From an uncultured Candidatus Saccharibacteria bacterium (GTDB lineage Bacteria; Patescibacteriota; Saccharimonadia; Saccharimonadales; CAYUUR01), in assembly GCA_964448075.1 (NCBI GenBank), contig CAYUUR010000002.1, positions 158,010 to 222,009 of the forward strand: 64,000 bases of DNA, written 5' to 3'. Under the pieces are notes generated by a model. That model was not told the origin of the DNA, did no database searches, and saw nothing but the letters and a program-made list of their open reading frames with translations. The translations under genes and the position numbers were made by a program. Each line of letters opens with the position of its first letter. The stretch's first letter is position 1. This document shows positions 1 through 64,000 of this stretch, in pieces.

Positions 1-681
1 CCAGTAGCGGCTGGTGTAATCGTTCTTGCGAAAGAATGCTCCTGAGCGTTTGGCGGTAATATTCATGAGCGTGGCAAGCAAATCAAGCTTTTCTTTGCTG
101 ACGGGATGTTTTTCTACTCTTACCCCAAGGCGTTCCGCTAGTCTTACCTCGTATCGAGCTCGTTTCTTCATTCGCGACAGAAGCGCGTCAGCGTCACCCG
201 ACAAGTCAACAATAACGGTATTACGATGTTGTACAGAATGAGCTTTTAGCCAGCCGACTTGCTGCATCGCATCAACAAGTTGGTCTGAATATGGTTGGTA
301 TAGTTCTAATTTGAACACCAGGCCTCTTCCGTATTGGTTCTTGAGTTGTTCGGTGATCGCACCGACGTTATGCGTGGTTATACCAGATACTTCGGGTGCA
401 TAGTGAAGTCTACCTAGTCCAGGGACTGTCCGTGAAAACACCTGTATTGGGACGACACCATCAGAGGTGTAGGCAACATAGCGCGATATCGGCCACTGGC
501 TGTGCGACTTTGACACTCCCCAAGCACTCGACTGCATGTAGTGAGGCGTAGCAGTAGACTCCATGAGAAGCTTGTCCCAAGCGGCTTCTTCTGGTGTATA
601 TTCGGTGGCTGTTATCGTCTGTCTTTTGGTTGTCAGTTTGCTCAACCAATACTTGGATAACGGCAAGGACAGCTCTTTCAT
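1..681 (-). CDS. FemAB-family peptidoglycan interpeptide-bridge aminoacyltransferase (N-terminal part; 3' end runs off the window)
   Basis: Absent from the ORF track because it has no stop inside the window. Manual minus-strand translation from ATG at 681-679 gives MKELSLPLSKYWLSKLTTKRQTITATEYTPEEAAWDKLLMESTATPHYMQSSAWGVSKSHSQWPISRYVAYTSDGVVPIQVFSRTVPGLGRLHYAPEVSG...QQVGWLKAHSVQHRNTVIVDLSGDADALLSRMKKRARYEVRLAERLGVRVEK, open to position 1. The layout matches the FemA/FemB/FemX family as I remember it. Confidence 0.6.
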   Translation of the reverse strand, partial: MKELSLPLSKYWLSKLTTKRQTITATEYTPEEAAWDKLLMESTATPHYMQSSAWGVSKSHSQWPISRYVAYTSDGVVPIQVFSRTVPGLGRLHYAPEVSGITTHNVGAITEQLKNQYGRGLVFKLELYQPYSDQLVDAMQQVGWLKAHSVQHRNTVIVDLSGDADALLSRMKKRARYEVRLAERLGVRVEKHPVSKEKLDLLATLMNITAKRSGAFFRKNDYTSRYW

Positions 682-789
682 CTAAACCCCTCGCATAACG
701 GTTACGTATATCATCCCGTAACAACAACAGCAAGTCAAATAAAACAGCTGTGATGAAGCTTTTTAACAACACACCTCAACGGAGCAGAG

Positions 790-1344
790 CTAGAATCGTA
801 TGCGCTGCATGAACTTGTCTACAGGGTCTTGTTGGCGCTCTTCGTAGGGTAATTCTGCGCTGAGAACATCAAGAATCTTTTGTTCGTCCTCAGGAGCATA
901 GTACATGGTCACACCAGTAGCAAAACGCTTGAGCGGCAAGAGCATGATTGAATTGATTGCTCCTTCATTAATAACAGAGAATGATTTGAAGTCTTGGTAT
1001 GGGTAAAACCTTTCCTCCACTTGCAATCCGTGATCACCAAGGTGATATCGCAGTGTCCGAGGTTTTCGGGCTGCTACAATCGCTAGTAGTATTGCGAATA
1101 TAAGCAAAGAAATACTTGAAATGATGTCCCTGGTCAGAAGATATACTACGACGCTCAGACCAAACGCGCCCAGGATAAGAATGAGGTACCAGTTGCTGTT
1201 TTTTTGGTGAGCCAGAAATTCAGAGGCTGTCCATTGCACACCATCCATGTTGGCCGCATGAGGTAAATGATCAGACTGAACAGATGATTGTTCTGGCTGA
1301 AATTGCCACTGCGGAGGTGTAACTGGACTGTCTTGCATAAGCAT
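790..1344 (-). CDS. hypothetical membrane protein (two adjacent TM helices plus C-terminal soluble domain)
   Basis: 184-aa ORF with an ATG start. TM pair WYLILILGAFGLSVVVYLL / ISSISLLIFAILLAIVAA is followed by about 90 aa of soluble sequence. No family recognised. Confidence 0.5.
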   Translation of the reverse strand: MLMQDSPVTPPQWQFQPEQSSVQSDHLPHAANMDGVQWTASEFLAHQKNSNWYLILILGAFGLSVVVYLLTRDIISSISLLIFAILLAIVAARKPRTLRYHLGDHGLQVEERFYPYQDFKSFSVINEGAINSIMLLPLKRFATGVTMYYAPEDEQKILDVLSAELPYEERQQDPVDKFMQRIRF

Positions 1345-1401
1345 ATTGTATCATTCTGACGGCTGCATGGAGAAAAAACGGGTAGGAATAACAGCGTAAT
1401 C

Positions 1402-1410
1402 TGGTATAAT
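1402..1410 (+). promoter_or_regulatory. candidate extended -10 promoter element (TGGTATAAT) for the tRNA-Ser transcription unit
   Basis: TGnTATAAT match about 120 nt upstream of tRNA-Ser(GCT). No convincing -35 element. Confidence 0.35.
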
Positions 1411-1436
1411 CTCCTCTGTTACGCGTTTTTATTTGT

Positions 1437-1491
1437 GAAGAGGCAGCCTAAGTGGCCCAAGTGAACAATTGGGACGGTTTGTTCGCAAACC
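1437..1491 (+). pseudogene. degenerate tRNA-Ser-like 5' half in the leader of tRNA-Ser(GCT)
   Basis: GAAGAGG..AAGTGGC..GACGGTTTG occur in the same order as in the 5' half of the tRNA at 1532-1570. There is no T-arm or acceptor 3' strand. The anticodon-arm equivalent is a perfect 6-bp stem with a TTCG loop (1476-1491). Confidence 0.35.
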
Positions 1492-1531
1492 ACAGAGCTT
1501 AGCACGTACGCGTTAACAGATGTATATTTAT

Positions 1532-1624
1532 GGAGAGGTACCCAAGTGGCTGAAGGGGACGGTTTGCTAAATCGTTAGTGGGGCGAGAGTCCCAGCGAGG
1601 GTTCGAATCCCTCTCTCTCCGCCA
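1532..1624 (+). tRNA. tRNA-Ser (anticodon GCT), class II with long variable arm, CCA encoded
   Basis: Hand-folded cloverleaf. Acceptor GGAGAGG/TCTCTCC, anticodon stem ACGGT/ATCGT with loop TTGCTAA, T-arm GAGGG-TTCGAAT-CCCTC, 3' GCCA. Confidence 0.85.
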
Positions 1625-1672
1625 TGAACCTTTGTGGTTCATGACACAACCAAAGAAAGGAGCTCAAGTACA

Positions 1673-1888
1673 ATGCATCGTAATGAAACAGACCCATGCA
1701 CAATGGCAGGAGAGGGAAGTTACGAGGACGTAAGCGTCCGTGGTGTTGGTTTTGCTCCAAAGAAACGTGTTCACCTGGTGTTGCCACCAGATGTTCGTAC
1801 CCCTGATGACCTAGCTGTCTTTCTTGAGTCAGAAAGCGTCAAAGAAGTGGGAACGGTAGCGCTTGAAGCGCTCCGAAATGTCCGCTAA
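1673..1888 (+). CDS. small acidic hypothetical protein (71 aa) between the two tRNA-Ser genes
   Basis: ATG at 1673 is preceded by AAAGGAG about 10 nt upstream. The ORF-track version starts earlier at 1634. Stop TAA at 1886-1888 directly abuts the next tRNA. No family recognised. Confidence 0.35.
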   Translation: MHRNETDPCTMAGEGSYEDVSVRGVGFAPKKRVHLVLPPDVRTPDDLAVFLESESVKEVGTVALEALRNVR

Positions 1889-1979
<91 letters not shown>

Positions 1980-1987
1980 GAGTAAAG

Positions 1988-2012
1988 GACTCACCAACAA
2001 GGTGGGTCTTTT
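1988..2012 (+). terminator. rho-independent terminator after tRNA-Ser(TGA)
   Basis: Stem GACTCACC / GGTGGGTC (one G-T pair), loop AACAA, then TTTT. Confidence 0.5.
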
Positions 2013-2076
2013 GCTTCTCGTAGAGAAGTGGGGGATTCAAACCCAATGCGGTTCGGTCATTCGAAGAATGTGCGTT

Positions 2077-2134
2077 ATCCCACCCTCTCCGCCAGGAGTA
2101 AGCGACCCGATTTGTCGGGTCGTTTGCTTCTCGT
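2077..2134 (+). repeat. second copy of the tRNA-Ser 3' end plus terminator module (direct repeat of 1961-2021)
   Basis: The 25-nt sequence ATCCCACCCTCTCCGCCAGGAGTAA is exact at 1961-1985 and 2077-2101. The 12-mer TTTGCTTCTCGT is exact at 2010-2021 and 2123-2134. The hairpin between them differs in sequence but not in structure. Confidence 0.8.
2103..2129 (+). terminator. hairpin plus T-rich tract inside the duplicated module
   Basis: Stem CGACCCGA / TCGGGTCG, loop TTTG, then TTTGCTT. Confidence 0.4.
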
Positions 2135-2143
2135 GAAGCAGTT

Positions 2144-2809
2144 TTACTGTTTTTGGGCAAAGACAACTGCGTCGACACGCTTAACGCCTGCCTGTTTGAG
2201 ACAGCGCGCAGCGGCTTGAAGTGTCGCACCAGTTGTCAGTACATCATCGACAAGTAAAACCTGTTCGGGCAAGGGGTCGCGTTGTTTTTTTGCCATGAAG
2301 AAGTCCTTCGCTTGCGACACACGAATAGAACGCTCAGCGCCAACTTGGCGTTGCTGACCACAACGAACTAATAATGAACGGTGGGGTAGGGACCTAAGCC
2401 GTGCAAGTTCTCGAGCTACCAACTGTGATTGGTCATAGCCTCTTTGCCGAATACGACTTGTTGCGGTTGGCACATGGCTTATCGTTACTCCTGTCAGTAT
2501 TGGTAATGTATCGTCAATCTGCACAGTTATCGGTTTATAGGCATCCTTGGCTCGCTCAAACTTCAGCTTATGTATGAGCTGTTTGGGTAGGTCTTCGTAT
2601 TCACAACTTGCCCAAATATGCCTGAGTGGTCCTTCTGCCCGGCACTTTTTACATACTGCGGCATCGATTGTGAGGGCCTTGCAGCGATAACAACGCGAAG
2701 GAATAGTGCGCAAACCGCTCAATCTACAAGAGTCGCACAATAAAGTGTCTTCACGACCACAAGCCAAACAGTAGTGGGGAGCAAGCACCCGAATAATTGC
2801 ATCCAACAT
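2144..2809 (-). CDS. comFC: ComF-family protein (phosphoribosyltransferase-type competence protein ComFC)
   Basis: N-terminal Cys clusters (CLACG...CDSC, CYRC...CKKC) and C-terminal PRTase motif VLLVDDVLTTGATL. The ORF-track start at 2827 is TTG; the first ATG (MLDAIIRVL) is at 2809. Confidence 0.75.
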   Translation of the reverse strand: MLDAIIRVLAPHYCLACGREDTLLCDSCRLSGLRTIPSRCYRCKALTIDAAVCKKCRAEGPLRHIWASCEYEDLPKQLIHKLKFERAKDAYKPITVQIDDTLPILTGVTISHVPTATSRIRQRGYDQSQLVARELARLRSLPHRSLLVRCGQQRQVGAERSIRVSQAKDFFMAKKQRDPLPEQVLLVDDVLTTGATLQAAARCLKQAGVKRVDAVVFAQKQ

Positions 2810-2867
2810 ACTGCTATCATATCGCAACTGTTGTGTTTAATATGTTGTAAATAGATACCTCTAGACG

Positions 2868-2897
2868 TTGCGTTATTTTTATCGTCTACGATATACT
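2868..2897 (+). promoter_or_regulatory. candidate sigma70-type promoter for hsp20 (TTGCGT-18-TATACT)
   Basis: Hexamers at 2868-2873 and 2892-2897, about 55 nt upstream of the hsp20 ATG. Sequence match only. Confidence 0.25.
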
Positions 2898-2953
2898 GTA
2901 TGCAAATAGAAAAACTACAAAAAATTTACTAAGGACGTACGTGGAGGGTAACA

Positions 2954-3436
2954 ATGGCACGACGCAACCGTGATGACGATCTGTTGATGGAAGACGAACT
3001 AACCGCTGCATTTTTGGGCGACGATGACCTTCCAACAACCGCAAGTGCTCCGGCACCAGCAGCAGCACAGCAGGATGCACCAGTGGATGAATGGGACGAA
3101 GAAGAGGCTGTACCAGGACAGTTAGCTGTCGACGTGTATGAAACTAAAGACCGGCTCATGGTCAAAGCGCGAACAGCAGGTGTTAACAAGGGTGATTTAG
3201 ATGTCAGTATCTCTGATAATACTCTGAGTGTCCGCGGTACGCTTTCTGCAGGCACCGAAGAAGATGTTGAAAACTACTTTGTTCAGGAATGTTACTGGGG
3301 CGAATTCTCTCGTAGCATTGCACTACCTGTACCTGTCAAAGAAGACGAGGTAGAAGCAGTACTCAAAGACGGTGTTCTAACTATTAGCTTCAAGAAGCTC
3401 AAACAAGACACTGTTAAGAAGATCCAGGTACTTTAG
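2954..3436 (+). CDS. Hsp20/alpha-crystallin family small heat-shock protein
   Basis: 160 aa with SD GGAGGG 5 nt upstream. The alpha-crystallin domain runs from AVDVYETKDRLMVKARTAGVNKGDLDVSISDNTLSVRG to FSRSIALPVPVKEDEVEAVLKDGVLTISF. Confidence 0.85.
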   Translation: MARRNRDDDLLMEDELTAAFLGDDDLPTTASAPAPAAAQQDAPVDEWDEEEAVPGQLAVDVYETKDRLMVKARTAGVNKGDLDVSISDNTLSVRGTLSAGTEEDVENYFVQECYWGEFSRSIALPVPVKEDEVEAVLKDGVLTISFKKLKQDTVKKIQVL

Positions 3437-3454
3437 TAATACACCTTGGACACA

Positions 3455-3490
3455 GCAAAACCCCCGAGCCAACGCACGGGGGTTTTGCTT
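3455..3490 (+). terminator. rho-independent terminator after hsp20
   Basis: GCAAAACCCCCG ... CGGGGGTTTTGC, a 12-bp stem followed by TT. Confidence 0.6.
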
Positions 3491-3531
3491 GTATCCACCC
3501 AATAAGATCTCGGCGTGACTTTACCGCACAC

Positions 3532-3562
3532 AAAAAAACCCTTGGATAATCCAGGGGTTTTT
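3532..3562 (-). terminator. rho-independent terminator ending the pilin operon (looks bidirectional)
   Basis: AAAAAAACCCTTGGA TAA TCCAGGGGTTTTT. On the minus strand the hairpin is followed by a run of 7 T, 19 nt downstream of the stop at 3581. Confidence 0.6.
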
Positions 3563-3580
3563 GAGTAGTCGCAGGATTAT

Positions 3581-3988
3581 TTAGGTTTCGACCTGTCCGA
3601 GTACGAAGCGCACGATAACCTGCGAAAGAGCAACAACTACAAGACCGATGATCGCGTAGAGGATGGTGTTCTTGGCGCCAGATACATTGCCTGAATCACC
3701 ACCTGAAGTAATGTACTTCAGACCACCGACGATAATCATAATAACCGATATAACACCAACCACGAAAGAGAAGACGTTAATAACGGTTTCGATGATGTTG
3801 TCCACAGATTCTTCTGGGCTTTCGGTGCCACAGTTTGGGTCGCTGACATTGAGACAAGCGCCTTTGTTGAGACTATCTTCGATGTTTGCTTCCGCACTGA
3901 CTACACCACTTACGGCCATCATTGGCAGCACGGCCGCCGCAAACACAAGTGCTGCGTTGGCGAGTGTTAGTTTAATCTTTTTAATCAT
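3581..3988 (-). CDS. T4SS pilin-like protein (TrbC/VirB2-type membrane hairpin), paralog 1
   Basis: 135 aa. Signal peptide ends VVSA. Cys bracket CLNVSDPNC, then TM-loop-TM module VISVIMIIVGGLKYITSGGDSGNVSGAKNTILYAIIGLVVVAL. An 83-nt spacer lies upstream and a terminator downstream. Confidence 0.7.
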   Translation of the reverse strand: MIKKIKLTLANAALVFAAAVLPMMAVSGVVSAEANIEDSLNKGACLNVSDPNCGTESPEESVDNIIETVINVFSFVVGVISVIMIIVGGLKYITSGGDSGNVSGAKNTILYAIIGLVVVALSQVIVRFVLGQVET

Positions 3989-4021
3989 ATCTGTTATGTA
4001 ACCTTTCTTTATGCTGCTTTG

Positions 4022-4051
4022 TTTATACCATAATCACTTCGGTATCATCAA
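4022..4051 (-). promoter_or_regulatory. candidate promoter for pilin paralog 1 (TTGATG-18-TATAAA on the minus strand)
   Basis: Hexamers at 4051-4046 and 4027-4022 (minus strand) in the only sizeable spacer of the pilin operon. Sequence match only. Confidence 0.3.
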
Positions 4052-4071
4052 GTATTTTCTGCGTAACAAGG

Positions 4072-4476
4072 CTATATCTGCTTTAGAACAAATCGCACAA
4101 TCACCTGAGACATTGCCACTACCACTAGGCCAACAATTGCATACAGGATGGTGTCTTTTGCGCTCGACACCTTACTGCTGTCACCCCCTGAAGTTACATA
4201 CTTGAGCCCACCAATAATAACCATGATTACTGATATCACACCCACTACAAAGCTCAGGACATTAATAACTTTGCCGATGGTGCTATCCACGGTGCCGGTC
4301 TTTGGGTCGGCATCACAACCGCTTGTGCCCGTCGTGAGTCCAAGTCCTTTACAGACTTCGTCTTTGGCAACTTGAGCAGAAACGAGTGCAGGGGAGGCAG
4401 CACCTGCCAACGAAACACCAACTACAAAGAGTAGTAATGTACTTGTGAGTATGTGTTTTAGTTTTTTCATCATCAT
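4072..4476 (-). CDS. T4SS pilin-like protein, paralog 2
   Basis: 134 aa. Signal peptide ends LVSA. Cys bracket CKGLGLTTGTSGC, then module VISVIMVIIGGLKYVTSGGDSSKVSSAKDTILYAIVGLVVVAM. Confidence 0.7.
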   Translation of the reverse strand: MMMKKLKHILTSTLLLFVVGVSLAGAASPALVSAQVAKDEVCKGLGLTTGTSGCDADPKTGTVDSTIGKVINVLSFVVGVISVIMVIIGGLKYVTSGGDSSKVSSAKDTILYAIVGLVVVAMSQVIVRFVLKQI

Positions 4477-4481
4477 CCTTA

Positions 4482-4874
4482 TTATATGTTATTTACTACG
4501 AATACGACTATACTTTGCGCCACTACAATTACAATCAAACCGATAACAGCAAACAGTAGGGTGTTGCGTGCGCCAGCTACACCTTGAGGGTCACCGTGGG
4601 AGGTGGTAAAGCGTATACCGGCGATAATGATCATTATGACTGCAATGACGCCTGCTACGATGGCGATAAACCCGGTGACGCGCGTCAAGATTCCATCTTT
4701 GCCCGCTACTGGGTTAGCGTCAGGGTTGTTCTTTTTCTCAAGACAAACCGATGAATTAGCGCCAGTACCATTACAGTCTACGCTCTGGAGCGGATCAACA
4801 GCATGAACAGTTGCTGGAGCAAGGAGTAGCAGGGTAGTCGTTAGTGAAGCGATGAGAATTTTAAACTTTTTCAT
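4482..4874 (-). CDS. T4SS pilin-like protein, paralog 3
   Basis: 130 aa. Signal peptide ends TVHA. Cys bracket CNGTGANSSVC, then module VIAVIMIIIAGIRFTTSHGDPQGVAGARNTLLFAVIGLIVIVV. Confidence 0.65.
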   Translation of the reverse strand: MKKFKILIASLTTTLLLLAPATVHAVDPLQSVDCNGTGANSSVCLEKKNNPDANPVAGKDGILTRVTGFIAIVAGVIAVIMIIIAGIRFTTSHGDPQGVAGARNTLLFAVIGLIVIVVAQSIVVFVVNNI

Positions 4875-4876
4875 TT

Positions 4877-5149
4877 TTACAATCCATTTACTACAAATTT
4901 AGTAATAGCAAAGGCGAACATGACGATTATGAGACCGATCACCGCATAAATTATGGTGTTCTTAGCCTTGGCGGTTTGTTGTGGTTCGCCCTGAGAAATA
5001 ATGTACTGCACGCCAGCAATCGTGATAATAAGTACACATAATGCGCCCGCGACACCGAGTACGAGTGAGAACGCCGTCTCAACAGTACTACTGTTTGTAG
5101 TTACCTGTGGAAGGCCGGTTTCTAGCTGAGCGAATATTCGTGCGTTCAT
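4877..5149 (-). CDS. T4SS pilin-like protein, paralog 4 (minimal, 90 aa, no obvious signal peptide)
   Basis: Starts MNARIFAQ and has no Cys bracket. Module LCVLIITIAGVQYIISQGEPQQTAKAKNTIIYAVIGLIIVMF. Its ATG lies 1 nt after the upstream stop. Confidence 0.55.
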   Translation of the reverse strand: MNARIFAQLETGLPQVTTNSSTVETAFSLVLGVAGALCVLIITIAGVQYIISQGEPQQTAKAKNTIIYAVIGLIIVMFAFAITKFVVNGL

Positions 5150-5150
5150 A

Positions 5151-5579
5151 TTAATTGAATTGTCCTGCTAAGAATCTTATAAGTACGACTGCGGTCATGG
5201 TGATTACAAGACCGATGAAAGCATTGAGTACGGTGTCTTTAGCCCGTTTAGTACGGTCTGGTTCACCCTGACTCGTGAGGTATTGTAAACCTCCCCATAT
5301 AATCCAGCCAACCACAACCATACCAATAACCCTTAGTAATATGTCGATAATCGCTAGGCCAACGAGCCAGAAGTCACCGACACCGTTGAGATGAGGGGAA
5401 CAGATAGTGTTTTCGGCGTTTGTCAGGGGATTATAGGTTAGTACCTCTACTCCAGTAAGGTATTGGTACCACGTAGGTATCCCAAAGAATCCTGAGTCCG
5501 GGAATTTGCACGGCACAGGCTCAGCCTGTGCGAATATTCGAACGAGCGAACTAGAAAGTAGGTAGGTAAACGAGTCCAT
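5151..5579 (-). CDS. T4SS pilin-like protein, paralog 5
   Basis: 142 aa. Weak leader ends RIFAQA. Ectodomain with 2 Cys, then module VVVGWIIWGGLQYLTSQGEPDRTKRAKDTVLNAFIGLVITMT. Confidence 0.6.
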   Translation of the reverse strand: MDSFTYLLSSSLVRIFAQAEPVPCKFPDSGFFGIPTWYQYLTGVEVLTYNPLTNAENTICSPHLNGVGDFWLVGLAIIDILLRVIGMVVVGWIIWGGLQYLTSQGEPDRTKRAKDTVLNAFIGLVITMTAVVLIRFLAGQFN

Positions 5580-5582
5580 GAT

Positions 5583-6278
5583 TTAGAAGATTGCCATCGG
5601 TATTAACCAGTTAAGTATAGCATAGGTCATCAGGTAGATTGGTAGCGCAACGAGTAGGGTACTAACGAGGCGTTTTTTGGCCAAACCAGTTTTGTTCGGG
5701 TCACCAGACGCTGTGGCATATTCAAACCCTGCATACATAATTGAACCGATGAGTGCTAAGCCAATACCACCGGTCAAGATCCTAATAAAGGCGAACAGCA
5801 TGTCCACAATCGCGTTGCCTTCACCTTTACAACCGATGTCGAACGATGGGTAGACTTCATAAGCACCGTCTTGCTTGCTTCCACACCTGACTGATTCATT
5901 ACCGGTATACTCGGTTGTAACGATTTTAGATGCGTCGGCCTGTACAGGACGCAAGGTCGCTTCGTCAGGTGCTCCGCTACTCAAACCCAAATTTTCAGGT
6001 TTAGCTATCTTTGGGTCGTCGCATTTGATCTCTACACCAGACTGCGTAATGTCATCACCCCATATGTAGCACCCGGTGAGGGGATTAGGCAGTCCTGCCG
6101 TCTTAAACTGTGATTTTTCTAGGTTATCGATATCGCATACCGCAATTTTTTCGATTTTGCCCTTATTATCATAAAAACATTGAGCACCTGACTGGGCGTT
6201 TGCATTAATAGAGACAGCTATCGAAACAGTTAGTCCCGAAAGTAGGTATAGTGAGATAAAAGTTGGTTTACGCATCAT
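5583..6278 (-). CDS. T4SS pilin-like protein, paralog 6 (large 6-Cys ectodomain)
   Basis: 231 aa. Signal peptide ends NANA. About 150 aa of ectodomain with six Cys, then module GLALIGSIMYAGFEYATASGDPNKTGLAKKRLVSTLLVALPIYL. Confidence 0.55.
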   Translation of the reverse strand: MMRKPTFISLYLLSGLTVSIAVSINANAQSGAQCFYDNKGKIEKIAVCDIDNLEKSQFKTAGLPNPLTGCYIWGDDITQSGVEIKCDDPKIAKPENLGLSSGAPDEATLRPVQADASKIVTTEYTGNESVRCGSKQDGAYEVYPSFDIGCKGEGNAIVDMLFAFIRILTGGIGLALIGSIMYAGFEYATASGDPNKTGLAKKRLVSTLLVALPIYLMTYAILNWLIPMAIF

Positions 6279-6768
6279 TAACTACCTGATGCCCAATAAT
6301 TACCGGTTTATTATTTTCTTTTTGTACACTCAACGTAAGCACGACCCTCTTCTTATTTACCAGCTCACATTTATAAACGTAGTCGGTGGTTGTTTTAGTA
6401 GAAAACTTCTTATCCGTTCGTGCGCAAGTTTTGAAAGTTATTCCGTTCTGTAATCGTTTAATGACAAGTTCTTCGAGTCCAGAGTCTTTAGTAAGTGTTT
6501 TACTCAACATCGACGCTGTATCCGAGTCATATCTTCCGTCGTTCATGTGCTGCATAAAGTCAGCTGCTACTTGGTCAGAGCTTCTGTTATTTACACTTAC
6601 TTCTTGAGGCTTCGTTTCTACGAAAAGGAGAATGCCGCCGAGCACAAATAGCACCAGTAATGAACTAAAGAAAATAATACTCTTGCCAGAAATGCCTTTT
6701 GATTTTTGCACAGGCGTTTCTTGATTCAAGATATAATTGTAGTCTGGCTTGATTGGTTCTTGGTTCAT
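6268..6768 (-). CDS. N-terminally TM-anchored hypothetical protein, first gene of the pilin operon
   Basis: 166 aa. One TM helix (IIFFSSLLVLFVLGGILLFV) followed by about 110 aa of small alpha/beta-looking domain. Overlaps the next gene by 11 nt. A VirB8/PrgL-like role is speculation. Confidence 0.45.
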   Translation of the reverse strand: MNQEPIKPDYNYILNQETPVQKSKGISGKSIIFFSSLLVLFVLGGILLFVETKPQEVSVNNRSSDQVAADFMQHMNDGRYDSDTASMLSKTLTKDSGLEELVIKRLQNGITFKTCARTDKKFSTKTTTDYVYKCELVNKKRVVLTLSVQKENNKPVIIGHQVVNDA

Positions 6769-6879
6769 TTTGATTTTATATTAGCTTATTTCCACTACAG
6801 TTTAACACCTTTTTATTTCAATTGGCCACAAAGAGTACTACAATATGAAAAAGTGGGCTAAAATAGACTTATACCAATT

Positions 6880-9800
6880 ATGTTTAAAACAAACCTTTCG
6901 ATAGTCAGTAAAAAGGGCTTGAGCGTACTGCTTGCGGTGGTTTTTGCGACCGTCTCTATTGCTATGCCCATATTTGCTGCTCAGCCAGCTCATGCGCAGA
7001 GCGTTCCTTCAGATGGAAAATGGTTAGACGCCTTTAACATCAAGGTTGGTGACTTTGTGTTTAAAGTTGACCCGATAACCGCTGCGGTAGAGCCAGAAGC
7101 GCCGGACTACGTAGTGGAAGCGGGGCTCGCCGAAAGGCCGGGCGTCCTCAATCCAGGACTTGCTAACCAGCTGAACAAAGTACCGGGGCTCGCCTATGTC
7201 AAGGGTGTGGCTTCCTGTAGAGATATCTTATACGTCACGGAGCGTGGAGCAAGCTCTGGACAATACCAGGAAAGAGAAAAGAGTGCTAGCGGCGATTGTG
7301 CAAACGATGGCGATGCTAAGAAAATTAACTTATCAGACACAGGCAACTCCAAAATATTTGCATACCGCCAAGACGACGATAGCATCTTTGCTCCACTTGG
7401 CTGGACAACTGCCGGCCTAAGCGAATGTAGGGAGTTTAAAAACCCAGTTATGTATCGACGCTTACCGGCGAACGACCCTCAGGCGCCACAATTTGACAGG
7501 AATCAGTACTTCTTGGTCGGTAATGATGGTAACCTCGACACGAGCGACTATATTAGAACAAAGAATGATAATGGCGACGCCTTTATTTATGCAAAACCCG
7601 CTAACAACAAATCTTGTGACAGTTTAGATATACTTTTGGCCAATAACGGCAAGGTCGCAACACCACCACCAGAAGCCTATCCGAATTTCAACTCAGAAAC
7701 TGGAGCTTATGATGATAGCGGAGCAAATGAAGGTGGTGACGCTGAAGACGGGCAGGGAACCTGTGAAGCAAGCGGTTTTAGTCTTTCATGGATTATCTGC
7801 CCTATTTTCAACGGCCTTGCAGAAGCAACAGACTGGATATACCGGAGTCTTATAGAACCGTTCCTCTACACACCACCTGTAAGTACTGACCCTGCCAGTG
7901 ATTCATTTAAGGTTTGGTCAAGCTTCCGTGTTGTCGGCAATATTGTTCTGGTGATTGGTATGCTGGTTATCGTGTTTGGTCAGTCTTTGGGGGGAGGGCT
8001 GATTGATGCTTACACCGCAAAGAAGATTCTCCCACGTATCATTGTTGCTGCAATACTAATTAATCTGTCGGTTTATTTTGTAGCTATTGCGGTAGATGTA
8101 AGCAATATTGTCGGGAAGGGTATTCAGCAGTTGATGTTTGCACCTTTTGTGGCTAGTGGAATGTCTAATTTTTCACTAAGCGGGACTCAGATAGCGGTCG
8201 GAGTAACACCGCTAGCTGTAATGGGGGGACTCTTGGCTGGTGCGGGCGCAATTAGCGCTGGTGCGGCAACTGGCGCCGGTATAGGTGCAGCACTCGTAAC
8301 TCTTGGAACAGCTATATGGCCAATGATCGGTCTATTCGTTATCCTTCCCGCGATTCTTGCGCTCATTGCTGTCTTTGCAACACTAATCCTCAGAAGAGCA
8401 CTCATCCTGTTTCTCGTTATCGTCAGTCCTATCGCCTTTGCACTGTATTGTCTGCCAAATACCGAAAAGTACTTCAAAAAATGGTGGGAGCTACTCTTTA
8501 AGGCGCTTTTGGTATATCCGATCATTGCCGTAATGTTTGCACTTGCTGACATTCTGGCGTTAACACTACTCTCTGCTAACGGCGCAACTAACTCAAATGC
8601 CGTTGAGAATGGCCTAGCAATTGTGATTGCATTCGTTATTCAGCTCATTCCATTGTTTGTCATACCGTTCTCTTTCAAACTCGCTGGAGGAGTTATCGGT
8701 AATCTATACGGTACATTGAGTGGATTTGGCAAAAAGGGTGGCGAAGCTATCAAAGGCAACCCAAACGACCAAAACTCAGCACGCAACAGGTTCAAAAGAG
8801 ACTTTAATACCAAGCGGCTAAACGCAGGTTTATCGGCTGGTATGGCCGGTACTGCCTTGAATCCTTCACTACTAACTCGCGCCGGTAGGGAGCGTGGTCG
8901 TGCACGGTTTGTTGGCGCACGAGTACAGGGTCTGGAAGCAGAGCGAAAAGCTTTTGAAGGCAGTACAGGTTGGAAGACAGCCGAGAATGATTCTAATGTA
9001 ACAGGCGCTTTGGCGTACTTTAAAGATGGAGATGCAGCTCGTCAGGGAATAGATTACTGGGAAGAGGAAGAGCGACAAAAGATACTCAGTAACAGAAACT
9101 TTGGTGTTACTGAGAGAAATGAAGCATTTCAAAACCTTGCCCGGCAAAGAGAGCAAAAAATGGCAGCCGTCGGCATCGCTGAGAAACTTGGCTATAACAA
9201 GGCAAACCGTAAGGCTGCCCTTATGAATGCTGGCACAATTGGCTTTGAAACTGCTGGTGGTAAAAAAGGTTGGACGCAAGCAACCACTGCTATGCGAGAA
9301 ATCGCTGACGGTGACGCAATGCAATATCGCTCAATGATGGATGAGTTCCAGTATGTTGCCAAAAGCCAAGCTGGACGCGCTGACCTTGCTGCAAACGTTG
9401 ATGGTAATGATGCCTACGACCTTGATCGTGCCACTGGATCACAGAGTCTGTATCAATTACTTAACTCTAAACCAAAGACAGTTGCTGCATTAATCGATGA
9501 ACATCAGGCAAGAATATGGGATTCTAATGCATCGGATGCAGAGCGTCAGAAATCAGCTCAGTTCCTGCATGAAATGAGCAATGCCTCTGTGAAGGGACAG
9601 GGATCAGCGGGTGTGCGTGATGAGATTAACGCCAAGATGGGCGACATGAATACTGCGCTTGATGCATACACTTACGCTCAGGCAATGTCAGGTGCACCTT
9701 TACCAACAAGCAGAGACGAGGTTGTCCGAGTTTCTGAACCTGACCCAGTAACTGGCGGAACCGTTACCCGTGTGGTTTCAAGACCTGTGACACTCGGTTC

Positions 9801-9900
9801 TCGTGCTGAGCAGGCTGCCGAAGCACAGCGAAGAGCTCGGGCTGTCATTGCCGACCAATCAAGAGCCTATGTACCTCCTGACCCGAATAATATTCCGTAA
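6880..9900 (+). CDS. large polytopic T4SS membrane protein, TrbL/VirB6-like
   Basis: 1006 aa. Signal peptide ends AHAQS. About 300-aa Cys-containing ectodomain, then a block of about 7 TM helices (aa ~350-620, e.g. LILFLVIVSPIAFALYCLPNTEKYFKKWWELLFKALLVYPII) and about 390 aa of charged C-terminal domain. Confidence 0.55.
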   Translation: MFKTNLSIVSKKGLSVLLAVVFATVSIAMPIFAAQPAHAQSVPSDGKWLDAFNIKVGDFVFKVDPITAAVEPEAPDYVVEAGLAERPGVLNPGLANQLNKVPGLAYVKGVASCRDILYVTERGASSGQYQEREKSASGDCANDGDAKKINLSDTGNSKIFAYRQDDDSIFAPLGWTTAGLSECREFKNPVMYRRLPANDPQAPQFDRNQYFLVGNDGNLDTSDYIRTKNDNGDAFIYAKPANNKSCDSLDILLANNGKVATPPPEAYPNFNSETGAYDDSGANEGGDAEDGQGTCEASGFSLSWIICPIFNGLAEATDWIYRSLIEPFLYTPPVSTDPASDSFKVWSSFRVVGNIVLVIGMLVIVFGQSLGGGLIDAYTAKKILPRIIVAAILINLSVYFVAIAVDVSNIVGKGIQQLMFAPFVASGMSNFSLSGTQIAVGVTPLAVMGGLLAGAGAISAGAATGAGIGAALVTLGTAIWPMIGLFVILPAILALIAVFATLILRRALILFLVIVSPIAFALYCLPNTEKYFKKWWELLFKALLVYPIIAVMFALADILALTLLSANGATNSNAVENGLAIVIAFVIQLIPLFVIPFSFKLAGGVIGNLYGTLSGFGKKGGEAIKGNPNDQNSARNRFKRDFNTKRLNAGLSAGMAGTALNPSLLTRAGRERGRARFVGARVQGLEAERKAFEGSTGWKTAENDSNVTGALAYFKDGDAARQGIDYWEEEERQKILSNRNFGVTERNEAFQNLARQREQKMAAVGIAEKLGYNKANRKAALMNAGTIGFETAGGKKGWTQATTAMREIADGDAMQYRSMMDEFQYVAKSQAGRADLAANVDGNDAYDLDRATGSQSLYQLLNSKPKTVAALIDEHQARIWDSNASDAERQKSAQFLHEMSNASVKGQGSAGVRDEINAKMGDMNTALDAYTYAQAMSGAPLPTSRDEVVRVSEPDPVTGGTVTRVVSRPVTLGSRAEQAAEAQRRARAVIADQSRAYVPPDPNNIP

Positions 9901-9940
9901 GTTGATAGTTTGCAGATAATACATAATACTTAAGGTTAAG

Positions 9941-10957
9941 ATGGCGCAGTATAAAGTTTTACAGGACATTGAAGCAGAGGACAAACTCCTTGGCCCGTTG
10001 AGTTTGCGGCAGTTCCTCTATGCAGTCATTGCGATTGTCTGTGGTTTCATTGCTTTCCGTCTGTTTATTGTTCATCCTTTATTGGCCATCCCATTACTGC
10101 CACCAGTCGCGCTGTTCTTCATCCTCGCGGCACCGTTTGGGCGTGATCAGCCGTCCGAGGTTTGGCTTTTGGCAAAGATTAGGTTTTTCCTAAAACCACG
10201 TAAGCGCCTGTGGGACCAAGCTGGGCTGCAAGAACTGGTAACTGTCACGGCGCCAAAAAAGATTGAACGGCAACTAACTGATGGTTTGAGCCAAACAGAG
10301 GTGAAGAGCCGTCTGCGAGCCCTAGCTGACACCATCGACACCCGCGGTTGGGCAATTAAAGGTATGGATCTTAACATGGCGAATAACCCTGTGTATTATC
10401 GACAAAGCACTGACCGACTGTTTGATGTTAATGCGCTCATGCCAGCTACTAATCCAAACGCAGATGTGCCACTAGAAAACGACCCTATGGCGGCATTTAA
10501 TCCTATCGCACAACAGTTTGATCAAATGGTTGCCGCCTCGGACCAGTCACACAGACAACAAATTATGGATCGTATGCAGCAGATCCGCGAGCAGCAACAA
10601 GCAACACTCGCTCAACCACAAGCACCGTCTCCGCAGCCACAGTACGCGCGGATGGCTGCCACGACCCCACAGCAGACCATGCCACAGCCTCAGAATGACA
10701 CTACATCATATCAGTTACCGCCACAGACTGATGCACACCAGGCCCAGCAAGCGGCCTATGGAAACACACACGTTATTCAACCTGCCGTTCCACTAACTCA
10801 AACACCACCACCAGCAACGATTCCTCCCGTGACAGAGCCCAACCAAGCTGTTAAAATAGAACTTGCCAAGAACAACGACCTGAATGTGGCTACCATCGCT
10901 CGTGAAGTAAATAAGGGTGATGAGCCGCAGGATGAAGTAGTCATCTCACTACGTTAG
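9941..10957 (+). CDS. PrgI-family (VirB3-like) T4SS membrane protein with long Q/P-rich C-terminal extension
   Basis: N-terminus MAQYKVLQDIEAEDKLLGPLSLRQFLYAVIAIVCGFIAF plus a second TM helix matches the PrgI family pattern from memory. The C-terminal ~130 aa are Q/P-rich low complexity. Confidence 0.6.
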   Translation: MAQYKVLQDIEAEDKLLGPLSLRQFLYAVIAIVCGFIAFRLFIVHPLLAIPLLPPVALFFILAAPFGRDQPSEVWLLAKIRFFLKPRKRLWDQAGLQELVTVTAPKKIERQLTDGLSQTEVKSRLRALADTIDTRGWAIKGMDLNMANNPVYYRQSTDRLFDVNALMPATNPNADVPLENDPMAAFNPIAQQFDQMVAASDQSHRQQIMDRMQQIREQQQATLAQPQAPSPQPQYARMAATTPQQTMPQPQNDTTSYQLPPQTDAHQAQQAAYGNTHVIQPAVPLTQTPPPATIPPVTEPNQAVKIELAKNNDLNVATIAREVNKGDEPQDEVVISLR

Positions 10958-10968
10958 TTGTTCACTAG

Positions 10969-11865
10969 GTGGGCACAAAAAACTATATGAACCCTTCAAA
11001 CCAAAACAATCAGATACCGCAGGCTGCCCAACCGCAGCAGTACGCGTACCCTGCACAAGGTGCGGCACCCCAGCCAGTGCAGGGGCCGGTTGTTGCTGGG
11101 CAAGCTCCACCAAATCAACAGATAGCCAAGAACAAGTCAAATCCCAACAGTACACAAAATAATCTGATGATTGCCGAGATTCGTGACGGAATCGTCATTA
11201 TGAATGATGGTTCATTCCGTTCTGTCATCATGGCTAAATCCATTAACTTTGACCTGATGAGCATGCAAGAGCAAGAGGCGGTTGAGGCCGGTTATCAGGG
11301 CTTTTTGAACTCGCTCTATTTTCCGATCCAGATCTTTATGCGCTCTCAGAAGATTGACCTCGAACCCTATATTGCCAAGCTAGACAAGATCCGTGGTGAA
11401 CACGACAATATGTTGCTGTCTGTGCTCATGGAAGATTACATCAACTTTATGGATGGTCTCTCGGTCCAGACAAATATTATGGATAAGAAATTCTACTTAA
11501 TTATTCCGTATTTCCCAGTACTTGACGTCCAAAAAGCAATAACTGGCAGCAAGAACTTCTTTAGCGGCTTAAGCGCCTTATTCAGTAATAAGGAACAACA
11601 CGTGACAATCAACGAGCAAGACCTAGAAAAAGCCAAGTCAGAGCTGCGCAACCGCGTCCAAGCCGTACTCGGTGGTCTGCTGCAATGTGGTGTTCAGGGC
11701 TTGCCACTTGATACACAAGAGCTGATTGAGTTGTACTACGACACCTACAACCCCGACACCGCCACCCGTCAGCAACTTAAGAACTTTAATGACCTTACTG
11801 TTCCCGTGGTCACAAAAGGCCAGGGTCCTGCGCCACAACCCAACCTAGAACGAGGACTACAGTAA
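10969..11865 (+). CDS. T4SS protein resembling the N-terminal module of Gram-positive VirB4 ATPases (possible split VirB4)
   Basis: 298 aa with a GTG start at 10969 (alternative ATG at 10987). Q/P-rich N-terminus, then IAEIRDGIVIMNDGSFRSVIMAKSINFDLMSMQEQEAVEAGYQGFLNSLYFPIQIF. Its stop overlaps the virB4 start (TAATG at 11863-11867). Confidence 0.45.
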   Translation: MGTKNYMNPSNQNNQIPQAAQPQQYAYPAQGAAPQPVQGPVVAGQAPPNQQIAKNKSNPNSTQNNLMIAEIRDGIVIMNDGSFRSVIMAKSINFDLMSMQEQEAVEAGYQGFLNSLYFPIQIFMRSQKIDLEPYIAKLDKIRGEHDNMLLSVLMEDYINFMDGLSVQTNIMDKKFYLIIPYFPVLDVQKAITGSKNFFSGLSALFSNKEQHVTINEQDLEKAKSELRNRVQAVLGGLLQCGVQGLPLDTQELIELYYDTYNPDTATRQQLKNFNDLTVPVVTKGQGPAPQPNLERGLQ

Positions 11866-13772
11866 TGGCTGGTTTTAAGAAAGCCCCGCCACCGATGGAC
11901 CCAGTAGCATTGGCCCAGGCACAAGCAGCTCGCGAGCAAACAGAGGTAGAGCAAGCCTTCCGTAAAGGTATTACTGCGCTGAGGGATTTCATTGCACCGA
12001 GCTCACTCGAGTTCAAGCCAAACTTCTTCCACCTTGGCACGCGTTACGCTCGAACATTCTACGTATTCGGATACCCGCGTCAGCTCTACACGGGCTGGCT
12101 GAGTAGTATGATCAACATTGATGAGGTGCTTGACCTTTCTATGTTTATTTACCCTGTGGAAAGCCAAGTCGTCCTAGAAAACTTGCGCAAAAAAGTTGGT
12201 CAGTTAGAGGCTGGTCTGCAGATTGATGCAGAAAAAGGCAAGGTTCGTGACCCGGCCAAACAAGCTGCCATAAGCGACGCCGAAGAAATGCGTGACAAAC
12301 TACAGATTGGTGAGGAACGCTTTTTCCGTTTTGGTCTGTATTTCACTCTGTACGCCAACAGTGAAGACGAACTACAATTTATTACCCATAAGATTGAGTC
12401 AATCTTAGGGCAACAATTAGTTTACTCAAAGCCAGCTTCATCGCAACAAGAGCAGGGTCTCAATAGCTCGGTGCCTCAGTTCACTGACCAGTTGCAGATC
12501 CGACGTAATATGAGCACTGGCGCACTGAGCACGAGCTTCCCATTCACTTCTGCAGACCTCAGCCAAGACAGTGGAGTACTATATGGCATCAATATGCACA
12601 ACTCAGGACTAGTCATCTTTGACAGATTCACACTTGAAAACAGTAACTCGGTCGTATTTGCCAAATCTGGTGCAGGTAAGTCATTTGCCGTGAAGCTGGA
12701 AGCACTGCGCAGCATGATGTTTGGCACCGAAGTGTTCATTATCGACCCAGAAAACGAATATCAGCGCATGTGTGAAGCAGTCGGTGGTGCCTATGTTCGA
12801 TTGAGTCTTAATTCTCCAACCCGCATTAACCCGTTTGATCTGCCAAAGGTTGTTGATACAGAAGAGGCTGACAACGCCTTGCGCAGCAACCTTATAACGC
12901 TCCACGGCTTGCTACGACTGATGATGGGTGGCGCGCAAGCACAAATGGCCGGCGGCGGTGCAGCACCAGCGCTCAACCCGGTAGAAGAAGCCGACCTTGA
13001 CGCTGCGCTCATTGAAACCTACGCCAAAGCTGGTATTACTAACGATCCACTGACGCATACCGCTATTCCACCAACCATTAATGACCTATATGACACATTG
13101 CTCCATATGGGTGGTACTGGGCCACAACTCGCGCAGCGCCTACGCAAATACACCAGTGGTACCTTTGCTGGCATATTCAGCCAACAATCAAACATCGATA
13201 TCAACAACCCGATGGTGGTGTTCAATATTCGTGACCTTGAAGACGAACTCCGACCCGTTGCCATGTATATTGTCCTTAACTATATTTGGAACAAGACCAA
13301 GTCAGACCAAAAACGTCGTTTGCTGATAGTTGATGAAGCTTGGCAGCTTATGAAGTATGAAGACTCTGCTAACTTTATGTTCTCTCTGGCAAAGCGAGCC
13401 CGCAAATATAACTTAGGTATCACAACTATCAGCCAGGACGTTGAGGACTTTATGGGTTCGCGCATGGGCCGTGCTATCGTAGCTAATGCTTCTATGCAAT
13501 TACTCCTCAAACAGTCATCTTCTGCGGTTGACACATTAGCTGACGTGTTTAAGTTGACGAGTGAAGAGCGTAAACGCCTTAGTCAATTCCCCGTAGGACA
13601 GGGACTGTTCTTTGCAGGTCAAAACCATGTACACATCCAGATTATCGCTAGTCCAACAGAAACTGGTCTCATTACAACCAACCCTGAGCAAATTCAATCA
13701 ATGAACCAAGGTGACATTAACCAGCCTGAGGGCACAATCGACTTAGCAAATCGCCTCAGTCCTGGGTTATAA
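11865..13772 (+). CDS. virB4: VirB4-family type IV secretion ATPase
   Basis: 635 aa. Walker A AKSGAGKS (nt ~12660), Walker B RRLLIVDEAWQLM (nt ~13321), and TTISQDVEDF. N-terminal motif APSSLEFKPNFFHLGTRYARTFYVFGYPRQLYTGWL is typical of Gram-positive VirB4 (PrgJ/Orf16 type). Confidence 0.8.
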   Translation: MAGFKKAPPPMDPVALAQAQAAREQTEVEQAFRKGITALRDFIAPSSLEFKPNFFHLGTRYARTFYVFGYPRQLYTGWLSSMINIDEVLDLSMFIYPVESQVVLENLRKKVGQLEAGLQIDAEKGKVRDPAKQAAISDAEEMRDKLQIGEERFFRFGLYFTLYANSEDELQFITHKIESILGQQLVYSKPASSQQEQGLNSSVPQFTDQLQIRRNMSTGALSTSFPFTSADLSQDSGVLYGINMHNSGLVIFDRFTLENSNSVVFAKSGAGKSFAVKLEALRSMMFGTEVFIIDPENEYQRMCEAVGGAYVRLSLNSPTRINPFDLPKVVDTEEADNALRSNLITLHGLLRLMMGGAQAQMAGGGAAPALNPVEEADLDAALIETYAKAGITNDPLTHTAIPPTINDLYDTLLHMGGTGPQLAQRLRKYTSGTFAGIFSQQSNIDINNPMVVFNIRDLEDELRPVAMYIVLNYIWNKTKSDQKRRLLIVDEAWQLMKYEDSANFMFSLAKRARKYNLGITTISQDVEDFMGSRMGRAIVANASMQLLLKQSSSAVDTLADVFKLTSEERKRLSQFPVGQGLFFAGQNHVHIQIIASPTETGLITTNPEQIQSMNQGDINQPEGTIDLANRLSPGL

Positions 13773-13793
13773 TATTGCAAATGAGGGTTATGT

Positions 13794-16700
13794 ATGGCTC
13801 TGAAACTTGACGATAAGCCAGATGAACTATACGACGACGGCCATCCTTCGTGGCAAACCAATATCCAAGGTCTAGAGGATTCATACAATAGTGCCAGTGC
13901 GTCTGATGGCGACCTGCCAGACGGACACCCAAGCAAAAGCTCATCAGGCAAGAACCTCTCTGATATGGAGAGTAAAGGCGCCACGGCTGCGCCAGGCTCA
14001 AACGCCGAACAGACAGAAAAAAAGGGCCTAACTGACGCGCTGGGCGGTGCAGGCACGGCGGCTAGCTGGGCTACTAATATCGCCAGTAAACGCGTACCTG
14101 TAGCATGGCTCGGTGCAAACAAAAAGAAAGCTGCTGCGGGCGGTGGCGTGTTTGGCGCAATTATCGCATTCTTTGTTGGTACGGCAATCATAACGCAAGG
14201 GCCATTACAATTAATTCACGCTGGGCAAATGCTTAAAGGATTCCATTGGTCTAGTAACGAAGAGTTTGGTAATGAACGTAGCGGCAACCTATTGTTCGCA
14301 GCCAAGAATATTGCTGATGGCAACGCCTACCGCAATAACCTTGGCGTCGTTGGTAATAAATTTGCCGATACCTATGATAAGCGACTCGCAAAACAAGGTA
14401 TAGAGTTTGAACGCGGCAACAAACGCTTGGCGCAAAGCGTAACAATCGACAGAAATACTGATGCCGGTAGAAAACTTGAAGCTCGCTTAGCATCAGAAGG
14501 CATCGATGTAGCAGAGCTGGATGGCAATAAGTTAAAGGTTGATTTAACAGGCGATGACGTCATCAAGAAGATTAACAGTGTGACTGATGGCGCCTTGGAT
14601 TCAATCAATAGAAAAGGTAAGGCTTCTTACGTTTCAAGAAAAATCCTCCGTTTACGTAACGGAACAAGCTGGAATGTTCTACAGAATAAGGCCCGTGCAA
14701 AAACACAGGAGCTCGGGGACTACTATAAAGAGCGGCGCGAAAAACGTGCCGAAAAGCGCAAACAGGGTGCAAGTGACCTAGATGCTGATAGAGCAAAAGC
14801 TCAAGACGTAGATAAGAATGGCGATGGAGAAATCGATGGCCCAGACCCTGAAGCAGAAAAAGCTGCGAACGCGGGCAATGAGATACTAGATGACGTAACC
14901 GATACCGATGTGACAAAAGTTGATGGGCAGGCAAAGTTAGGTGATGCACAAAAAAGCTTAATGCAGAAGCTTGGCCCAGCTGGTAAGGTAGCGGGTGGCG
15001 CGGTCGCAGTAGTTGGCTTAACTTGTGCCGCGCGCAGTATTGGTAACGCAGCCGAGGATGCGCAGTACGCCAGTAATATTCTGCCAATGATTCGCATGGG
15101 AACAGATATTATTAGTATCGCTTCACAGGTTCAGAGTGGACAGGTGAATATTGATGAGGTGGGTAGCGTGGTGAATGATTTTTTTGACGAAACCGAGAAG
15201 CCTGCAGCAAAATCATTCTTTGCGGCTAAATCTATTCAGGTAAACCAAGGTAATCCAAACGCGGGCGGACCAGACTTGCCCGAAGAAGCGAACCCGGGTT
15301 CTCTTGGTAAAAAACCTGTGGTCTTTGATGTTATCGACAGGATTCCTGGTATAGAACAAGCCTGCTTTGTCACCGATAAAGCAGGTGAACTGCCGGTCGT
15401 AAAACAGTTCGGCGATGCGTCAAATGCAATTATTAGCTCTGGTATCGAATCGCTGACGGGCAAGTCAACAGAAGATTTTGTGAGTATGTTAATAAACTAC
15501 GTGGCAGGTAATGCTGTTAATGTACTGGCGCAAGGTGCTGAACTCGGTAACCTCGCCAATGCAGGCTCGTTCTTAGCAGCAAACGAGAATGCACTTTCGA
15601 TGGGCGGACGTAAGTTAACGGGCGAAGAGGTTGCTGAACTGCGTGAATACAACGCCGAAATACAACGCCGTGAAAACTCCCAGAAGACATTCTTTGCGCG
15701 CATGTTTGACCTTAACGACGCTCAGTCATTACTTTCTAAGAATACTGTTCAAAACCCAAATGTTGCATCTGTTTCCGCATCCACTCAGTCGTTCCTCAAA
15801 GCTCCGGCGAGTCTGCTTTCAAACGTAAGTAGTATTTTGTCACCACGCGCGCACGCAGCAGCAACAAATTATGACTTTGGCGTGCCAACATATGGGTTCA
15901 GCTTGTCCGAACGACGTGACGCACGATTCAGCGACCCATACGAGAGCGCAGAGAAGATTTACGACAAACTAGACAAACTCAACGAGGAATATGGGGAATG
16001 TTTTCAGGTGAAGATCACAAAGGATGGAAAACTAACACAAGAGGAGGGTGTACCGTACACTAAGATACCTGACAAATGTAATGGTAATAGTGAGGATTTA
16101 TTGCGCTACCGATTCTGGGTCGCTGACACAGTACTCAGTAAAGGTCTATCGTGTATGGACGGAATGGACGAAAACGACTGTACTGAGCTTGGCTTCGGCA
16201 GTACTGGTGATACGAACGAATCGGCAGCAAATGCCTCAACAAGCAATCCTAATCTTTATATGATTGGCGATTCGTTATCAATCCATCTTCGATCAGGAGG
16301 CACAGCAGATATCGTCAAGCGTTTTAAAGAAAATGGCTGGACAGATGTTTGTGTAGAGGCAGAAGAAGGTAGGCCACTTGGGGCGAGCGAAATGACTCAA
16401 TCTTTTGCCGAGAAGGGAGAGCCACCAATTGACTGTCGCGGGGCAACCAACACAAAAACAAAAGGCTTACTTCAAATCAATCAACAACCAGACAAAGACG
16501 CCATCGCAAAGGCGGGCACGGTAGTTATCTCACTTGGTACGAACGATGGGCCGTCTGCATTCACATCATTCAGAGATAACGTCAAAAAGATGGTTACCGA
16601 TATAAGAACAATTAATCCTGCAGTGCAAATTAAGTGGATAAATACATACACTGCACGTGATGTCACGAGTGGTGGTACGTATCTCATTAAGGATTTCGAC

Positions 16701-17465
16701 GAGATGAATCGTATTCTGGGAGAAGTCTCGAAAGAAATGAACTTTGAGGTGCTTGATTGGCATAGTGTTGCTGCGCCAAATTACTCGTCCGACCCTATTC
16801 ATCCTAACCCTGTTAAGTATGCTGATTTTATTCTAGAGAAGGTAGGGCGTCCCGCAGTAAACTCTTCGGGCGTAAGTGGTGTCACATGCCCTGATAACCT
16901 CGAAGAAAAACCCGACAAACCCGGTTATTTCAAAATGCCAGATGCGCCGAACGGGGAATACTCAATCTACTCTGTTCCTGCACGAAGATATGGAAGTAAA
17001 CAACTCGTTTGTGTCTTAAGTACTGTCGCGAAAGCATACAACACCTTATACGCTGGTAGATCAAAAATGGATATCGGTGATCTTAACGCTGACGGACACA
17101 GTTCCCACTACAAAGGAATTGCCGTTGACTTGGACGCCAAAGGCGAGCTAGCTGCCGCTGATCACACGGGCTCAAAGCGAGGTACCTACGACAAGGAGGC
17201 CACAATAGCTCTCGGAAAATTATTAGTGGATACAGGAGCTATCCAAAATATCTGGTGGTGCGAACCTGGCGCGGTCGGGAAACCTAAAGGAATTGCACCT
17301 CGTCCTGAGCATCTATCTGGAAACGATGGAACTATGAACGCGATTCGTGATTATGCCAAAGAAAAAGGAACACCGATTACGTTGTATTGCATTTCAGGAC
17401 ACCAGAATCACTTTCATGTTGATATAAAGGAGGAGTTTGCGCTACAAGGATCATGGAAGCCATGA
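13794..17465 (+). CDS. membrane-anchored giant cell-wall hydrolase: SGNH/GDSL esterase plus M15 (LAS) zinc peptidase domains
   Basis: 1223 aa, SD GAGGG. TM helix at aa ~116-134. SGNH blocks IGDSL (S827), LGTNDG, DPIHP fall at nt ~16248-16838. M15 motifs SSHYKGIAVD (SxHxxGxAxD) and HFH fall at nt ~16911-17438. Confidence 0.65.
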   Translation: MALKLDDKPDELYDDGHPSWQTNIQGLEDSYNSASASDGDLPDGHPSKSSSGKNLSDMESKGATAAPGSNAEQTEKKGLTDALGGAGTAASWATNIASKRVPVAWLGANKKKAAAGGGVFGAIIAFFVGTAIITQGPLQLIHAGQMLKGFHWSSNEEFGNERSGNLLFAAKNIADGNAYRNNLGVVGNKFADTYDKRLAKQGIEFERGNKRLAQSVTIDRNTDAGRKLEARLASEGIDVAELDGNKLKVDLTGDDVIKKINSVTDGALDSINRKGKASYVSRKILRLRNGTSWNVLQNKARAKTQELGDYYKERREKRAEKRKQGASDLDADRAKAQDVDKNGDGEIDGPDPEAEKAANAGNEILDDVTDTDVTKVDGQAKLGDAQKSLMQKLGPAGKVAGGAVAVVGLTCAARSIGNAAEDAQYASNILPMIRMGTDIISIASQVQSGQVNIDEVGSVVNDFFDETEKPAAKSFFAAKSIQVNQGNPNAGGPDLPEEANPGSLGKKPVVFDVIDRIPGIEQACFVTDKAGELPVVKQFGDASNAIISSGIESLTGKSTEDFVSMLINYVAGNAVNVLAQGAELGNLANAGSFLAANENALSMGGRKLTGEEVAELREYNAEIQRRENSQKTFFARMFDLNDAQSLLSKNTVQNPNVASVSASTQSFLKAPASLLSNVSSILSPRAHAAATNYDFGVPTYGFSLSERRDARFSDPYESAEKIYDKLDKLNEEYGECFQVKITKDGKLTQEEGVPYTKIPDKCNGNSEDLLRYRFWVADTVLSKGLSCMDGMDENDCTELGFGSTGDTNESAANASTSNPNLYMIGDSLSIHLRSGGTADIVKRFKENGWTDVCVEAEEGRPLGASEMTQSFAEKGEPPIDCRGATNTKTKGLLQINQQPDKDAIAKAGTVVISLGTNDGPSAFTSFRDNVKKMVTDIRTINPAVQIKWINTYTARDVTSGGTYLIKDFDEMNRILGEVSKEMNFEVLDWHSVAAPNYSSDPIHPNPVKYADFILEKVGRPAVNSSGVSGVTCPDNLEEKPDKPGYFKMPDAPNGEYSIYSVPARRYGSKQLVCVLSTVAKAYNTLYAGRSKMDIGDLNADGHSSHYKGIAVDLDAKGELAAADHTGSKRGTYDKEATIALGKLLVDTGAIQNIWWCEPGAVGKPKGIAPRPEHLSGNDGTMNAIRDYAKEKGTPITLYCISGHQNHFHVDIKEEFALQGSWKP

Positions 17466-20044
17466 CATACAAACACAGGTTAGGTATCGGACTCCTTTTA
17501 CTACTGACGGTATTCATGTCGTTTCAAAACACTGTAGTGTACGGGCTCTCTGCGGCACAAAAAGCACTTATCGAAAGTGGTGTACATGACTACAATATTG
17601 AGGAACCTGATTGTAGTGCAGTTGGAACTCCTACAATTCCTGGTGGACAGCAGGCCGCAACTTCTGCTCCACCAAAGTCGATATACATGCTTGGTGATTC
17701 GATAACAAACGGTGCAATTGCCAAATATAAGAAGGCTTTTGATGCAGCCGGCATCAGTAGTTATGTCAATGCGTCGGGAGGTAGGTCCTGGACTGGTGGC
17801 GGTATAGCAGGAGCCGTCACACCTGAAGGAAGTCTAAAACCCGGAAAGGACGCAGTCATCGATGATAAACAAAAAATAAAGGAAGCGGGGGGGATTATTA
17901 TTGCCTTAGGGACCAACGGCGGTGAAGCCAACAACCCGATCTCCGAGATTATTGATACTTTCCGTTCCGCAGACTACAACCCAACTGCACCGATATGGTG
18001 GGTGAATACAGCAACCGTGAAGGGCCTAGAAGCTCTTGGACCATTTAATAAAAAACTTGATGAGCAAGCTACTGCGCAAAACTTTAACGTAATTTCGTGG
18101 GCAAAAACAGTTAATCCAGCAGGCGACCCGTATGTGATGCCGACAGATAATGCTGCGGGGTTTATTGCTGGGGGCGATAATGTACACCCATCGGGGGCAG
18201 GGCAGGATGCACTTGTAAAACAAGTTGTCGACACAATAGCCGCCGGGGTGAAGCCTTCTATTCAAGTAAGTGGTAATACCTGTAAGTGTGAAGCGCCGGG
18301 CATTGCCGGATCACCGACTTTAAAGGGCGGTACAAACCCTGAAATTATGTTTAATTACTATGTTGACCTTGGCCTTTCGCCTGCACAGGCAGCTGGAATA
18401 ACTGGTAATGCTATGGCGGAAAGTGGCGCAAATATTGATCCTAGGATTCGTAGCCCAGCTGGTTACACCGGTATATTTCAATGGGATAAAAGTAGTCGTT
18501 GGCCTCGGTTAGTTAGCTGGGCAAAAGAAAAGGGTAAAGATGAATACGCTCTGGAAACCCAGATGGAATTTGCATGGCTTGAGGCAACAGAGCGCGGCAT
18601 TGATCAAGAAATGAAGAATCAGAATACTGTCGAACTAGCGACTTGGTATTGGGGACGTTTCTTTGAAATTGCAATAATTAATGGCAGTAAAAGTAAAGAA
18701 CCTCTTACGAACGTGCAGATACTTGATAAAAGAACAAATTTTGCCCGTGACGTACTGGCTTCGTTTGGAGGCAATACACCTTCAACAATAAGCGCAACAG
18801 AATCCTCCGGTGATACAGGTGCAAAAACTGTTGTCGCACTTGATCCAGGTCACGGTGCAGCAATCCCTGATTACACTGATCCGATAACTGGACTAAAAGA
18901 CCGAGAAACGGCTAACTCTCCAGAAAGAGAAGACGTACAAGATGTTGCTAATCGCATTAAAACTAGTCTCGAAAAAGACGGTTACTCCGTCATATTGCTG
19001 AAAGACACTGCCGATGGCAGTATTAACAAAAGGGAGCGCGTTAATAAGGCGATTAGTGCGAATGCTAACTTAGTAGTAAGTCTCCATACAACACCTGGTG
19101 AGCAGAATGAAGTGTGGCCGCAAAGGGTGGGTAAATTCCGTGAGAATAATGACGACAAAAAGCGTGTTACTTTTGAGAACGAAGAGACAGCTGTTGCAAG
19201 TGATAAATTTGCGAAAGCTATCGCCGAAGAGCGTACCAAAACACAGGGTAAGCCAGTCGATACCGATGAAGACCAATCGTCGCAGAAAGCAGCCTTCTCT
19301 GCAGAAAGAGATGGTCTTAATGCTTCAGGGGATATATCGCTCGTTCAGTTATGGTCCACTGATATCCCGTGGGTCTACAACGAAATCGGTCAAGATGGTC
19401 CAGGAAACAGTATTACTGAACAAACAAAACAAGCTTATGCTGATGGTGTTGTGAATGGTATTAAGAAGTCTCTGCCTGTTAGTGCAGGATCAAACACGAC
19501 GAACTGCGTTGATAGTACTTCAGTTGGCTCGGGCGATCTTGCTGCGACCATCAAAGCATATGCTTGGCCTGATCAACGCAACACAGGTGACGCCAATGCT
19601 CGAGAGATGATGCCGGCATATAAAGAGGCTGTGGCAAAATCAACAGCCGAAGGAATTTATAACGGGGGGACTACATATGATGGAATTGACTGTGGCGGCT
19701 TCGTAACACTCGCACTTCTTAATAGTGGTTATGAGCCGAATTATAACTTTGCCGGTAAGGGTGGGCCGACAGGCACTCAACTTGACTGGGTGCGAAAGAA
19801 TTGGCAGAAATTGGGTAGGGGTAACGAAATTAACACTGGCACACTTCAGTTAGGTGATGTTGCATTTCGAGTGACATCAAGTGGCGGAAATGCAGGTCAT
19901 ACTTTTGTATACGTTGGCCAACTAGACGGGTTTAATGGTATTGTGGCATCAGCGGGACTTAATAATCGTGCACCCTCCGCAAATGGTGGTTATGACGATA
20001 AGAATGTTACTAAATCATCATACGAATGGTATAGGAAGAAGTAG
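17453..20044 (+). CDS. secreted four-domain peptidoglycan hydrolase: SGNH esterase, phage-tail-lysozyme-like, Amidase_3 and NlpC/P60-like domains
   Basis: 863 aa with an N-terminal signal/TM segment. SGNH motifs LGDSITNG, LGTNGG, DNVHPS at nt ~17675-18238. Lysozyme-like GITGNAMAESG..GIFQW at ~18326-18763. Amidase_3 motifs LDPGHG..E..VSLHT at ~18824-19477. NlpC/P60-like GIDCGGFV..GHTFVYVG at ~19535-20041. The start overlaps the upstream stop by 13 nt. Confidence 0.7.
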   Translation: MEAMTYKHRLGIGLLLLLTVFMSFQNTVVYGLSAAQKALIESGVHDYNIEEPDCSAVGTPTIPGGQQAATSAPPKSIYMLGDSITNGAIAKYKKAFDAAGISSYVNASGGRSWTGGGIAGAVTPEGSLKPGKDAVIDDKQKIKEAGGIIIALGTNGGEANNPISEIIDTFRSADYNPTAPIWWVNTATVKGLEALGPFNKKLDEQATAQNFNVISWAKTVNPAGDPYVMPTDNAAGFIAGGDNVHPSGAGQDALVKQVVDTIAAGVKPSIQVSGNTCKCEAPGIAGSPTLKGGTNPEIMFNYYVDLGLSPAQAAGITGNAMAESGANIDPRIRSPAGYTGIFQWDKSSRWPRLVSWAKEKGKDEYALETQMEFAWLEATERGIDQEMKNQNTVELATWYWGRFFEIAIINGSKSKEPLTNVQILDKRTNFARDVLASFGGNTPSTISATESSGDTGAKTVVALDPGHGAAIPDYTDPITGLKDRETANSPEREDVQDVANRIKTSLEKDGYSVILLKDTADGSINKRERVNKAISANANLVVSLHTTPGEQNEVWPQRVGKFRENNDDKKRVTFENEETAVASDKFAKAIAEERTKTQGKPVDTDEDQSSQKAAFSAERDGLNASGDISLVQLWSTDIPWVYNEIGQDGPGNSITEQTKQAYADGVVNGIKKSLPVSAGSNTTNCVDSTSVGSGDLAATIKAYAWPDQRNTGDANAREMMPAYKEAVAKSTAEGIYNGGTTYDGIDCGGFVTLALLNSGYEPNYNFAGKGGPTGTQLDWVRKNWQKLGRGNEINTGTLQLGDVAFRVTSSGGNAGHTFVYVGQLDGFNGIVASAGLNNRAPSANGGYDDKNVTKSSYEWYRKK

Positions 20045-20683
20045 ATGCAAAGATCTCAAACAAGAATAAAGGTATTTATTACAGCCATTGCAATAATCAC
20101 GGTAGCTATAATACTCTATTTCTTGATTAGCGGTATATCAAGACGTGGTGAGACAAAGTTAAACATTCAGACTATTCCCTCGAGTGCAGAAGTTAAAATT
20201 GACGGGAAAGCGGCAAGAAAATCAACCTACCTATCACCCGGAGAACATACCTTAAGTATCTCCGCTTCTGGCTTTGAAACTCAAGAGGATACAGTGAATA
20301 TTAGTAACGGCGCTACGACACGATACTACCCATTAACACCAGTGTCTGAATCAGCTAAAGCTTGGGCAAAGAAGAATCAGACACTCTACTTGCAGCTTGA
20401 GGGAAAAGTGGCAGAACAAAATAGAATTGAAGGGGAGACATTTGCAAAGAATAACCCTATTACGAATGTATTGCCTTATCGGGGTGCTTTATATGATATT
20501 GAGTATCGTCAGAAGGCGAATGGTCAGATTGTCATCCTAATAATTGCTGATAGCGCTGAAAACAGAGCGTTTGCACTACGGAAGATAGAAAATATGGGTT
20601 ATCAACCGACTGATTTTGAGATAGAGTTTCCCGTTAATTTTTCTAATGTGTTCGACAATTTAGAGGAGTACGAGGAAGGTTAG
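20045..20683 (+). CDS. TM-anchored PEGA-domain-like protein
   Basis: 212 aa. One N-terminal TM helix, then LNIQTIPSSAEVKIDGKAARKSTYLSPGEHTLSISASGFETQEDTV (PEGA-like). The ATG directly follows the upstream stop. Confidence 0.5.
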   Translation: MQRSQTRIKVFITAIAIITVAIILYFLISGISRRGETKLNIQTIPSSAEVKIDGKAARKSTYLSPGEHTLSISASGFETQEDTVNISNGATTRYYPLTPVSESAKAWAKKNQTLYLQLEGKVAEQNRIEGETFAKNNPITNVLPYRGALYDIEYRQKANGQIVILIIADSAENRAFALRKIENMGYQPTDFEIEFPVNFSNVFDNLEEYEEG

Positions 20684-20684
20684 T

Positions 20685-21374
20685 ATGTCTAGACGCAGAT
20701 TGATTGTTTTGTCGTTACTACTAATAATTGTATGTTTCCTTATCTTCATAGGGGTGCAATATGTGAACTCTTTTAACACAGTTAAGATCCTCATAAAGCA
20801 ACCACCTACAGAATCCGTTACAGTAAAGATTTACCCCCTGATCGACCACGAATCGTCGACTAAAGACTACGAAGATAAAACACCACTAAAAGAAACGAGT
20901 AGTGACATTAATATACGTCTCAAAAATGGCGAGTACGTCATAGTGATACCTGAGGGCACGGTCTATGAACCACTCGTACAAGAGTTCGCCGTCGATGCAT
21001 CACGTAAAGATGCCGTAGTACTACCTCGTTATAGTAGTCAAGGCCTAGAATCTCAACTTAACAAACAAAGATCAGATATCCGAGCCGTGCTATACACTCA
21101 GTATGATTTTCTAAACCCCAAGAAGCGGCTATATACATTCTTAGACGAGAAACTACACTTACAGGGTAATTGGTATACCGCTACCGTTCGTGAGTTAATC
21201 CCTGGCAGAAACAAATCAGATATATATCGTATCGTTGCCCAGAAGAAGGAAGATAATTGGATTCTGGTAACGATTCCTCCGGATCTAGTAATTAGTAATG
21301 TAAGGTACCCTGACATACCTAGGGAAGTTCTCCTTGACCTTAATGGGCGTCAATCTATAGCTGACTTACAGTAA
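20685..21374 (+). CDS. TM-anchored hypothetical protein, last gene of the T4SS-like operon
   Basis: 229 aa. One N-terminal TM helix. 1-nt gap to the upstream gene. No family recognised. Confidence 0.45.
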   Translation: MSRRRLIVLSLLLIIVCFLIFIGVQYVNSFNTVKILIKQPPTESVTVKIYPLIDHESSTKDYEDKTPLKETSSDINIRLKNGEYVIVIPEGTVYEPLVQEFAVDASRKDAVVLPRYSSQGLESQLNKQRSDIRAVLYTQYDFLNPKKRLYTFLDEKLHLQGNWYTATVRELIPGRNKSDIYRIVAQKKEDNWILVTIPPDLVISNVRYPDIPREVLLDLNGRQSIADLQ

Positions 21375-22413
21375 TAAGGTGGGCTGCTTGAAACTGTTTC
21401 TTGGCTACATCCGCATCGGTTGTCGTTATAAATGTCTGGTAGTTCGTTAGATACTTTGTAAGAGCCTTACGCCGAGCCCCGTCTAATTCACTAAAGACAT
21501 CATCAAGCAGAAGGAGGGGTTTTTCTTGGCGAGCCTGTTCAAGTAATTGTAGTTCTATGATTTTAAGCGTGAGGAGGAGTGTACGAATCTCACCACGAGA
21601 AGCGGTTTGCTGTTGTAGATGACCGTTCAGGAACACTATAATATCTTCACGATGCGGTCCTACTGAGGTGAAGCCACGCAAGGTATCAAGTTGGTGTCGC
21701 TCCTCTAGTTTCTGGTGTAGGTATGATCCGTAGTTTTGTGCCGGTATGTCTGGTTGGTAGATAATTTTTACTTCATTCACTTTACCAGCAATTGCACTAT
21801 AGGTTTGGCTGGCAAGCGCATTTATTGACTCAATTAACTCAAGTCGTTTCTGGACAATCACCGCACCAAACTCGCTCAAACGCAAATCCCAGACAAACAG
21901 TTGATCCCTAGCTATAAATTCCTGCTTCTTAAGTAAATTATTCCTTTGGAGTAGTGTTCTTTTGTAGTTTGCCCACGTTTTGATATAGGTACTGTCAATC
22001 TGTTCAATAATTGTGTCGAGAAACTCTCTTCTCAGGTCGGGCGCACCAACTAAGAATTGAAGATGGTTTGGCTCAAATAACACTACCGGTATTGTCTGTG
22101 CTGTACCTATTCGAATATATGATTTATCGCCGATTGTGAGTGTTTTTTTAAGTTTACCGAGTTCTTCCTGAATCTTTATTGTTCGTGTGTCATTAGGAGT
22201 GTCTGCATCGATCCGCGCCCACTCATATGTATGCGCTATGAGTTCTTGGTCTTTTGCCCGAAACGACTTACCGCGACAAATCATCAGTATTGCCTCTAGA
22301 AGATTGGTTTTGCCACTCGCATTTGGTCCGATAATAATATTCACCCCATCTTCAAACTCAAACGAGGCATCCTCGTACGATCTGAAGTGCTGTAAACGAA
22401 TATCGGTAATCAT
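21355..22413 (-). CDS. recF: DNA replication and repair protein RecF
   Basis: 352 aa. N-terminus MITDIRLQHFRSY, Walker A GPNASGKTN, and LLLLDDVFSELD near the C-terminus. Lies downstream of dnaN. Confidence 0.9.
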   Translation of the reverse strand: MITDIRLQHFRSYEDASFEFEDGVNIIIGPNASGKTNLLEAILMICRGKSFRAKDQELIAHTYEWARIDADTPNDTRTIKIQEELGKLKKTLTIGDKSYIRIGTAQTIPVVLFEPNHLQFLVGAPDLRREFLDTIIEQIDSTYIKTWANYKRTLLQRNNLLKKQEFIARDQLFVWDLRLSEFGAVIVQKRLELIESINALASQTYSAIAGKVNEVKIIYQPDIPAQNYGSYLHQKLEERHQLDTLRGFTSVGPHREDIIVFLNGHLQQQTASRGEIRTLLLTLKIIELQLLEQARQEKPLLLLDDVFSELDGARRKALTKYLTNYQTFITTTDADVAKKQFQAAHLITVSQL

Positions 22414-22430
22414 GAACCTATTGTATCGAA

Positions 22431-23522
22431 CTAGCTCTTCAGCGGCATGATTATGTGCGTGTAGTCTTTGTTTTGGACGGCGCGCAGCACGCTCGGCTCA
22501 AGCTTACCATTAAAGCTAAATTCAACTTCATCACCACCGACCGCGTTAAGTGCATCAAGTAAGTAGCGAGAATTAAGCGTAATCTCACCACTACCAGAAA
22601 CTTTTGCTGGTGCACTGGCGGTATTTTCACCAAGTTGTGAGGCTATTGAATGAATACTAATCGTTTGTGCGTCCTGGTCTAGCTTCAGCGTAATACTTCC
22701 GGCGTTTTCGCGAGCAAAAAGGGAGGATACCTTGGCTATATTAGTGAACTCACTTCTTTTTACTTCTGCAGATGAGTCAAAGTGTTGCGGTATGAGTTTT
22801 TGGTAGTCTGGGTATTTACCCTCAATTAATCGTGTTACAAGCTCAATATCACCAATTCTAAACTGTACTTGCTGTTCATCATTCGTGACAATAATTTCTT
22901 CATCACTATCAGTAATAAGACGAAGAATTTCTGTTAAAGCGTTTGCCGGTATAAGGAGAGATAATTCATGCTTACTTGTGGTGAGGTTTTTCTCTGCTAA
23001 TCGGTAACTGTCAGTTGCAGCCATGAATAGTTTCGATCCATCACTGTGAAGGTAAATACCAGTAAGTACAGGACGTGTTTCGTCGCTCGATGCCGCAAAT
23101 ACCACCTGCTGCAAAGCTTTTTTAAACTCCTGTGCTTGAAGATTCCATGTCGTACCATCGTTGATTGCCGGCATAACAGGGTATTCTTCGGCTGAAGTTC
23201 CATTAATAGTTGAGTTATATTGATCTGTTTTTATATGGAGTTTAGTTTCTTCAAGCTCAATATCAATCACGCCAGAGGGGAGACTACTAACAAAATCTTG
23301 AAGCAAACGAGCTGGGAGGGTTATCGTTCCTTCTTCTTTAACTTTTGAGCCGATGTAGTGTGTAATTGCTATATCAAGGTTTGTTGCCGCAATGCTAAGT
23401 CGGTTATCAATCGTCTTAAATAAAACATTAGAGAGGATGGGTAAGGTACTTCGACTATTAGCTATTCTAGAAACACTATTTAGTGCGCGATTGAGGTTTT
23501 CTTGTGTGACTTGAAGCTTCAT
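22431..23522 (-). CDS. dnaN: DNA polymerase III beta subunit (sliding clamp)
   Basis: 363 aa. N-terminus MKLQVTQENLNRALNSVSRIANSRSTLPILSNVL and C-terminus IIMPLKS. Conserved dnaA-dnaN-recF order. Confidence 0.9.
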   Translation of the reverse strand: MKLQVTQENLNRALNSVSRIANSRSTLPILSNVLFKTIDNRLSIAATNLDIAITHYIGSKVKEEGTITLPARLLQDFVSSLPSGVIDIELEETKLHIKTDQYNSTINGTSAEEYPVMPAINDGTTWNLQAQEFKKALQQVVFAASSDETRPVLTGIYLHSDGSKLFMAATDSYRLAEKNLTTSKHELSLLIPANALTEILRLITDSDEEIIVTNDEQQVQFRIGDIELVTRLIEGKYPDYQKLIPQHFDSSAEVKRSEFTNIAKVSSLFARENAGSITLKLDQDAQTISIHSIASQLGENTASAPAKVSGSGEITLNSRYLLDALNAVGGDEVEFSFNGKLEPSVLRAVQNKDYTHIIMPLKS

Positions 23523-23777
23523 GAGCTTATTCCTTTATATATATTAGTAGTTATAGTAGGTCCTGTGGATAGGGTGTATAACCATTGATTAACAGATTGA
23601 AAATTGGAATTTTTACTGTGGGTAAGTTGAGTACATACTGTGCTCAGATAGTGGTATAAACTTTCCAGAAAATTAAGAATGATTTTTTTTCTGTGGGAAG
23701 CGGGTATAACTTCGCGTTTCATCCACATAGATCCAGTACGCTTATAAACAGACAATCCACAGTACCAGACCATCTTA
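23523..23777. promoter_or_regulatory. oriC part 1: DnaA-box cluster plus AT-rich stretch in the dnaA-dnaN spacer
   Basis: DnaA-box-like 9-mers (consensus TTATCCACA): CTATCCACA (23572-23564, minus), TTACCCACA (23625-23617, minus), CTTCCCACA (23701-23693, minus), TCATCCACA (23719-23727), CAATCCACA (23753-23761). AT-rich TTTATATATATTAGTAGTTATAGTAG at ~23534-23560 is a candidate unwinding element. Confidence 0.6.
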
Positions 23778-25142
23778 TTATGCATATAAACGTTCCTTTA
23801 TTTCTGTTACTGCAGACTTTATGTCACTATCAAATGCAACTTCTTTCTCTATTTTCTCTACTGAATGAATTGCGGTTGTATGGTCTTTGCGACCAAGTTC
23901 ACGAGCTATTTTAGGAAAGCTCAAATGGAGCTCGCTTCGGAGCATATACATAGCAACTTGCCGAGGCACAACAATATCTTTGTCTCTCTTAGGGCCGAGA
24001 ATATCATCCATAGATATCTGGAAATGTTTAGCGGTGCGTTCAACTACCTGCTTGGCGCTGATATGTTTCGGGCGACTTCTTTGTCCACCTAGTAAACTTG
24101 TAGCAATCGGGAGATCTGGTGTAAGGTTACGCATTTCACAAAAGGCAAGCAGTTGATTCAGTGCGCCTTCAAGCTCACGAATGTTTGTAGTAACGTTATT
24201 TGCTAAGAATTCGACAACCTCTACAGTAAGGTTATTACCATGGACACTCGCTTTGGTCTGTATGATTGCACAGCGTGTTTCGAAGTCTGGGATCTGCATA
24301 TCGATATTCATACCCCATGCAAAACGTGACTTTAAGCGATCTTCTAGTGTGGGTATTTCTTTCGGCGACTTATCACTACTCATTATAATCTGTTTATTGG
24401 CCTGGTGGAGTGCATTAAAGGTGTGAAAGAACTCCTGTTGAGTGGTTTCTTTACCAGCAATAAATTGAATGTCATCAACAATAAGCACATCAGCACTTCG
24501 GTAATATCCAGCAAAATCAGTGTTCTTACGATATCGAACGGCGTCAACAAATTCCTGAACGAACTGCTCAGTAGAAACATATACAATGCGTGCATCTGGC
24601 TTTCGTGCCAGGACCTCATTGCCAACCGCCTGAATCAGGTGAGTCTTACCAATACCAACCCCACCATATATAAAGAGGGGATTATACTTTGTGCCTGGGT
24701 TTGCAGCGACTGCTTGGCAAGCCGCAAAGGCTAGCTCGTTACCTGGGCCTACAATAAAGTTATCGAACGTGTAGCGTTCATTAATCCCTTGGCGATATGA
24801 GTGACTCAATGCATTCGACGATTTACGCTTCGGAGTAGAACCAGTACGTTCACCCAGAATCATTGGTTCTTCTTCATCTTTTTTTGGTGCACTGACACCA
24901 GAATGAATCTTGTAATCAATTCTTTCGGGATTCACACCATTCTTACTAAGAATATCCTCAATTAACTGGTTATATTTCCGTTCTAGCTGTTGCTTAATGA
25001 ATACATTCGGTACACCAATAACAAGAACCTTGTCTTTGTATTTTAAGAGTCGAGTATTTTTGAACCAAGTGATATAACTGGCACGCGAAATAGTGAGCTC
25101 AATTTCTCCTAAGACCGCCTGCCATACATTGGTTTGTTGCAT
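23778..25142 (-). CDS. dnaA: chromosomal replication initiator protein DnaA
   Basis: 454 aa. Walker A GGVGIGKTHL, box VII region, and C-terminal DNA-binding helix (VAMYMLRSELHLSFPKIARELGRKDHTTAIHS). Confidence 0.95.
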   Translation of the reverse strand: MQQTNVWQAVLGEIELTISRASYITWFKNTRLLKYKDKVLVIGVPNVFIKQQLERKYNQLIEDILSKNGVNPERIDYKIHSGVSAPKKDEEEPMILGERTGSTPKRKSSNALSHSYRQGINERYTFDNFIVGPGNELAFAACQAVAANPGTKYNPLFIYGGVGIGKTHLIQAVGNEVLARKPDARIVYVSTEQFVQEFVDAVRYRKNTDFAGYYRSADVLIVDDIQFIAGKETTQQEFFHTFNALHQANKQIIMSSDKSPKEIPTLEDRLKSRFAWGMNIDMQIPDFETRCAIIQTKASVHGNNLTVEVVEFLANNVTTNIRELEGALNQLLAFCEMRNLTPDLPIATSLLGGQRSRPKHISAKQVVERTAKHFQISMDDILGPKRDKDIVVPRQVAMYMLRSELHLSFPKIARELGRKDHTTAIHSVEKIEKEVAFDSDIKSAVTEIKERLYA

Positions 25143-25478
25143 TGCTATTAATACTCCCTCGCAAATATCTAGTAACGTACCATAGCACTATACATAGAAA
25201 ACAGAGTTTTCCACAAGACAAAATAGGTAGTAGTACGAAAGTACCGTAAATTTGCCAAAACAGATAGAAAGTTATGCACAGATTCTACCCTCATCTGGTA
25301 ATCTGTGGAAAAAGTTTGGTTTATAGTGGAAAACTTGGTAAAATCTTTGGGTAAATATTGTTAATTTCACGCCAATCAACAAAGACTGGTTAGCTAGGTT
25401 TGTACTTATTAGCCTGACTACCGTATGATAGGTGAAAGACATCAACTAAGTTTAAGCAACAACAAGGATTACAAAGAC
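25143..25478. promoter_or_regulatory. oriC part 2 / dnaA and rpmH promoter region with DnaA boxes
   Basis: TTTTCCACA (25207-25215), TTATGCACA (25272-25280), TTTTCCACA (25312-25304, minus), TTTTCCACT (25333-25325, minus). Confidence 0.6.
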
Positions 25479-25616
25479 ATGCCAAAACGAACATTTCAAC
25501 CAAAGAAACGCCACCGCGCACGCGAGCATGGTTTCTTCAAGCGAATGGCTAGTAAAGCCGGCCGCAACGTTCTCAAGAGTCGACGTATCAAGGGTCGAAA
25601 GCGTTTGACTCACTAG
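25479..25616 (+). CDS. rpmH: 50S ribosomal protein L34
   Basis: [45 protein letters not shown] (45 aa). The ORF-track start at 25425 is an upstream extension. Confidence 0.95.
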
Positions 25617-25627
25617 GGGTCACCAGA

Positions 25628-25993
25628 ATGCTACGACGCGCCAACCGCTTCCACGGCTACAATAGTCTAAACGATGTTTATCGTAATGGGAGCACGGTTA
25701 GAGCAAACGAACTATCGATTCGCTACAAAGTTAACCCAAAACGCAATCAGTACAGAGTTGCAGTTGTGGTTAGTAAAAAAGTTAGTAAATCCGCCGTTGT
25801 ACGTAACCGAATTAGACGACGAGTATTTGAAATCATGCGTCAACAGGGCGACGCAATACACCAGCCATTCGACATTGTAATATCGATTCATAGCGAAAAC
25901 ATTGCAGATATGCCTACACTTATACTGAAGGATATTCTTCTCGGGCAACTAAGTCGTGCTAAAATTACCGCTCGAAGCCATGTTACTGACTAG
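25628..25993 (+). CDS. rnpA: ribonuclease P protein component
   Basis: 121 aa, basic. Contains AVVVSKKVSKSAVVRNRIRRRVFE (RNR motif) and follows rpmH. Confidence 0.85.
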   Translation: MLRRANRFHGYNSLNDVYRNGSTVRANELSIRYKVNPKRNQYRVAVVVSKKVSKSAVVRNRIRRRVFEIMRQQGDAIHQPFDIVISIHSENIADMPTLILKDILLGQLSRAKITARSHVTD

Positions 25994-26025
25994 TTCACAT
26001 GGTAGAATAGAATAAAGGGAGAAAT

Positions 26026-26961
26026 ATGTTTACTACACTGATAGTCCAACCGATCTTTAATATCCTTGTCGTTATTTATGCGATTCTGCCGGGTCATAAC
26101 TTCGGTGCAGCAATTATTTTATTCACCATCCTTATAAGAATGCTCATGTGGCCATTGGTCAAGAAGCAGCTTCATCACGCCAAAGCAATGCGTGCTCTGC
26201 AACCAGAACTTAAGAAAATCAAAAAAGAAGCCAAGGGTGATAGAGCAAAAGAACAAGCCTTAACGATGGAACTGTATAAAGAGCGACAGGTAAATCCATT
26301 CAGCTCAATAGGTCTTCTCATTATTCAGATTCCAATTTTCCTGGGTCTATACAGCGGCATTAGGCGTATTGTTGACGATCCTAGCCAGCTTATAAGTTTT
26401 GCATACCCTTGGGTTCAGAATCTGAGTTGGATGCAAGAATTGGCAACTGACATCGGTAAGCTTGATGAAACTTTATTCGGAGTTGTTGACTTAACACGGG
26501 CTGCGCTTAATCCGGGTGGCGGTATATATTGGCCGGCAATGATCATTGTAGTTTCATCTGTTATTGCGCAGTATTATCAGAGCAAACAACTCATGCCGTC
26601 GCCAAAAGAGAAAAAATCACTCCGGGCCATACTTAAGGACGCTTCTTCGGGTAAACAAGCTGACCAGTCGGAAATGCAAGCCGCTATCACAAGTAAAACA
26701 ATGTTGCTTCTTCCTGGTATGATCTTTCTTGTCACGGTGAATCTTGCTTCGGCATTGTCTCTTTATTTCCTCGTCAGTTCATTGGTTGCAATCATCCAAC
26801 AAACAATTGTACTCCGAAAAGATGAAGAAGAGATGGAAGTGATCGCGAGTAGTCCTTCAAAAGACAAAGCAATCGAAGGCGAAGTTATCTCTCCCAGGAA
26901 AGCTCCCAAAACAAAAAGCACAAAAAAAACTCCCAAGAAACGTAACAAGCGGAGGAAATAG
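26026..26961 (+). CDS. yidC: membrane protein insertase YidC (short Gram-positive type with Lys-rich tail)
   Basis: 311 aa. Contains MWPLVKKQLHHAKAMRALQPELKKIKKEAKGDRAKEQALTMELYKERQVNPFSS. C-terminus KTKSTKKTPKKRNKRRK. Confidence 0.9.
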   Translation: MFTTLIVQPIFNILVVIYAILPGHNFGAAIILFTILIRMLMWPLVKKQLHHAKAMRALQPELKKIKKEAKGDRAKEQALTMELYKERQVNPFSSIGLLIIQIPIFLGLYSGIRRIVDDPSQLISFAYPWVQNLSWMQELATDIGKLDETLFGVVDLTRAALNPGGGIYWPAMIIVVSSVIAQYYQSKQLMPSPKEKKSLRAILKDASSGKQADQSEMQAAITSKTMLLLPGMIFLVTVNLASALSLYFLVSSLVAIIQQTIVLRKDEEEMEVIASSPSKDKAIEGEVISPRKAPKTKSTKKTPKKRNKRRK

Positions 26962-26963
26962 AT

Positions 26964-27464
26964 ATGACCGACGATACAACCACGCCAATGGAAGAGGGTA
27001 AGGGAGTCGAAGAATCAATCCAATACGCAAAACGTTATATTGAGGATTTACTGTCATTCTTTGGTTTGAATATTGATGTGTATGCAACCAACAGTGAAGA
27101 TGAGGTTATTGAGCTACATGTGCCTTCAACGCATCTCAACGGCTTTTTGATTGGTCAGCGAGGCGACACAATGCGAGCCCTACAGTTCATGATTATGACG
27201 GCACTCCGCAACCAAGGTTACGTAATGACTCGAGTTAATGTAGATATTGCTGACTATAAAAAGAACCATGCAGATCGTCTTGTAGAGCAGGCACAAGAAT
27301 GGATGGATAGTGTCAAGAAGTCAGGCGAGCCAATGCATTTACAGCCAATGAATGCCGCTGATCGTCGTGTTATTCATAAAGCCGCGGGGGAAGCTGGTCT
27401 CGTTACCGAATCAGAGGGTGAAGGCCGCGATCGGCACATTGTTATCAAGCCCGCAGCACAATAA
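26964..27464 (+). CDS. jag: Jag/KhpB-type RNA-binding protein (KH plus R3H domains)
   Basis: 166 aa. R3H motif MNAADRRVIHKAAGEAGLVTESEGEGRDRHIVI. Conserved position after yidC. Confidence 0.85.
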   Translation: MTDDTTTPMEEGKGVEESIQYAKRYIEDLLSFFGLNIDVYATNSEDEVIELHVPSTHLNGFLIGQRGDTMRALQFMIMTALRNQGYVMTRVNVDIADYKKNHADRLVEQAQEWMDSVKKSGEPMHLQPMNAADRRVIHKAAGEAGLVTESEGEGRDRHIVIKPAAQ

Positions 27465-27595
27465 GCTGAAAAAATACTTGTGTTTTGGTATGACCAGGCG
27501 TATAACATAAGCAACTTTATAACAAAGGGTGCATATAATGACGTAGTACGACAAACCAGCTAGGTGAGGAGTATAGATGATTTGTCCCGAGAAGT

Positions 27596-27633
27596 CACCG
27601 ATGAATACGCTCCGGGTGTAGTATTCATCGGTG
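27596..27633. other. perfect 13-bp inverted repeat (hairpin) in a 366-bp convergent spacer
   Basis: CACCGATGAATAC (27596-27608), 12-nt loop, GTATTCATCGGTG (27621-27633). No T-run follows on either strand. Confidence 0.5.
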
Positions 27634-27831
27634 TCAGGCTCGAATTGGCAAACATGACATACAAAACTTCCGAACCAGTAGTCTACTCATATTGCCAAAA
27701 GGGGTAGGGGACAAGTACGCAACAAACCGTAATAGTTACAAAACTATAAAATTGAAAAAAAGCAAACAATTGTATAATATGTTTTTTAACAAAGTAGGGT
27801 AGTTGTCAATAAATCACTAACAACAACTATG

Positions 27832-28920
27832 TTATAAAAATTGGTTGAAGACGTCGAGAGTTTGTTGCGCCATTCGTTTCCATGAATACCCCCCTGCCAC
27901 TAAAAAACCTTTATCGCGCAACTTGTTCGCTATTTGTTTATTATTGATAACAAGATCAATATTGTGCGACATATCATTTACGTCAAGTGGATTGAAATAC
28001 ACAGCACCATCTTTGATGACTTCTGGCATACAAGATGCATTACTACTAACTACCGGTGCCCCATGTATCATTGCTTCAATTGGCGGTAACCCAAAGCCTT
28101 CACTGAGACTCGGGAAAACATATGCCTGGGTGTGTTCGTACAGCCATCGTAGCTCCCCTTCTGATACAAAGTCGGTGAACATAACATTTGATATATTACG
28201 TTTCTTTGTTTCGGCAGCAATACGGGCGTATAGGGCGTCTTTTTTGCCAACAAGGACGAGATGAAGCTGAGGATTTGACTTTTGAAGCTCAACAAACGCG
28301 TCGATGAGTCTAGGTAGGTTTTTGTGAGGCAACGGACGGCCAACATACATAATAAACGCCTTATTACTGAGAGCTTTGATTGGGACCGGCGCGTCAGAAA
28401 TTTTGTCGGCAGCCTCGAGCGTAACAGTTATCTTTTTATCAGGTACCCGACAATATCGCATGATATCACGCTTGACGAATTCCGTTGGTGTCAACAAATG
28501 ACGTGATTTATGAGCTACCCAGATATTGACGAGTTTGTAGACTTCACGCTTGAAGGTAAAAACGAACCAATTCTTTTGAGGATTACGAAAGCGCACCGTA
28601 GTAAGATCTTGCATCATAGTAACTGTTTTTCCAAAATATAGTACTGGCTGCTGTACCATTGAGAAAAAAACAAGATCTGGCTTAAGTGAGTAGATTTGCC
28701 ACAGAAGACGTAACTGCTCAGCAAAAGTAAACTCTTTGTGGGGTGAAGCAATGGCAGTAAAGCGCGGCGCAACTGTGTTTATAAACGATAAACGGTGAGG
28801 TTTAGTTAATACGATGAATTCGTGTTTAGAGGGAATATCGTGCAAATGCTCAACGAGCTTATCTATGTAGCGACCGGACGTTGTGCCTGACTCGCGAGCA
28901 TCAATTACGATTCGGCTCAT
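27832..28920 (-). CDS. glycosyltransferase family 4 (GT-B, Glycos_transf_1)
   Basis: 362 aa. Contains EGFGLPPIEAMIHGAPVVSSNASCMPEVIKDGAVYFNP. Confidence 0.8.
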   Translation of the reverse strand: MSRIVIDARESGTTSGRYIDKLVEHLHDIPSKHEFIVLTKPHRLSFINTVAPRFTAIASPHKEFTFAEQLRLLWQIYSLKPDLVFFSMVQQPVLYFGKTVTMMQDLTTVRFRNPQKNWFVFTFKREVYKLVNIWVAHKSRHLLTPTEFVKRDIMRYCRVPDKKITVTLEAADKISDAPVPIKALSNKAFIMYVGRPLPHKNLPRLIDAFVELQKSNPQLHLVLVGKKDALYARIAAETKKRNISNVMFTDFVSEGELRWLYEHTQAYVFPSLSEGFGLPPIEAMIHGAPVVSSNASCMPEVIKDGAVYFNPLDVNDMSHNIDLVINNKQIANKLRDKGFLVAGGYSWKRMAQQTLDVFNQFL

Positions 28921-29879
28921 ATGGTGCCGCCCTTCTCTATCCAGAGTTTTATGTAATTAGCATCAACCACTCGATGTCGTTGTATAGTCCGTCGCTTGCT
29001 CAATGTTCCGGGTAATAGAACTACGCTTCTAAAAAAAGCTCGCACATATGTAATGAATTCGCCATCCCGTATTGAACCGACAGCCATACGAACTAACTGT
29101 ACAAAAAAACGCGGCTTATATCTCCAGTACAAAAAGCCAGGCATATTCTTGTTGTAGAGCAGTACGTAATTCTTGACACTGTGGTAGCGGCGGAATGTGC
29201 CGAGTCGATCACTCGTTTTGCCAATGTGATGGAAGGCACGAGCCGAAGGCTGGTAATATACGTGCCAACCCATTAACTGAGCACGGAAACTGATATCAAC
29301 ATCTTCAAAGTATGCAAAGTAGTCTTCATCAAATAAACCAATCTGTCTAAGCATCTTTGTACGATACAGACTTGCTCCACCAGACGCAGCAAAAACTTGG
29401 CCCGGACTCTCGTACTTATTGTTGTCAGGCTCGTTTCTACCACGAGAAAACGGCATGGCGTTCTTACGAATAAATTCACCAGTACTATCAAGGTGTTTCT
29501 TGTCTATCCTCATAAGTTTTCCGGTAACAATTCCCGTGTGTGGTTGTTTGTTCATGACAGTAAGCAACTCTTTTAACCAGTCCTTATCAGCAATAGCATC
29601 ATTATTGAATAGGGCAACAGAAGAGCAACCAAGATCGATAGCAAGTTCTATGCCGCGATTAACTCCGCCCGCAAAACCATAGTTTGTATCCATCTGTAGG
29701 ACAGTTACCGATGGATATCGTGTTTTTATGAGGTCAACAGAATTGTCGCTCGAGCCATTGTCAACAACGATGATCTGAGCTTTTGTGCTTTGACGCACAA
29801 GTGAACGCAAGCAATCATCAAGGAGCGCTTCGCCATTCCAGTTCGGCACAACAACTGCTACCTGCGATTTATTAATCAT
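28917..29879 (-). CDS. glycosyltransferase family 2 (rhamnosyltransferase-like)
   Basis: 320 aa. Contains VAVVVPNWNGEALLDDCLRSLVRQ..IIVVDNGSSDNS..NYGFAGGVNRG, and DVD. Confidence 0.8.
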   Translation of the reverse strand: MINKSQVAVVVPNWNGEALLDDCLRSLVRQSTKAQIIVVDNGSSDNSVDLIKTRYPSVTVLQMDTNYGFAGGVNRGIELAIDLGCSSVALFNNDAIADKDWLKELLTVMNKQPHTGIVTGKLMRIDKKHLDSTGEFIRKNAMPFSRGRNEPDNNKYESPGQVFAASGGASLYRTKMLRQIGLFDEDYFAYFEDVDISFRAQLMGWHVYYQPSARAFHHIGKTSDRLGTFRRYHSVKNYVLLYNKNMPGFLYWRYKPRFFVQLVRMAVGSIRDGEFITYVRAFFRSVVLLPGTLSKRRTIQRHRVVDANYIKLWIEKGGTI

Positions 29880-29885
29880 GAAACC

Positions 29886-31589
29886 CTAGGACCCTTTCTG
29901 AATGCTAATCTCAGGATATAACTCTTCTAGTATATACTCTGGAACGGTTATTTTCTTGCCTAACAAATCACCTTTCCATTTACCGGTTGGTATACTGAAG
30001 CCTTTTTTGGAGCGGTCAATAATATCTTTAGGTAGAATTTTGCGGTATGCATGTTTCATAAGGCCCTTTAACTCCCCTCCATGGTAGCGAATATCCTCAG
30101 GTACAGAGAATACGTATTCAATGAGCTCCGTCGATAGCAACGGAACACGACATTCAAGCGCGACAGCCATACTGACTCGGTCAACTTTTGTCAGGATATC
30201 GTCAGGCAAATATGTATGAAAATCAAGGTATTGCAAACGCGTCAGCACAGGCAGTGCTGTTTCATAGTATTGTTTGTAGTACCAATGATCATCATAGTCT
30301 TTGCTTATATTAAGTGTTAAACGATATGGTGCCTTTTGTTCTGGAGTCAGTCCGCCCATCAAGCTTGTGTAGAAATCGAGCTCTAGATCAGTGTTGCTGC
30401 GTTTCTTGCCACGGAGTCGTGTAAAGATACCTCCGCCGTTACTATGAACATATGATGCTACCCCATCAACGAATTGTTGGTACCAATTGTAGCCACCGAA
30501 AACCTCGTCGCCACCATCACCGGTAAGAACAACAGTCGAACTGTCTCGCGCCAGCGCGGAAACCTTGTAAACAGGAAATGCAGAAGTATCAGCGAAGGGT
30601 TCGTCATACCATGTTCGTAACTTTGCAAACGATCGCTTAACTTCACCTACGCCTAACACCCGACGTACATGATTCGTCTTAAAGGCTTTTGCTACCATAT
30701 CTGCAAAATGTGTTTCGTCATGCTCCTTTATATCAAAGCCAATTGAGTAGGTGTTGAGTTTAGACGAGTAATCTTTTGCCGCTGCGACAACTACACTTGA
30801 GTCCATGCCGCCACTCAAAAAGAATCCAATGGGAACATCACTCATTAGTTGCTGCTCGACCGCCTTGCTAACAAGTTGACGAGTCTTCGCGCTCGCAGTA
30901 GTAAGGCTGGTGGCCCGCGTCTTGGTACTAAGCTGCCAGTACCTTGTTTTTTCGATTGTGTCAGCAGGAAGGTCGTAACACAAATAGTGTGCTGGTTCTA
31001 ATTTGTAGACATTTTCATATAGTGTCTTTGGGGTTGGGATATAACGATACGTCAAAAAATCGTACACGGCCGTTTTATCAACCATTAATTTATCTGCAGG
31101 AATAAACGCTTCTATCGCCTTGAGTTCTGATGCCCAAACCAGTTGCTTATCGATATGTGCGAAGTAGAGTGGTTTAATACCTACGCGGTCACGAACGAGG
31201 TATAACTTTTGCTTGCTCGCGTCGTACAAACTAAATGCATACATACCTTCAAGTTTTTGTACGAGTTTATCCATACCCCATGCCTTGTATCCGTATAGTA
31301 GAATTTCAGAGTCAGAACCACTTTTAAATGTATATCTACCCTCAAGCGAACGTTTAAGACTCTGAAAGTTATATATCTCACCATTCACTGTAATGACGAT
31401 ATCCTCGTGTAGCATCGGTTGTCGTCCGTTTTCAGATAAGTCCATAATACTAAGGCGTTGATGTCCCATATACACAGATGTGTCCGACCAATCGTTTGAT
31501 TGGTCGGGTCCGCGATGTCGCAGGCACTTGAGCGCCTTGCGACTTCTTGGCAAATCTGTACTACCTGTGTGCCCAAAAATTCCACACAT
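29886..31589 (-). CDS. asparagine synthetase B-family glutamine amidotransferase
   Basis: 567 aa. N-terminal MCGIFG nucleophile and PP-loop SGGMDSS. Confidence 0.85.
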   Translation of the reverse strand: MCGIFGHTGSTDLPRSRKALKCLRHRGPDQSNDWSDTSVYMGHQRLSIMDLSENGRQPMLHEDIVITVNGEIYNFQSLKRSLEGRYTFKSGSDSEILLYGYKAWGMDKLVQKLEGMYAFSLYDASKQKLYLVRDRVGIKPLYFAHIDKQLVWASELKAIEAFIPADKLMVDKTAVYDFLTYRYIPTPKTLYENVYKLEPAHYLCYDLPADTIEKTRYWQLSTKTRATSLTTASAKTRQLVSKAVEQQLMSDVPIGFFLSGGMDSSVVVAAAKDYSSKLNTYSIGFDIKEHDETHFADMVAKAFKTNHVRRVLGVGEVKRSFAKLRTWYDEPFADTSAFPVYKVSALARDSSTVVLTGDGGDEVFGGYNWYQQFVDGVASYVHSNGGGIFTRLRGKKRSNTDLELDFYTSLMGGLTPEQKAPYRLTLNISKDYDDHWYYKQYYETALPVLTRLQYLDFHTYLPDDILTKVDRVSMAVALECRVPLLSTELIEYVFSVPEDIRYHGGELKGLMKHAYRKILPKDIIDRSKKGFSIPTGKWKGDLLGKKITVPEYILEELYPEISIQKGS

Positions 31590-31590
31590 A

Positions 31591-32556
31591 TTACGAAGCT
31601 TTTGTCCGAAGTAGAGTTATTCCAGGGTCTGTGAAAACCTCAAAGTCTTTTTTGATATACTTTTTGGCAATCTCTTCCATCTTTTTTGGTGCCAACGGTT
31701 TGTCGTAGCGCGGACTTAAAGCGTCAAAGGTGTCGTGAATACCGTACTCAACGATGAAAGCGTTTGATTTATTAGCAAATTTTTTGCTTGAGCGATAATT
31801 GAGAAAAGGAACGAATATATGGTTAAACTTCTGGCCGATTGTAAAACGGTTCGTAATGTTTGTAATGTAGAAAACCGGCCACGCGTATAGTTTTATGACA
31901 GAATACAAGAAAGGTGAAGGTAGTTTGTTTGTGAGAGGCAAAAGTGCATATTTCCAGCGCCACCTCTGAAATCGACTGTCAGAATAGGAATGCACAAAGA
32001 CATCACCATCTTTTTTGGCAAACTTCAGTATATGATCAAGTGTTGCTGCGGGGTCGGGAGTATGTTGGAGTACTCGATGGCAAAAAACAATGTCAAACGA
32101 TTTTTCTTTGAGATGAAGATCGGCAATACTATCCTGAACGAGTTGAAGGTTAGAAAAGTTTGCATTTTTCTTGAGGTTTTTTTGTGCAGTATCGACACCG
32201 GCAATATCAACTGATAAAACCTTCGCGCCGAGATTAAGAAGGATTTCTGTATCAGGACCCGCACCACAGCCGCACTCCAAAATCGTCTTACCTTTAAAAT
32301 AATCAGCAGGCCACTGAGTTCTATTGAGCAGAGTATTACGTCTATCGACCGTACCATTGCGAGAATCTAATTGGAGCGTTGCGTGATTGTCTCGTAGCCG
32401 AGAAAAGTTACCCGTAGAGTAAGAAATATCTGGCGTAAAACGTGGAATATTATTACGAATCTTATATCGCGTACCTGCACCCACCAAACTATTACCAACC
32501 TGTTTTAACGGAACCTTACCCTCCACAAAATAACGAGCAAATGTTTTATTGAGCAT
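31591..32556 (-). CDS. class I SAM-dependent methyltransferase
   Basis: 321 aa. Motif I ILECGCGAGPDTEILLNLGAKVLSVDIA. Confidence 0.75.
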   Translation of the reverse strand: MLNKTFARYFVEGKVPLKQVGNSLVGAGTRYKIRNNIPRFTPDISYSTGNFSRLRDNHATLQLDSRNGTVDRRNTLLNRTQWPADYFKGKTILECGCGAGPDTEILLNLGAKVLSVDIAGVDTAQKNLKKNANFSNLQLVQDSIADLHLKEKSFDIVFCHRVLQHTPDPAATLDHILKFAKKDGDVFVHSYSDSRFQRWRWKYALLPLTNKLPSPFLYSVIKLYAWPVFYITNITNRFTIGQKFNHIFVPFLNYRSSKKFANKSNAFIVEYGIHDTFDALSPRYDKPLAPKKMEEIAKKYIKKDFEVFTDPGITLLRTKAS

Positions 32557-33421
32557 CTTTTGGAACCTCCGGTCTTCCCATTTTTCTAATTTCCAACATT
32601 ACATCATCATACTCCGGAGGAGGCTGAAACGCAGATAGTTTTTTCATAATCATTGCAGGATTGTCATAACCTGTGAGTTGATGAGATTTTTCTACAAGCT
32701 TATTAGCTGCTGCAAAATGTTCAAACTCTTCTCGTACCTCGTCCTTAGATAGTTTCAAGCTTGATTTGTGCGCAGATCCTACGGTATAACCCGCCAACAA
32801 CACGGCAAAATCTTTATCCTCAACTTCTTGTCTGCGCCAAAACGGCATAATCCGTTTTGTAAGGCTGGCATGTTTAATACCATGCGCAAAGCCTTTTCTA
32901 AATATGTCGGCATACGATTGCTCAAAATCATGCAGTCCGCACACGATATCAGTAATATCAACATAATGTCCAGTCTTGTGCATTGTCTTGATGACTGTCG
33001 CTTCTGGACGAATATTTACTTGCGGAATGAGTGTTAGGGCATCCTTGAGTCGAGCTGTGCGATACAGCTTCATTCCTCCGACGCGTACCCCGCCAAAGAA
33101 TTTATCAAGCATAGATGACTGGACGCAGAATACGGATTTTGGCTGTGATTCGCCACGTTCATAGAGTTTGTTGATAATATCGTCGCAGGCGAGTATATCT
33201 GCATCGACAACTAAGGTCCACTTTCGACGTGATGCAATACCGATTTCATATGACTTTCGCAGTGCGCTACTGAAAGGAGTTTCGCGAATAAGATGAATAT
33301 TTTTCTGTCGTATTTGATGCGAGAGCAAAGTGTAGCAAGCTTGTTCTGTTCTTTCGCCAACGCCACGAATAACAACAGTTACGTGATTATCTACTGCCCG
33401 TTTGCTGCGGAGACTAAACAT
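32546..33421 (-). CDS. hypothetical protein, possible GT-A-fold glycosyltransferase
   Basis: The first ATG (MFSLRSKR) at 33421 overlaps the upstream stop; the ORF-track start at 33433 is TTG. VTVVIRGVGERTEQ...WTLVVDADIL (DxD-like). Weak call. Confidence 0.4.
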   Translation of the reverse strand: MFSLRSKRAVDNHVTVVIRGVGERTEQACYTLLSHQIRQKNIHLIRETPFSSALRKSYEIGIASRRKWTLVVDADILACDDIINKLYERGESQPKSVFCVQSSMLDKFFGGVRVGGMKLYRTARLKDALTLIPQVNIRPEATVIKTMHKTGHYVDITDIVCGLHDFEQSYADIFRKGFAHGIKHASLTKRIMPFWRRQEVEDKDFAVLLAGYTVGSAHKSSLKLSKDEVREEFEHFAAANKLVEKSHQLTGYDNPAMIMKKLSAFQPPPEYDDVMLEIRKMGRPEVPKDAQ

Positions 33422-35075
33422 GATTATCAACAAGCTCGTTCAGTTTTGTTAGAGCGAAGGACGTGTCATGATGAGCCGTTAGTACTACTTCAGGCATATT
33501 CCTGATATGTAGCGGCTTATCGACAATATGGTGCCACTCTACATGATTCATAAAAAGTGCGTAACCAAAACTGAGCTGATCACGTTTGCTATAGTTCTTG
33601 ACTTCATACCACCACGTGTTCATCACCCCAGGTAGTTTCTTGTTTTTTAGATTGAACATGAGCAAGCCATTCTCGGCGAGAATCTTGCCACCGAAGCCCG
33701 ATGCCTCATAGCGAGCAACCTGTTTTTTCATAACAGCAGGATCATCCTTTTTTCGCAAAATACAGGCTTCAAGTTCTTCTTGAATTGTCTGCCGATGTTG
33801 ATGTGGAGTGCTAGCAACTGGCTTGCCGGTTTTTAAGAATTGTTCTAACAGCGGGTAAAGAGACTCAACTATAAGTAAGCTCGAATCTATCCATATGACC
33901 GCATCATACTCTGCGAACAGTTCATGAGGGTGTGTTTTAACGTAACGGATCGTGCGACCAGCATCCTTTTCAGCGACAGGGAATGGTCGAATATCATACA
34001 CGCCGTAGCCACTCACGTTTTCATCAGTATATGCCACATAGTCAAAACGGTCGTCAACAACAGCAGGCAGCTTCAAAGTATCATATCCTGCGCTAAAGGA
34101 CGTACAAATTACATACTTGCGTTTTATGTTCTGCTTGGCATAGTGTTTAACCTGTCTAATATATGCATCTGAGCTATGAAGACGACGTACAACACTTTCG
34201 TTAAACCGGATAACAAGTTTTATGTTTTCGTCCTTGAGCCAATCTGCGTCAACAAATGTATCTGCAAGTTCACCCCAACGTGATGCGGCTACTTTCCAAT
34301 TCTGTTGCTGTGTAGGTATTTCTGCCCACTCAATTCGTAACCATGGGTCATCAGTTTTCTTCATTCCTTCAAGCACTGTTCTCTCGGCTTCTTCGTAACT
34401 GCCCGAATACCGGAGTGCTTGTGTGAGCGCTACCCAGGCGCTTGCCGGCAGCTCACCGTGCCGGCTAAGGGAAAGTTTGAAAGCATTAACAGCTTGCTTC
34501 CACTTATTTTCGGCTGCAAGCGTTTGTGCGCGGGCCAACAAAAGCTCTTGATTATCGGGATTCTTGGTAAGCGCTAAATCTACCGTAGAAAGCGCGGTCT
34601 TATAGTCACCACTCTTCGCAAGGCAGTGAACGAGTCGGGCGATATATTTTGGTGTAGACTTTGTGCTCGGGCTTTCCTGGATGATGCCTTGCCAAGCGCC
34701 TATCGCGGTGTTCCATTCCTTGGCTGCGGTAGCAACCTCAGCATACTCAATAGAAAGCGACAGATCGCTTGGGTATTTTTCTCGGCCTACTGCGACAGTC
34801 TGAACCGCTTGTTGAAACTTAAGTTGACTACGTTCAGCAACAGAGAGTTGACGATAGGCCTCTGCAGGAGCCTCCTTGTTCAGCGTAGTTATGTAATTGC
34901 GCCACAATGCTTCGGCGCGTGCCCACTGCTTTGTTGCTGTGGCTTGTGCGGCTGCCATGGTTTTCTCTGCAAGTTGCTCTTGCTGTTCTGTTACGGATAG
35001 CCCTGACGTCGGTTTATTTAATCGGTTTCTCACCGATCCAAGTTTTCCCCGTATTTTATGTGATATTTTCTTCAT
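33414..35075 (-). CDS. TPR-repeat protein fused to a TOD1/MUCI70 (formerly DUF616) glycosyltransferase-like domain
   Basis: 553 aa. The N-terminal ~270 aa are TPR-like helices. C-terminal motifs YVICTSFSAGYDTLK...RTIRYVKTHPHELFAEYDAVIWIDSSLLIV...KRDQLSFGYAL. Paralog of the next gene. Confidence 0.55.
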   Translation of the reverse strand: MKKISHKIRGKLGSVRNRLNKPTSGLSVTEQQEQLAEKTMAAAQATATKQWARAEALWRNYITTLNKEAPAEAYRQLSVAERSQLKFQQAVQTVAVGREKYPSDLSLSIEYAEVATAAKEWNTAIGAWQGIIQESPSTKSTPKYIARLVHCLAKSGDYKTALSTVDLALTKNPDNQELLLARAQTLAAENKWKQAVNAFKLSLSRHGELPASAWVALTQALRYSGSYEEAERTVLEGMKKTDDPWLRIEWAEIPTQQQNWKVAASRWGELADTFVDADWLKDENIKLVIRFNESVVRRLHSSDAYIRQVKHYAKQNIKRKYVICTSFSAGYDTLKLPAVVDDRFDYVAYTDENVSGYGVYDIRPFPVAEKDAGRTIRYVKTHPHELFAEYDAVIWIDSSLLIVESLYPLLEQFLKTGKPVASTPHQHRQTIQEELEACILRKKDDPAVMKKQVARYEASGFGGKILAENGLLMFNLKNKKLPGVMNTWWYEVKNYSKRDQLSFGYALFMNHVEWHHIVDKPLHIRNMPEVVLTAHHDTSFALTKLNELVDNHV

Positions 35076-35144
35076 AGTTTCGTCGGTCTAGTAACAAAAC
35101 TGTTTAAGCGCAGACAGCGTTATTACTCAAAGTATAATAACAGA

Positions 35145-37607
35145 TTAACGGTACAGTTTCTCGGCAGCTTCACGCATTCGTTCAAGTAGCGGATTGTGCT
35201 GCATGGTAGTTATTGAACGATGTATGCGGGGTTTGCCGTGTAATCGTGCGAGTGTCTCCGAGCCAGATTTCATGAGCTTAATGCGTTTTGCGCTATCATA
35301 GCTTTTTGATTTGCTATGGAAAATATAGGTATCAGTAGCAATGACAATTCCGAAGCCTGCATCAATTGCCCGGAAGCAATAATCGTTCTCTTCTCCGTAG
35401 CCCGATGGGAAACTATCCTCGTCAAAATAACCTACAGTAGAAATGACAGGGCGCGAGATGCCAAGACAGAAGCCGTGTGCTAAGGGAACTCTCGGGAAGA
35501 TTTTGAGCGACCACTTCTCACAGTAACTATTCATCTCATCAATCGACACGCCTTGTGGCAACACATTAATTGCCGTTTGATCTTTTGAACTGAGGTGTTG
35601 TGGTATGGATTGATGACTGGCAGCTGATGATAATGGGCCGACAATTCCGGCGCCAGGTGTTGCGGCAAGCGCTAAGTCCATTTTTGACACCCAATTTTTC
35701 GTCACGACAGTGTCACTATTAAGCAATATAACCAAGTCAGCAGAAGACAATCGTAGGCCTGCGTTGGCAGCCTTGGTGTAGCCGCCAGCTTGTTTGTTTC
35801 TATGAAGACGTGTCCAGGACCGTGTTTTGCAGAACTGCTTGAGATAGTCAGCAGTCTGTTGGTCGGAGCCGTCATCCACGACAATAAGTTGCATTCGTTT
35901 GTCCTTATACAGTTCTACTGATTCCAAACACTTAGTGACATCATCCAGAGCATTATGTACACATACAATGACGTCAACGCTTTTAGTTTTTGTTGCCGCT
36001 TTGGTCACGTTCTGTTTCATCGGGTCGACGGGTTGACCACCAAGCGCTTGCGTAAGCTCATTCATAATACTGTTTGTTGAACCATGGTTCGTTAATACAA
36101 ACGCAGCATGATTTCGAACACACAGCTCTTTGGGCAGTAAGGCGTGCCATAATAGATTAGCTCGGTCTAGTGCGTAGTTAACACTTAATTGATCGCGCTT
36201 TGTGAACTTGTCAATTTCTGACCACCAGGTGTTTAGGAAAAGCGACACGTCAGGCACACGCAAGTCAAAACCCATAAAACCGCTTTCAATGAGGTCGTTG
36301 CAATCAAACTGCATCATTCTGTAATGCTGCATTTGTGTTTCGATGTCCTCACGGGTTTCCTTTCCGAGCTGGATACAGGCTCGAGCCTCATCAAAAATTG
36401 ATTTTCGAACCGGGTGGTGAATAGCTCCAACTGGTTTACCCGAATCTATAAAGCCCTGAATGATTGGTAGTATGTCGTCGACAATCATAATACTGGCGTC
36501 AAGCCAGAATACGATGTCGTAATCGGGCAATAAGATGTGCGGATGTGTCTTAACATAGCGTGCAGACCTCGTCTTATCGGCATCAAAATAGGGCAGCGGA
36601 CGCACTTCAAAAACACCAGTATCTACTGTAGTTTGGTCAGTAAACAGAATATAATCGATGTCGTCGCTAATTTCTTCTGGCAACTTCAAGTAGTCATAAT
36701 CACCAACAATCGCAGTGTAAATCGCGATACGGGGCTTGGCAGAACCGGTGCGCCGCTTTGACTTTACGGCTTGGTATTCTTCTATACGTTTCTTGTAGGC
36801 CTTAAGGTTGATAAGTCGCTTTGCAATACTTGTGTAGGCCCTTCCGTCCTTGAGCCTTTGCCATGTCCCGATATCGTCGGTTGTTTCAATGTCTTTTAGA
36901 AGTGGCTTCCAGCGTTCCAAAGCAGCTCGCTTATCGCCACGGGCCTCAGCTAATAATGCAAACTCTGCTAACAGCTGCTTATCATCCGGAAACGATTTCA
37001 GTCCTTTCTGTAAAGTATTATCTGATTTGTCGAACTCCTTGAGAAAACGGTACGCTCTGCTTAGTTTGAGCCAAGCATTTGCGTTTACGCTATCCGAATT
37101 TCTAATTACGGCGCGCCACTCTGTGACCGCTTTTTTCCACTCACCAAGTCCCATGGCAATCTCTGCGCATTCAATTCTAAACGGTAGATAGTTTGGGTGT
37201 CGGGCCGAACCAGCCTTGATCACTTTGAGTGCCTGCGAGTATTCACCCTTTTTTCTATACACAATGGAAAGTCGTATATAGGCTGATGATGGCGTTTTCC
37301 TTCCATACCTTTCCAAAAAACTAGTCCATAATCTCTCTGCTTCTAATAGGTTATTCTCATGCATAGCAAGTTCGGCCTTTGCTGTGATGTGCATAATCCT
37401 ATTTAGTTCAGCGTCGCTTAGCGACCGCGATAAAAGAGGTGCTTTACTATTTTTTTGATCTCCCGAAGGACCCGATTGAGACCGCTTATTTTTGTGCAGC
37501 ACCCTCTTGGCATGATGAGAGACGCGTCGTGGCAGTCGAGTTACTCGCCAGCTCCGAGAGCTTCTGATTGCTTCGAGTTCTCGGTATAGTTTTTCTGAAT
37601 AATCCAT
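35145..37607 (-). CDS. TPR-repeat / TOD1-MUCI70(DUF616)-like / GT2 triple-domain glycosyltransferase
   Basis: 820 aa. TPR region, then IAIYTAIVGDYDYLK...RSARYVKTHPHILLPDYDIVFWLDASIMIV...KRDQLSVNYAL. C-terminal GT2 domain: VDVIVCVHNALDDVTKCLESV...LIVVDDGSD...LLNSDTVV. Confidence 0.6.
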   Translation of the reverse strand: MDYSEKLYRELEAIRSSRSWRVTRLPRRVSHHAKRVLHKNKRSQSGPSGDQKNSKAPLLSRSLSDAELNRIMHITAKAELAMHENNLLEAERLWTSFLERYGRKTPSSAYIRLSIVYRKKGEYSQALKVIKAGSARHPNYLPFRIECAEIAMGLGEWKKAVTEWRAVIRNSDSVNANAWLKLSRAYRFLKEFDKSDNTLQKGLKSFPDDKQLLAEFALLAEARGDKRAALERWKPLLKDIETTDDIGTWQRLKDGRAYTSIAKRLINLKAYKKRIEEYQAVKSKRRTGSAKPRIAIYTAIVGDYDYLKLPEEISDDIDYILFTDQTTVDTGVFEVRPLPYFDADKTRSARYVKTHPHILLPDYDIVFWLDASIMIVDDILPIIQGFIDSGKPVGAIHHPVRKSIFDEARACIQLGKETREDIETQMQHYRMMQFDCNDLIESGFMGFDLRVPDVSLFLNTWWSEIDKFTKRDQLSVNYALDRANLLWHALLPKELCVRNHAAFVLTNHGSTNSIMNELTQALGGQPVDPMKQNVTKAATKTKSVDVIVCVHNALDDVTKCLESVELYKDKRMQLIVVDDGSDQQTADYLKQFCKTRSWTRLHRNKQAGGYTKAANAGLRLSSADLVILLNSDTVVTKNWVSKMDLALAATPGAGIVGPLSSAASHQSIPQHLSSKDQTAINVLPQGVSIDEMNSYCEKWSLKIFPRVPLAHGFCLGISRPVISTVGYFDEDSFPSGYGEENDYCFRAIDAGFGIVIATDTYIFHSKSKSYDSAKRIKLMKSGSETLARLHGKPRIHRSITTMQHNPLLERMREAAEKLYR

Positions 37608-37726
37608 TGCGTATAACTTCTTTTGTTAATGATAAAAATAACACACCTTTTGGTCGTCTAAATTCTAAAGGTATAATAGCAAAGATATCCCCGAAACAAT
37701 AACCACAGATAACGGTCCGCCCAAAG

Positions 37727-37755
37727 TTTGTGAATTACTAAAACTAGCATATAAT
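37727..37755 (+). promoter_or_regulatory. candidate promoter for wzm-wzt operon (TTTGTG-17-TATAAT)
   Basis: Hexamers at 37727-37732 and 37750-37755, about 20 nt upstream of the ATG at 37774. Sequence match only. Confidence 0.3.
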
Positions 37756-37773
37756 TACACTTCGTAAACCCTT

Positions 37774-38580
37774 ATGATAAGTACAAAAAACAAGAAGAAT
37801 TACGTGCTTTTTTCTGAACTCGTTCGTACTGATTTTAAGTTACGATATCAAGGTTCAGTGCTGGGGTATCTCTGGTCTCTTTTAAAGCCACTAATGCTTT
37901 TCGGTGTTCTCTATCTTGTCTTTACTGTGTTCCTGAAAGTAGGTAAAGGCATACCAAATTACGCCTACTCACTACTCCTTGGAATTATTCTTTGGACTTT
38001 TTTTGTAGAGGCCACAAGTAATTGTCTTAAATCAATCGTCGGAAGAGGTAGTTTAATTCGGAAGATCGACATTCCACGACACCTCATTCCGTTATCTACA
38101 GTGGCATCAGCATTAATCAATATGTTACTAAATCTGGTAGTACTTGGAATCTTCTTGTTGTTTGCGCCAAGCACCGCATTGTCTCCGCTGAGTGTCGTGC
38201 TGTTTCCGCTGCTTGTTATAGAGTTGACATTGTTGTCTATTGGCGTCGGCTTCTTTCTTGCGGCTGCTTACGTGAAGTTCCGAGATATTAACCATATTTG
38301 GGAGGTTGTTCGGCAGGCGCTTTTCTACACAGTACCAATTATATATCCTTTGAGCAGAATTCAGTCTGAAGAGATAAGGAAGATGATAATGCTTAACCCG
38401 CTTTCGCAGATAATCCAAGATGCAAGGATTGTAATAACCTACAGTGAATCACTAGGTATAAACGATGTTTTTGGTACGAGATGGTTTGCATTAATTCCTC
38501 TAGCAATTGTGATTGCAATATTTGTACTCGGTGTCCTGTATTTTAACCGACAGTCAAAACATTTTGCGGAGATTGTGTAA
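37774..38580 (+). CDS. wzm: ABC-2 type polysaccharide/teichoic-acid export permease
   Basis: 268 aa with 6 TM helices. N-terminus LVRTDFKLRYQGSVLGYLWSLLKPL is typical of Wzm/TagG/RgpC. Confidence 0.8.
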   Translation: MISTKNKKNYVLFSELVRTDFKLRYQGSVLGYLWSLLKPLMLFGVLYLVFTVFLKVGKGIPNYAYSLLLGIILWTFFVEATSNCLKSIVGRGSLIRKIDIPRHLIPLSTVASALINMLLNLVVLGIFLLFAPSTALSPLSVVLFPLLVIELTLLSIGVGFFLAAAYVKFRDINHIWEVVRQALFYTVPIIYPLSRIQSEEIRKMIMLNPLSQIIQDARIVITYSESLGINDVFGTRWFALIPLAIVIAIFVLGVLYFNRQSKHFAEIV

Positions 38581-38581
38581 T

Positions 38582-39808
38582 ATGAGGGACCCACAGAACG
38601 CAATTGAAGTCAGCAATGTAACAAAGCACTTTATATTGCCACATCAAAAAGCAAATTCACTCAAATCGTTCTTTATGAACCCGTTTAGTAGGTATAAAAA
38701 CGAGAAACAACGAGCCTTCCATAATCTATCGTTTGACATAAAAAAGGGCGAGTTCTTTGGCATCGTTGGTCGCAATGGCAGTGGTAAGAGTACCCTACTG
38801 AAGTGCATGGCAGGCGTCTACACAACGGACACAGGCAGTATTACGGTTGATGGGACGTTGGTTCCGTTTATTGAGCTTGGAGTTGGTTTCAATCCAGAAT
38901 TGAGCGGGCGAGACAATGTATTTCTGAACGGAGCCCTTCTTGGTTTTAGTAGAAAAGAAATGACAGAAATGTATGATGAGATCGTCGAGTTTTCCGAACT
39001 GGAGAAATTCATGGATCAAAAACTCAAAAACTACAGCAGTGGTATGCAGGTACGCCTTGCCTTTTCTATTGCAATTCGTGCCCATGGCGACATACTGCTA
39101 CTTGACGAAGTACTTGCTGTCGGAGATTCAGCATTTCAGCAAAAATGCTTTGATTACTTTGACACAATGAAATCAAAAAAGAAGACCATTGTACTGGTAA
39201 GTCACAGTATGGGCATCATTGAACGGTACTGCGACAGAGCTTTGTTCTTAGAGAAGGGTATTATTCGACATATAGGTAGTAGTAATGAAATCGCTCGGTT
39301 ATACGAAGAGATGTTCCTTGATGAAGAAATAACAAAACGGGCAGAACTGCGCAGTAAGAACTCTACAAATAATCAGGATGTTTATAAGGATGACATTGTG
39401 ACTATGAGTAAAGTCAGGACTGTCCAAAACGGTCGAACCACTACGAACATCAAAGCATTGCAGGATTTTGAAATACAAGTAGACTTCACAAGCTCGGAGG
39501 ATGTAAGTAAGGCAATAGCACGCATGAACATTAAGAACCGGCGTGGTTTTGTGGTTATTGCTTCGGACAGCGATACTATCGAAGGTGGAGTTAGTTTGAA
39601 AAAAGGTGTCAAGCAAACATTAACGTTTAAGATCAATAATCATCTAACTAATGATATCTACGGAATCAATGTCTCTTTTTCTGATATATCTACGAGTACT
39701 GAAATTGGCCTTACCCAAAAACGTCCCGTCAGTGAATTTAGTGTAAAAGGAATTGAAAAATACCCAGATAGTATTACACACCCACCCGTTACCGCTAGTA
39801 TATCTTAA
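38582..39808 (+). CDS. wzt: polysaccharide ABC exporter ATP-binding protein with C-terminal Wzt-type extension
   Basis: Start MRDPQNAIEV at 38582, 1 nt after the wzm stop (the ORF-track start at 38513 is an extension). Walker A GRNGSGKST, signature YSSGM, Walker B ILLLDE. About 150 extra C-terminal aa (nt ~39365-39805) look beta-rich. Confidence 0.8.
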   Translation: MRDPQNAIEVSNVTKHFILPHQKANSLKSFFMNPFSRYKNEKQRAFHNLSFDIKKGEFFGIVGRNGSGKSTLLKCMAGVYTTDTGSITVDGTLVPFIELGVGFNPELSGRDNVFLNGALLGFSRKEMTEMYDEIVEFSELEKFMDQKLKNYSSGMQVRLAFSIAIRAHGDILLLDEVLAVGDSAFQQKCFDYFDTMKSKKKTIVLVSHSMGIIERYCDRALFLEKGIIRHIGSSNEIARLYEEMFLDEEITKRAELRSKNSTNNQDVYKDDIVTMSKVRTVQNGRTTTNIKALQDFEIQVDFTSSEDVSKAIARMNIKNRRGFVVIASDSDTIEGGVSLKKGVKQTLTFKINNHLTNDIYGINVSFSDISTSTEIGLTQKRPVSEFSVKGIEKYPDSITHPPVTASIS

Positions 39809-39869
39809 GAAGCACGATCCCTTTCCGCACCTAGTAACCACTCAGAGAAAATGAGATAATGGTGGCACC

Positions 39870-41240
39870 ATGGCCCAGAATAAAAAAATGAAGGTTCTCG
39901 TTTTGTCACATATTTCAGAACTGCTTGGTGGCGCAGAAAGGTCAATGCTTGATGTGTTTGACCACTGGGCAGATCACTATCAGGTAGAACCAGTATTTAT
40001 AATCCGTGAGCCAATCAAATCACTCGCAAAGGCAATTACTGACCGTGGCTGGCAGTACCATGCTCTTGACTATACTTTTTGGTCGGACGGAAACCCACCA
40101 AAGAACGACACTGATATTGCACATAACCTGCAGCGCAACAAGCGCACAGTCGCCGCAATAGAAAAAATCATTGATAACCTAAAGCCTGATGTGGTCATGA
40201 CAAATTCAGTCGTGTGTCCATGGGCGGCATTAGCTGCCAATAACCAAGGTGTGCCGCATGTATGGTTTGTAAGGGAATATGGTGACCTTGATCACGGCAG
40301 GACGTATGAAATTGGTAGAGAGAAGACATATGAAGATGTTGACTCGCTGTCTTGTTTGGTTGTGGCAAATTCACAAACACTCGCCACGCACTTGCAGAAG
40401 TATATTGCACCGGAAAAAGTAGTGACACTTTATAATCCGTTTGACATCACCACAATACGGGCATTGGCACGCAAGCCTATAAGGTCCCCATTCAAACATA
40501 AAAAATCTTGCAAATTTGTGATAACTGGTAATCTCGCGCCATCAAAAGGACAACATGAAGCAATTATGGCGGTGGCAGACTTGCAACAAAAAGAGCACGC
40601 CAATGTTGAACTTTGCGTCATTGGTAAGTCGGGCGACCCAGACTATCAAAAACAACTTGATGATATTGTGAAGTCAAATGGTTTAAACGGGCGTGTACAT
40701 TTTGTCGGCTATCAACAGAACCCGCTTGCGTATGTGGCCTTAGCCGATGTATGCCTAATGGCCTCACGACGAGAAGCCTTCGGTAGGGTCACGTTTGAAT
40801 ATCTGGCAGTTGGCAAACCGATCGTTGGCGCTAACTCAGGTGCGACACCAGAAATGGTTCAGGAAGGATACAATGGCTATCTTTATGAATCAGGAGACCA
40901 AGAAGGATTAACAAGGGCACTTGCTCACTACACTGAAGACCCCACGCTTATTAAGCTGCACGGCAAAAGATCGGAAAAGCTTGCCGAGCATATGATGCGG
41001 GGCGACAAAAACATCGACACACTATTTACTCATGTGACCAAAGCGCTTAGCTCATTCAAACCAAATAAAAAGCCAATTAACTTCATGGTCTATCGTGACG
41101 AGCTTGAGAAGAATCTAGAAAAACGGCTACACCATACTACGTCGGCGTTCCACGTGCGAACCAAGCGCACCGCTCGTCGTTATGCGAAAGCAGTCTACGT
41201 ACGTGCCAGAAGCTATAAGACGAAAGTAATCGGTAGATAA
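39870..41240 (+). CDS. glycosyltransferase family 4
   Basis: 456 aa. Contains REAFGRVTFEYLAVGKPIVGANSGATPEMVQEGYNGYLY. Confidence 0.75.
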   Translation: MAQNKKMKVLVLSHISELLGGAERSMLDVFDHWADHYQVEPVFIIREPIKSLAKAITDRGWQYHALDYTFWSDGNPPKNDTDIAHNLQRNKRTVAAIEKIIDNLKPDVVMTNSVVCPWAALAANNQGVPHVWFVREYGDLDHGRTYEIGREKTYEDVDSLSCLVVANSQTLATHLQKYIAPEKVVTLYNPFDITTIRALARKPIRSPFKHKKSCKFVITGNLAPSKGQHEAIMAVADLQQKEHANVELCVIGKSGDPDYQKQLDDIVKSNGLNGRVHFVGYQQNPLAYVALADVCLMASRREAFGRVTFEYLAVGKPIVGANSGATPEMVQEGYNGYLYESGDQEGLTRALAHYTEDPTLIKLHGKRSEKLAEHMMRGDKNIDTLFTHVTKALSSFKPNKKPINFMVYRDELEKNLEKRLHHTTSAFHVRTKRTARRYAKAVYVRARSYKTKVIGR

Positions 41241-41244
41241 CACA

Positions 41245-42168
41245 ATGAAAAGAATAACCATTGTCGTGCCAATTTATGGTGACTGGCCATCGCTCAAAGA
41301 ATGCATTGAGTCACTGATTAACTACGTTGATTTGTCAAAACACCAATTACTACTTGTTAACGATTGCGGTCCAGAAGTTGATGCAATCGAAAAGAGTATA
41401 AAGTCGCTTGTATCAAACATAGCCAATATCCAGTACGAACGTAACCCAAAGAATCTTGGGTTTGTCGGAACATGTAACCGAGCCGTAGAAGTGCTCGACA
41501 AAACAAGCAATGATGTACTGCTGCTCAATAGTGATACAAAAGTTACCCCAGGCTTCCTTGATGAACTGCAAGCAGTACTATATGAGTCGCCAAAAAATGG
41601 AGCCGTAACGCCACGATCAAACAATGCTACGCTTGCGACAATCCCCCTCTCTGCTGCCCCACAAAAAGGTATTGCTCCAGAAGACGCTTTCGCCATTTTT
41701 CTTAGAATACGCGACAAGCTACCGCGATCAACTGTTGTGCCGGTTGCACACGGCTTCTGTATGCTCATTCGACGAGATCTCATTGTGAAGTACGGGTTGT
41801 TTGATAAGGCTTTTGGCAAAGGGTATGGTGAAGAGGTAGACTTTTGTCAGCGTATTCGCAAAGATGGCTATAGGTGTTTATTGGCAAACCGTGCGTTTGT
41901 CTTTCATCTTGAAGCACGTAGTTTTTCACTCGAAACAAAAGCTAAACTACTCGAGACGAATAACAAGATAATCTGGCAACGATACCCACACTATCGTGAG
42001 GAAGTTCGCGAGTACATGCAGCAAGCAACTAAGTCAGAAACAGCACTCGAGAAATCAGCCGGTGTAGTTAAGGGTTACGGCATAAAGGACTATGTTAAGA
42101 GTATGATTAGAAAGAACAAGCATGCTCATAGGGTTGCCCGACGGTTACGCCGAACCGGCAAGCATTGA
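41245..42168 (+). CDS. glycosyltransferase family 2
   Basis: 307 aa. Contains ITIVVPIYGDWPSLKECIESL..LLLVNDCGP..LLNSDTKV. Confidence 0.75.
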   Translation: MKRITIVVPIYGDWPSLKECIESLINYVDLSKHQLLLVNDCGPEVDAIEKSIKSLVSNIANIQYERNPKNLGFVGTCNRAVEVLDKTSNDVLLLNSDTKVTPGFLDELQAVLYESPKNGAVTPRSNNATLATIPLSAAPQKGIAPEDAFAIFLRIRDKLPRSTVVPVAHGFCMLIRRDLIVKYGLFDKAFGKGYGEEVDFCQRIRKDGYRCLLANRAFVFHLEARSFSLETKAKLLETNNKIIWQRYPHYREEVREYMQQATKSETALEKSAGVVKGYGIKDYVKSMIRKNKHAHRVARRLRRTGKH

Positions 42169-42175
42169 GCGGTGT

Positions 42176-43459
42176 TTAGTGTAGGTTTTTTAGAATTGTT
42201 TCCGCAGCTTTTTCGACAGTGCGTTTTGTCCACAAGTATTCTTTTGCCTGATCCTGAGTTGCCAAAAGCCGTCTGCGGCTTGCGACTGGGTCTTTCACAA
42301 TGCTAGCAAGTGCATCAAACCATTTATCGACTTCGTTCGGTACTTTTATGATAAGACTGTCTAGTTCGGCAGTTTTATATGGAGTAACGTCAGAAACGAA
42401 TGGCACGGCGTCAACCGCAAAGTAATCAAGACATTTGATGTCTGACTTGCAACGATTAAACGGCGTATCTACCAAAGGAGACAGACCAATGTCAAAAGGG
42501 CCTTGTTTAACGAACCACTTCACAAATAACGGGTAAAGCGATGTTTTGTTTGGCTGCAGTCGTTTGATCCAAGGGGCGTCTGGTAATACGCTCGAAACAC
42601 CAACAACATACAAGGTAAACGAGTCAGGGTACTGAGCGTATAGTTTTTCGAGTGCTGGCATGATCATTTCTAGATCAGCATCATGTGTTGCCGTTCCCAT
42701 ATAGATCATCTTAATCTTGCCGTCTACCATGGTCTTGGTATCATTATTCTTCCAGATTCTACGGTCTAAATAGTTCTGAATCACAATCGGCTTGTTCTTT
42801 GTTTTTGGATAAACGTCAACCAGTGCAGCAGTCGAGAGCCATACGGAATCAGCTTCTCTTAGTAGTAACTCAAATGCCGCCACACGTTCACGCTGTTCTT
42901 TATGCTCTGGATGGGTCGGATCAATAACTGTAAACGCATCGTCACTGTCGATAATCAGCTTACATTGTTTGCGACGGACCTCATCGATTAGTTGTTGTGC
43001 CTTCTCTATTGAGTCGTAGGCAGTTCTTTGTACGATACATATGTGTGTTTCTTCAGGCAACTCGGTTGTGTTTTCGGGGTGAAGCGTAAGATCGTAATTG
43101 TTGCGGATTAATGATTGAGAGAGTGGCCCAATCAGACGAATAAACGCTGAAGATTTTGGGTAGTGTGTGCCATCTCTCATAATTATTGCAATAACCTGTT
43201 TTGATTCGTGGCTCTCACTGTCGAGATTATAAATGTCGCGCAGAACTCTCGTAAGACGACGACTCTCACGCGGGGTTTTTATCAATGGATGATTATACAA
43301 TGCACGAGGGACAATAAGTGTAACTCTTTTGGCAACTTTTAGCGTGTTAAGCGAACGACGTCGGGCAATCTTCTTAAGTTCGGTTTTGTCGCCACGTTTA
43401 ACAATTTTGAGTGAATTATGAAATGTATTTCTGGGTGGCGTACTTGGTGTCGGTGTCAT
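42176..43459 (-). CDS. hypothetical protein, possible GT-B-fold glycosyltransferase
   Basis: First ATG at 43459 (MTPTPSTPP); the ORF-track start at 43513 is TTG. The C-terminal half (KMIYMGTATHDADLEMIMPALEKLYAQYPDSFTLYVVG...) resembles a GT-B C-terminal domain. Weak call. Confidence 0.4.
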   Translation of the reverse strand: MTPTPSTPPRNTFHNSLKIVKRGDKTELKKIARRRSLNTLKVAKRVTLIVPRALYNHPLIKTPRESRRLTRVLRDIYNLDSESHESKQVIAIIMRDGTHYPKSSAFIRLIGPLSQSLIRNNYDLTLHPENTTELPEETHICIVQRTAYDSIEKAQQLIDEVRRKQCKLIIDSDDAFTVIDPTHPEHKEQRERVAAFELLLREADSVWLSTAALVDVYPKTKNKPIVIQNYLDRRIWKNNDTKTMVDGKIKMIYMGTATHDADLEMIMPALEKLYAQYPDSFTLYVVGVSSVLPDAPWIKRLQPNKTSLYPLFVKWFVKQGPFDIGLSPLVDTPFNRCKSDIKCLDYFAVDAVPFVSDVTPYKTAELDSLIIKVPNEVDKWFDALASIVKDPVASRRRLLATQDQAKEYLWTKRTVEKAAETILKNLH

Positions 43460-43575
43460 TTTTTGTTTCGTTTGCACAACTAACACTGTACTACCTATAC
43501 CGACTTCATGCAAAGTGTGCCGAGTGACAAATCGGTACTATCGCAAAGAAAATGATGATACTGTAATACGAGTAT

Positions 43576-45030
43576 ATGAAACGGAAAAACATACGTCGCT
43601 ATATTTTGGATGCACAAAGTAAGCTTGCAAAACCATTGATTGTTCGTGGCCAAAAGTATTCGCGTGCTTTTATCCTTGGAATTATTGGTACCATCTGCAT
43701 GTATGTTGGTGTAGCAGGCATGATATCAATAACAGTACCATGGTTAACTCGTGGCGATACACGACAGCACGTCGACTACGTGTGGAGGCTATCGCACGGC
43801 GATATACCAAAATGGTATGACAAGATCCAGTACCCTCCGTTCAAGGAGGATCGAGTTAAGTTCCAGTCGGCATCGGCTAACCCACCGCTTTTCTATATGA
43901 TTCACGCGCCACTTGTTGGCCCATTGCTTAATAGTGGACACTGGCAAGTCGCAATTCTAGTTGGAAGAATTATTAATGTTGTAATTGGTATCGGCTGTAT
44001 ACTTGCGTTGGCTTGGGGTGCATGGCTCACTGGTGGTAAGTATAAAGAAGCACTTGCTGTAGCAGTGCCCGCACTGGCAGTCATGTTCTATCGCTTCACT
44101 CGCCTCAATCAAGATTACGCACTTGATGCACTATTACTTCTAGTCTCTACCTTATCACTAATAACCTGTATTAAGATAATACAGCGGGGATTAAACCGTC
44201 GATATATGACAGCTCTAACATTGCTATCGGTGCTTGGGATGGCAACAAAGGCTCCGTACCTCGTCTTTCTTGTAACAAACATGCTCACATTGGTGTATGT
44301 AGCAACCGATAGCGCAAAACATATATCAAAGAAACATGTGCTGCGGGCAATAACGCTCGTATCGGTACTCTTGTTTGCTGTTGTCGTGTCAATCGGCTGG
44401 TTTTATTACTTCTGGAACTATAAGACAAATGGCGGCTGGTTCCATTCTTCGCCACCAGGCTACACAGGTGGTAGGTCATACCAGTCGCTGACTACGATTT
44501 TACTGAATGGCAAGATCATACAGTTGCTCTACGCTGAATATTCACGCAATATACTTCTCTCGGTGGCGCTCAGTGCTACAGCTGTAGCAGGCTACTACAC
44601 GCTTACTATCAGAGAAGTAAGACGGTACTTGCAGAACCCGAAACCACGAGCAGTTATTTCGCTCTTGTTACTTGCTTTCGTAGGTACGTTACTCACACAA
44701 GTTAAGTTCGCAACGGGATACGGAGCGATCAACTTCAGGTATCTTATTCCTGCACTTTTCCCGATTGGATTGTTTATGGCTTATGGCCTGCTGCGGTTCA
44801 AGAATTTACGCGGTCTTGGCGTTACTTTATCTGCAATATTTCTTGGGACTTCGACCTTTACGGCGCTTGGTGGTGGCGGAATTAGAACGCTGTTTCGGAT
44901 GACGGCTGGCAACGGACTCCCTTACATTTATACTGGTGCACTACTCATTGTATTTATGTTAGGATCACTTGCACTAATAGCGGCACTATACGTCCTGACG
45001 GCGCAAAAGCCTATTGTTCGTTCCAGGTAG
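43576..45030 (+). CDS. polytopic membrane protein, GT-C-type (ArnT/PMT-like) glycosyltransferase candidate
   Basis: 484 aa with 12 or more predicted TM helices and an early extracytoplasmic loop rich in D/H/W/Y. Call rests on architecture only. Confidence 0.45.
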   Translation: MKRKNIRRYILDAQSKLAKPLIVRGQKYSRAFILGIIGTICMYVGVAGMISITVPWLTRGDTRQHVDYVWRLSHGDIPKWYDKIQYPPFKEDRVKFQSASANPPLFYMIHAPLVGPLLNSGHWQVAILVGRIINVVIGIGCILALAWGAWLTGGKYKEALAVAVPALAVMFYRFTRLNQDYALDALLLLVSTLSLITCIKIIQRGLNRRYMTALTLLSVLGMATKAPYLVFLVTNMLTLVYVATDSAKHISKKHVLRAITLVSVLLFAVVVSIGWFYYFWNYKTNGGWFHSSPPGYTGGRSYQSLTTILLNGKIIQLLYAEYSRNILLSVALSATAVAGYYTLTIREVRRYLQNPKPRAVISLLLLAFVGTLLTQVKFATGYGAINFRYLIPALFPIGLFMAYGLLRFKNLRGLGVTLSAIFLGTSTFTALGGGGIRTLFRMTAGNGLPYIYTGALLIVFMLGSLALIAALYVLTAQKPIVRSR

Positions 45031-45034
45031 AGGT

Positions 45035-46459
45035 TTATTGAGGTAGAAAAGGTACATTATCGGCAACAGACGAGTACCAGTTTTTGTCAGCTTTCTTTAG
45101 GAATGTAGGCATACTTGCGAGCCCGAAAACTACCAAGGTGATTATAATAAAACAGAATCGTAGTAGAGGTTTACGTGCGTTCGTCATAATGTAGTGCGTG
45201 GCAACAAGATACAATAGCGGCAAGAAAGCAAACAGGTAGCGTCCGTGAATGGCGAGTTCAAGAATGCCAGAGCGGGCATATATTTTGTAGTTCTCTAGTA
45301 CGAGAATCGCCACATTAAACATACAGACGACCAGAATAGACGTTAATACAGTATCTCGGCGCTGCCAATAGCGGACGGTCACCACAATGCCTAATACAAG
45401 GAAGGCATCCATCCATAATCCTATTGCCTTGTTTGGCAGAAAACGTAGATCTCCAAAAACGCCATAGCTCCGGTTCTGCATGAGAGCAGTCCATTCTGAA
45501 ATATAACGAAGCGTATCATGAGTCGGGGCCGGCCTGTTTGGTCCAAAAACACGTTCATTACGCGCATATAATGCACTCTTACGGCAGTACTCAACACTCT
45601 GGATACGCGCACAGTCTGGTGCGTAGGTACGATACTTCACGACATTGTATGCGTATCGATGAACGAACAGTATTGAAAGTAGGCACGCAACTCCAATTAG
45701 GAGCATGTTCATTCTTTTTTGGCTGGAGTATGTGCGCATCATGGCTGAGAAGCTTTTGCTGAGATGTTTTCTGTAGTTGTGTAACAAAATCAAACTCACA
45801 ATAAAAACTTGTGGCAAGAAGTTTATCTTAACGAGACTACCCGCTAGTAAAACATTGATGAGTAACAAGACGTTATATGTTGTTACCTTTTCAATGAGAC
45901 GCAGTAGTAAAAGAATGCTTGCAAGTGTAAGTAGAATATAGAGTGTGTCATAGTTTATTGAACCGAAGAGAAAAGAAAACATCAGTGTACAAACCGTCAT
46001 GAATACGCCGAGATTAGTAACGACTGCGGAAAGCCGCATTCGCTTTGCAATCGCAACAATAAGCGCCAGTGAACCAAGTCCAAAGAATATATTAATGATT
46101 CTCAAAAAAACGTAGGCGTCAGCAAAGCCTTTCACAAAAAAATAGGGGATCGACAAAAGGTAATGATATAAAAAGAACGGATTTCTGACGGCTTCACGCA
46201 AAATGTAATTGTCGCCTTGGTTTGATAAGAATGGCGAAGGGAAGTTGTCGGCAAAAAGTTTAATGTAGGTATAGTGATAGTTTTCGTCGGGTGGTATGTC
46301 AAAGTGAACGAAGATTGCAAAGAACAACGCCTGCACTGCGAAGTAAGCAAATACAAGCCAGAGAAAATACCGCGATGCAACAATGCGTTCAACCTGTGCA
46401 AAGACCTTGCCGAGTTTATTCTGCGCACGACCCAATAGTGTTGCACTTGTAGAAGCCAT
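45035..46459 (-). CDS. polytopic membrane protein, DUF2142/GT-C-like glycosyltransferase candidate
   Basis: 474 aa with many TM helices. First loop contains FDIPPDENYHYTYIKLF (the PDExxH motif remembered from DUF2142 proteins in rhamnan loci). Confidence 0.45.
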   Translation of the reverse strand: MASTSATLLGRAQNKLGKVFAQVERIVASRYFLWLVFAYFAVQALFFAIFVHFDIPPDENYHYTYIKLFADNFPSPFLSNQGDNYILREAVRNPFFLYHYLLSIPYFFVKGFADAYVFLRIINIFFGLGSLALIVAIAKRMRLSAVVTNLGVFMTVCTLMFSFLFGSINYDTLYILLTLASILLLLRLIEKVTTYNVLLLINVLLAGSLVKINFLPQVFIVSLILLHNYRKHLSKSFSAMMRTYSSQKRMNMLLIGVACLLSILFVHRYAYNVVKYRTYAPDCARIQSVEYCRKSALYARNERVFGPNRPAPTHDTLRYISEWTALMQNRSYGVFGDLRFLPNKAIGLWMDAFLVLGIVVTVRYWQRRDTVLTSILVVCMFNVAILVLENYKIYARSGILELAIHGRYLFAFLPLLYLVATHYIMTNARKPLLRFCFIIITLVVFGLASMPTFLKKADKNWYSSVADNVPFLPQ

Positions 46460-46511
46460 AATGATGACGTGTAGTATACGCGACTAGAGGTATTGAAACC
46501 ACCCTAGCTCG

Positions 46512-48902
46512 TTAGTTAAGGTTTGAACCAGTTGGCAGGCTTTCCAGGAAACCGCTACTTACGCTCGTAATACTAGAGGTACTATAGCCGCGGTTCGAAA
46601 GAGCTGCACGGCTCGTTAGCCAGCGCTTCTGACCATTACTGACCTCATAGACCTTCGGGTCTCGAGGCGCTTGAATAACTCGAGTGAGCGGGTCAATGGT
46701 TTGGTAGCGAGTGAGGGCACTGTCGCTGAAGAGAATTATGCTAGAGAGTGGAGCGTTGTAAATTCCTGCTTCACGCATCTCTTCTGGAACTGGCCGCTTT
46801 ACATTGCCTGTCTGCACGAGCCAGACGTCACTATTAGAGTCCTTTACCATAAAACCAAGTCTACCAGCATAAAGATAGTTAGAGATATTAGTTGGTGTGT
46901 AGTTCTTAATAGCACTACTCCTCAGTCCAAAGTCTCTAAACACAGCCGGAGACGCGACATGAACGTAGTTGCCGGTATCGTTTACAAGTTGTACCTTCGG
47001 GTCATTGTTTATTTTGAACAGCGAACCAAGCGAAAGTATCTTTTTGCCCGAGTCTGGGAATAATCGTGCCGTTGAATTATTGACGCTTATCGTATCAGCA
47101 ATATCAAAGCCTTTGTCGGTTACAGCTGCTGGGCTTGTTAGGTGACTCCTTTGACCATCCTCAATGACATACACTTCAGCGCCATCATTAATACGCACTA
47201 TTCTGCGGAAAGTGCTAATAGTAGGAACCTCACTGAGGAGGGCGTTTGATACAAGTACAAATGAGTCGCTTGTTAGGTTGAGCTCCGTCAAATCACTGCC
47301 GCTGACAAGGTAGCGCTGACGCTGATCAAATATAAACAATTGACCAGAACCGTTCTTGGCAAGTTTGGTAACCGGATCGCCACCGGCCGGCAGTTGGTTA
47401 ATGACGGAAGCAGGCGCTCCGTACTCAACATTTAACCCAAGATCATTTACTGTTTGTGCGGCAATATCTTGACGCGCAGAACCATCCCAGTACACATAAG
47501 AAACCTTGTCCTGACGCTTCAAGACTTTGTTTGCCGTCAGTATAGGGGCGCCGGAAGGGACGCTATTAATCACCGAGTCACTCAGCGTGACCGTGTCCAA
47601 CGAATTATACGCTGGTGATCCACTTGCGTAAGCTTCAGGATTGATAATGTGGCGTTTTTTGCCGTTGTCGACATAAAAGACGGTACCGCCGCTGCTTCGA
47701 GCAACCTGTTGCATAGTTTCGGACGTTTTGAAATACAACTTGGTACTTTGCGGCAGCAAAGCCTCTTGGCCAACGTCTTTTCCGTATTCTTGCAAGAGTC
47801 CACGGGTTGTATAGTGGTGCATGTTTCCGCTACTCATCTGGTAGATCTCACTCCCTTCAAAACGCGCAATGTGAGGCAGTTCACCAGAGAACGTTCGGCC
47901 AGAAACGTAACTCCACTTGACGCCCATAACACGCGTGACAGATCGTCCCCAACCGTAAGCGTCCAGTGTCTCAGACGAAGCAATATGGTAGTAGTTGTTG
48001 TTCGAGCCCAGGACATAGACAGCATCTTCGGTGCCGAAGCGGAAGAAAGGTGTCCCTGTGGTTGGTCCAAACCAATCATTGTACATACGCCAGAAGTTTC
48101 GGTTACCATATGCACTGCATGAATTTCCGGTGCCGTAGAGATTATTCAGGGCGGCACTGTTTGGCTGATATGGCGTGTAGTTGTAGAGGCCTGCAGTTGC
48201 TTGATTCTCAACGTACACATTTGACCCTCCGCATGAAGAAACGGGATTGTACTGAATATAGTTGTTTCTTCCGGATCGATAGTTGAAGTAGGTCGGGTCA
48301 GCGCCGTAGCGTTTGAATTGCCGAGCCGCGTTATATACCTGGTTAAAGAAACCATAGTACTCAGAATCACACGGTGCGGTGTCTGGGCAGCCGTAACCGG
48401 TTGCGCTCCTATATTGTATTGGCCACGGCCAGTCATCAGTAATCAAACTCTGTTCTTTTTGCAAGAGCACTATCAATACCTTTTGGCTTACACCACAGGC
48501 TCGTGAGACATCATCAATAATCAGCGCTGCAGAACGACTCGTTCGTGCGCTCAGGGCACCACAGAGCCCGGACTCGCCGGCTCTTGAAGGTGTATTCTGA
48601 CGGTAGTCCTTTAGGCAAGTGAACGGTGGCGAGACGCCTTTTGTTGCGGCGTAGGCTCTCCGGGTGGTATTACCGTATGCTTCATCTCCCTGCGTGTCAC
48701 ACGAAGGAACCTTAGCATTCAGGAAGGCTTGCACTTCGGTTGCAGACATGGTCGACCCATTAAAGAAGAGAGCATCGTCAATGATCCGACCAGCTTTAAA
48801 ATCACTGCCGGACAGGGCACTCGCTGGCTGTGGTGCGAAGGCGCCTAATAGCGATGATAGCGTAAGTACGACAAGCGATAATAATGACAGTTTTTTGCTC
48901 AT
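46512..48902 (-). CDS. large secreted protein: Cys-rich N-terminal domain plus nine ~55-aa repeats
   Basis: 796 aa. Signal peptide ends PASALS. 8-Cys domain (aa ~30-290, includes VLIVLLQKEQSLITDDWPW). Nine modules then start VYVLGSNNNYYHI, IYQMSSGNMHHY, VFYVDNGKKRHI, VSYVYWDGSARQ, LFIFDQRQRYLV, VYVIEDGQRSHL, VQLVNDTGNYVHV, VWLVQTGNVKRPV, VYEVSNGQKRWL. Confidence 0.6.
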   Translation of the reverse strand: MSKKLSLLSLVVLTLSSLLGAFAPQPASALSGSDFKAGRIIDDALFFNGSTMSATEVQAFLNAKVPSCDTQGDEAYGNTTRRAYAATKGVSPPFTCLKDYRQNTPSRAGESGLCGALSARTSRSAALIIDDVSRACGVSQKVLIVLLQKEQSLITDDWPWPIQYRSATGYGCPDTAPCDSEYYGFFNQVYNAARQFKRYGADPTYFNYRSGRNNYIQYNPVSSCGGSNVYVENQATAGLYNYTPYQPNSAALNNLYGTGNSCSAYGNRNFWRMYNDWFGPTTGTPFFRFGTEDAVYVLGSNNNYYHIASSETLDAYGWGRSVTRVMGVKWSYVSGRTFSGELPHIARFEGSEIYQMSSGNMHHYTTRGLLQEYGKDVGQEALLPQSTKLYFKTSETMQQVARSSGGTVFYVDNGKKRHIINPEAYASGSPAYNSLDTVTLSDSVINSVPSGAPILTANKVLKRQDKVSYVYWDGSARQDIAAQTVNDLGLNVEYGAPASVINQLPAGGDPVTKLAKNGSGQLFIFDQRQRYLVSGSDLTELNLTSDSFVLVSNALLSEVPTISTFRRIVRINDGAEVYVIEDGQRSHLTSPAAVTDKGFDIADTISVNNSTARLFPDSGKKILSLGSLFKINNDPKVQLVNDTGNYVHVASPAVFRDFGLRSSAIKNYTPTNISNYLYAGRLGFMVKDSNSDVWLVQTGNVKRPVPEEMREAGIYNAPLSSIILFSDSALTRYQTIDPLTRVIQAPRDPKVYEVSNGQKRWLTSRAALSNRGYSTSSITSVSSGFLESLPTGSNLN

Positions 48903-48906
48903 GGTT

Positions 48907-49455
48907 TTATTCTACCTTAACAACAATGGCAGACGAACTACCTTGTGACTTTGATGAACTATAGGAGAGAATTGCTTTCCAGTCGCCCGCAGTGAGCGAG
49001 CTGAACTTAAGGGTCATGAGTCCACAGGTAGTATCTTGGGCGTTGGCAAGCGCAGTTCGTTTGGTAGAGACGGATTTCCCGTCTTTAATTAGGGTGAGGG
49101 TGCATGTTCCGTCGGATTCAATAACTCCGGGGACTCTGCCGTTTGCTTCAAAGTCACTGCCGGGGGATTCTTGTCCCCAGTAGGTGAGTACCGGTGTAAC
49201 AGTTTTCTTGGTATCAGGAGGCTTATTGTCGGTTTGATTAGATTGATTTTCTGCCTCAGTCTGCTTGATGACCTCTTCTTTGTTTTGTTCTGTTTCTTGT
49301 ACTTCTTGTTTTGTCGGCGGGTCGTAGTTTATATCGTCTGTCCCGCGCTCATCATTGTTGTATACTAAAAACCACCAAGCAGCCAGTCCAGCAATGAGAC
49401 CGGCAATTAAGATGATTATTAACAGTAGTTTTTTACGATTTTTATTTTTCTGCAT
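48907..49455 (-). CDS. N-terminally TM-anchored hypothetical protein
   Basis: 182 aa. TM helix LLLIIILIAGLIAGLAAWWFLV, a charged linker, and about 90 aa of beta-looking domain with 2 Cys. Confidence 0.45.
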   Translation of the reverse strand: MQKNKNRKKLLLIIILIAGLIAGLAAWWFLVYNNDERGTDDINYDPPTKQEVQETEQNKEEVIKQTEAENQSNQTDNKPPDTKKTVTPVLTYWGQESPGSDFEANGRVPGVIESDGTCTLTLIKDGKSVSTKRTALANAQDTTCGLMTLKFSSLTAGDWKAILSYSSSKSQGSSSAIVVKVE

Positions 49456-49547
49456 ACTCCATGATTATAGCATAAATGGTCAAGCTTATACACTGATGTA
49501 TACAACCATAGCACGGTTTTGCAAGCCATGTGATAGGGTAGATGTAT

Positions 49548-50612
49548 ATGAAGAAGGTAGCAGTTGTCACCTGTTATAAGCAGCCCGATTATGTACGGGC
49601 GGTTGTCTTGCGACAGGCAATTGCCAAGATATCCGGCACAAAGTTGTATGTAGTAAAGAATACGCACCTCTCAATACTGCGCTATTTCGAGGTCCTTTGG
49701 CGTGTGGCCAGACTACGAATACAAACCAACCCAGACACCTATATCATCACTTTTCGCGGCTATGAAATACTACCTTTCATGCGCCTACTTTGCCTCGGCA
49801 AGCAACTTATTTATGATGAGCTCGTGAATCCAATCGCCTGGGCAACACGAGAACATGGCAAAGTATCATCAACCGGTATACTCAGCCGGCTCAGTAAACA
49901 GCTCTACAAGCTGGTGCTTGCAGGTAATGTTCGCATACTTGCAGATACGCCACAGCATGCTGCCTATAGCGCACAGGTAACGGGTTTGCCCATGAGTCGC
50001 TTTACGGTTGTGCCCGTCGGGACAGACGAATCGACCTTTAAACCACCCACAAAGAAACAAACTATAAGCCAGTCCAGTTTCATGGTTTTTTACTATGGCA
50101 ATATGTTGCCACTTCACGGGATTACCTATGTCTGTAAGGCGGCTGAAATACTCGCAAAAAACCGTAAAGATATCGAGTTTGTACTTGTTGGCGGCGGGTC
50201 TGAGACGGAGGCCTTGATTGAACGGTCAGTGGGAAAGGGTGCTTCAATTACACACCAGCGTTGGGTTGATTACAATAAACTCACCGATTATATTTACCAA
50301 AGCAGCGTATGTCTAGGTGGTCCGTTTGGCGTCACGGAGCAGTCTGCTGTGGTAGTCACCGGCAAGACATATCAATTCATTGCGTGCGGTGCACCAACCA
50401 TAGTTGGTGAGATTCCTAACCAAACTTTGTTTATTGATAAAAAGAATTGTCTCCTCGTCAAACGTGGCAGTGCCCAGGCACTCGCTGATGCGTTGTTATG
50501 GGCATATGAACACCCAAAAGAATTACAAGCAATCGGCCGAAACGGTCGTGCTCTATATGAAAAGCACTTTACGTCGTCACAAATCGCAGAGATTCTCGAA
50601 CCGCTTATTTAG
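49548..50612 (+). CDS. GT-B-fold glycosyltransferase (GT4-like)
   Basis: ATG at 49548 has better spacing to AGGG than the ATG at 49542. C-terminal domain FVLVGGGSE...GKTYQFIACGAPTIVGEIPNQTLFIDKKNCLLV. Confidence 0.55.
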   Translation: MKKVAVVTCYKQPDYVRAVVLRQAIAKISGTKLYVVKNTHLSILRYFEVLWRVARLRIQTNPDTYIITFRGYEILPFMRLLCLGKQLIYDELVNPIAWATREHGKVSSTGILSRLSKQLYKLVLAGNVRILADTPQHAAYSAQVTGLPMSRFTVVPVGTDESTFKPPTKKQTISQSSFMVFYYGNMLPLHGITYVCKAAEILAKNRKDIEFVLVGGGSETEALIERSVGKGASITHQRWVDYNKLTDYIYQSSVCLGGPFGVTEQSAVVVTGKTYQFIACGAPTIVGEIPNQTLFIDKKNCLLVKRGSAQALADALLWAYEHPKELQAIGRNGRALYEKHFTSSQIAEILEPLI

Positions 50613-51471
50613 TCGTACGCAAACGCTTGTTAAGATGCATGCCGGATGAGATCAAGAATAGTATGCCTAAGAACAGGATGTATATCGCACGATCGAGTAA
50701 ACTTGCACTGACAATGTTCTCGGTTGGAATACCGTGCAAAGACTGGGACAAATAAAGAAACGATTCACGTATACCAATCGCTCCTGGCGTAAACGAGACA
50801 AACAGGGCAAAGTTGGCGCTACCTGCATAAATGAGTGTTGAAGACAATGAAGGCTGGTATCCAGTGGCGCGCAGCTCTATGTAGTAAATAAGGGCAACAA
50901 TTGAGAGCTGGGCCAAAGTCACGAGGCCGATTATGAGGCCGTTTTTAATAAGACTGGTGATTTCATATTTTCGAAAGACAAATGCCGCACAGCCTGCAAG
51001 TGCCACGAGTAAGCCGAGAGTTATGTACGGTTTTATAGTTCCAAACATCATTGCCAAACTAATCGCTGCAAATGAACCATAGTAAAGCATTGTGGCCAGC
51101 GTGTAACCCTTTATGCTCAAGCCAATTTTCTTTTTTAGGTAGACTGCACGAAAGCCTGGACCACTCTGGAGTGGCCCGAAGAAATTCACCAGCGTTGAGT
51201 ATATAGTCAACATAAAGCTATCCATTGCTGGGTACTCTTTATTGTTCATGGCAATGGTAACGACTGTCACTAGGAAGTTAGTGAATAGCATCAACCCGTA
51301 CAAAACCAGTATGAGCGGAATAATGTATAAAGGTGCAGATTTTAATGGCTCAAGCGCATTCGGGTTGGCCCGTAAGTACGCATAGAAAGCACCAATCGTT
51401 AACAGGATAATTATCCCACCAATATACTTACGCCCTGACTTAAGTAGACTTAGGAGTTTTTCTTTTGACAT
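50605..51471 (-). CDS. flippase-like membrane protein (lysyl-PG synthase TM-region / UPF0104-like)
   Basis: 288 aa with about 8 TM helices. Sits in the common trio with a GT2 polyprenyl-P-sugar synthase and a methyltransferase. Confidence 0.5.
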   Translation of the reverse strand: MSKEKLLSLLKSGRKYIGGIIILLTIGAFYAYLRANPNALEPLKSAPLYIIPLILVLYGLMLFTNFLVTVVTIAMNNKEYPAMDSFMLTIYSTLVNFFGPLQSGPGFRAVYLKKKIGLSIKGYTLATMLYYGSFAAISLAMMFGTIKPYITLGLLVALAGCAAFVFRKYEITSLIKNGLIIGLVTLAQLSIVALIYYIELRATGYQPSLSSTLIYAGSANFALFVSFTPGAIGIRESFLYLSQSLHGIPTENIVSASLLDRAIYILFLGILFLISSGMHLNKRLRTTK

Positions 51472-52217
51472 AGCACAAGGTACCCCTCTGAGAGGTTGTG
51501 TTTGTTGAATGCCCGACTGACGTGATAGAACGGTTTCAAAGCAATTTCGGCATCGATCTTGGATACAACGGCAGGCATTTTGATAGGATTAATGCCACTT
51601 TCTTTAGAGCGATCTTTCATTGATGATTTTTTGTTCTTTTTGAGTTTAAGATTAAAGAACGTCTTTCGAGCTATACGGACCATGTCGGTGAAGGGATAAC
51701 CATAGTTAACAAAGCGAATAATCTCGAGGTTATTCGCGGCAAGCATTTTCTGTAATTGATGCTTCTCGTAACGACGGAAGTGCCCAACCGCTTCGTCCGA
51801 CGCGTCATAGAGCTTTTGTTTGGCGGGCACAGAAATAAGCACGTACTTTTTACTGTAGGTTACAAGCTCTTTAAGGAGCTGCTTATCTTGCTTGACGTGT
51901 TCAAGAACCTCAAAACAAGAGACAAGGTCAAATTGCTGACCAGTTACATTTTCAAGTCCACCAAGCTTAAATTGAAGCTGACTCTTCTTTATGCCGCGAC
52001 TTTTGCGAATACCTTCAGCTACCTCGATGGCGTTTTCTGAAAAATCAAGAGCCGTGCCTTTATAGCCACGTTCAGCGAGCGTACAAGCAAGTTCGCCAGC
52101 ACCACAGCCGACATCAAGGAAGGTCTTTATGTCTTTCTGTTTGCTTAAGAAAGCTAAGATATTGAGTTTACGGAATACGTAGCGTGGAGCTTTATAAAAT
52201 GCAGTAGTTTGGGTCAT
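51450..52217 (-). CDS. class I SAM-dependent methyltransferase
   Basis: 255 aa. Motif I FLDVGCGAGELACTLAERGYKGTALDFS. Confidence 0.75.
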   Translation of the reverse strand: MTQTTAFYKAPRYVFRKLNILAFLSKQKDIKTFLDVGCGAGELACTLAERGYKGTALDFSENAIEVAEGIRKSRGIKKSQLQFKLGGLENVTGQQFDLVSCFEVLEHVKQDKQLLKELVTYSKKYVLISVPAKQKLYDASDEAVGHFRRYEKHQLQKMLAANNLEIIRFVNYGYPFTDMVRIARKTFFNLKLKKNKKSSMKDRSKESGINPIKMPAVVSKIDAEIALKPFYHVSRAFNKHNLSEGYLVLCQKKNS

Positions 52218-52224
52218 AACAGTC

Positions 52225-53169
52225 CTATTTATCTTTAAATTCTATTCGTTTGATGCGTTCTAAACTATCTTCAAGCAGGGTTCTATTAGTATGCGTGAGA
52301 TCGGCAATAACAGTCAGTGCAAATGCAATCATAGATGAGAATATCAAAACAGAACCGAGCAGCAATGATTGGATATGATCACCACGATCGCCAGTCACAT
52401 AGATAATGCCATAGCGAACAAACGGCAACAAACCAGCAATCAGCAATATGACGCCGAGCGATATGAATATCAAGTGAGGTCGATACATAATATAACTGCG
52501 AACAATTGCTGAGCCAGACTTGTACATGTGCTGCCAGATATTTTTAAACAAGCGTGACTCGCGTGTTTTGGCATTTGTAGTAACCTTAATGCTTTCAATG
52601 GGAATGCGTTTGTTGCCAGCCTGAATTATCGTTTCCATACAATAGCTGAATTGCGTGACGATGTTTATTCTAAGCAAAGCTTCCTTGGAATAGGCACGGA
52701 AACCACTGGCTGCATCCGGTAGGTTAGTACCAGCAGCTTTATTAACGACAGAACTACCAGCCCGCTGAAAGAATTTTTTGATTGGCGAGAAGTGCTCAAT
52801 CGTTTGCGTCTGTCGATCGCCAATTACGATCTCGGCTTTGCCATCGAGGATTGGTTTTACGAGCTCACCAATCATTTCTTGAGGGTATTGATTGTCACCG
52901 TCAGTGTTCACCACGATGTCTGCACCTATCCCGAGCGCATAGTCCACTCCGTCACGAAATGAGCGCGCCAGACCCATGTTCTTTTTGTGGCGTACGAAGT
53001 GCTTCACGCCATGCTTCTTAGCAACGTCAATCGTCTTATCGGTTGAACCGTCATCAATAATGAGTACTTCAACACTGTCGACGCCAGCGATTTTTTTGGG
53101 AATTGACTGGAGGACAAGCCCCAAAGTCTTCTCTTCATTTAAACACGGTATTTGTACGACTACCTTCAT
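52225..53169 (-). CDS. GT2 polyprenyl-monophosphate sugar synthase (GtrB/DPM1/ArnC-like) with two C-terminal TM helices
   Basis: 314 aa. Contains VVQIPCLNEEKTLGLVL..LIIDDGSTDKT..VNTDGDNQYP. C-terminal TM pair. Confidence 0.75.
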   Translation of the reverse strand: MKVVVQIPCLNEEKTLGLVLQSIPKKIAGVDSVEVLIIDDGSTDKTIDVAKKHGVKHFVRHKKNMGLARSFRDGVDYALGIGADIVVNTDGDNQYPQEMIGELVKPILDGKAEIVIGDRQTQTIEHFSPIKKFFQRAGSSVVNKAAGTNLPDAASGFRAYSKEALLRINIVTQFSYCMETIIQAGNKRIPIESIKVTTNAKTRESRLFKNIWQHMYKSGSAIVRSYIMYRPHLIFISLGVILLIAGLLPFVRYGIIYVTGDRGDHIQSLLLGSVLIFSSMIAFALTVIADLTHTNRTLLEDSLERIKRIEFKDK

Positions 53170-54539
53170 GATGTCTTGTCTCCATTCCTTCCGACTCCGA
53201 TATACTGTAATCCACTTTTCGTGACATTGCCAACGTCAAAACCGTTCACGCAGTCAACCAGTAAGCTTCCCGACATGCTTTTATGCATTGCTTCAAGATT
53301 GCACGTCAAGAATTCTGGCCACTCGGTTGTTACGAATACTGCGTCAGCTGACTTGATGGCTTCCTGAGCAGATGCACATACAACAATGTTCTTTCGAAGG
53401 TCATCTTGAGCTTCGTGATTAGCTTGGGGATCGTAGGCCCGTACGGTAGACCCGTTCTTATCGAGTATGTTTGCAATTTTGACACCTGGCGAACGTCGCG
53501 CATCACTCGTGCCCGCTTTGAATGCGAGACCGAGAACTGCTACCTTCTTGCCACGAAGTGAACCAAGGGATTGCAGTGCTTTGTTAGCGATATAGCCAGC
53601 CATTGAATCATTAATATCAGAGGCTGCGGTCATAATCGGCATATCAACGCCATAATCCTCTGCGCTACTAATGAGTCCACTGACGTCTTTTGGAAAACAA
53701 CCGCCACCGTAACCACGTCCTGCATTCAGAAAAGCTCGTCCGATTCTACGGTCTGCACCCACGGCATCCATAATCTCGTTTATGTCAGCCCCCGCTTGGT
53801 CGGCAAGTTTAGCAATGTTATTCGCAAAGGATATTTTGAGTGCTAAAAAGGCATTGGCGGTCACTTTGACGAGTTCAGCACCATTGAGGTTTGTCTCTGT
53901 GAAAATCCCGTCCTTGTAACCTTCTCGAATAGCCGCTTGGTCGGCAAGTTTATCTCGTTGTCGAGTCATAGTTTTATAGAGATCAATAACCCGTTGGTTT
54001 GCTTTGCTGTCTTCACCACCAACAACCACTCTGTCAAAGTACAATGAATCAAAAAGTGCTGTACCTTCGCGCAAAAATTCTGGATTAGAAACATATGAAA
54101 ATTCGGGTTGATGCTTTTGCATAGCAGCAATAACGCGCGTACCGGTTCCAACCGGAACCGTGCTTTTTTGAACATACACACATCCAGGACGCATAAGTTT
54201 TGCTGAACTTTCGGCTGCACTAAATACGTAACTTAGGTTTGAGCTACCATCAGGATTATCTGGCGTACCAACACAAGAGAAAATAATCTGACTCTCAGCA
54301 ATCGCCGTTTCGTAGCTATCGGTTGGCAGGAGCGTTTTGTTATCAACAGCCTGTTTTATGAGTGCGTTGATACCTTCCTCATAAAAGAATGATCTGCCCT
54401 GTTTGATAGTTTTAAGTCGCTCAGGATTGATCTCTATCAAGTGTACTGTGTAGCCAACGTTTGAGAGAATTGCCGCAGTCGACAATCCAACGAAGCCTGC
54501 TCCAATGATAGTAATTGTCTCGTCGCGGTTTATTTTCAT
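53166..54539 (-). CDS. ugd: UDP-glucose 6-dehydrogenase family nucleotide-sugar dehydrogenase
   Basis: 457 aa. Rossmann motif [12 protein letters not shown] and catalytic motif GGGCFPKDV. Confidence 0.8.
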
Positions 54540-55408
54540 GATATTTTACCCTCTATCAGCTCATGCAGATACTTGCCATAGCCACTTTTTTTGAGTGGTT
54601 CTGCGAGCTGAGCCAGTTGCTGTGCGTTGATGAAACCTTGGCGGAAGGCAGCTTCTTCAACACAGCCAATTTTGATACCCTGACGCTCTTCGATTACTTG
54701 CACAAAGTGAGAGGCTTGCATCATGGAGTCGTGTGTGCCGGTATCAAGCCAAGCAGTTCCACGGTCAAGTAAACAGACCTTTAGTTGGCCTTGCTGTAGG
54801 TAGGCGTCGAGCACAGAGGTTATTTCTATCTCGCCACGCTCGCTTGGTTGTACGTTTTTGGCAATCTCAACGACTTGGTTGTCGCAAAAATAAAGCCCAG
54901 AATTGGCATAGTTTGATTTTGGCTTTGCTGGCTTTTCCTCGATTGAAAGTACCTGCATGTTTTTGTCGAACTCGTACACTCCATAGCGTTCGGGGTCAGC
55001 AACTTGGGCTGCAAAACCAACCGCTCCGTCAACCTCAATGTATTCTTTGAGCTGTTGATCCATCTGTGTTCCGTAGAAAATATTGTCACCCAAAATCATT
55101 GCAACTTTGTCGCTGCCAATGAAGTCGGCGCCGACAATAAATGCATCAGCCAAACCCCTTGGTTTGTCCTGGACTTTATAGGTAAAATCGCAGCCAAATT
55201 GTTTTCCGCTGCCCAAGAGCTGCTCAAAACGTGGTAAGTCTTGTGGTGTGGAAATAATCAGAATTTCCCTAATGCCTGCGCTGATCAAAGTCGTCAACGG
55301 ATAATAAATCATGGGTTTGTCGTAAATAGGAATCAATTGTTTGCTTACAGCTAAAGTAATTGGGTACAGCCGCGTGCCTGAACCACCCGCCAGAATAATT
55401 CCTTTCAT
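54536..55408 (-). CDS. rmlA: glucose-1-phosphate thymidylyltransferase
   Basis: 290 aa. N-terminus [38 protein letters not shown]. Confidence 0.9.
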
Positions 55409-56265
55409 GTGCCAAGCTCCTTTGCTATATAGGTTTGTAAATCTTCTATCCAGTCGTGGCTCACAAATCCTGTTGCAGCAATCTTATCTAGGGTCAGTGT
55501 GCTCTGAAGGGGTCGAGGAGCGATACCGGCTTTACCGTCAAAGTACGCAGCAGTGGTGATATCCGTCACCGACAAGTCATCAAAACCAGCGTACTTGAAT
55601 ATTGCCCGAGTGACGTCTGCCCAGCTGGTTGGCGTGCCACTATTAGTTACGTTATACGTGCCGAATGGTGGCTTTACGGTAAGTAAGTGGTCAATTGCTC
55701 GAACGAGTTCGTGAGTAAAAGTCAGACGGCCAATTTGGTCAGATACAACCTGAGGACTAATGCCTTTGCTGCCAAGCTCGAGCATAGTACGTACAAAGTT
55801 TTTACCTTCTCCAATTACCCAGCTTGTCCGAAGTATATAGTGTTTGTCGACTTGTGAAACGATCAGATCGCCAGCAGCCTTACTAGCGCCATATACGCTC
55901 AGAGGCGAGAAAGCTTCATTTTCATTATGGGTTTTTTTGCTACCATCGAAGACGTAGTCAGTTGATATATGAACAATAGCTTGTAGTTGGTGTTTCCAGA
56001 CAGCATAGGTTAAATTCTTTACCGCCACAGCGTTAACCTGCCAGGCAGCTACGCGTCCTTCAGTCGTCTCTGCGCCATCAACATTGGTATAAGCTGCAGC
56101 ATTTAGAATGACATCAACTCCCGACCAATCAAAGGCATCAACTGCGTGTGCGTCACTTATATCAAGTTCATCAATATCAACAGTACGAGCGGTGGGGTAC
56201 TTGGCTTGCAGAGCCTTACCTAACTGGCCTCTAGCACCAACAATTAGCATTTTCTCTAGCTTCAT
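55405..56265 (-). CDS. rmlD: dTDP-4-dehydrorhamnose reductase
   Basis: Contains GARGQLG and YGASKAAGD (YxxxK). ATG at 56265 is preceded by AGGTG. The ORF-track start at 56274 is GTG, and the ATG at 56250 is also possible. Confidence 0.85.
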
Positions 56266-56266
56266 A

Positions 56267-56836
56267 CTAAACACCTACCGGACTAATGTTAGCGAGGAGG
56301 GGGTGGTTGCGATCACGCTCTGACAGTACAGCAGTTGCCAGATCAATTGGCCAATTGACACCAATCACTGGGTCCGCCAAATTCACAAACAAGTATTCAT
56401 CATATTTTTCAGCACTCCAATGCGCATTTACGCTGTAGAGATAGTAGGTGTCGTCTTCGAGTACTTGGAATGAGTTAGCAACGCCGCGGGGAAGGTACAC
56501 CGCCTTGTTATTGTCGAGCTCCAAAGACACGGTTTTGCCAAAAGTACTTCCTGCACGCAAGTCAACATACGCCACAAAAACTTTGCCTTTTGCTACGGAT
56601 ATGTACTTATCCCATGGTTCGGCATGGAAACCTCTCGTTACCCCAGCACTTTTATTGAAAGATATATTGTTCTGCACAATGGTAAATGATTCAGGTAGAC
56701 CAGCTGCAACTAACTTATCTTTTTGAAAGTTCTCCTGATAAAAACCGCGGTCGTCTGAAATTGAAGTAACATCAAACCAGAGCAGTCCAGGAATGTCTGT
56801 GGTGTGCGCAGTAAAGGTGGTGGTTGGCACTGCCAC
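56267..56836 (-). CDS. rmlC: dTDP-4-dehydrorhamnose 3,5-epimerase
   Basis: Contains DDRGFYQENFQKDKL...RGFHAEPWDKYISV...YLPRGVANSFQ. The likely GTG start at 56836 lies 1 nt after the rmlB stop. The ORF-track 260-aa version overlaps rmlB by about 210 nt. Confidence 0.85.
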   Translation of the reverse strand: MAVPTTTFTAHTTDIPGLLWFDVTSISDDRGFYQENFQKDKLVAAGLPESFTIVQNNISFNKSAGVTRGFHAEPWDKYISVAKGKVFVAYVDLRAGSTFGKTVSLELDNNKAVYLPRGVANSFQVLEDDTYYLYSVNAHWSAEKYDEYLFVNLADPVIGVNWPIDLATAVLSERDRNHPLLANISPVGV

Positions 56837-56837
56837 G

Positions 56838-57851
<1,014 letters not shown>

Positions 57852-57866
57852 TCAAGATAGGACGTC

Positions 57867-59213
57867 TTATGCGGTAATTACTGCCGTAACTTTTGCAACG
57901 AGGTCATCAAGGGCTGCTTGATCTTTGGCCTCAGCATTGAGTCTGAGAATTGATTCGGTGTTGCTCGGGCGAATATTACACCACGCGTTATCAAGCCAGA
58001 CGGTCAAACCATCAAGCTCGTCTTGCTTGGCATTTACAAAAGTGGCTTTAACTGCGGCAATCACCTTTTCTTTATCATGCACAGTAAAGTTGGTTTCTGT
58101 GATGTGGTGATATCTTCTAAACTCATCAGCCAGCTCAGAAAGTTTTTTGCCACTGTCTGACAAAACGGTCAATCCAACCATTGCAGCGATGAGTCCTGAA
58201 TCAGCCATAAAGTTATCTCGGAAGTAGTAGTGTGCGCTACTTTCGCCCGCAAAGGTGGCATCATATCGACGCATGTCATCTTTTATATAAGAATGACCGA
58301 CCTTTGTTCTGACGCCCTTACCGCCGTATGCCTCAATTGTTTCTGGTACGGCCCAGCCACAGGTCGCATTATAAAGAATAGTTGCACCCGGATGTTTACT
58401 GAGAAAGTAGCGGGCGAGTAGCGCAGTCATGACAGTGCCACTCAACGCCTGGCCGTTTTCGTCGATCAGTACAGCACGATCACCATCGGCATCAAACGCC
58501 AGACCAGCGTCAGCTTTTTCTGATCGAACTTTGGCAATCAAGTCGGCAATATTATCGGCTTCGATTGGGTTAGCGACATGGTTAGGAAAACTCCCGTCTA
58601 GTTCAAAGTACATTTCTGTGACGTCGAATGGCACATATGGTTCGATCTCCGGGAAGACCTTGCCAGCCATACCATTACCCGCGTCAACAACTAGTTTCAA
58701 TGGCTTTAATGAGTCGACGTCAATAAACGATAGTACATGCTGAATCCAAGCATCTGATAGTTCTTTTTGCGCAACTGTGCCAGGTTGTGCTGCAACTTCT
58801 AGTGGGGCTTCTGATACCACAAGATCGCGTACGTGCTGAAGGCCTGTTTCAATCCCCACCGGCTTCGCTTCTTCCCGACAAAACTTAATACCGTTGTATT
58901 CAGCAGGATTATGGCTGGCGGTAATCATAACACCACCAGCAAGCCCAAGACTACCTGTAGCAAAATAAATCATGTCACTGGTAACTTGCCCAATGTTCAG
59001 TACGTCTCTGCCTGCAGCAGTGAGTCCGCGGATAATGGCTTCTGCAAAGGCAGCTGAGTCAGGACGCATATCACGACCGACGGCCACAACACCCTCTGTA
59101 GGCAGCCATACTCCAAAGGCCTGGCCAATTCGTTCGACAACTGCTTCGTTTAGTTCGTCACCAACTTTGCCGCGTACGTCGTAGGCTTTGAAGATGCTCG
59201 CGTTTACTTTCAT
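57867..59213 (-). CDS. phosphomannomutase/phosphoglucomutase
   Basis: 448 aa. Active-site loop TASHNPAEYNGIKF and metal site FDADGDR. Confidence 0.85.
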   Translation of the reverse strand: MKVNASIFKAYDVRGKVGDELNEAVVERIGQAFGVWLPTEGVVAVGRDMRPDSAAFAEAIIRGLTAAGRDVLNIGQVTSDMIYFATGSLGLAGGVMITASHNPAEYNGIKFCREEAKPVGIETGLQHVRDLVVSEAPLEVAAQPGTVAQKELSDAWIQHVLSFIDVDSLKPLKLVVDAGNGMAGKVFPEIEPYVPFDVTEMYFELDGSFPNHVANPIEADNIADLIAKVRSEKADAGLAFDADGDRAVLIDENGQALSGTVMTALLARYFLSKHPGATILYNATCGWAVPETIEAYGGKGVRTKVGHSYIKDDMRRYDATFAGESSAHYYFRDNFMADSGLIAAMVGLTVLSDSGKKLSELADEFRRYHHITETNFTVHDKEKVIAAVKATFVNAKQDELDGLTVWLDNAWCNIRPSNTESILRLNAEAKDQAALDDLVAKVTAVITA

Positions 59214-60298
59214 AGATACTCCCCAATAACTCTTTTCATATTCGTACGGAAAGCCTCAGCGCTAAATGATTGAGCGTGCTTGGCGATGAGCGAATGGTCA
59301 TAGTCGGTCGCGTTGAATGCGACCAACGCTTCTTTGAGAGATTCAACAGACTGCGCAGGGAAGAACATACCAGTTTTGCCTGGGACGACGTAGTCCAGAG
59401 CGCCACCAGCATGATAGGCGATGACCGGCGTGCCAGCTGCCATCGCTTCAACCGGCGTAATCCCAAAGTCATCATACGCTGCAAAAATAAACGCCTCTGC
59501 CGCAGCGAGGAGCTGGGGCATTTCCTCATCACTGACGTCATCGCGAATGGTGACGCTTGAACCAGCTATGCTACGAAGCGCATCGAGTTCAGGTCCACGC
59601 CCTATGACAGTAAGCGGCAATGCAAGCTCGGTGCAGGCTTGCACGATCAAGTTAACCTGTTTCTGTGGGACTAATCGACCTGCAGTTACAAAACCCGAGC
59701 GTTTTGTTTCGGTCATCCTGAAGCGTGTTGTATCAACCGGCGGGTGGACGACGACAGCATCGCGGCCGTAGAATTTTTTTACTTCTTTTGCCGTGTGGCT
59801 TGAATTTGCAATGAAATAGTCCGGTCGCCGACTAGCCTTAAGGTCCCAACGCCGTAACGGTCCTACCAAAGCGCGTAAACCAAGCCGTACAATGGGATTG
59901 AGCATTCCAAAACCCGGCTCGCGCACGTACTGTTCGTAATGTCCCCAATAAAAATGAACTGGCGCATGGCAATAACAAATGTGCACAGTCTCCGTAGACG
60001 TATGAATGCCTTTGGCCTCACCATTACCAGTGCTCGAGATAACTAAATCATAACTGCTTAGGTCGAGTCTTGTCACCCATAGAATGCGCAGGAAGGGGAT
60101 GAATTTACGAAGCGGACCAAGGTGCTGCAGCCAGCCTGTTACAACTTTATTGTCGAGCCGTTTGCGCCATTCGTCCGTTGCATATGACGTGTATATCGGC
60201 GCCTCAGGATATAGATGGTGTAAACTCTCAACAACACGCTCTGCGCCACCGCCGACCAGCCAGTCGTGCACAATGGCAACGCGTGGCTTTTTAGACAC
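59210..60298 (-). CDS. glycosyltransferase family 4
   Basis: 362 aa. The GTG start overlaps the upstream stop (TAGTG). Contains DDFGITPVEAMAAGTPVIAYHAGGALDYVVPGKTGMFF. Confidence 0.75.
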   Translation of the reverse strand: MSKKPRVAIVHDWLVGGGAERVVESLHHLYPEAPIYTSYATDEWRKRLDNKVVTGWLQHLGPLRKFIPFLRILWVTRLDLSSYDLVISSTGNGEAKGIHTSTETVHICYCHAPVHFYWGHYEQYVREPGFGMLNPIVRLGLRALVGPLRRWDLKASRRPDYFIANSSHTAKEVKKFYGRDAVVVHPPVDTTRFRMTETKRSGFVTAGRLVPQKQVNLIVQACTELALPLTVIGRGPELDALRSIAGSSVTIRDDVSDEEMPQLLAAAEAFIFAAYDDFGITPVEAMAAGTPVIAYHAGGALDYVVPGKTGMFFPAQSVESLKEALVAFNATDYDHSLIAKHAQSFSAEAFRTNMKRVIGEYL

Positions 60299-61719
60299 TA
60301 ACGCTTCTCCTTATAGATAATGAAGCGCAGAGTTTTGAGCAAGATGACGATATCAAGCCAGAAGCTCCAGTTTTGTACATAGTACAGGTCAAGCTTGCGT
60401 CGTTCCTCAAAGCTAATATCACGCCTGCCAGAAACCTGTGCGAGTCCTGTAAGCCCAGACTTAACACTGACAATACTTTGTTTTCCTTCGGCTTTCTCTA
60501 TCTCTTCTGGTACCAAAGCACGGGGCCCAACTAGACTGATATCGCCCTTCAGAATATTGAATAGTTGCGGTAACTCATCGAGACTGGTAATTCGCAGGAA
60601 ATGACCGATTGGCGTAAATCGTGGATCATTCGGGAGAAAGTCGCCGTTTTCACGGTATTTCTTTAGTAGGTCAGGTCGGCCGAGACGACGAAAGCCTTCT
60701 TCAGTGCTACAGGTGTATTTCATCTTCGTTGTTCTGAATTTATAGAGCTTGAACCGAGAATTAAAGCGGGTTATTCGTTTTTGCTTGAAGAGTATTGGCC
60801 CTGGGCTAAAAATGTACACCAAGACAGCAATGAGCAGAATAAGTGGAGATAGTAGAATCAACAGCAAGAGTGACGCAATGATGTCAAAGCCTCGCTTCAC
60901 GATCCGGCCCCAACCGATTAGGGCTGTTTGGTGTACATTGATGACAGGGATTGAGGAGCGAAACAGTTCAACGTCAATATTGCCAACAAACAATTCCGTA
61001 TTGCCGGGTACAAAGCGGAAAGAAGCGTGGTTCTCTTGGGCAAAAGTGAGGATTTCGTTATTACGCGCCGTGTCGGAGTATAGTTCTGTTTGGATAATGC
61101 CCTGAATCTTGGGTTTACCGATATGTTTAGTTGCCTCTGCAAAACTACTATAGCTTGGTATTCCCGCATAGGTAGCCTTACCCACCACGCCCACTACGTT
61201 ATAACCAGACTTGCGGCTATTGCCAAGCGAAGCTATGAGCTCCTTGGTCATCGCTGTGTCTCCCACGAGAATGACGTGCGTTATTCCAATATTGTAGCCA
61301 TAGAGGATCTGGCGTGCGAGTCGAGCAAGTGTACGAAACAATACTAAAAACACAAAGGCCAACACAAATCCATAGACAGGCACAAGCCGAGCCGGGAAGA
61401 TCGGTCGGTTGATAACAAATTCTGCAGTGATAATAAACAACAGGCCAATAAATGAACCTACAAATAACCGAGCAATTTCATTGAAGCGCTTTTCGTAAAT
61501 GTTCTGCGAATAGAGCCCAAGTAGGGCAAATACGATAATCCAGAATGGGACTAATGCCAAAAAAAGACCAAGGTACGTCATTGCTGGCACTTGTTCAACG
61601 AGTGGGCGAGCATCATAGGTGACGCGTAACAGATAAGCGCCAACGAATGCAGCTACTAATGCGAGGAAGTCACCAAGTACCAGCACTAATCCATATATCA
61701 CTGATGCGTTACTTTTCAT
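60298..61719 (-). CDS. polyprenyl-phosphate hexose-1-phosphate transferase (WbaP/CpsE-type initiating enzyme)
   Basis: 473 aa with 4-5 N-terminal TM helices. C-terminal bacterial sugar transferase domain [57 protein letters not shown]. Confidence 0.85.
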
Positions 61720-61742
61720 TTATACTGTAAATAATACCATTT

Positions 61743-63104
61743 ATGATCAAAAAGAACGCACTGCTTGCCACATCTCAGGTTGCCCGCTCGGGTAACCTAG
61801 TATTACTCATTACATTAGTATTGCTACCGTTCCATGCATTTTTCTCGACGTGGCTAGGGAGTATAACCGGATACCTGGATGTAATACGCATCTGGAAAGA
61901 ATGGGCTTTATTACTATGTTTGATTATGGCCTTTGTAGTGATGTGTGTTGATCGATCACGGCTGTGGCGTCGGCTAATACAGGCGTCGGCTATCCGGTGG
62001 GCGCTGCTTTTTACACTACTTACTTTGTTTGTTGGTACGGTGACTTTACGTGGCGACAGTGTGTCGGCAGAAGCGGTTATTTACGGATTGATTATCCAGC
62101 TGCGAATGGTTGCAGTGTTTATGCTGGCAGCCTTCTTTGCACTCTACGACGATATGCTTATTCGATATTGGAAGCCAATTGTGTTGATACCTTCCGTAGT
62201 TGTGGTGGTTTTTGGTCTCATGCAGGTACTCGTGTTGCCTTACGATTTCCTCCGTCATTTTGGGTATGGCCCTGATACGATTCCGGCTTTCCAGACAATT
62301 GACGGTAAGCTGGCATTCCAAAGATACCAGTCGACCCTACGTGGCGCTAATCCGTTAGGCGCATACCTGCTCATAGTGATTATGACTTTAATTGTTCATC
62401 TCTACCAAAAAAGACGTGACTATGCGGCTTATGTCCTGCTTACGGGCAGTACCATACTACTCTACTTTACATACTCAAGGAGTGCGTGGCTTGGGCTTCT
62501 GGTGGGTTTGGTTGTACTGGGATTCATAAAAGGTCGACAGTACATACGGCGCAGTAGTGTTATCGCTATGGCCATGGTCTTGGTAGTACTGTTATTTGGT
62601 CTATGGACACAGCGCAACAACGACTATATTCAAAACACGTTCTTTCATTCTGACGAGACCTCACAATCAGCGACTAGCAGCAATCAACAGCGGGGACAGG
62701 CTTTGCGCGCTTCTATTGAAGAAGTTCGTGAACAACCTTGGGGCAGTGGTGTCGGTAGTGCTGGGCCGGCGTCGGCTCGCAATGAATACGCACCGGCGCG
62801 GATTGCCGAGAACTATTTCATTCAAGTTGGCCAAGAGCTGGGCTGGGCTGGGCTGTTACTATTCATTGGTTTAATGACATCACTTGGTCTTTGGTTGTGG
62901 GGCGTACGAAGCGATGAACTTGGCATTGTGCTACTCTCTTCGCTCGTCGGTATTACCGTGATCAACCTTGTATCCCATGCGTGGGCTGATGACACGCTCG
63001 CTCTGTTGTGGTGGGGTTTGGCCGGCATCTGTTTTGGTCGTGGTATACTGAACAAAGAGCAAACAAACCAAAACCATGAAAAGCAAAAAACCAAACGAAT
63101 ATAG
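61743..63104 (+). CDS. O-antigen ligase/polymerase family (Wzy_C) membrane protein
   Basis: 453 aa, polytopic. Contains YSRSAWLGLLVGLVVLGF and a large late periplasmic-type loop. Confidence 0.7.
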   Translation: MIKKNALLATSQVARSGNLVLLITLVLLPFHAFFSTWLGSITGYLDVIRIWKEWALLLCLIMAFVVMCVDRSRLWRRLIQASAIRWALLFTLLTLFVGTVTLRGDSVSAEAVIYGLIIQLRMVAVFMLAAFFALYDDMLIRYWKPIVLIPSVVVVVFGLMQVLVLPYDFLRHFGYGPDTIPAFQTIDGKLAFQRYQSTLRGANPLGAYLLIVIMTLIVHLYQKRRDYAAYVLLTGSTILLYFTYSRSAWLGLLVGLVVLGFIKGRQYIRRSSVIAMAMVLVVLLFGLWTQRNNDYIQNTFFHSDETSQSATSSNQQRGQALRASIEEVREQPWGSGVGSAGPASARNEYAPARIAENYFIQVGQELGWAGLLLFIGLMTSLGLWLWGVRSDELGIVLLSSLVGITVINLVSHAWADDTLALLWWGLAGICFGRGILNKEQTNQNHEKQKTKRI

Positions 63105-63561
63105 AAGAATTGCCGAATATTTGGTCTCCGGAGGTGCGTGGTTTTGGTCTGGTTATCTACTGTTTGGGCTATTATTTGGTGTCTTTGGCCTCGGTATTGT
63201 TCCGGCAAAGGTTATTTCCTACATTTTTGGCTTAACAGTTAACTTCTTACTACAACGCTACTGGGTTTTTGATACTCGTGACGCACGTAAGCAGCTTGAC
63301 GTGGTGACAGGCCGGTATGTCGTTCTTTCGGTAGTAAATCTAGTAATTGATACAGCGATCGTTTGGTCTCTCAGCAAGGCGGGCATAACGCCATACATCG
63401 GCCAGTTTGTTTCGGCTGGCTTCTTTACCGTGTGGAACTATGTATGGTATCGACTCTGGGTGTTCGCACGGAAGACGAAACCGACGCCACGACGAGCCGC
63501 TGCACCAGTTATAAAACGTCCAAAACATGTATCTCACACAATTAAAAGAAAGCGCGCCTAA
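63076..63561 (+). CDS. GtrA-family membrane protein
   Basis: 161 aa with 4 TM helices. Contains VSGGAWFWSGYLLF...NFLLQRYWVF...GFFTVWNYVWYRLWVF. Overlaps the upstream gene by 29 nt. Confidence 0.75.
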   Translation: MKSKKPNEYRRIAEYLVSGGAWFWSGYLLFGLLFGVFGLGIVPAKVISYIFGLTVNFLLQRYWVFDTRDARKQLDVVTGRYVVLSVVNLVIDTAIVWSLSKAGITPYIGQFVSAGFFTVWNYVWYRLWVFARKTKPTPRRAAAPVIKRPKHVSHTIKRKRA

Positions 63562-63569
63562 ACGAGAAA

Positions 63570-64000
63570 ATGGAAGATAATAAGCAAATTCGCCCAACAA
63601 AGAAACAACGAGAAATACTTGGTTTTATTGAAGAATTCATAGTTGAACACGGTTATAGTCCAAGTTACCGGGAAATCATGACAGGGCTTAATTATACGTC
63701 GGTAGCGACAGTAGCGCTGCATGTTAATAGTCTGATAAAGCGTGGTCATATCAAAAAGCGTGATCATGCCGCACGTTCCCTAGAAGTCGTAACTTCTACG
63801 CTTGATCAAACAGAGAAGATCAAGACGAACCAAATCAAGGCATCAGAAGAAAAATGGCTGGTAGAAAAAGTTGAGCACCGTTTTGCCGAAGCAGAAAACA
63901 GTAAACCGGACCCCGCGGCAATGGATAGCTTGTACGTTCTGGTAGGGGCATTGAAAGTGCTTGGTCTCGAAGGTGCTGCCCAGAGTTTTATTCCGCGACT
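63570..64000 (+). CDS. LexA-type winged-helix DNA-binding-domain protein (partial; runs off the window)
   Basis: Not in the ORF track. Manual translation gives MEDNKQIRPTKKQREILGFIEEFIVEHGYSPSYREIMTGLNYTSVATVALHVNSLIKRGHIKKRDHAARSLEV... (LexA N-terminal domain pattern). The following 70 aa look helical, with no S24 peptidase motif seen yet. Confidence 0.6.
   Translation, partial: MEDNKQIRPTKKQREILGFIEEFIVEHGYSPSYREIMTGLNYTSVATVALHVNSLIKRGHIKKRDHAARSLEVVTSTLDQTEKIKTNQIKASEEKWLVEKVEHRFAEAENSKPDPAAMDSLYVLVGALKVLGLEGAAQSFIPR

Follow-up and report, generated by a model that had tools for sequence, protein, structure and literature searches.

The pilus-encoding T4SS of Saccharibacteria is a chromosomal, origin-proximal system that is carried by all members of the group and has already been described. 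In Southlakia epibionticum ML1, 15 of the 16 genes SEML1_0004-0019 were shown to be essential by Tn-seq (Wang et al., Cell 2023, PMC10633639), and only a few machines are known without which Patescibacteria cannot live as epibionts, the saccharibacterial T4SS being one of them. T4SSs of the wider clade have been surveyed as well (Quinonero-Coronel et al. 2025, PMC12102498; McLean et al. 2020, PMC7427843), and MPF_FATA-related VirB4, TrsD, pilin arrays, a missing relaxase and proximity to dnaA were reported as Patescibacteria-wide features (PMC12102498). The sequence-only reading of the present locus correctly stated that T4SS-like genes had been noted in Saccharibacteria; it understated how much was already in print, namely the essentiality in S. 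epibionticum, the missing relaxase, the dnaA proximity and the pilin arrays.

The locus lies in a 64-kb window (the whole stretch of DNA that was analysed) and is with high probability the orthologue of this system in an uncultured environmental member of the Saccharimonadales, where it would serve contact-dependent exchange with a host and be needed for epibiotic growth. The window copy is an ordinary member of the family; the essentiality itself was shown by others in a different species, S. epibionticum.

The locus comprises 15 ORFs in two divergent operons (Table 1), and the ORF coordinates were recovered exactly as first proposed. The sequence-only reading had described two tightly packed operons around a shared 111-bp region, with plus-strand gaps of -13 to +40 nt, and the measured spacing agreed: the gaps are 40, 11, -1, 21, -13, 0 and 1 nt in the plus operon and 83, 5, 2, 1, 3 and -11 nt in the minus operon. 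Its main assignments were equally sustained, including a TM-anchored 166-aa protein with one TM helix on the minus strand, a PrgI/VirB3-like protein, a 298-aa protein coupled through TAATG to a VirB4-family ATPase with Walker motifs, and two TM-anchored beta-rich proteins; profile-HMM searches with Pfam and NCBIfam supported the pilins, the PrgI/VirB3-like protein and VirB4. The 111-bp region is presumed to hold back-to-back promoters for both operons. By eye, TTTCAA-17-TACAAT (6816-6844) points to the plus operon and TTAAAC-16-TAATAT (6805-6778) to the minus operon. A scan for consensus promoters and terminators gave no match over threshold within the region and nothing exceeding chance across 3300-7100, and its alignment across nine relatives revealed no conserved operator, the region not being conserved. 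Two tRNAs were the only non-coding RNAs found by the Rfam search.

Table 1. Features of the T4SS locus, with positions counted from the first letter of the window
Feature	Position	Strand	Evidence or remark
Whole locus, 15 ORFs in two divergent operons	3581-21374	minus and plus	
VirB2-type pilin 1, 135 aa	3581..3988	-	PF18895 T4SS_pilin E 1.9e-12; TrbC 2.6e-4
VirB2-type pilin 2, 134 aa	4072..4476	-	PF18895 E 7.7e-11
VirB2-type pilin 3, 130 aa	4482..4874	-	PF18895 E 3.6e-10
VirB2-type pilin 4, short form, 90 aa	4877..5149	-	PF18895 E 1.3e-15
VirB2-type pilin 5, 142 aa	5151..5579	-	PF18895 E 1.7e-8
Divergent pilin 6, 231 aa	5583..6278	-	PF18895 E 3.4e-3; NCBIfam Mbov_0395 pilin-like 1.3e-5
Bitopic membrane protein, 166 aa	6268..6768	-	One TM helix, NTF2-like ectodomain (AF2)
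Divergent intergenic region, 111 bp	6769..6879	.	Presumed back-to-back promoter region of both operons
Extended VirB6-like polytopic protein, 1006 aa	6880..9900	+	Sub-threshold sequence and fold evidence
PrgI/VirB3-like membrane protein, 338 aa	9941..10957	+	PF12666 PrgI E 3e-11, residues 5-90
TrsD-like protein, 298 aa	10969..11865	+	NCBIfam TrsD/TraD 2.9e-6
VirB4-family ATPase, 635 aa	11865..13772	+	NCBIfam CD1110 1.3e-108
Membrane-anchored giant protein, 1223 aa	13794..17465	+	Lipase_GDSL_2 E 3.6e-10; Peptidase_M74 E 0.067
Four-domain peptidoglycan hydrolase, 863 aa	17453..20044	+	Phage_lysozyme2 2.3e-19; Amidase_3 2.1e-12; Lipase_GDSL_2 2.5e-6; NlpC/P60 2.8e-4
TM-anchored PEGA-domain protein, 212 aa	20045..20683	+	PF08308 PEGA 5.3e-7
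TM-anchored beta-rich protein, 229 aa	20685..21374	+	N-terminal domain paralogous to that of the PEGA protein

The VirB4-family ATPase matches CD1110 over the curated cutoff of 325 bits, is aligned from profile position 174 onward and so lacks the canonical N-domain; it also matches P-loop_TraG (1.4e-29) and AAA_10 in Pfam, and 4AG5 (Thermoanaerobacter VirB4, 2.3e-48) and TrwK (1.4e-6) among PDB sequences. Its Walker A motif, AKSGAGKS, begins at nt 12660, and its Walker B motif, LLIVDEAW, begins at nt 13320. The search returned 577 relatives of VirB4, the best 80 of which, from species-level genomes, are 82-93% identical; 78 of these 80 are in records named Saccharibacteria, Saccharimonadales/Saccharimonadia, Saccharimonas, Microsaccharimonas or Patescibacteria group, and the remaining two are labelled 'bacterium' and Dormiibacterota. 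The 298-aa ORF is joined to virB4 by the 1-nt TAATG overlap, indicating translational coupling. Its TrsD/TraD match falls under the curated full-length cutoff and thus counts as a domain-level match; the protein also matches the N-terminus of the CD1110 family (profile positions 11-75, 8.6e-5), and a precomputed match to PF26593 (TraC-like) is on record for the same gene. The earlier description of this protein can thereby be refined to TrsD-like, the protein representing the detached N-terminal domain of VirB4. Among the 80 related loci it was matched in 78, with a median identity of 71% across them. The prgI gene lies two genes upstream of virB4, and its product scores 44.1 bits against the 27-bit PF12666 cutoff, carries a long Q/P-rich C-terminal tail and has a counterpart in 72 of the 80 loci (tblastn, E <= 1e-5).

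The 1006-aa protein had been called TrbL/VirB6-like; it is polytopic, but the support for VirB6 is indirect, and Pfam gave no match for the protein itself, TrbL/VirB6 included. A signal/TM segment is followed by a beta-rich ectodomain (~40-215), then by a helical TM bundle (~300-625) and a helical domain in the cytoplasm (~700-930). Four of nine homologues match TrbL PF04610 over nearly the whole profile (E 0.004-0.4), and one of these four also matches TrbL_4 (6.5e-4), all below the gathering score. The family profile gave only coiled-coil noise against PDB sequences, and PF19590, precomputed on many homologues, was neither reproduced in the Pfam scan nor found in the literature. In the AF2 model the TM bundle reaches a pLDDT of ~90, and the two best Foldseek matches in the PDB were the R388 TrwI/VirB6 structures 8rtd_L and 8rt9_F (probability 0.99/0.98, E 0.026/0.049, target-normalised TM-score 0.38/0.39), a moderate fold match. 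The protein fits VirB6 by position, size and topology, and its positional equivalent in S. epibionticum, SEML1_0011, is essential (PMC10633639). Based on this sub-threshold sequence and fold evidence, it is tentatively classed as VirB6-like.

Six pilin-like genes had been claimed for the minus strand; five gave clear T4SS_pilin matches (E 1e-8 to 1e-15) and the sixth a weaker one. Pilins 1-5 exceed the PF18895 gathering score, and pilin 6 falls under it while being alignable over the whole VirB2 hairpin. Pilin 6 has a Cys-rich N-terminal ectodomain of ~130 aa and is a candidate minor or tip pilin. Identity to pilin 1 spans 19-53% across the window pilins, pilin 2 being the one at 53%. Comparison with 34 related loci recovered positional orthologues of pilin 1 in 33, pilin 3 in 24, pilin 4 in 30 (median length there ~100 aa) and pilins 5 and 6 in all 34, each at its own array position, and six pilins are likewise present in 29 of 36 complete related arrays. 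The six Saccharimonadales pilins are ancient positional orthologues and not lineage-specific amplifications, a point added by the present work. That there are six fixed orthogroups speaks for a filament that is structured and heteromeric, and against antigenic variation.

The 166-aa protein at the head of the pilin operon gave no Pfam or NCBIfam match and had 23 relatives among 1.84 billion representatives. Its alignment contains the cytoplasmic N-terminal motif PDYxFILNQ, in which P and I are invariant and D and Q are each retained by 90% or more of the sequences; two Cys are invariant as well. The AF2 model (pLDDT 84; ectodomain >90) had generic NTF2-like proteins as its top Foldseek matches, behind which VirB8-family structures stood at ranks 14, 31 and 50, the first being VirB8/TrwG 4nhf_F with a probability of 0.98. 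Nine of the 47 related loci carry the gene, each time immediately upstream of pilin 6. It probably encodes a subclade-specific accessory with a VirB8-like architecture, the NTF2 fold being common and not specific to VirB8. Two giant repeat proteins that also matched it were dropped as compositional or repeat artefacts, their Pfam content being unrelated. Exact look-up of the protein returned only short Logan contigs duplicating the locus, and the same kind of look-up gave no record for the 184-aa ORF or for hsp20.

At the other end of the plus operon, two giant cell-wall hydrolases had been claimed. This holds for the 863-aa protein, in which an N-terminal TM/signal segment is followed by an SGNH esterase, a lysozyme, a MurNAc-L-Ala amidase and an NlpC/P60 endopeptidase, and which is a putative functional analogue of VirB1. 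For the 1223-aa protein, domains were assigned to the C-terminal third only, residues 1-800 being unassigned: an SGNH/GDSL esterase (~820-1010; GDSL at residue 825) precedes a C-terminal LAS/VanY-type zinc peptidase with an intact zinc motif (H1105-x6-D, H1206-x-H), and a single TM segment spans 113-138. One orthologue (L062) matches VanY at 9e-12 in addition to GDSL. Downstream, the 212-aa PEGA protein has positional equivalents in 24 loci by iterative HMM search; the 229-aa protein, with no Pfam match, has equivalents in 27 loci and cross-matches the N-terminal domain of the PEGA protein in the same type of search. All four have equivalents essential in S. epibionticum (PMC10633639): SEML1_0007 (M15B-like) for the 1223-aa protein, SEML1_0006 for the 863-aa hydrolase, SEML1_0005 (a PEGA protein) for the 212-aa protein and SEML1_0004 (prealbumin-like and BT0923-like) for the 229-aa protein.

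Median identity among related loci is 37-49% for the pilins, 30% for the VirB6-like protein and 27-32% for the hydrolases, and the domain set at the position of the 863-aa hydrolase varies between species. The hydrolase domains are shuffled from species to species, a further point added by the present work, which suggests matching to host wall chemistry. Low identity of the surface parts and hydrolase domain swaps both fit an interface with variable hosts.

These results suggested a model in which the system is descended from monoderm conjugation machinery and no longer used for conjugation. The VirB4 ATPase would act at the inner membrane face, with its N-domain supplied by the separate, translationally coupled TrsD-like protein, and would be anchored at the membrane through the PrgI/VirB3-like and the extended VirB6-like polytopic proteins. 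Six distinct VirB2-type pilins would be extracted from the membrane by VirB4, and their polymerisation on the VirB6 platform would yield a pilus or tube. The two membrane-anchored multi-domain hydrolases, with predicted O-acyl esterase, lysozyme, amidase, NlpC/P60 and LAS peptidase activities, would open the cell's own wall and probably that of the host, although they could act on the cell's own wall alone. The two TM-anchored beta-rich proteins may serve as wall-spanning accessories, joined in this subclade by the NTF2-like (VirB8-like) protein. The assembled machine would serve contact-dependent exchange with the host bacterium, on which epibiotic growth would depend. The present analysis shows which genes are there, to which families their products belong, that the window has no DNA-processing genes and that the chromosomal synteny is fixed, whereas we infer the pilus assembly, the action on the host wall and the nature and direction of the cargo.

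The sequence-only reading had weighed a host-contact or translocation apparatus against ComB-like uptake, the same two alternatives discussed in the literature (PMC11665869, PMC12857230). An import machine, either ComB-like or a feeding-tube T4SS taking up host DNA, RNA, nucleotides or other building blocks, is a serious possibility, though less likely than not; it stands against the export of effectors, and it concerns the direction of transport and not the identity of the locus, and the sequence carries nothing on direction. comFC adjoins the locus here, in 20 related loci with the flank recovered, and in S. epibionticum and TM7x, and neither a T4CP nor an effector-like gene is present in the locus. 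Moreover, a perspective named the T4SS as a candidate route of nucleotide acquisition with ComB as precedent (PMC11665869), and host-directed tubular structures, possibly T4SS pili, were described together with host RNA uptake in another patescibacterium (2026 preprint, 10.64898/2026.06.21.733656). On the other hand, deletion of comEC in S. epibionticum abolishes transformation and not viability, and comFC (SEML1_0021) is non-essential there while the T4SS genes are essential, so import would have to bypass both ComEC and ComFC. ComB is also not known to include a VirB1-type hydrolase, and its outer-membrane core components have no counterpart at the window locus, which further weakens the parallel.

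A more specific version of import is doubtful: the machine would be a feeding tube and not an injector, with a heteropolymeric pilus of six ancient, non-redundant paralogues, species-tailored hydrolases piercing the host wall, VirB4-driven and ComEC-independent import of host RNA, nucleotides or lipids, and the VirB8-like NTF2 protein of the subclade coupled to the motor via its conserved cytoplasmic PDYxFILNQ motif. Also unlikely is an organelle mainly for envelope biogenesis or adhesion with no translocated cargo, in which the pilus would serve attachment only, and growth and budding would be what the hydrolases reshape the cell's own wall for. The hydrolases and TM-anchored beta-rich proteins do make up more than half of the coding length of the plus operon, and no cargo gene is recognisable, but in every T4SS studied so far the translocon core consists of VirB4, VirB3 and VirB6 (PMC12102498), and two type IV pili already give Saccharibacteria adhesion and motility (PMC12206443). 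The extreme conservation of VirB4 likewise argues for an active motor, although it cannot on its own tell pilus assembly and transport apart.

The surroundings of the locus are those of a fixed chromosomal machine, as first proposed. Domain searches verified the core-gene flanks, with comFC-like and hsp20 genes on the left and recF, dnaN, dnaA, rpmH, rnpA and yidC on the right; the 3' end of the 229-aa gene overlaps recF convergently by 20 nt, the locus end and the dnaA stop are 2.4 kb apart, and dnaA has DnaA-box-like clusters on either side. The lack of genes for DNA processing was also borne out, relaxase, T4CP and integrase domains being found in none of the ORFs of at least 110 aa in the window. 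No direct repeats bracketing 3581-21374 were found, and composition along the window shows no marked break. The order hsp20, six pilins, VirB6-like, PrgI, TrsD, VirB4, hydrolases and recF-dnaN-dnaA is kept in ~60 contigs from species-representative Saccharimonadales genomes, which argues for a fixed machine and against an ICE. In addition, median identities of 85% for VirB4, 74% for DnaA, 65% for DnaN and 52% for RecF point to a core gene under vertical inheritance and strong purifying selection; that VirB4 is more conserved than DnaA is another point added here. An integrative conjugative element or its remnant, with relaxase, coupling protein and att sites just outside the window, is very improbable, and synteny and gene content led to its rejection. 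In its favour, the nearest matches of VirB4 are conjugative ATPases of the MPF_FATA type (CD1110 family 1e-108; Thermoanaerobacter VirB4), the system ultimately descends from conjugation machinery (PMC12102498), and the 3' end of a tRNA-Ser(tga) is partially duplicated 1.4 kb left of the locus. However, comFC and hsp20, themselves syntenic, lie between that scar and the locus, and the core genes on both sides, the vertical rather than mobile pattern of VirB4 divergence and the 64 kb free of relaxase, T4CP and integrase all stand against it. T4CP homologues are present elsewhere in many Patescibacteria genomes (PMC12102498), and one could sit beyond the window in the source genome.

The window adds one more environmental lineage in which the system is present and intact, and raises no new question. 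The six pilin orthogroups, the conserved motor as opposed to fast-evolving surface parts, and the shuffled hydrolases are constraints that could guide work on cultured strains.

Compared with known systems, the locus resembles Helicobacter pylori ComB as a T4SS without relaxase, T4CP or VirB11 that is co-opted non-conjugatively, with a competence gene adjacent at the window locus; ComB differs in working with ComEC and in its outer-membrane parts VirB7, VirB9 and VirB10, domains of which were not recognised in the locus proteins by Pfam searches. R388 Trw and Agrobacterium VirB share the VirB2-type pilins (TrbC sub-threshold, T4SS_pilin significant), and further likeness to Trw lies in the homologous VirB4 C-domain (TrwK 1e-6) and possibly in the VirB6 fold (8rtd_L being the best PDB match of the 1006-aa protein) and the VirB8-like architecture of the 166-aa protein (TrwG 4nhf, rank 14). 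Unlike these systems, the window locus belongs to a monoderm envelope, has a VirB6-like protein ~3x longer, and has no recognised VirB5, VirB7, VirB9, VirB10, VirB11 or VirD4.

Gram-positive conjugative T4SSs (pCF10 Prg, pIP501 Tra, pGO1/pSK41 Trs and the CTn2 CD1110 family) share VirB4 (CD1110 is the best NCBIfam match), PrgI/VirB3, TrsD, a VirB6-like polytopic protein and a large multi-domain hydrolase of VirB1 type anchored in the membrane, and likewise lack an outer-membrane core. They carry a T4CP, a relaxase with oriT and surface adhesins instead of VirB2 pilins, and reside on plasmids or ICEs, whereas the window has six pilins, no DNA-processing genes and a fixed chromosomal locus.

The locus SEML1_0004-0019 of S. 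epibionticum corresponds gene for gene in mirrored order, as judged by where the genes lie, how long the proteins are and which domains they carry: dnaA-dnaN-recF, two TM-anchored beta-rich proteins (one PEGA), two giant hydrolases, VirB4, a ~295-aa TrsD-like protein, PrgI, a ~1000-aa polytopic protein, six pilins, hsp20 and comFC, likewise without relaxase or T4CP. The sizes in S. epibionticum and the window are 612 vs 635 aa for VirB4, 293 vs 298 for TrsD-like, 300 vs 338 for PrgI, 998 vs 1006 for the VirB6-like protein, 211 vs 212 for the PEGA protein and 249 vs 229 for its neighbour. Only S. epibionticum has a second VirB6-like protein (0013, 1088 aa; the window has one VirB6-like gene) and a non-essential TAT-signal NTF2-like protein (0012), both between 0011 and the pilins; the window instead has the 166-aa TM and NTF2-like protein on the pilin strand, and no counterpart to the SGNH esterase and Amidase_3 domains of the window hydrolases is listed for 0006 or 0007. 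From the Patescibacteria-clade T4SSs as a whole, with VirB2-like pilin arrays of 2-11 genes and comF adjacent in some classes, the window shows no essential difference, sharing the MPF_FATA-related VirB4, TrsD and PrgI beside virB4, the lack of a relaxase and the position near dnaA/dnaN.

The ORFs of the T4SS-like locus match exactly the set described in the sequence-only reading of this DNA, and form two divergent operons separated by a control region measured at 111 bp, as that reading had it. The plus-strand operon is tightly packed, with successive gaps of 40, 11, -1, 21, -13, 0 and 1 nt; a TAATG at the end of the 298-aa ORF overlaps the VirB4 start, and the last gene, encoding a 229-aa protein, is convergent with recF with an overlap of 20 nt.

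Features of the T4SS-like locus and its surroundings
Feature	Position	Strand	Content
tRNA-Ser(gct)	1532-1624		
84-aa ORF between the two tRNA-Ser genes	1634-1888		no Pfam match
tRNA-Ser(tga) repeat region	1889-2142		
3' end of tRNA-Ser(tga) and ~45 nt downstream	1961-2029		repeated at 2077-2142
comFC stop codon	2144		
Pilin	3581-3988	-	
Pilin	4072-4476	-	
Pilin	4482-4874	-	
Pilin	4877-5149	-	
Pilin	5151-5579	-	
Pilin, 231 aa	5583-6278	-	
166-aa protein	6268-6768	-	no family match
1006-aa protein	6880-9900	+	likely VirB6-like
338-aa protein	9941-10957	+	PrgI
298-aa protein	10969-11865	+	TrsD-like
635-aa protein	11865-13772	+	VirB4
Walker A, AKSGAGKS	starts 12660	+	
Walker B, LLIVDEAW	starts 13320	+	
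1223-aa protein	13794-17465	+	single TM segment, ~800 residues without assignment, SGNH esterase, C-terminal LAS zinc motif
863-aa hydrolase	17453-20044	+	Pfam: SGNH esterase, Phage_lysozyme2, Amidase_3, NlpC/P60
212-aa protein	20045-20683	+	PEGA domain, TM-anchored
229-aa protein	20685-21374	+	N-terminal TM-plus-beta domain homologous to that of the 212-aa PEGA protein
DnaA	23778-25142		
Surface-polysaccharide region	27832-63561		
Four consecutive ORFs, 445-796 aa	42176-48902		no Pfam match

The proposed core components were recovered by profile searches. The 338-aa protein carries an N-terminal PrgI domain (Pfam, E 3e-11), in agreement with the PrgI/VirB3-like identity claimed for it, and the 635-aa protein is a VirB4-family ATPase as proposed, matching NCBIfam CD1110 (1.3e-108, which exceeds the curated cutoff) and the C-domain structure of Thermoanaerobacter VirB4, 4AG5 (2e-48), with both Walker motifs in place. 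Its alignment to the full-length VirB4 model begins at profile position 174, and the 298-aa protein, which matches TrsD/TraD (NCBIfam, 2.9e-6), also matches positions 11-75 of the CD1110 VirB4 model (8.6e-5), showing that VirB4 is split into two proteins and that its N-domain is encoded as a separate, translationally coupled TrsD-like protein. This split, and with it the TrsD identity of the 298-aa protein, had been missed in the sequence-only reading.

For the VirB6-like claim, the 1006-aa protein itself has no Pfam match; sub-threshold TrbL matches over almost the whole profile were found in four of nine homologues, one of these four also having a sub-threshold TrbL_4 match. An AlphaFold model built on a 61-sequence alignment reached a pLDDT of ~90 in a helical membrane bundle (residues 300-625) and again in a C-terminal helical domain, and Foldseek, run with this model against the whole PDB, placed TrwI/VirB6 of plasmid R388 first and second (probability 0.99 and 0.98; E 0.026 and 0.049; target-normalised TM-score 0.38 and 0.39). 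The protein is likely to be an extended VirB6-like protein. Gene content around the VirB6-like gene is variable, as in the related loci L001, L002, L028 and L062: some relatives have an extra ORF of ~310-380 aa before PrgI, some have the VirB6-like gene as two ORFs, and in Southlakia epibionticum an NTF2-like gene separates two VirB6-like genes.

Six pilin-like genes had been proposed on the minus strand, and all six were supported. Five exceed the Pfam T4SS_pilin gathering score (E 1e-8 to 1e-15); the sixth, of 231 aa, matches that family weakly (E 3e-3), matches the NCBIfam Mbov_0395 pilin-like model (1e-5) and can be aligned with the other five over the entire two-helix VirB2 hairpin. Exactly six pilins occur in 29 of 36 complete related arrays. 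When each window pilin was matched by ordinal position in 34 six-pilin loci, the best match lay at the same position in all 34 for pilins 5 and 6, in 33 for pilin 1, 30 for pilin 4, 24 for pilin 3 and 17 for pilin 2, for which 16 of the 17 others fell on position 1, its close paralogue. This correspondence shows the six pilins to be old, distinct orthogroups in a fixed order rather than recent amplifications.

A complete HMMER search through 1.84 billion representatives recovered 23 relatives of the 166-aa protein, nearly all of 165-182 aa. Alignment of the family showed a conserved cytoplasmic N-terminal motif, PDYxFILNQ, with P and I invariant and D and Q kept in at least 90% of sequences; behind it come a single TM helix and an ectodomain that evolves fast but has two invariant cysteines. 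Conservation is much higher over the first ~16 residues than over the remainder, which is 20-37% identical, and this suggests a dock for a conserved cytoplasmic partner. The model (pLDDT 84, >90 in the ectodomain) adopts an NTF2-like fold, whose top matches were generic NTF2 proteins, with VirB8-family structures lower, at ranks 14 (TrwG), 31 (an R388 chain) and 50 (Agrobacterium VirB8). The predicted short cytoplasmic tail, single TM helix and external NTF2 domain reproduce the VirB8 architecture, but the NTF2 fold is too common to establish membership. An HMM search located the family in just 9 of the 47 related loci, and in each of these the gene directly precedes pilin 6; the protein is therefore a subclade accessory rather than a core part.

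Hydrolase domains were found in both proposed cell-wall hydrolases. Each contains an SGNH esterase domain with an intact GDS(L/I) block, GDSL in the 1223-aa protein, and these domains may be peptidoglycan de-O-acetylases. The LAS motif of the 1223-aa protein reads H1105-x6-D ... H1206-x-H, and its orthologue in the related locus L062 matches VanY (9e-12). The position of the second hydrolase, the 863-aa protein in the window, is kept between species while its catalytic domains are swapped: SGNH, lysozyme and C39-like domains in L002, lysozyme and CHAP in L008, glucosaminidase, amidase and NlpC/P60 in L062, and GH3, lysozyme and M23 in L018. Downstream, iterative HMM searches with the PEGA and 229-aa proteins find each other through the N-terminal TM-plus-beta region, so the two are paralogues. 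Four related loci (L019, L031, L057, L067) have one ~470-aa ORF at this position whose N-terminus matches the 229-aa family, and four others (L002, L005, L018, L054) have unannotated ORFs of 435-531 aa; a single longer ORF here may represent a fusion.

A search with VirB4 recovered 577 relatives in species-representative genomes. Identity is 82-93% for the top 80, of which 78 belong to records that carry the name Saccharibacteria, Saccharimonadales/Saccharimonadia, Saccharimonas, Microsaccharimonas or Patescibacteria group and two are labelled 'bacterium' and Dormiibacterota. Nearly every contig long enough keeps the order hsp20, opposite-strand pilins, VirB6-like gene, PrgI, TrsD, VirB4, hydrolases and recF-dnaN-dnaA, in line with the proposed fixed chromosomal machine. 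Across the related species-level genomes (L001-L080), median identity to the window protein was 85% for VirB4, 79% for Hsp20, 74% for DnaA, 71% for TrsD, 65% for DnaN, 52% for RecF, 43% for PrgI, 37-49% for the pilins, 30% for the VirB6-like protein and 27-32% for the hydrolases. VirB4, the motor, thus surpasses the replication initiator DnaA in conservation, whereas the exposed parts evolve fast.

The left flank holds two tRNA-Ser genes, a ComFC-type phosphoribosyltransferase and hsp20; the right flank runs recF, dnaN, dnaA, rpmH, rnpA, yidC and a Jag-like gene, with clusters of DnaA-box-like sites in both intergenic regions beside dnaA. Relaxase, VirD4/FtsK-type and integrase domains are absent from all window ORFs of at least 110 aa, as previously claimed; searches found no direct repeats bracketing the locus and no sharp break in base composition along the window. 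The conserved synteny, the core genes on both flanks and the gene content effectively exclude an integrative and conjugative element. Separately, the tRNA-Ser(tga) repeat consists of two blocks, 93% and 85% identical, ends right at the comFC stop codon, and resembles either an att-type scar or a tRNA duplicated in part. The other 36 kb of the window are devoted to polysaccharide biosynthesis, including many GT1, GT2 and GT4 glycosyltransferases, a Wzm/Wzt ABC exporter, rhamnose biosynthesis genes, two TPR plus TOD1/MUCI70-like proteins, asparagine synthase, UDP-glucose dehydrogenase, a Wzy_C ligase-like protein and GtrA; one 182-aa ORF there also lacks a Pfam match.

The analysis establishes the parts list, the split VirB4, a window free of DNA-processing genes, a fixed place in the chromosome and a strongly conserved motor set against a variable periphery. 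VirB4, TrsD, PrgI and the VirB6-like protein would constitute a membrane translocon and pilin-extraction motor, and the six pilins a heteromeric filament or tube. The membrane-anchored hydrolases, whose predicted activities would jointly cover O-acyl groups, the glycan strand, the MurNAc-peptide bond, and the peptide stem and cross-link, would open a way through the wall of the epibiont itself and probably through that of the host too, and the apparatus would mediate exchange with the host. ComB-like uptake through ComEC as the essential role is argued against by published S. epibionticum genetics, in which the competence genes, comEC and comFC included, are dispensable whereas the T4SS is essential. 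A purely adhesive or wall-remodelling role is conceivable, and ComEC-independent import is a live alternative to effector export.

The finding of the sequence-only reading is real and its interpretation supported, and the system is already known. The locus was first noted in 2020 in TM7x and other Saccharibacteria, with VirB4, VirB6, PrgI and an array of four to six small secreted proteins adjoining a competence gene (PMC7427843). In the Tn-seq experiments of Wang et al. (2023), S. epibionticum ML1 could not grow on its host without the cluster, in which the authors remarked on the pilins and on the missing coupling protein and relaxase (PMC10633639). According to their tables, that locus mirrors the present one gene for gene: dnaA, dnaN, recF, SEML1_0004 (249 aa, beta-rich), 0005 (PEGA, 211 aa), 0006 (lysozyme-type hydrolase), 0007 (M15B-like, 1113 aa), 0008 (VirB4), 0009 (293 aa), 0010 (PrgI), 0011 (998 aa), 0012 (NTF2-like, non-essential), 0013 (VirB6-like), 0014-0019 (six pilins), 0020 (hsp20), 0021 (comFC, non-essential) and tRNA-Ser (PMC10633639). 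The Patescibacteria survey of Quinonero-Coronel et al. (2025) described a VirB4 clade related to the conjugative class MPF_FATA, abundant TrsD, PrgI, pilin arrays of 2-11 genes, nearly absent relaxases, T4CP homologues mostly far from virB4, and a locus near dnaA and dnaN (PMC12102498). A 2025 review counted it as the first T4SS that is essential to the cell bearing it, and as the sole monoderm type to have VirB2-like pilins (PMC12857230). Two ideas on its role are current: it may deliver effectors, or it may take up nucleotides or other material from the host (PMC11665869); our literature search found no structural or substrate study of the Saccharibacterial T4SS. The literature thus already holds the key points, namely a Gram-positive-type T4SS with pilins and without relaxase or T4CP, chromosomal and origin-proximal, and its role is probably host-directed, as proposed there. 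To this known system the present analysis adds, incrementally, the positional orthology of the pilins, the conservation ranking, the domain shuffling of the hydrolases and an NTF2-like accessory with a conserved cytoplasmic motif.
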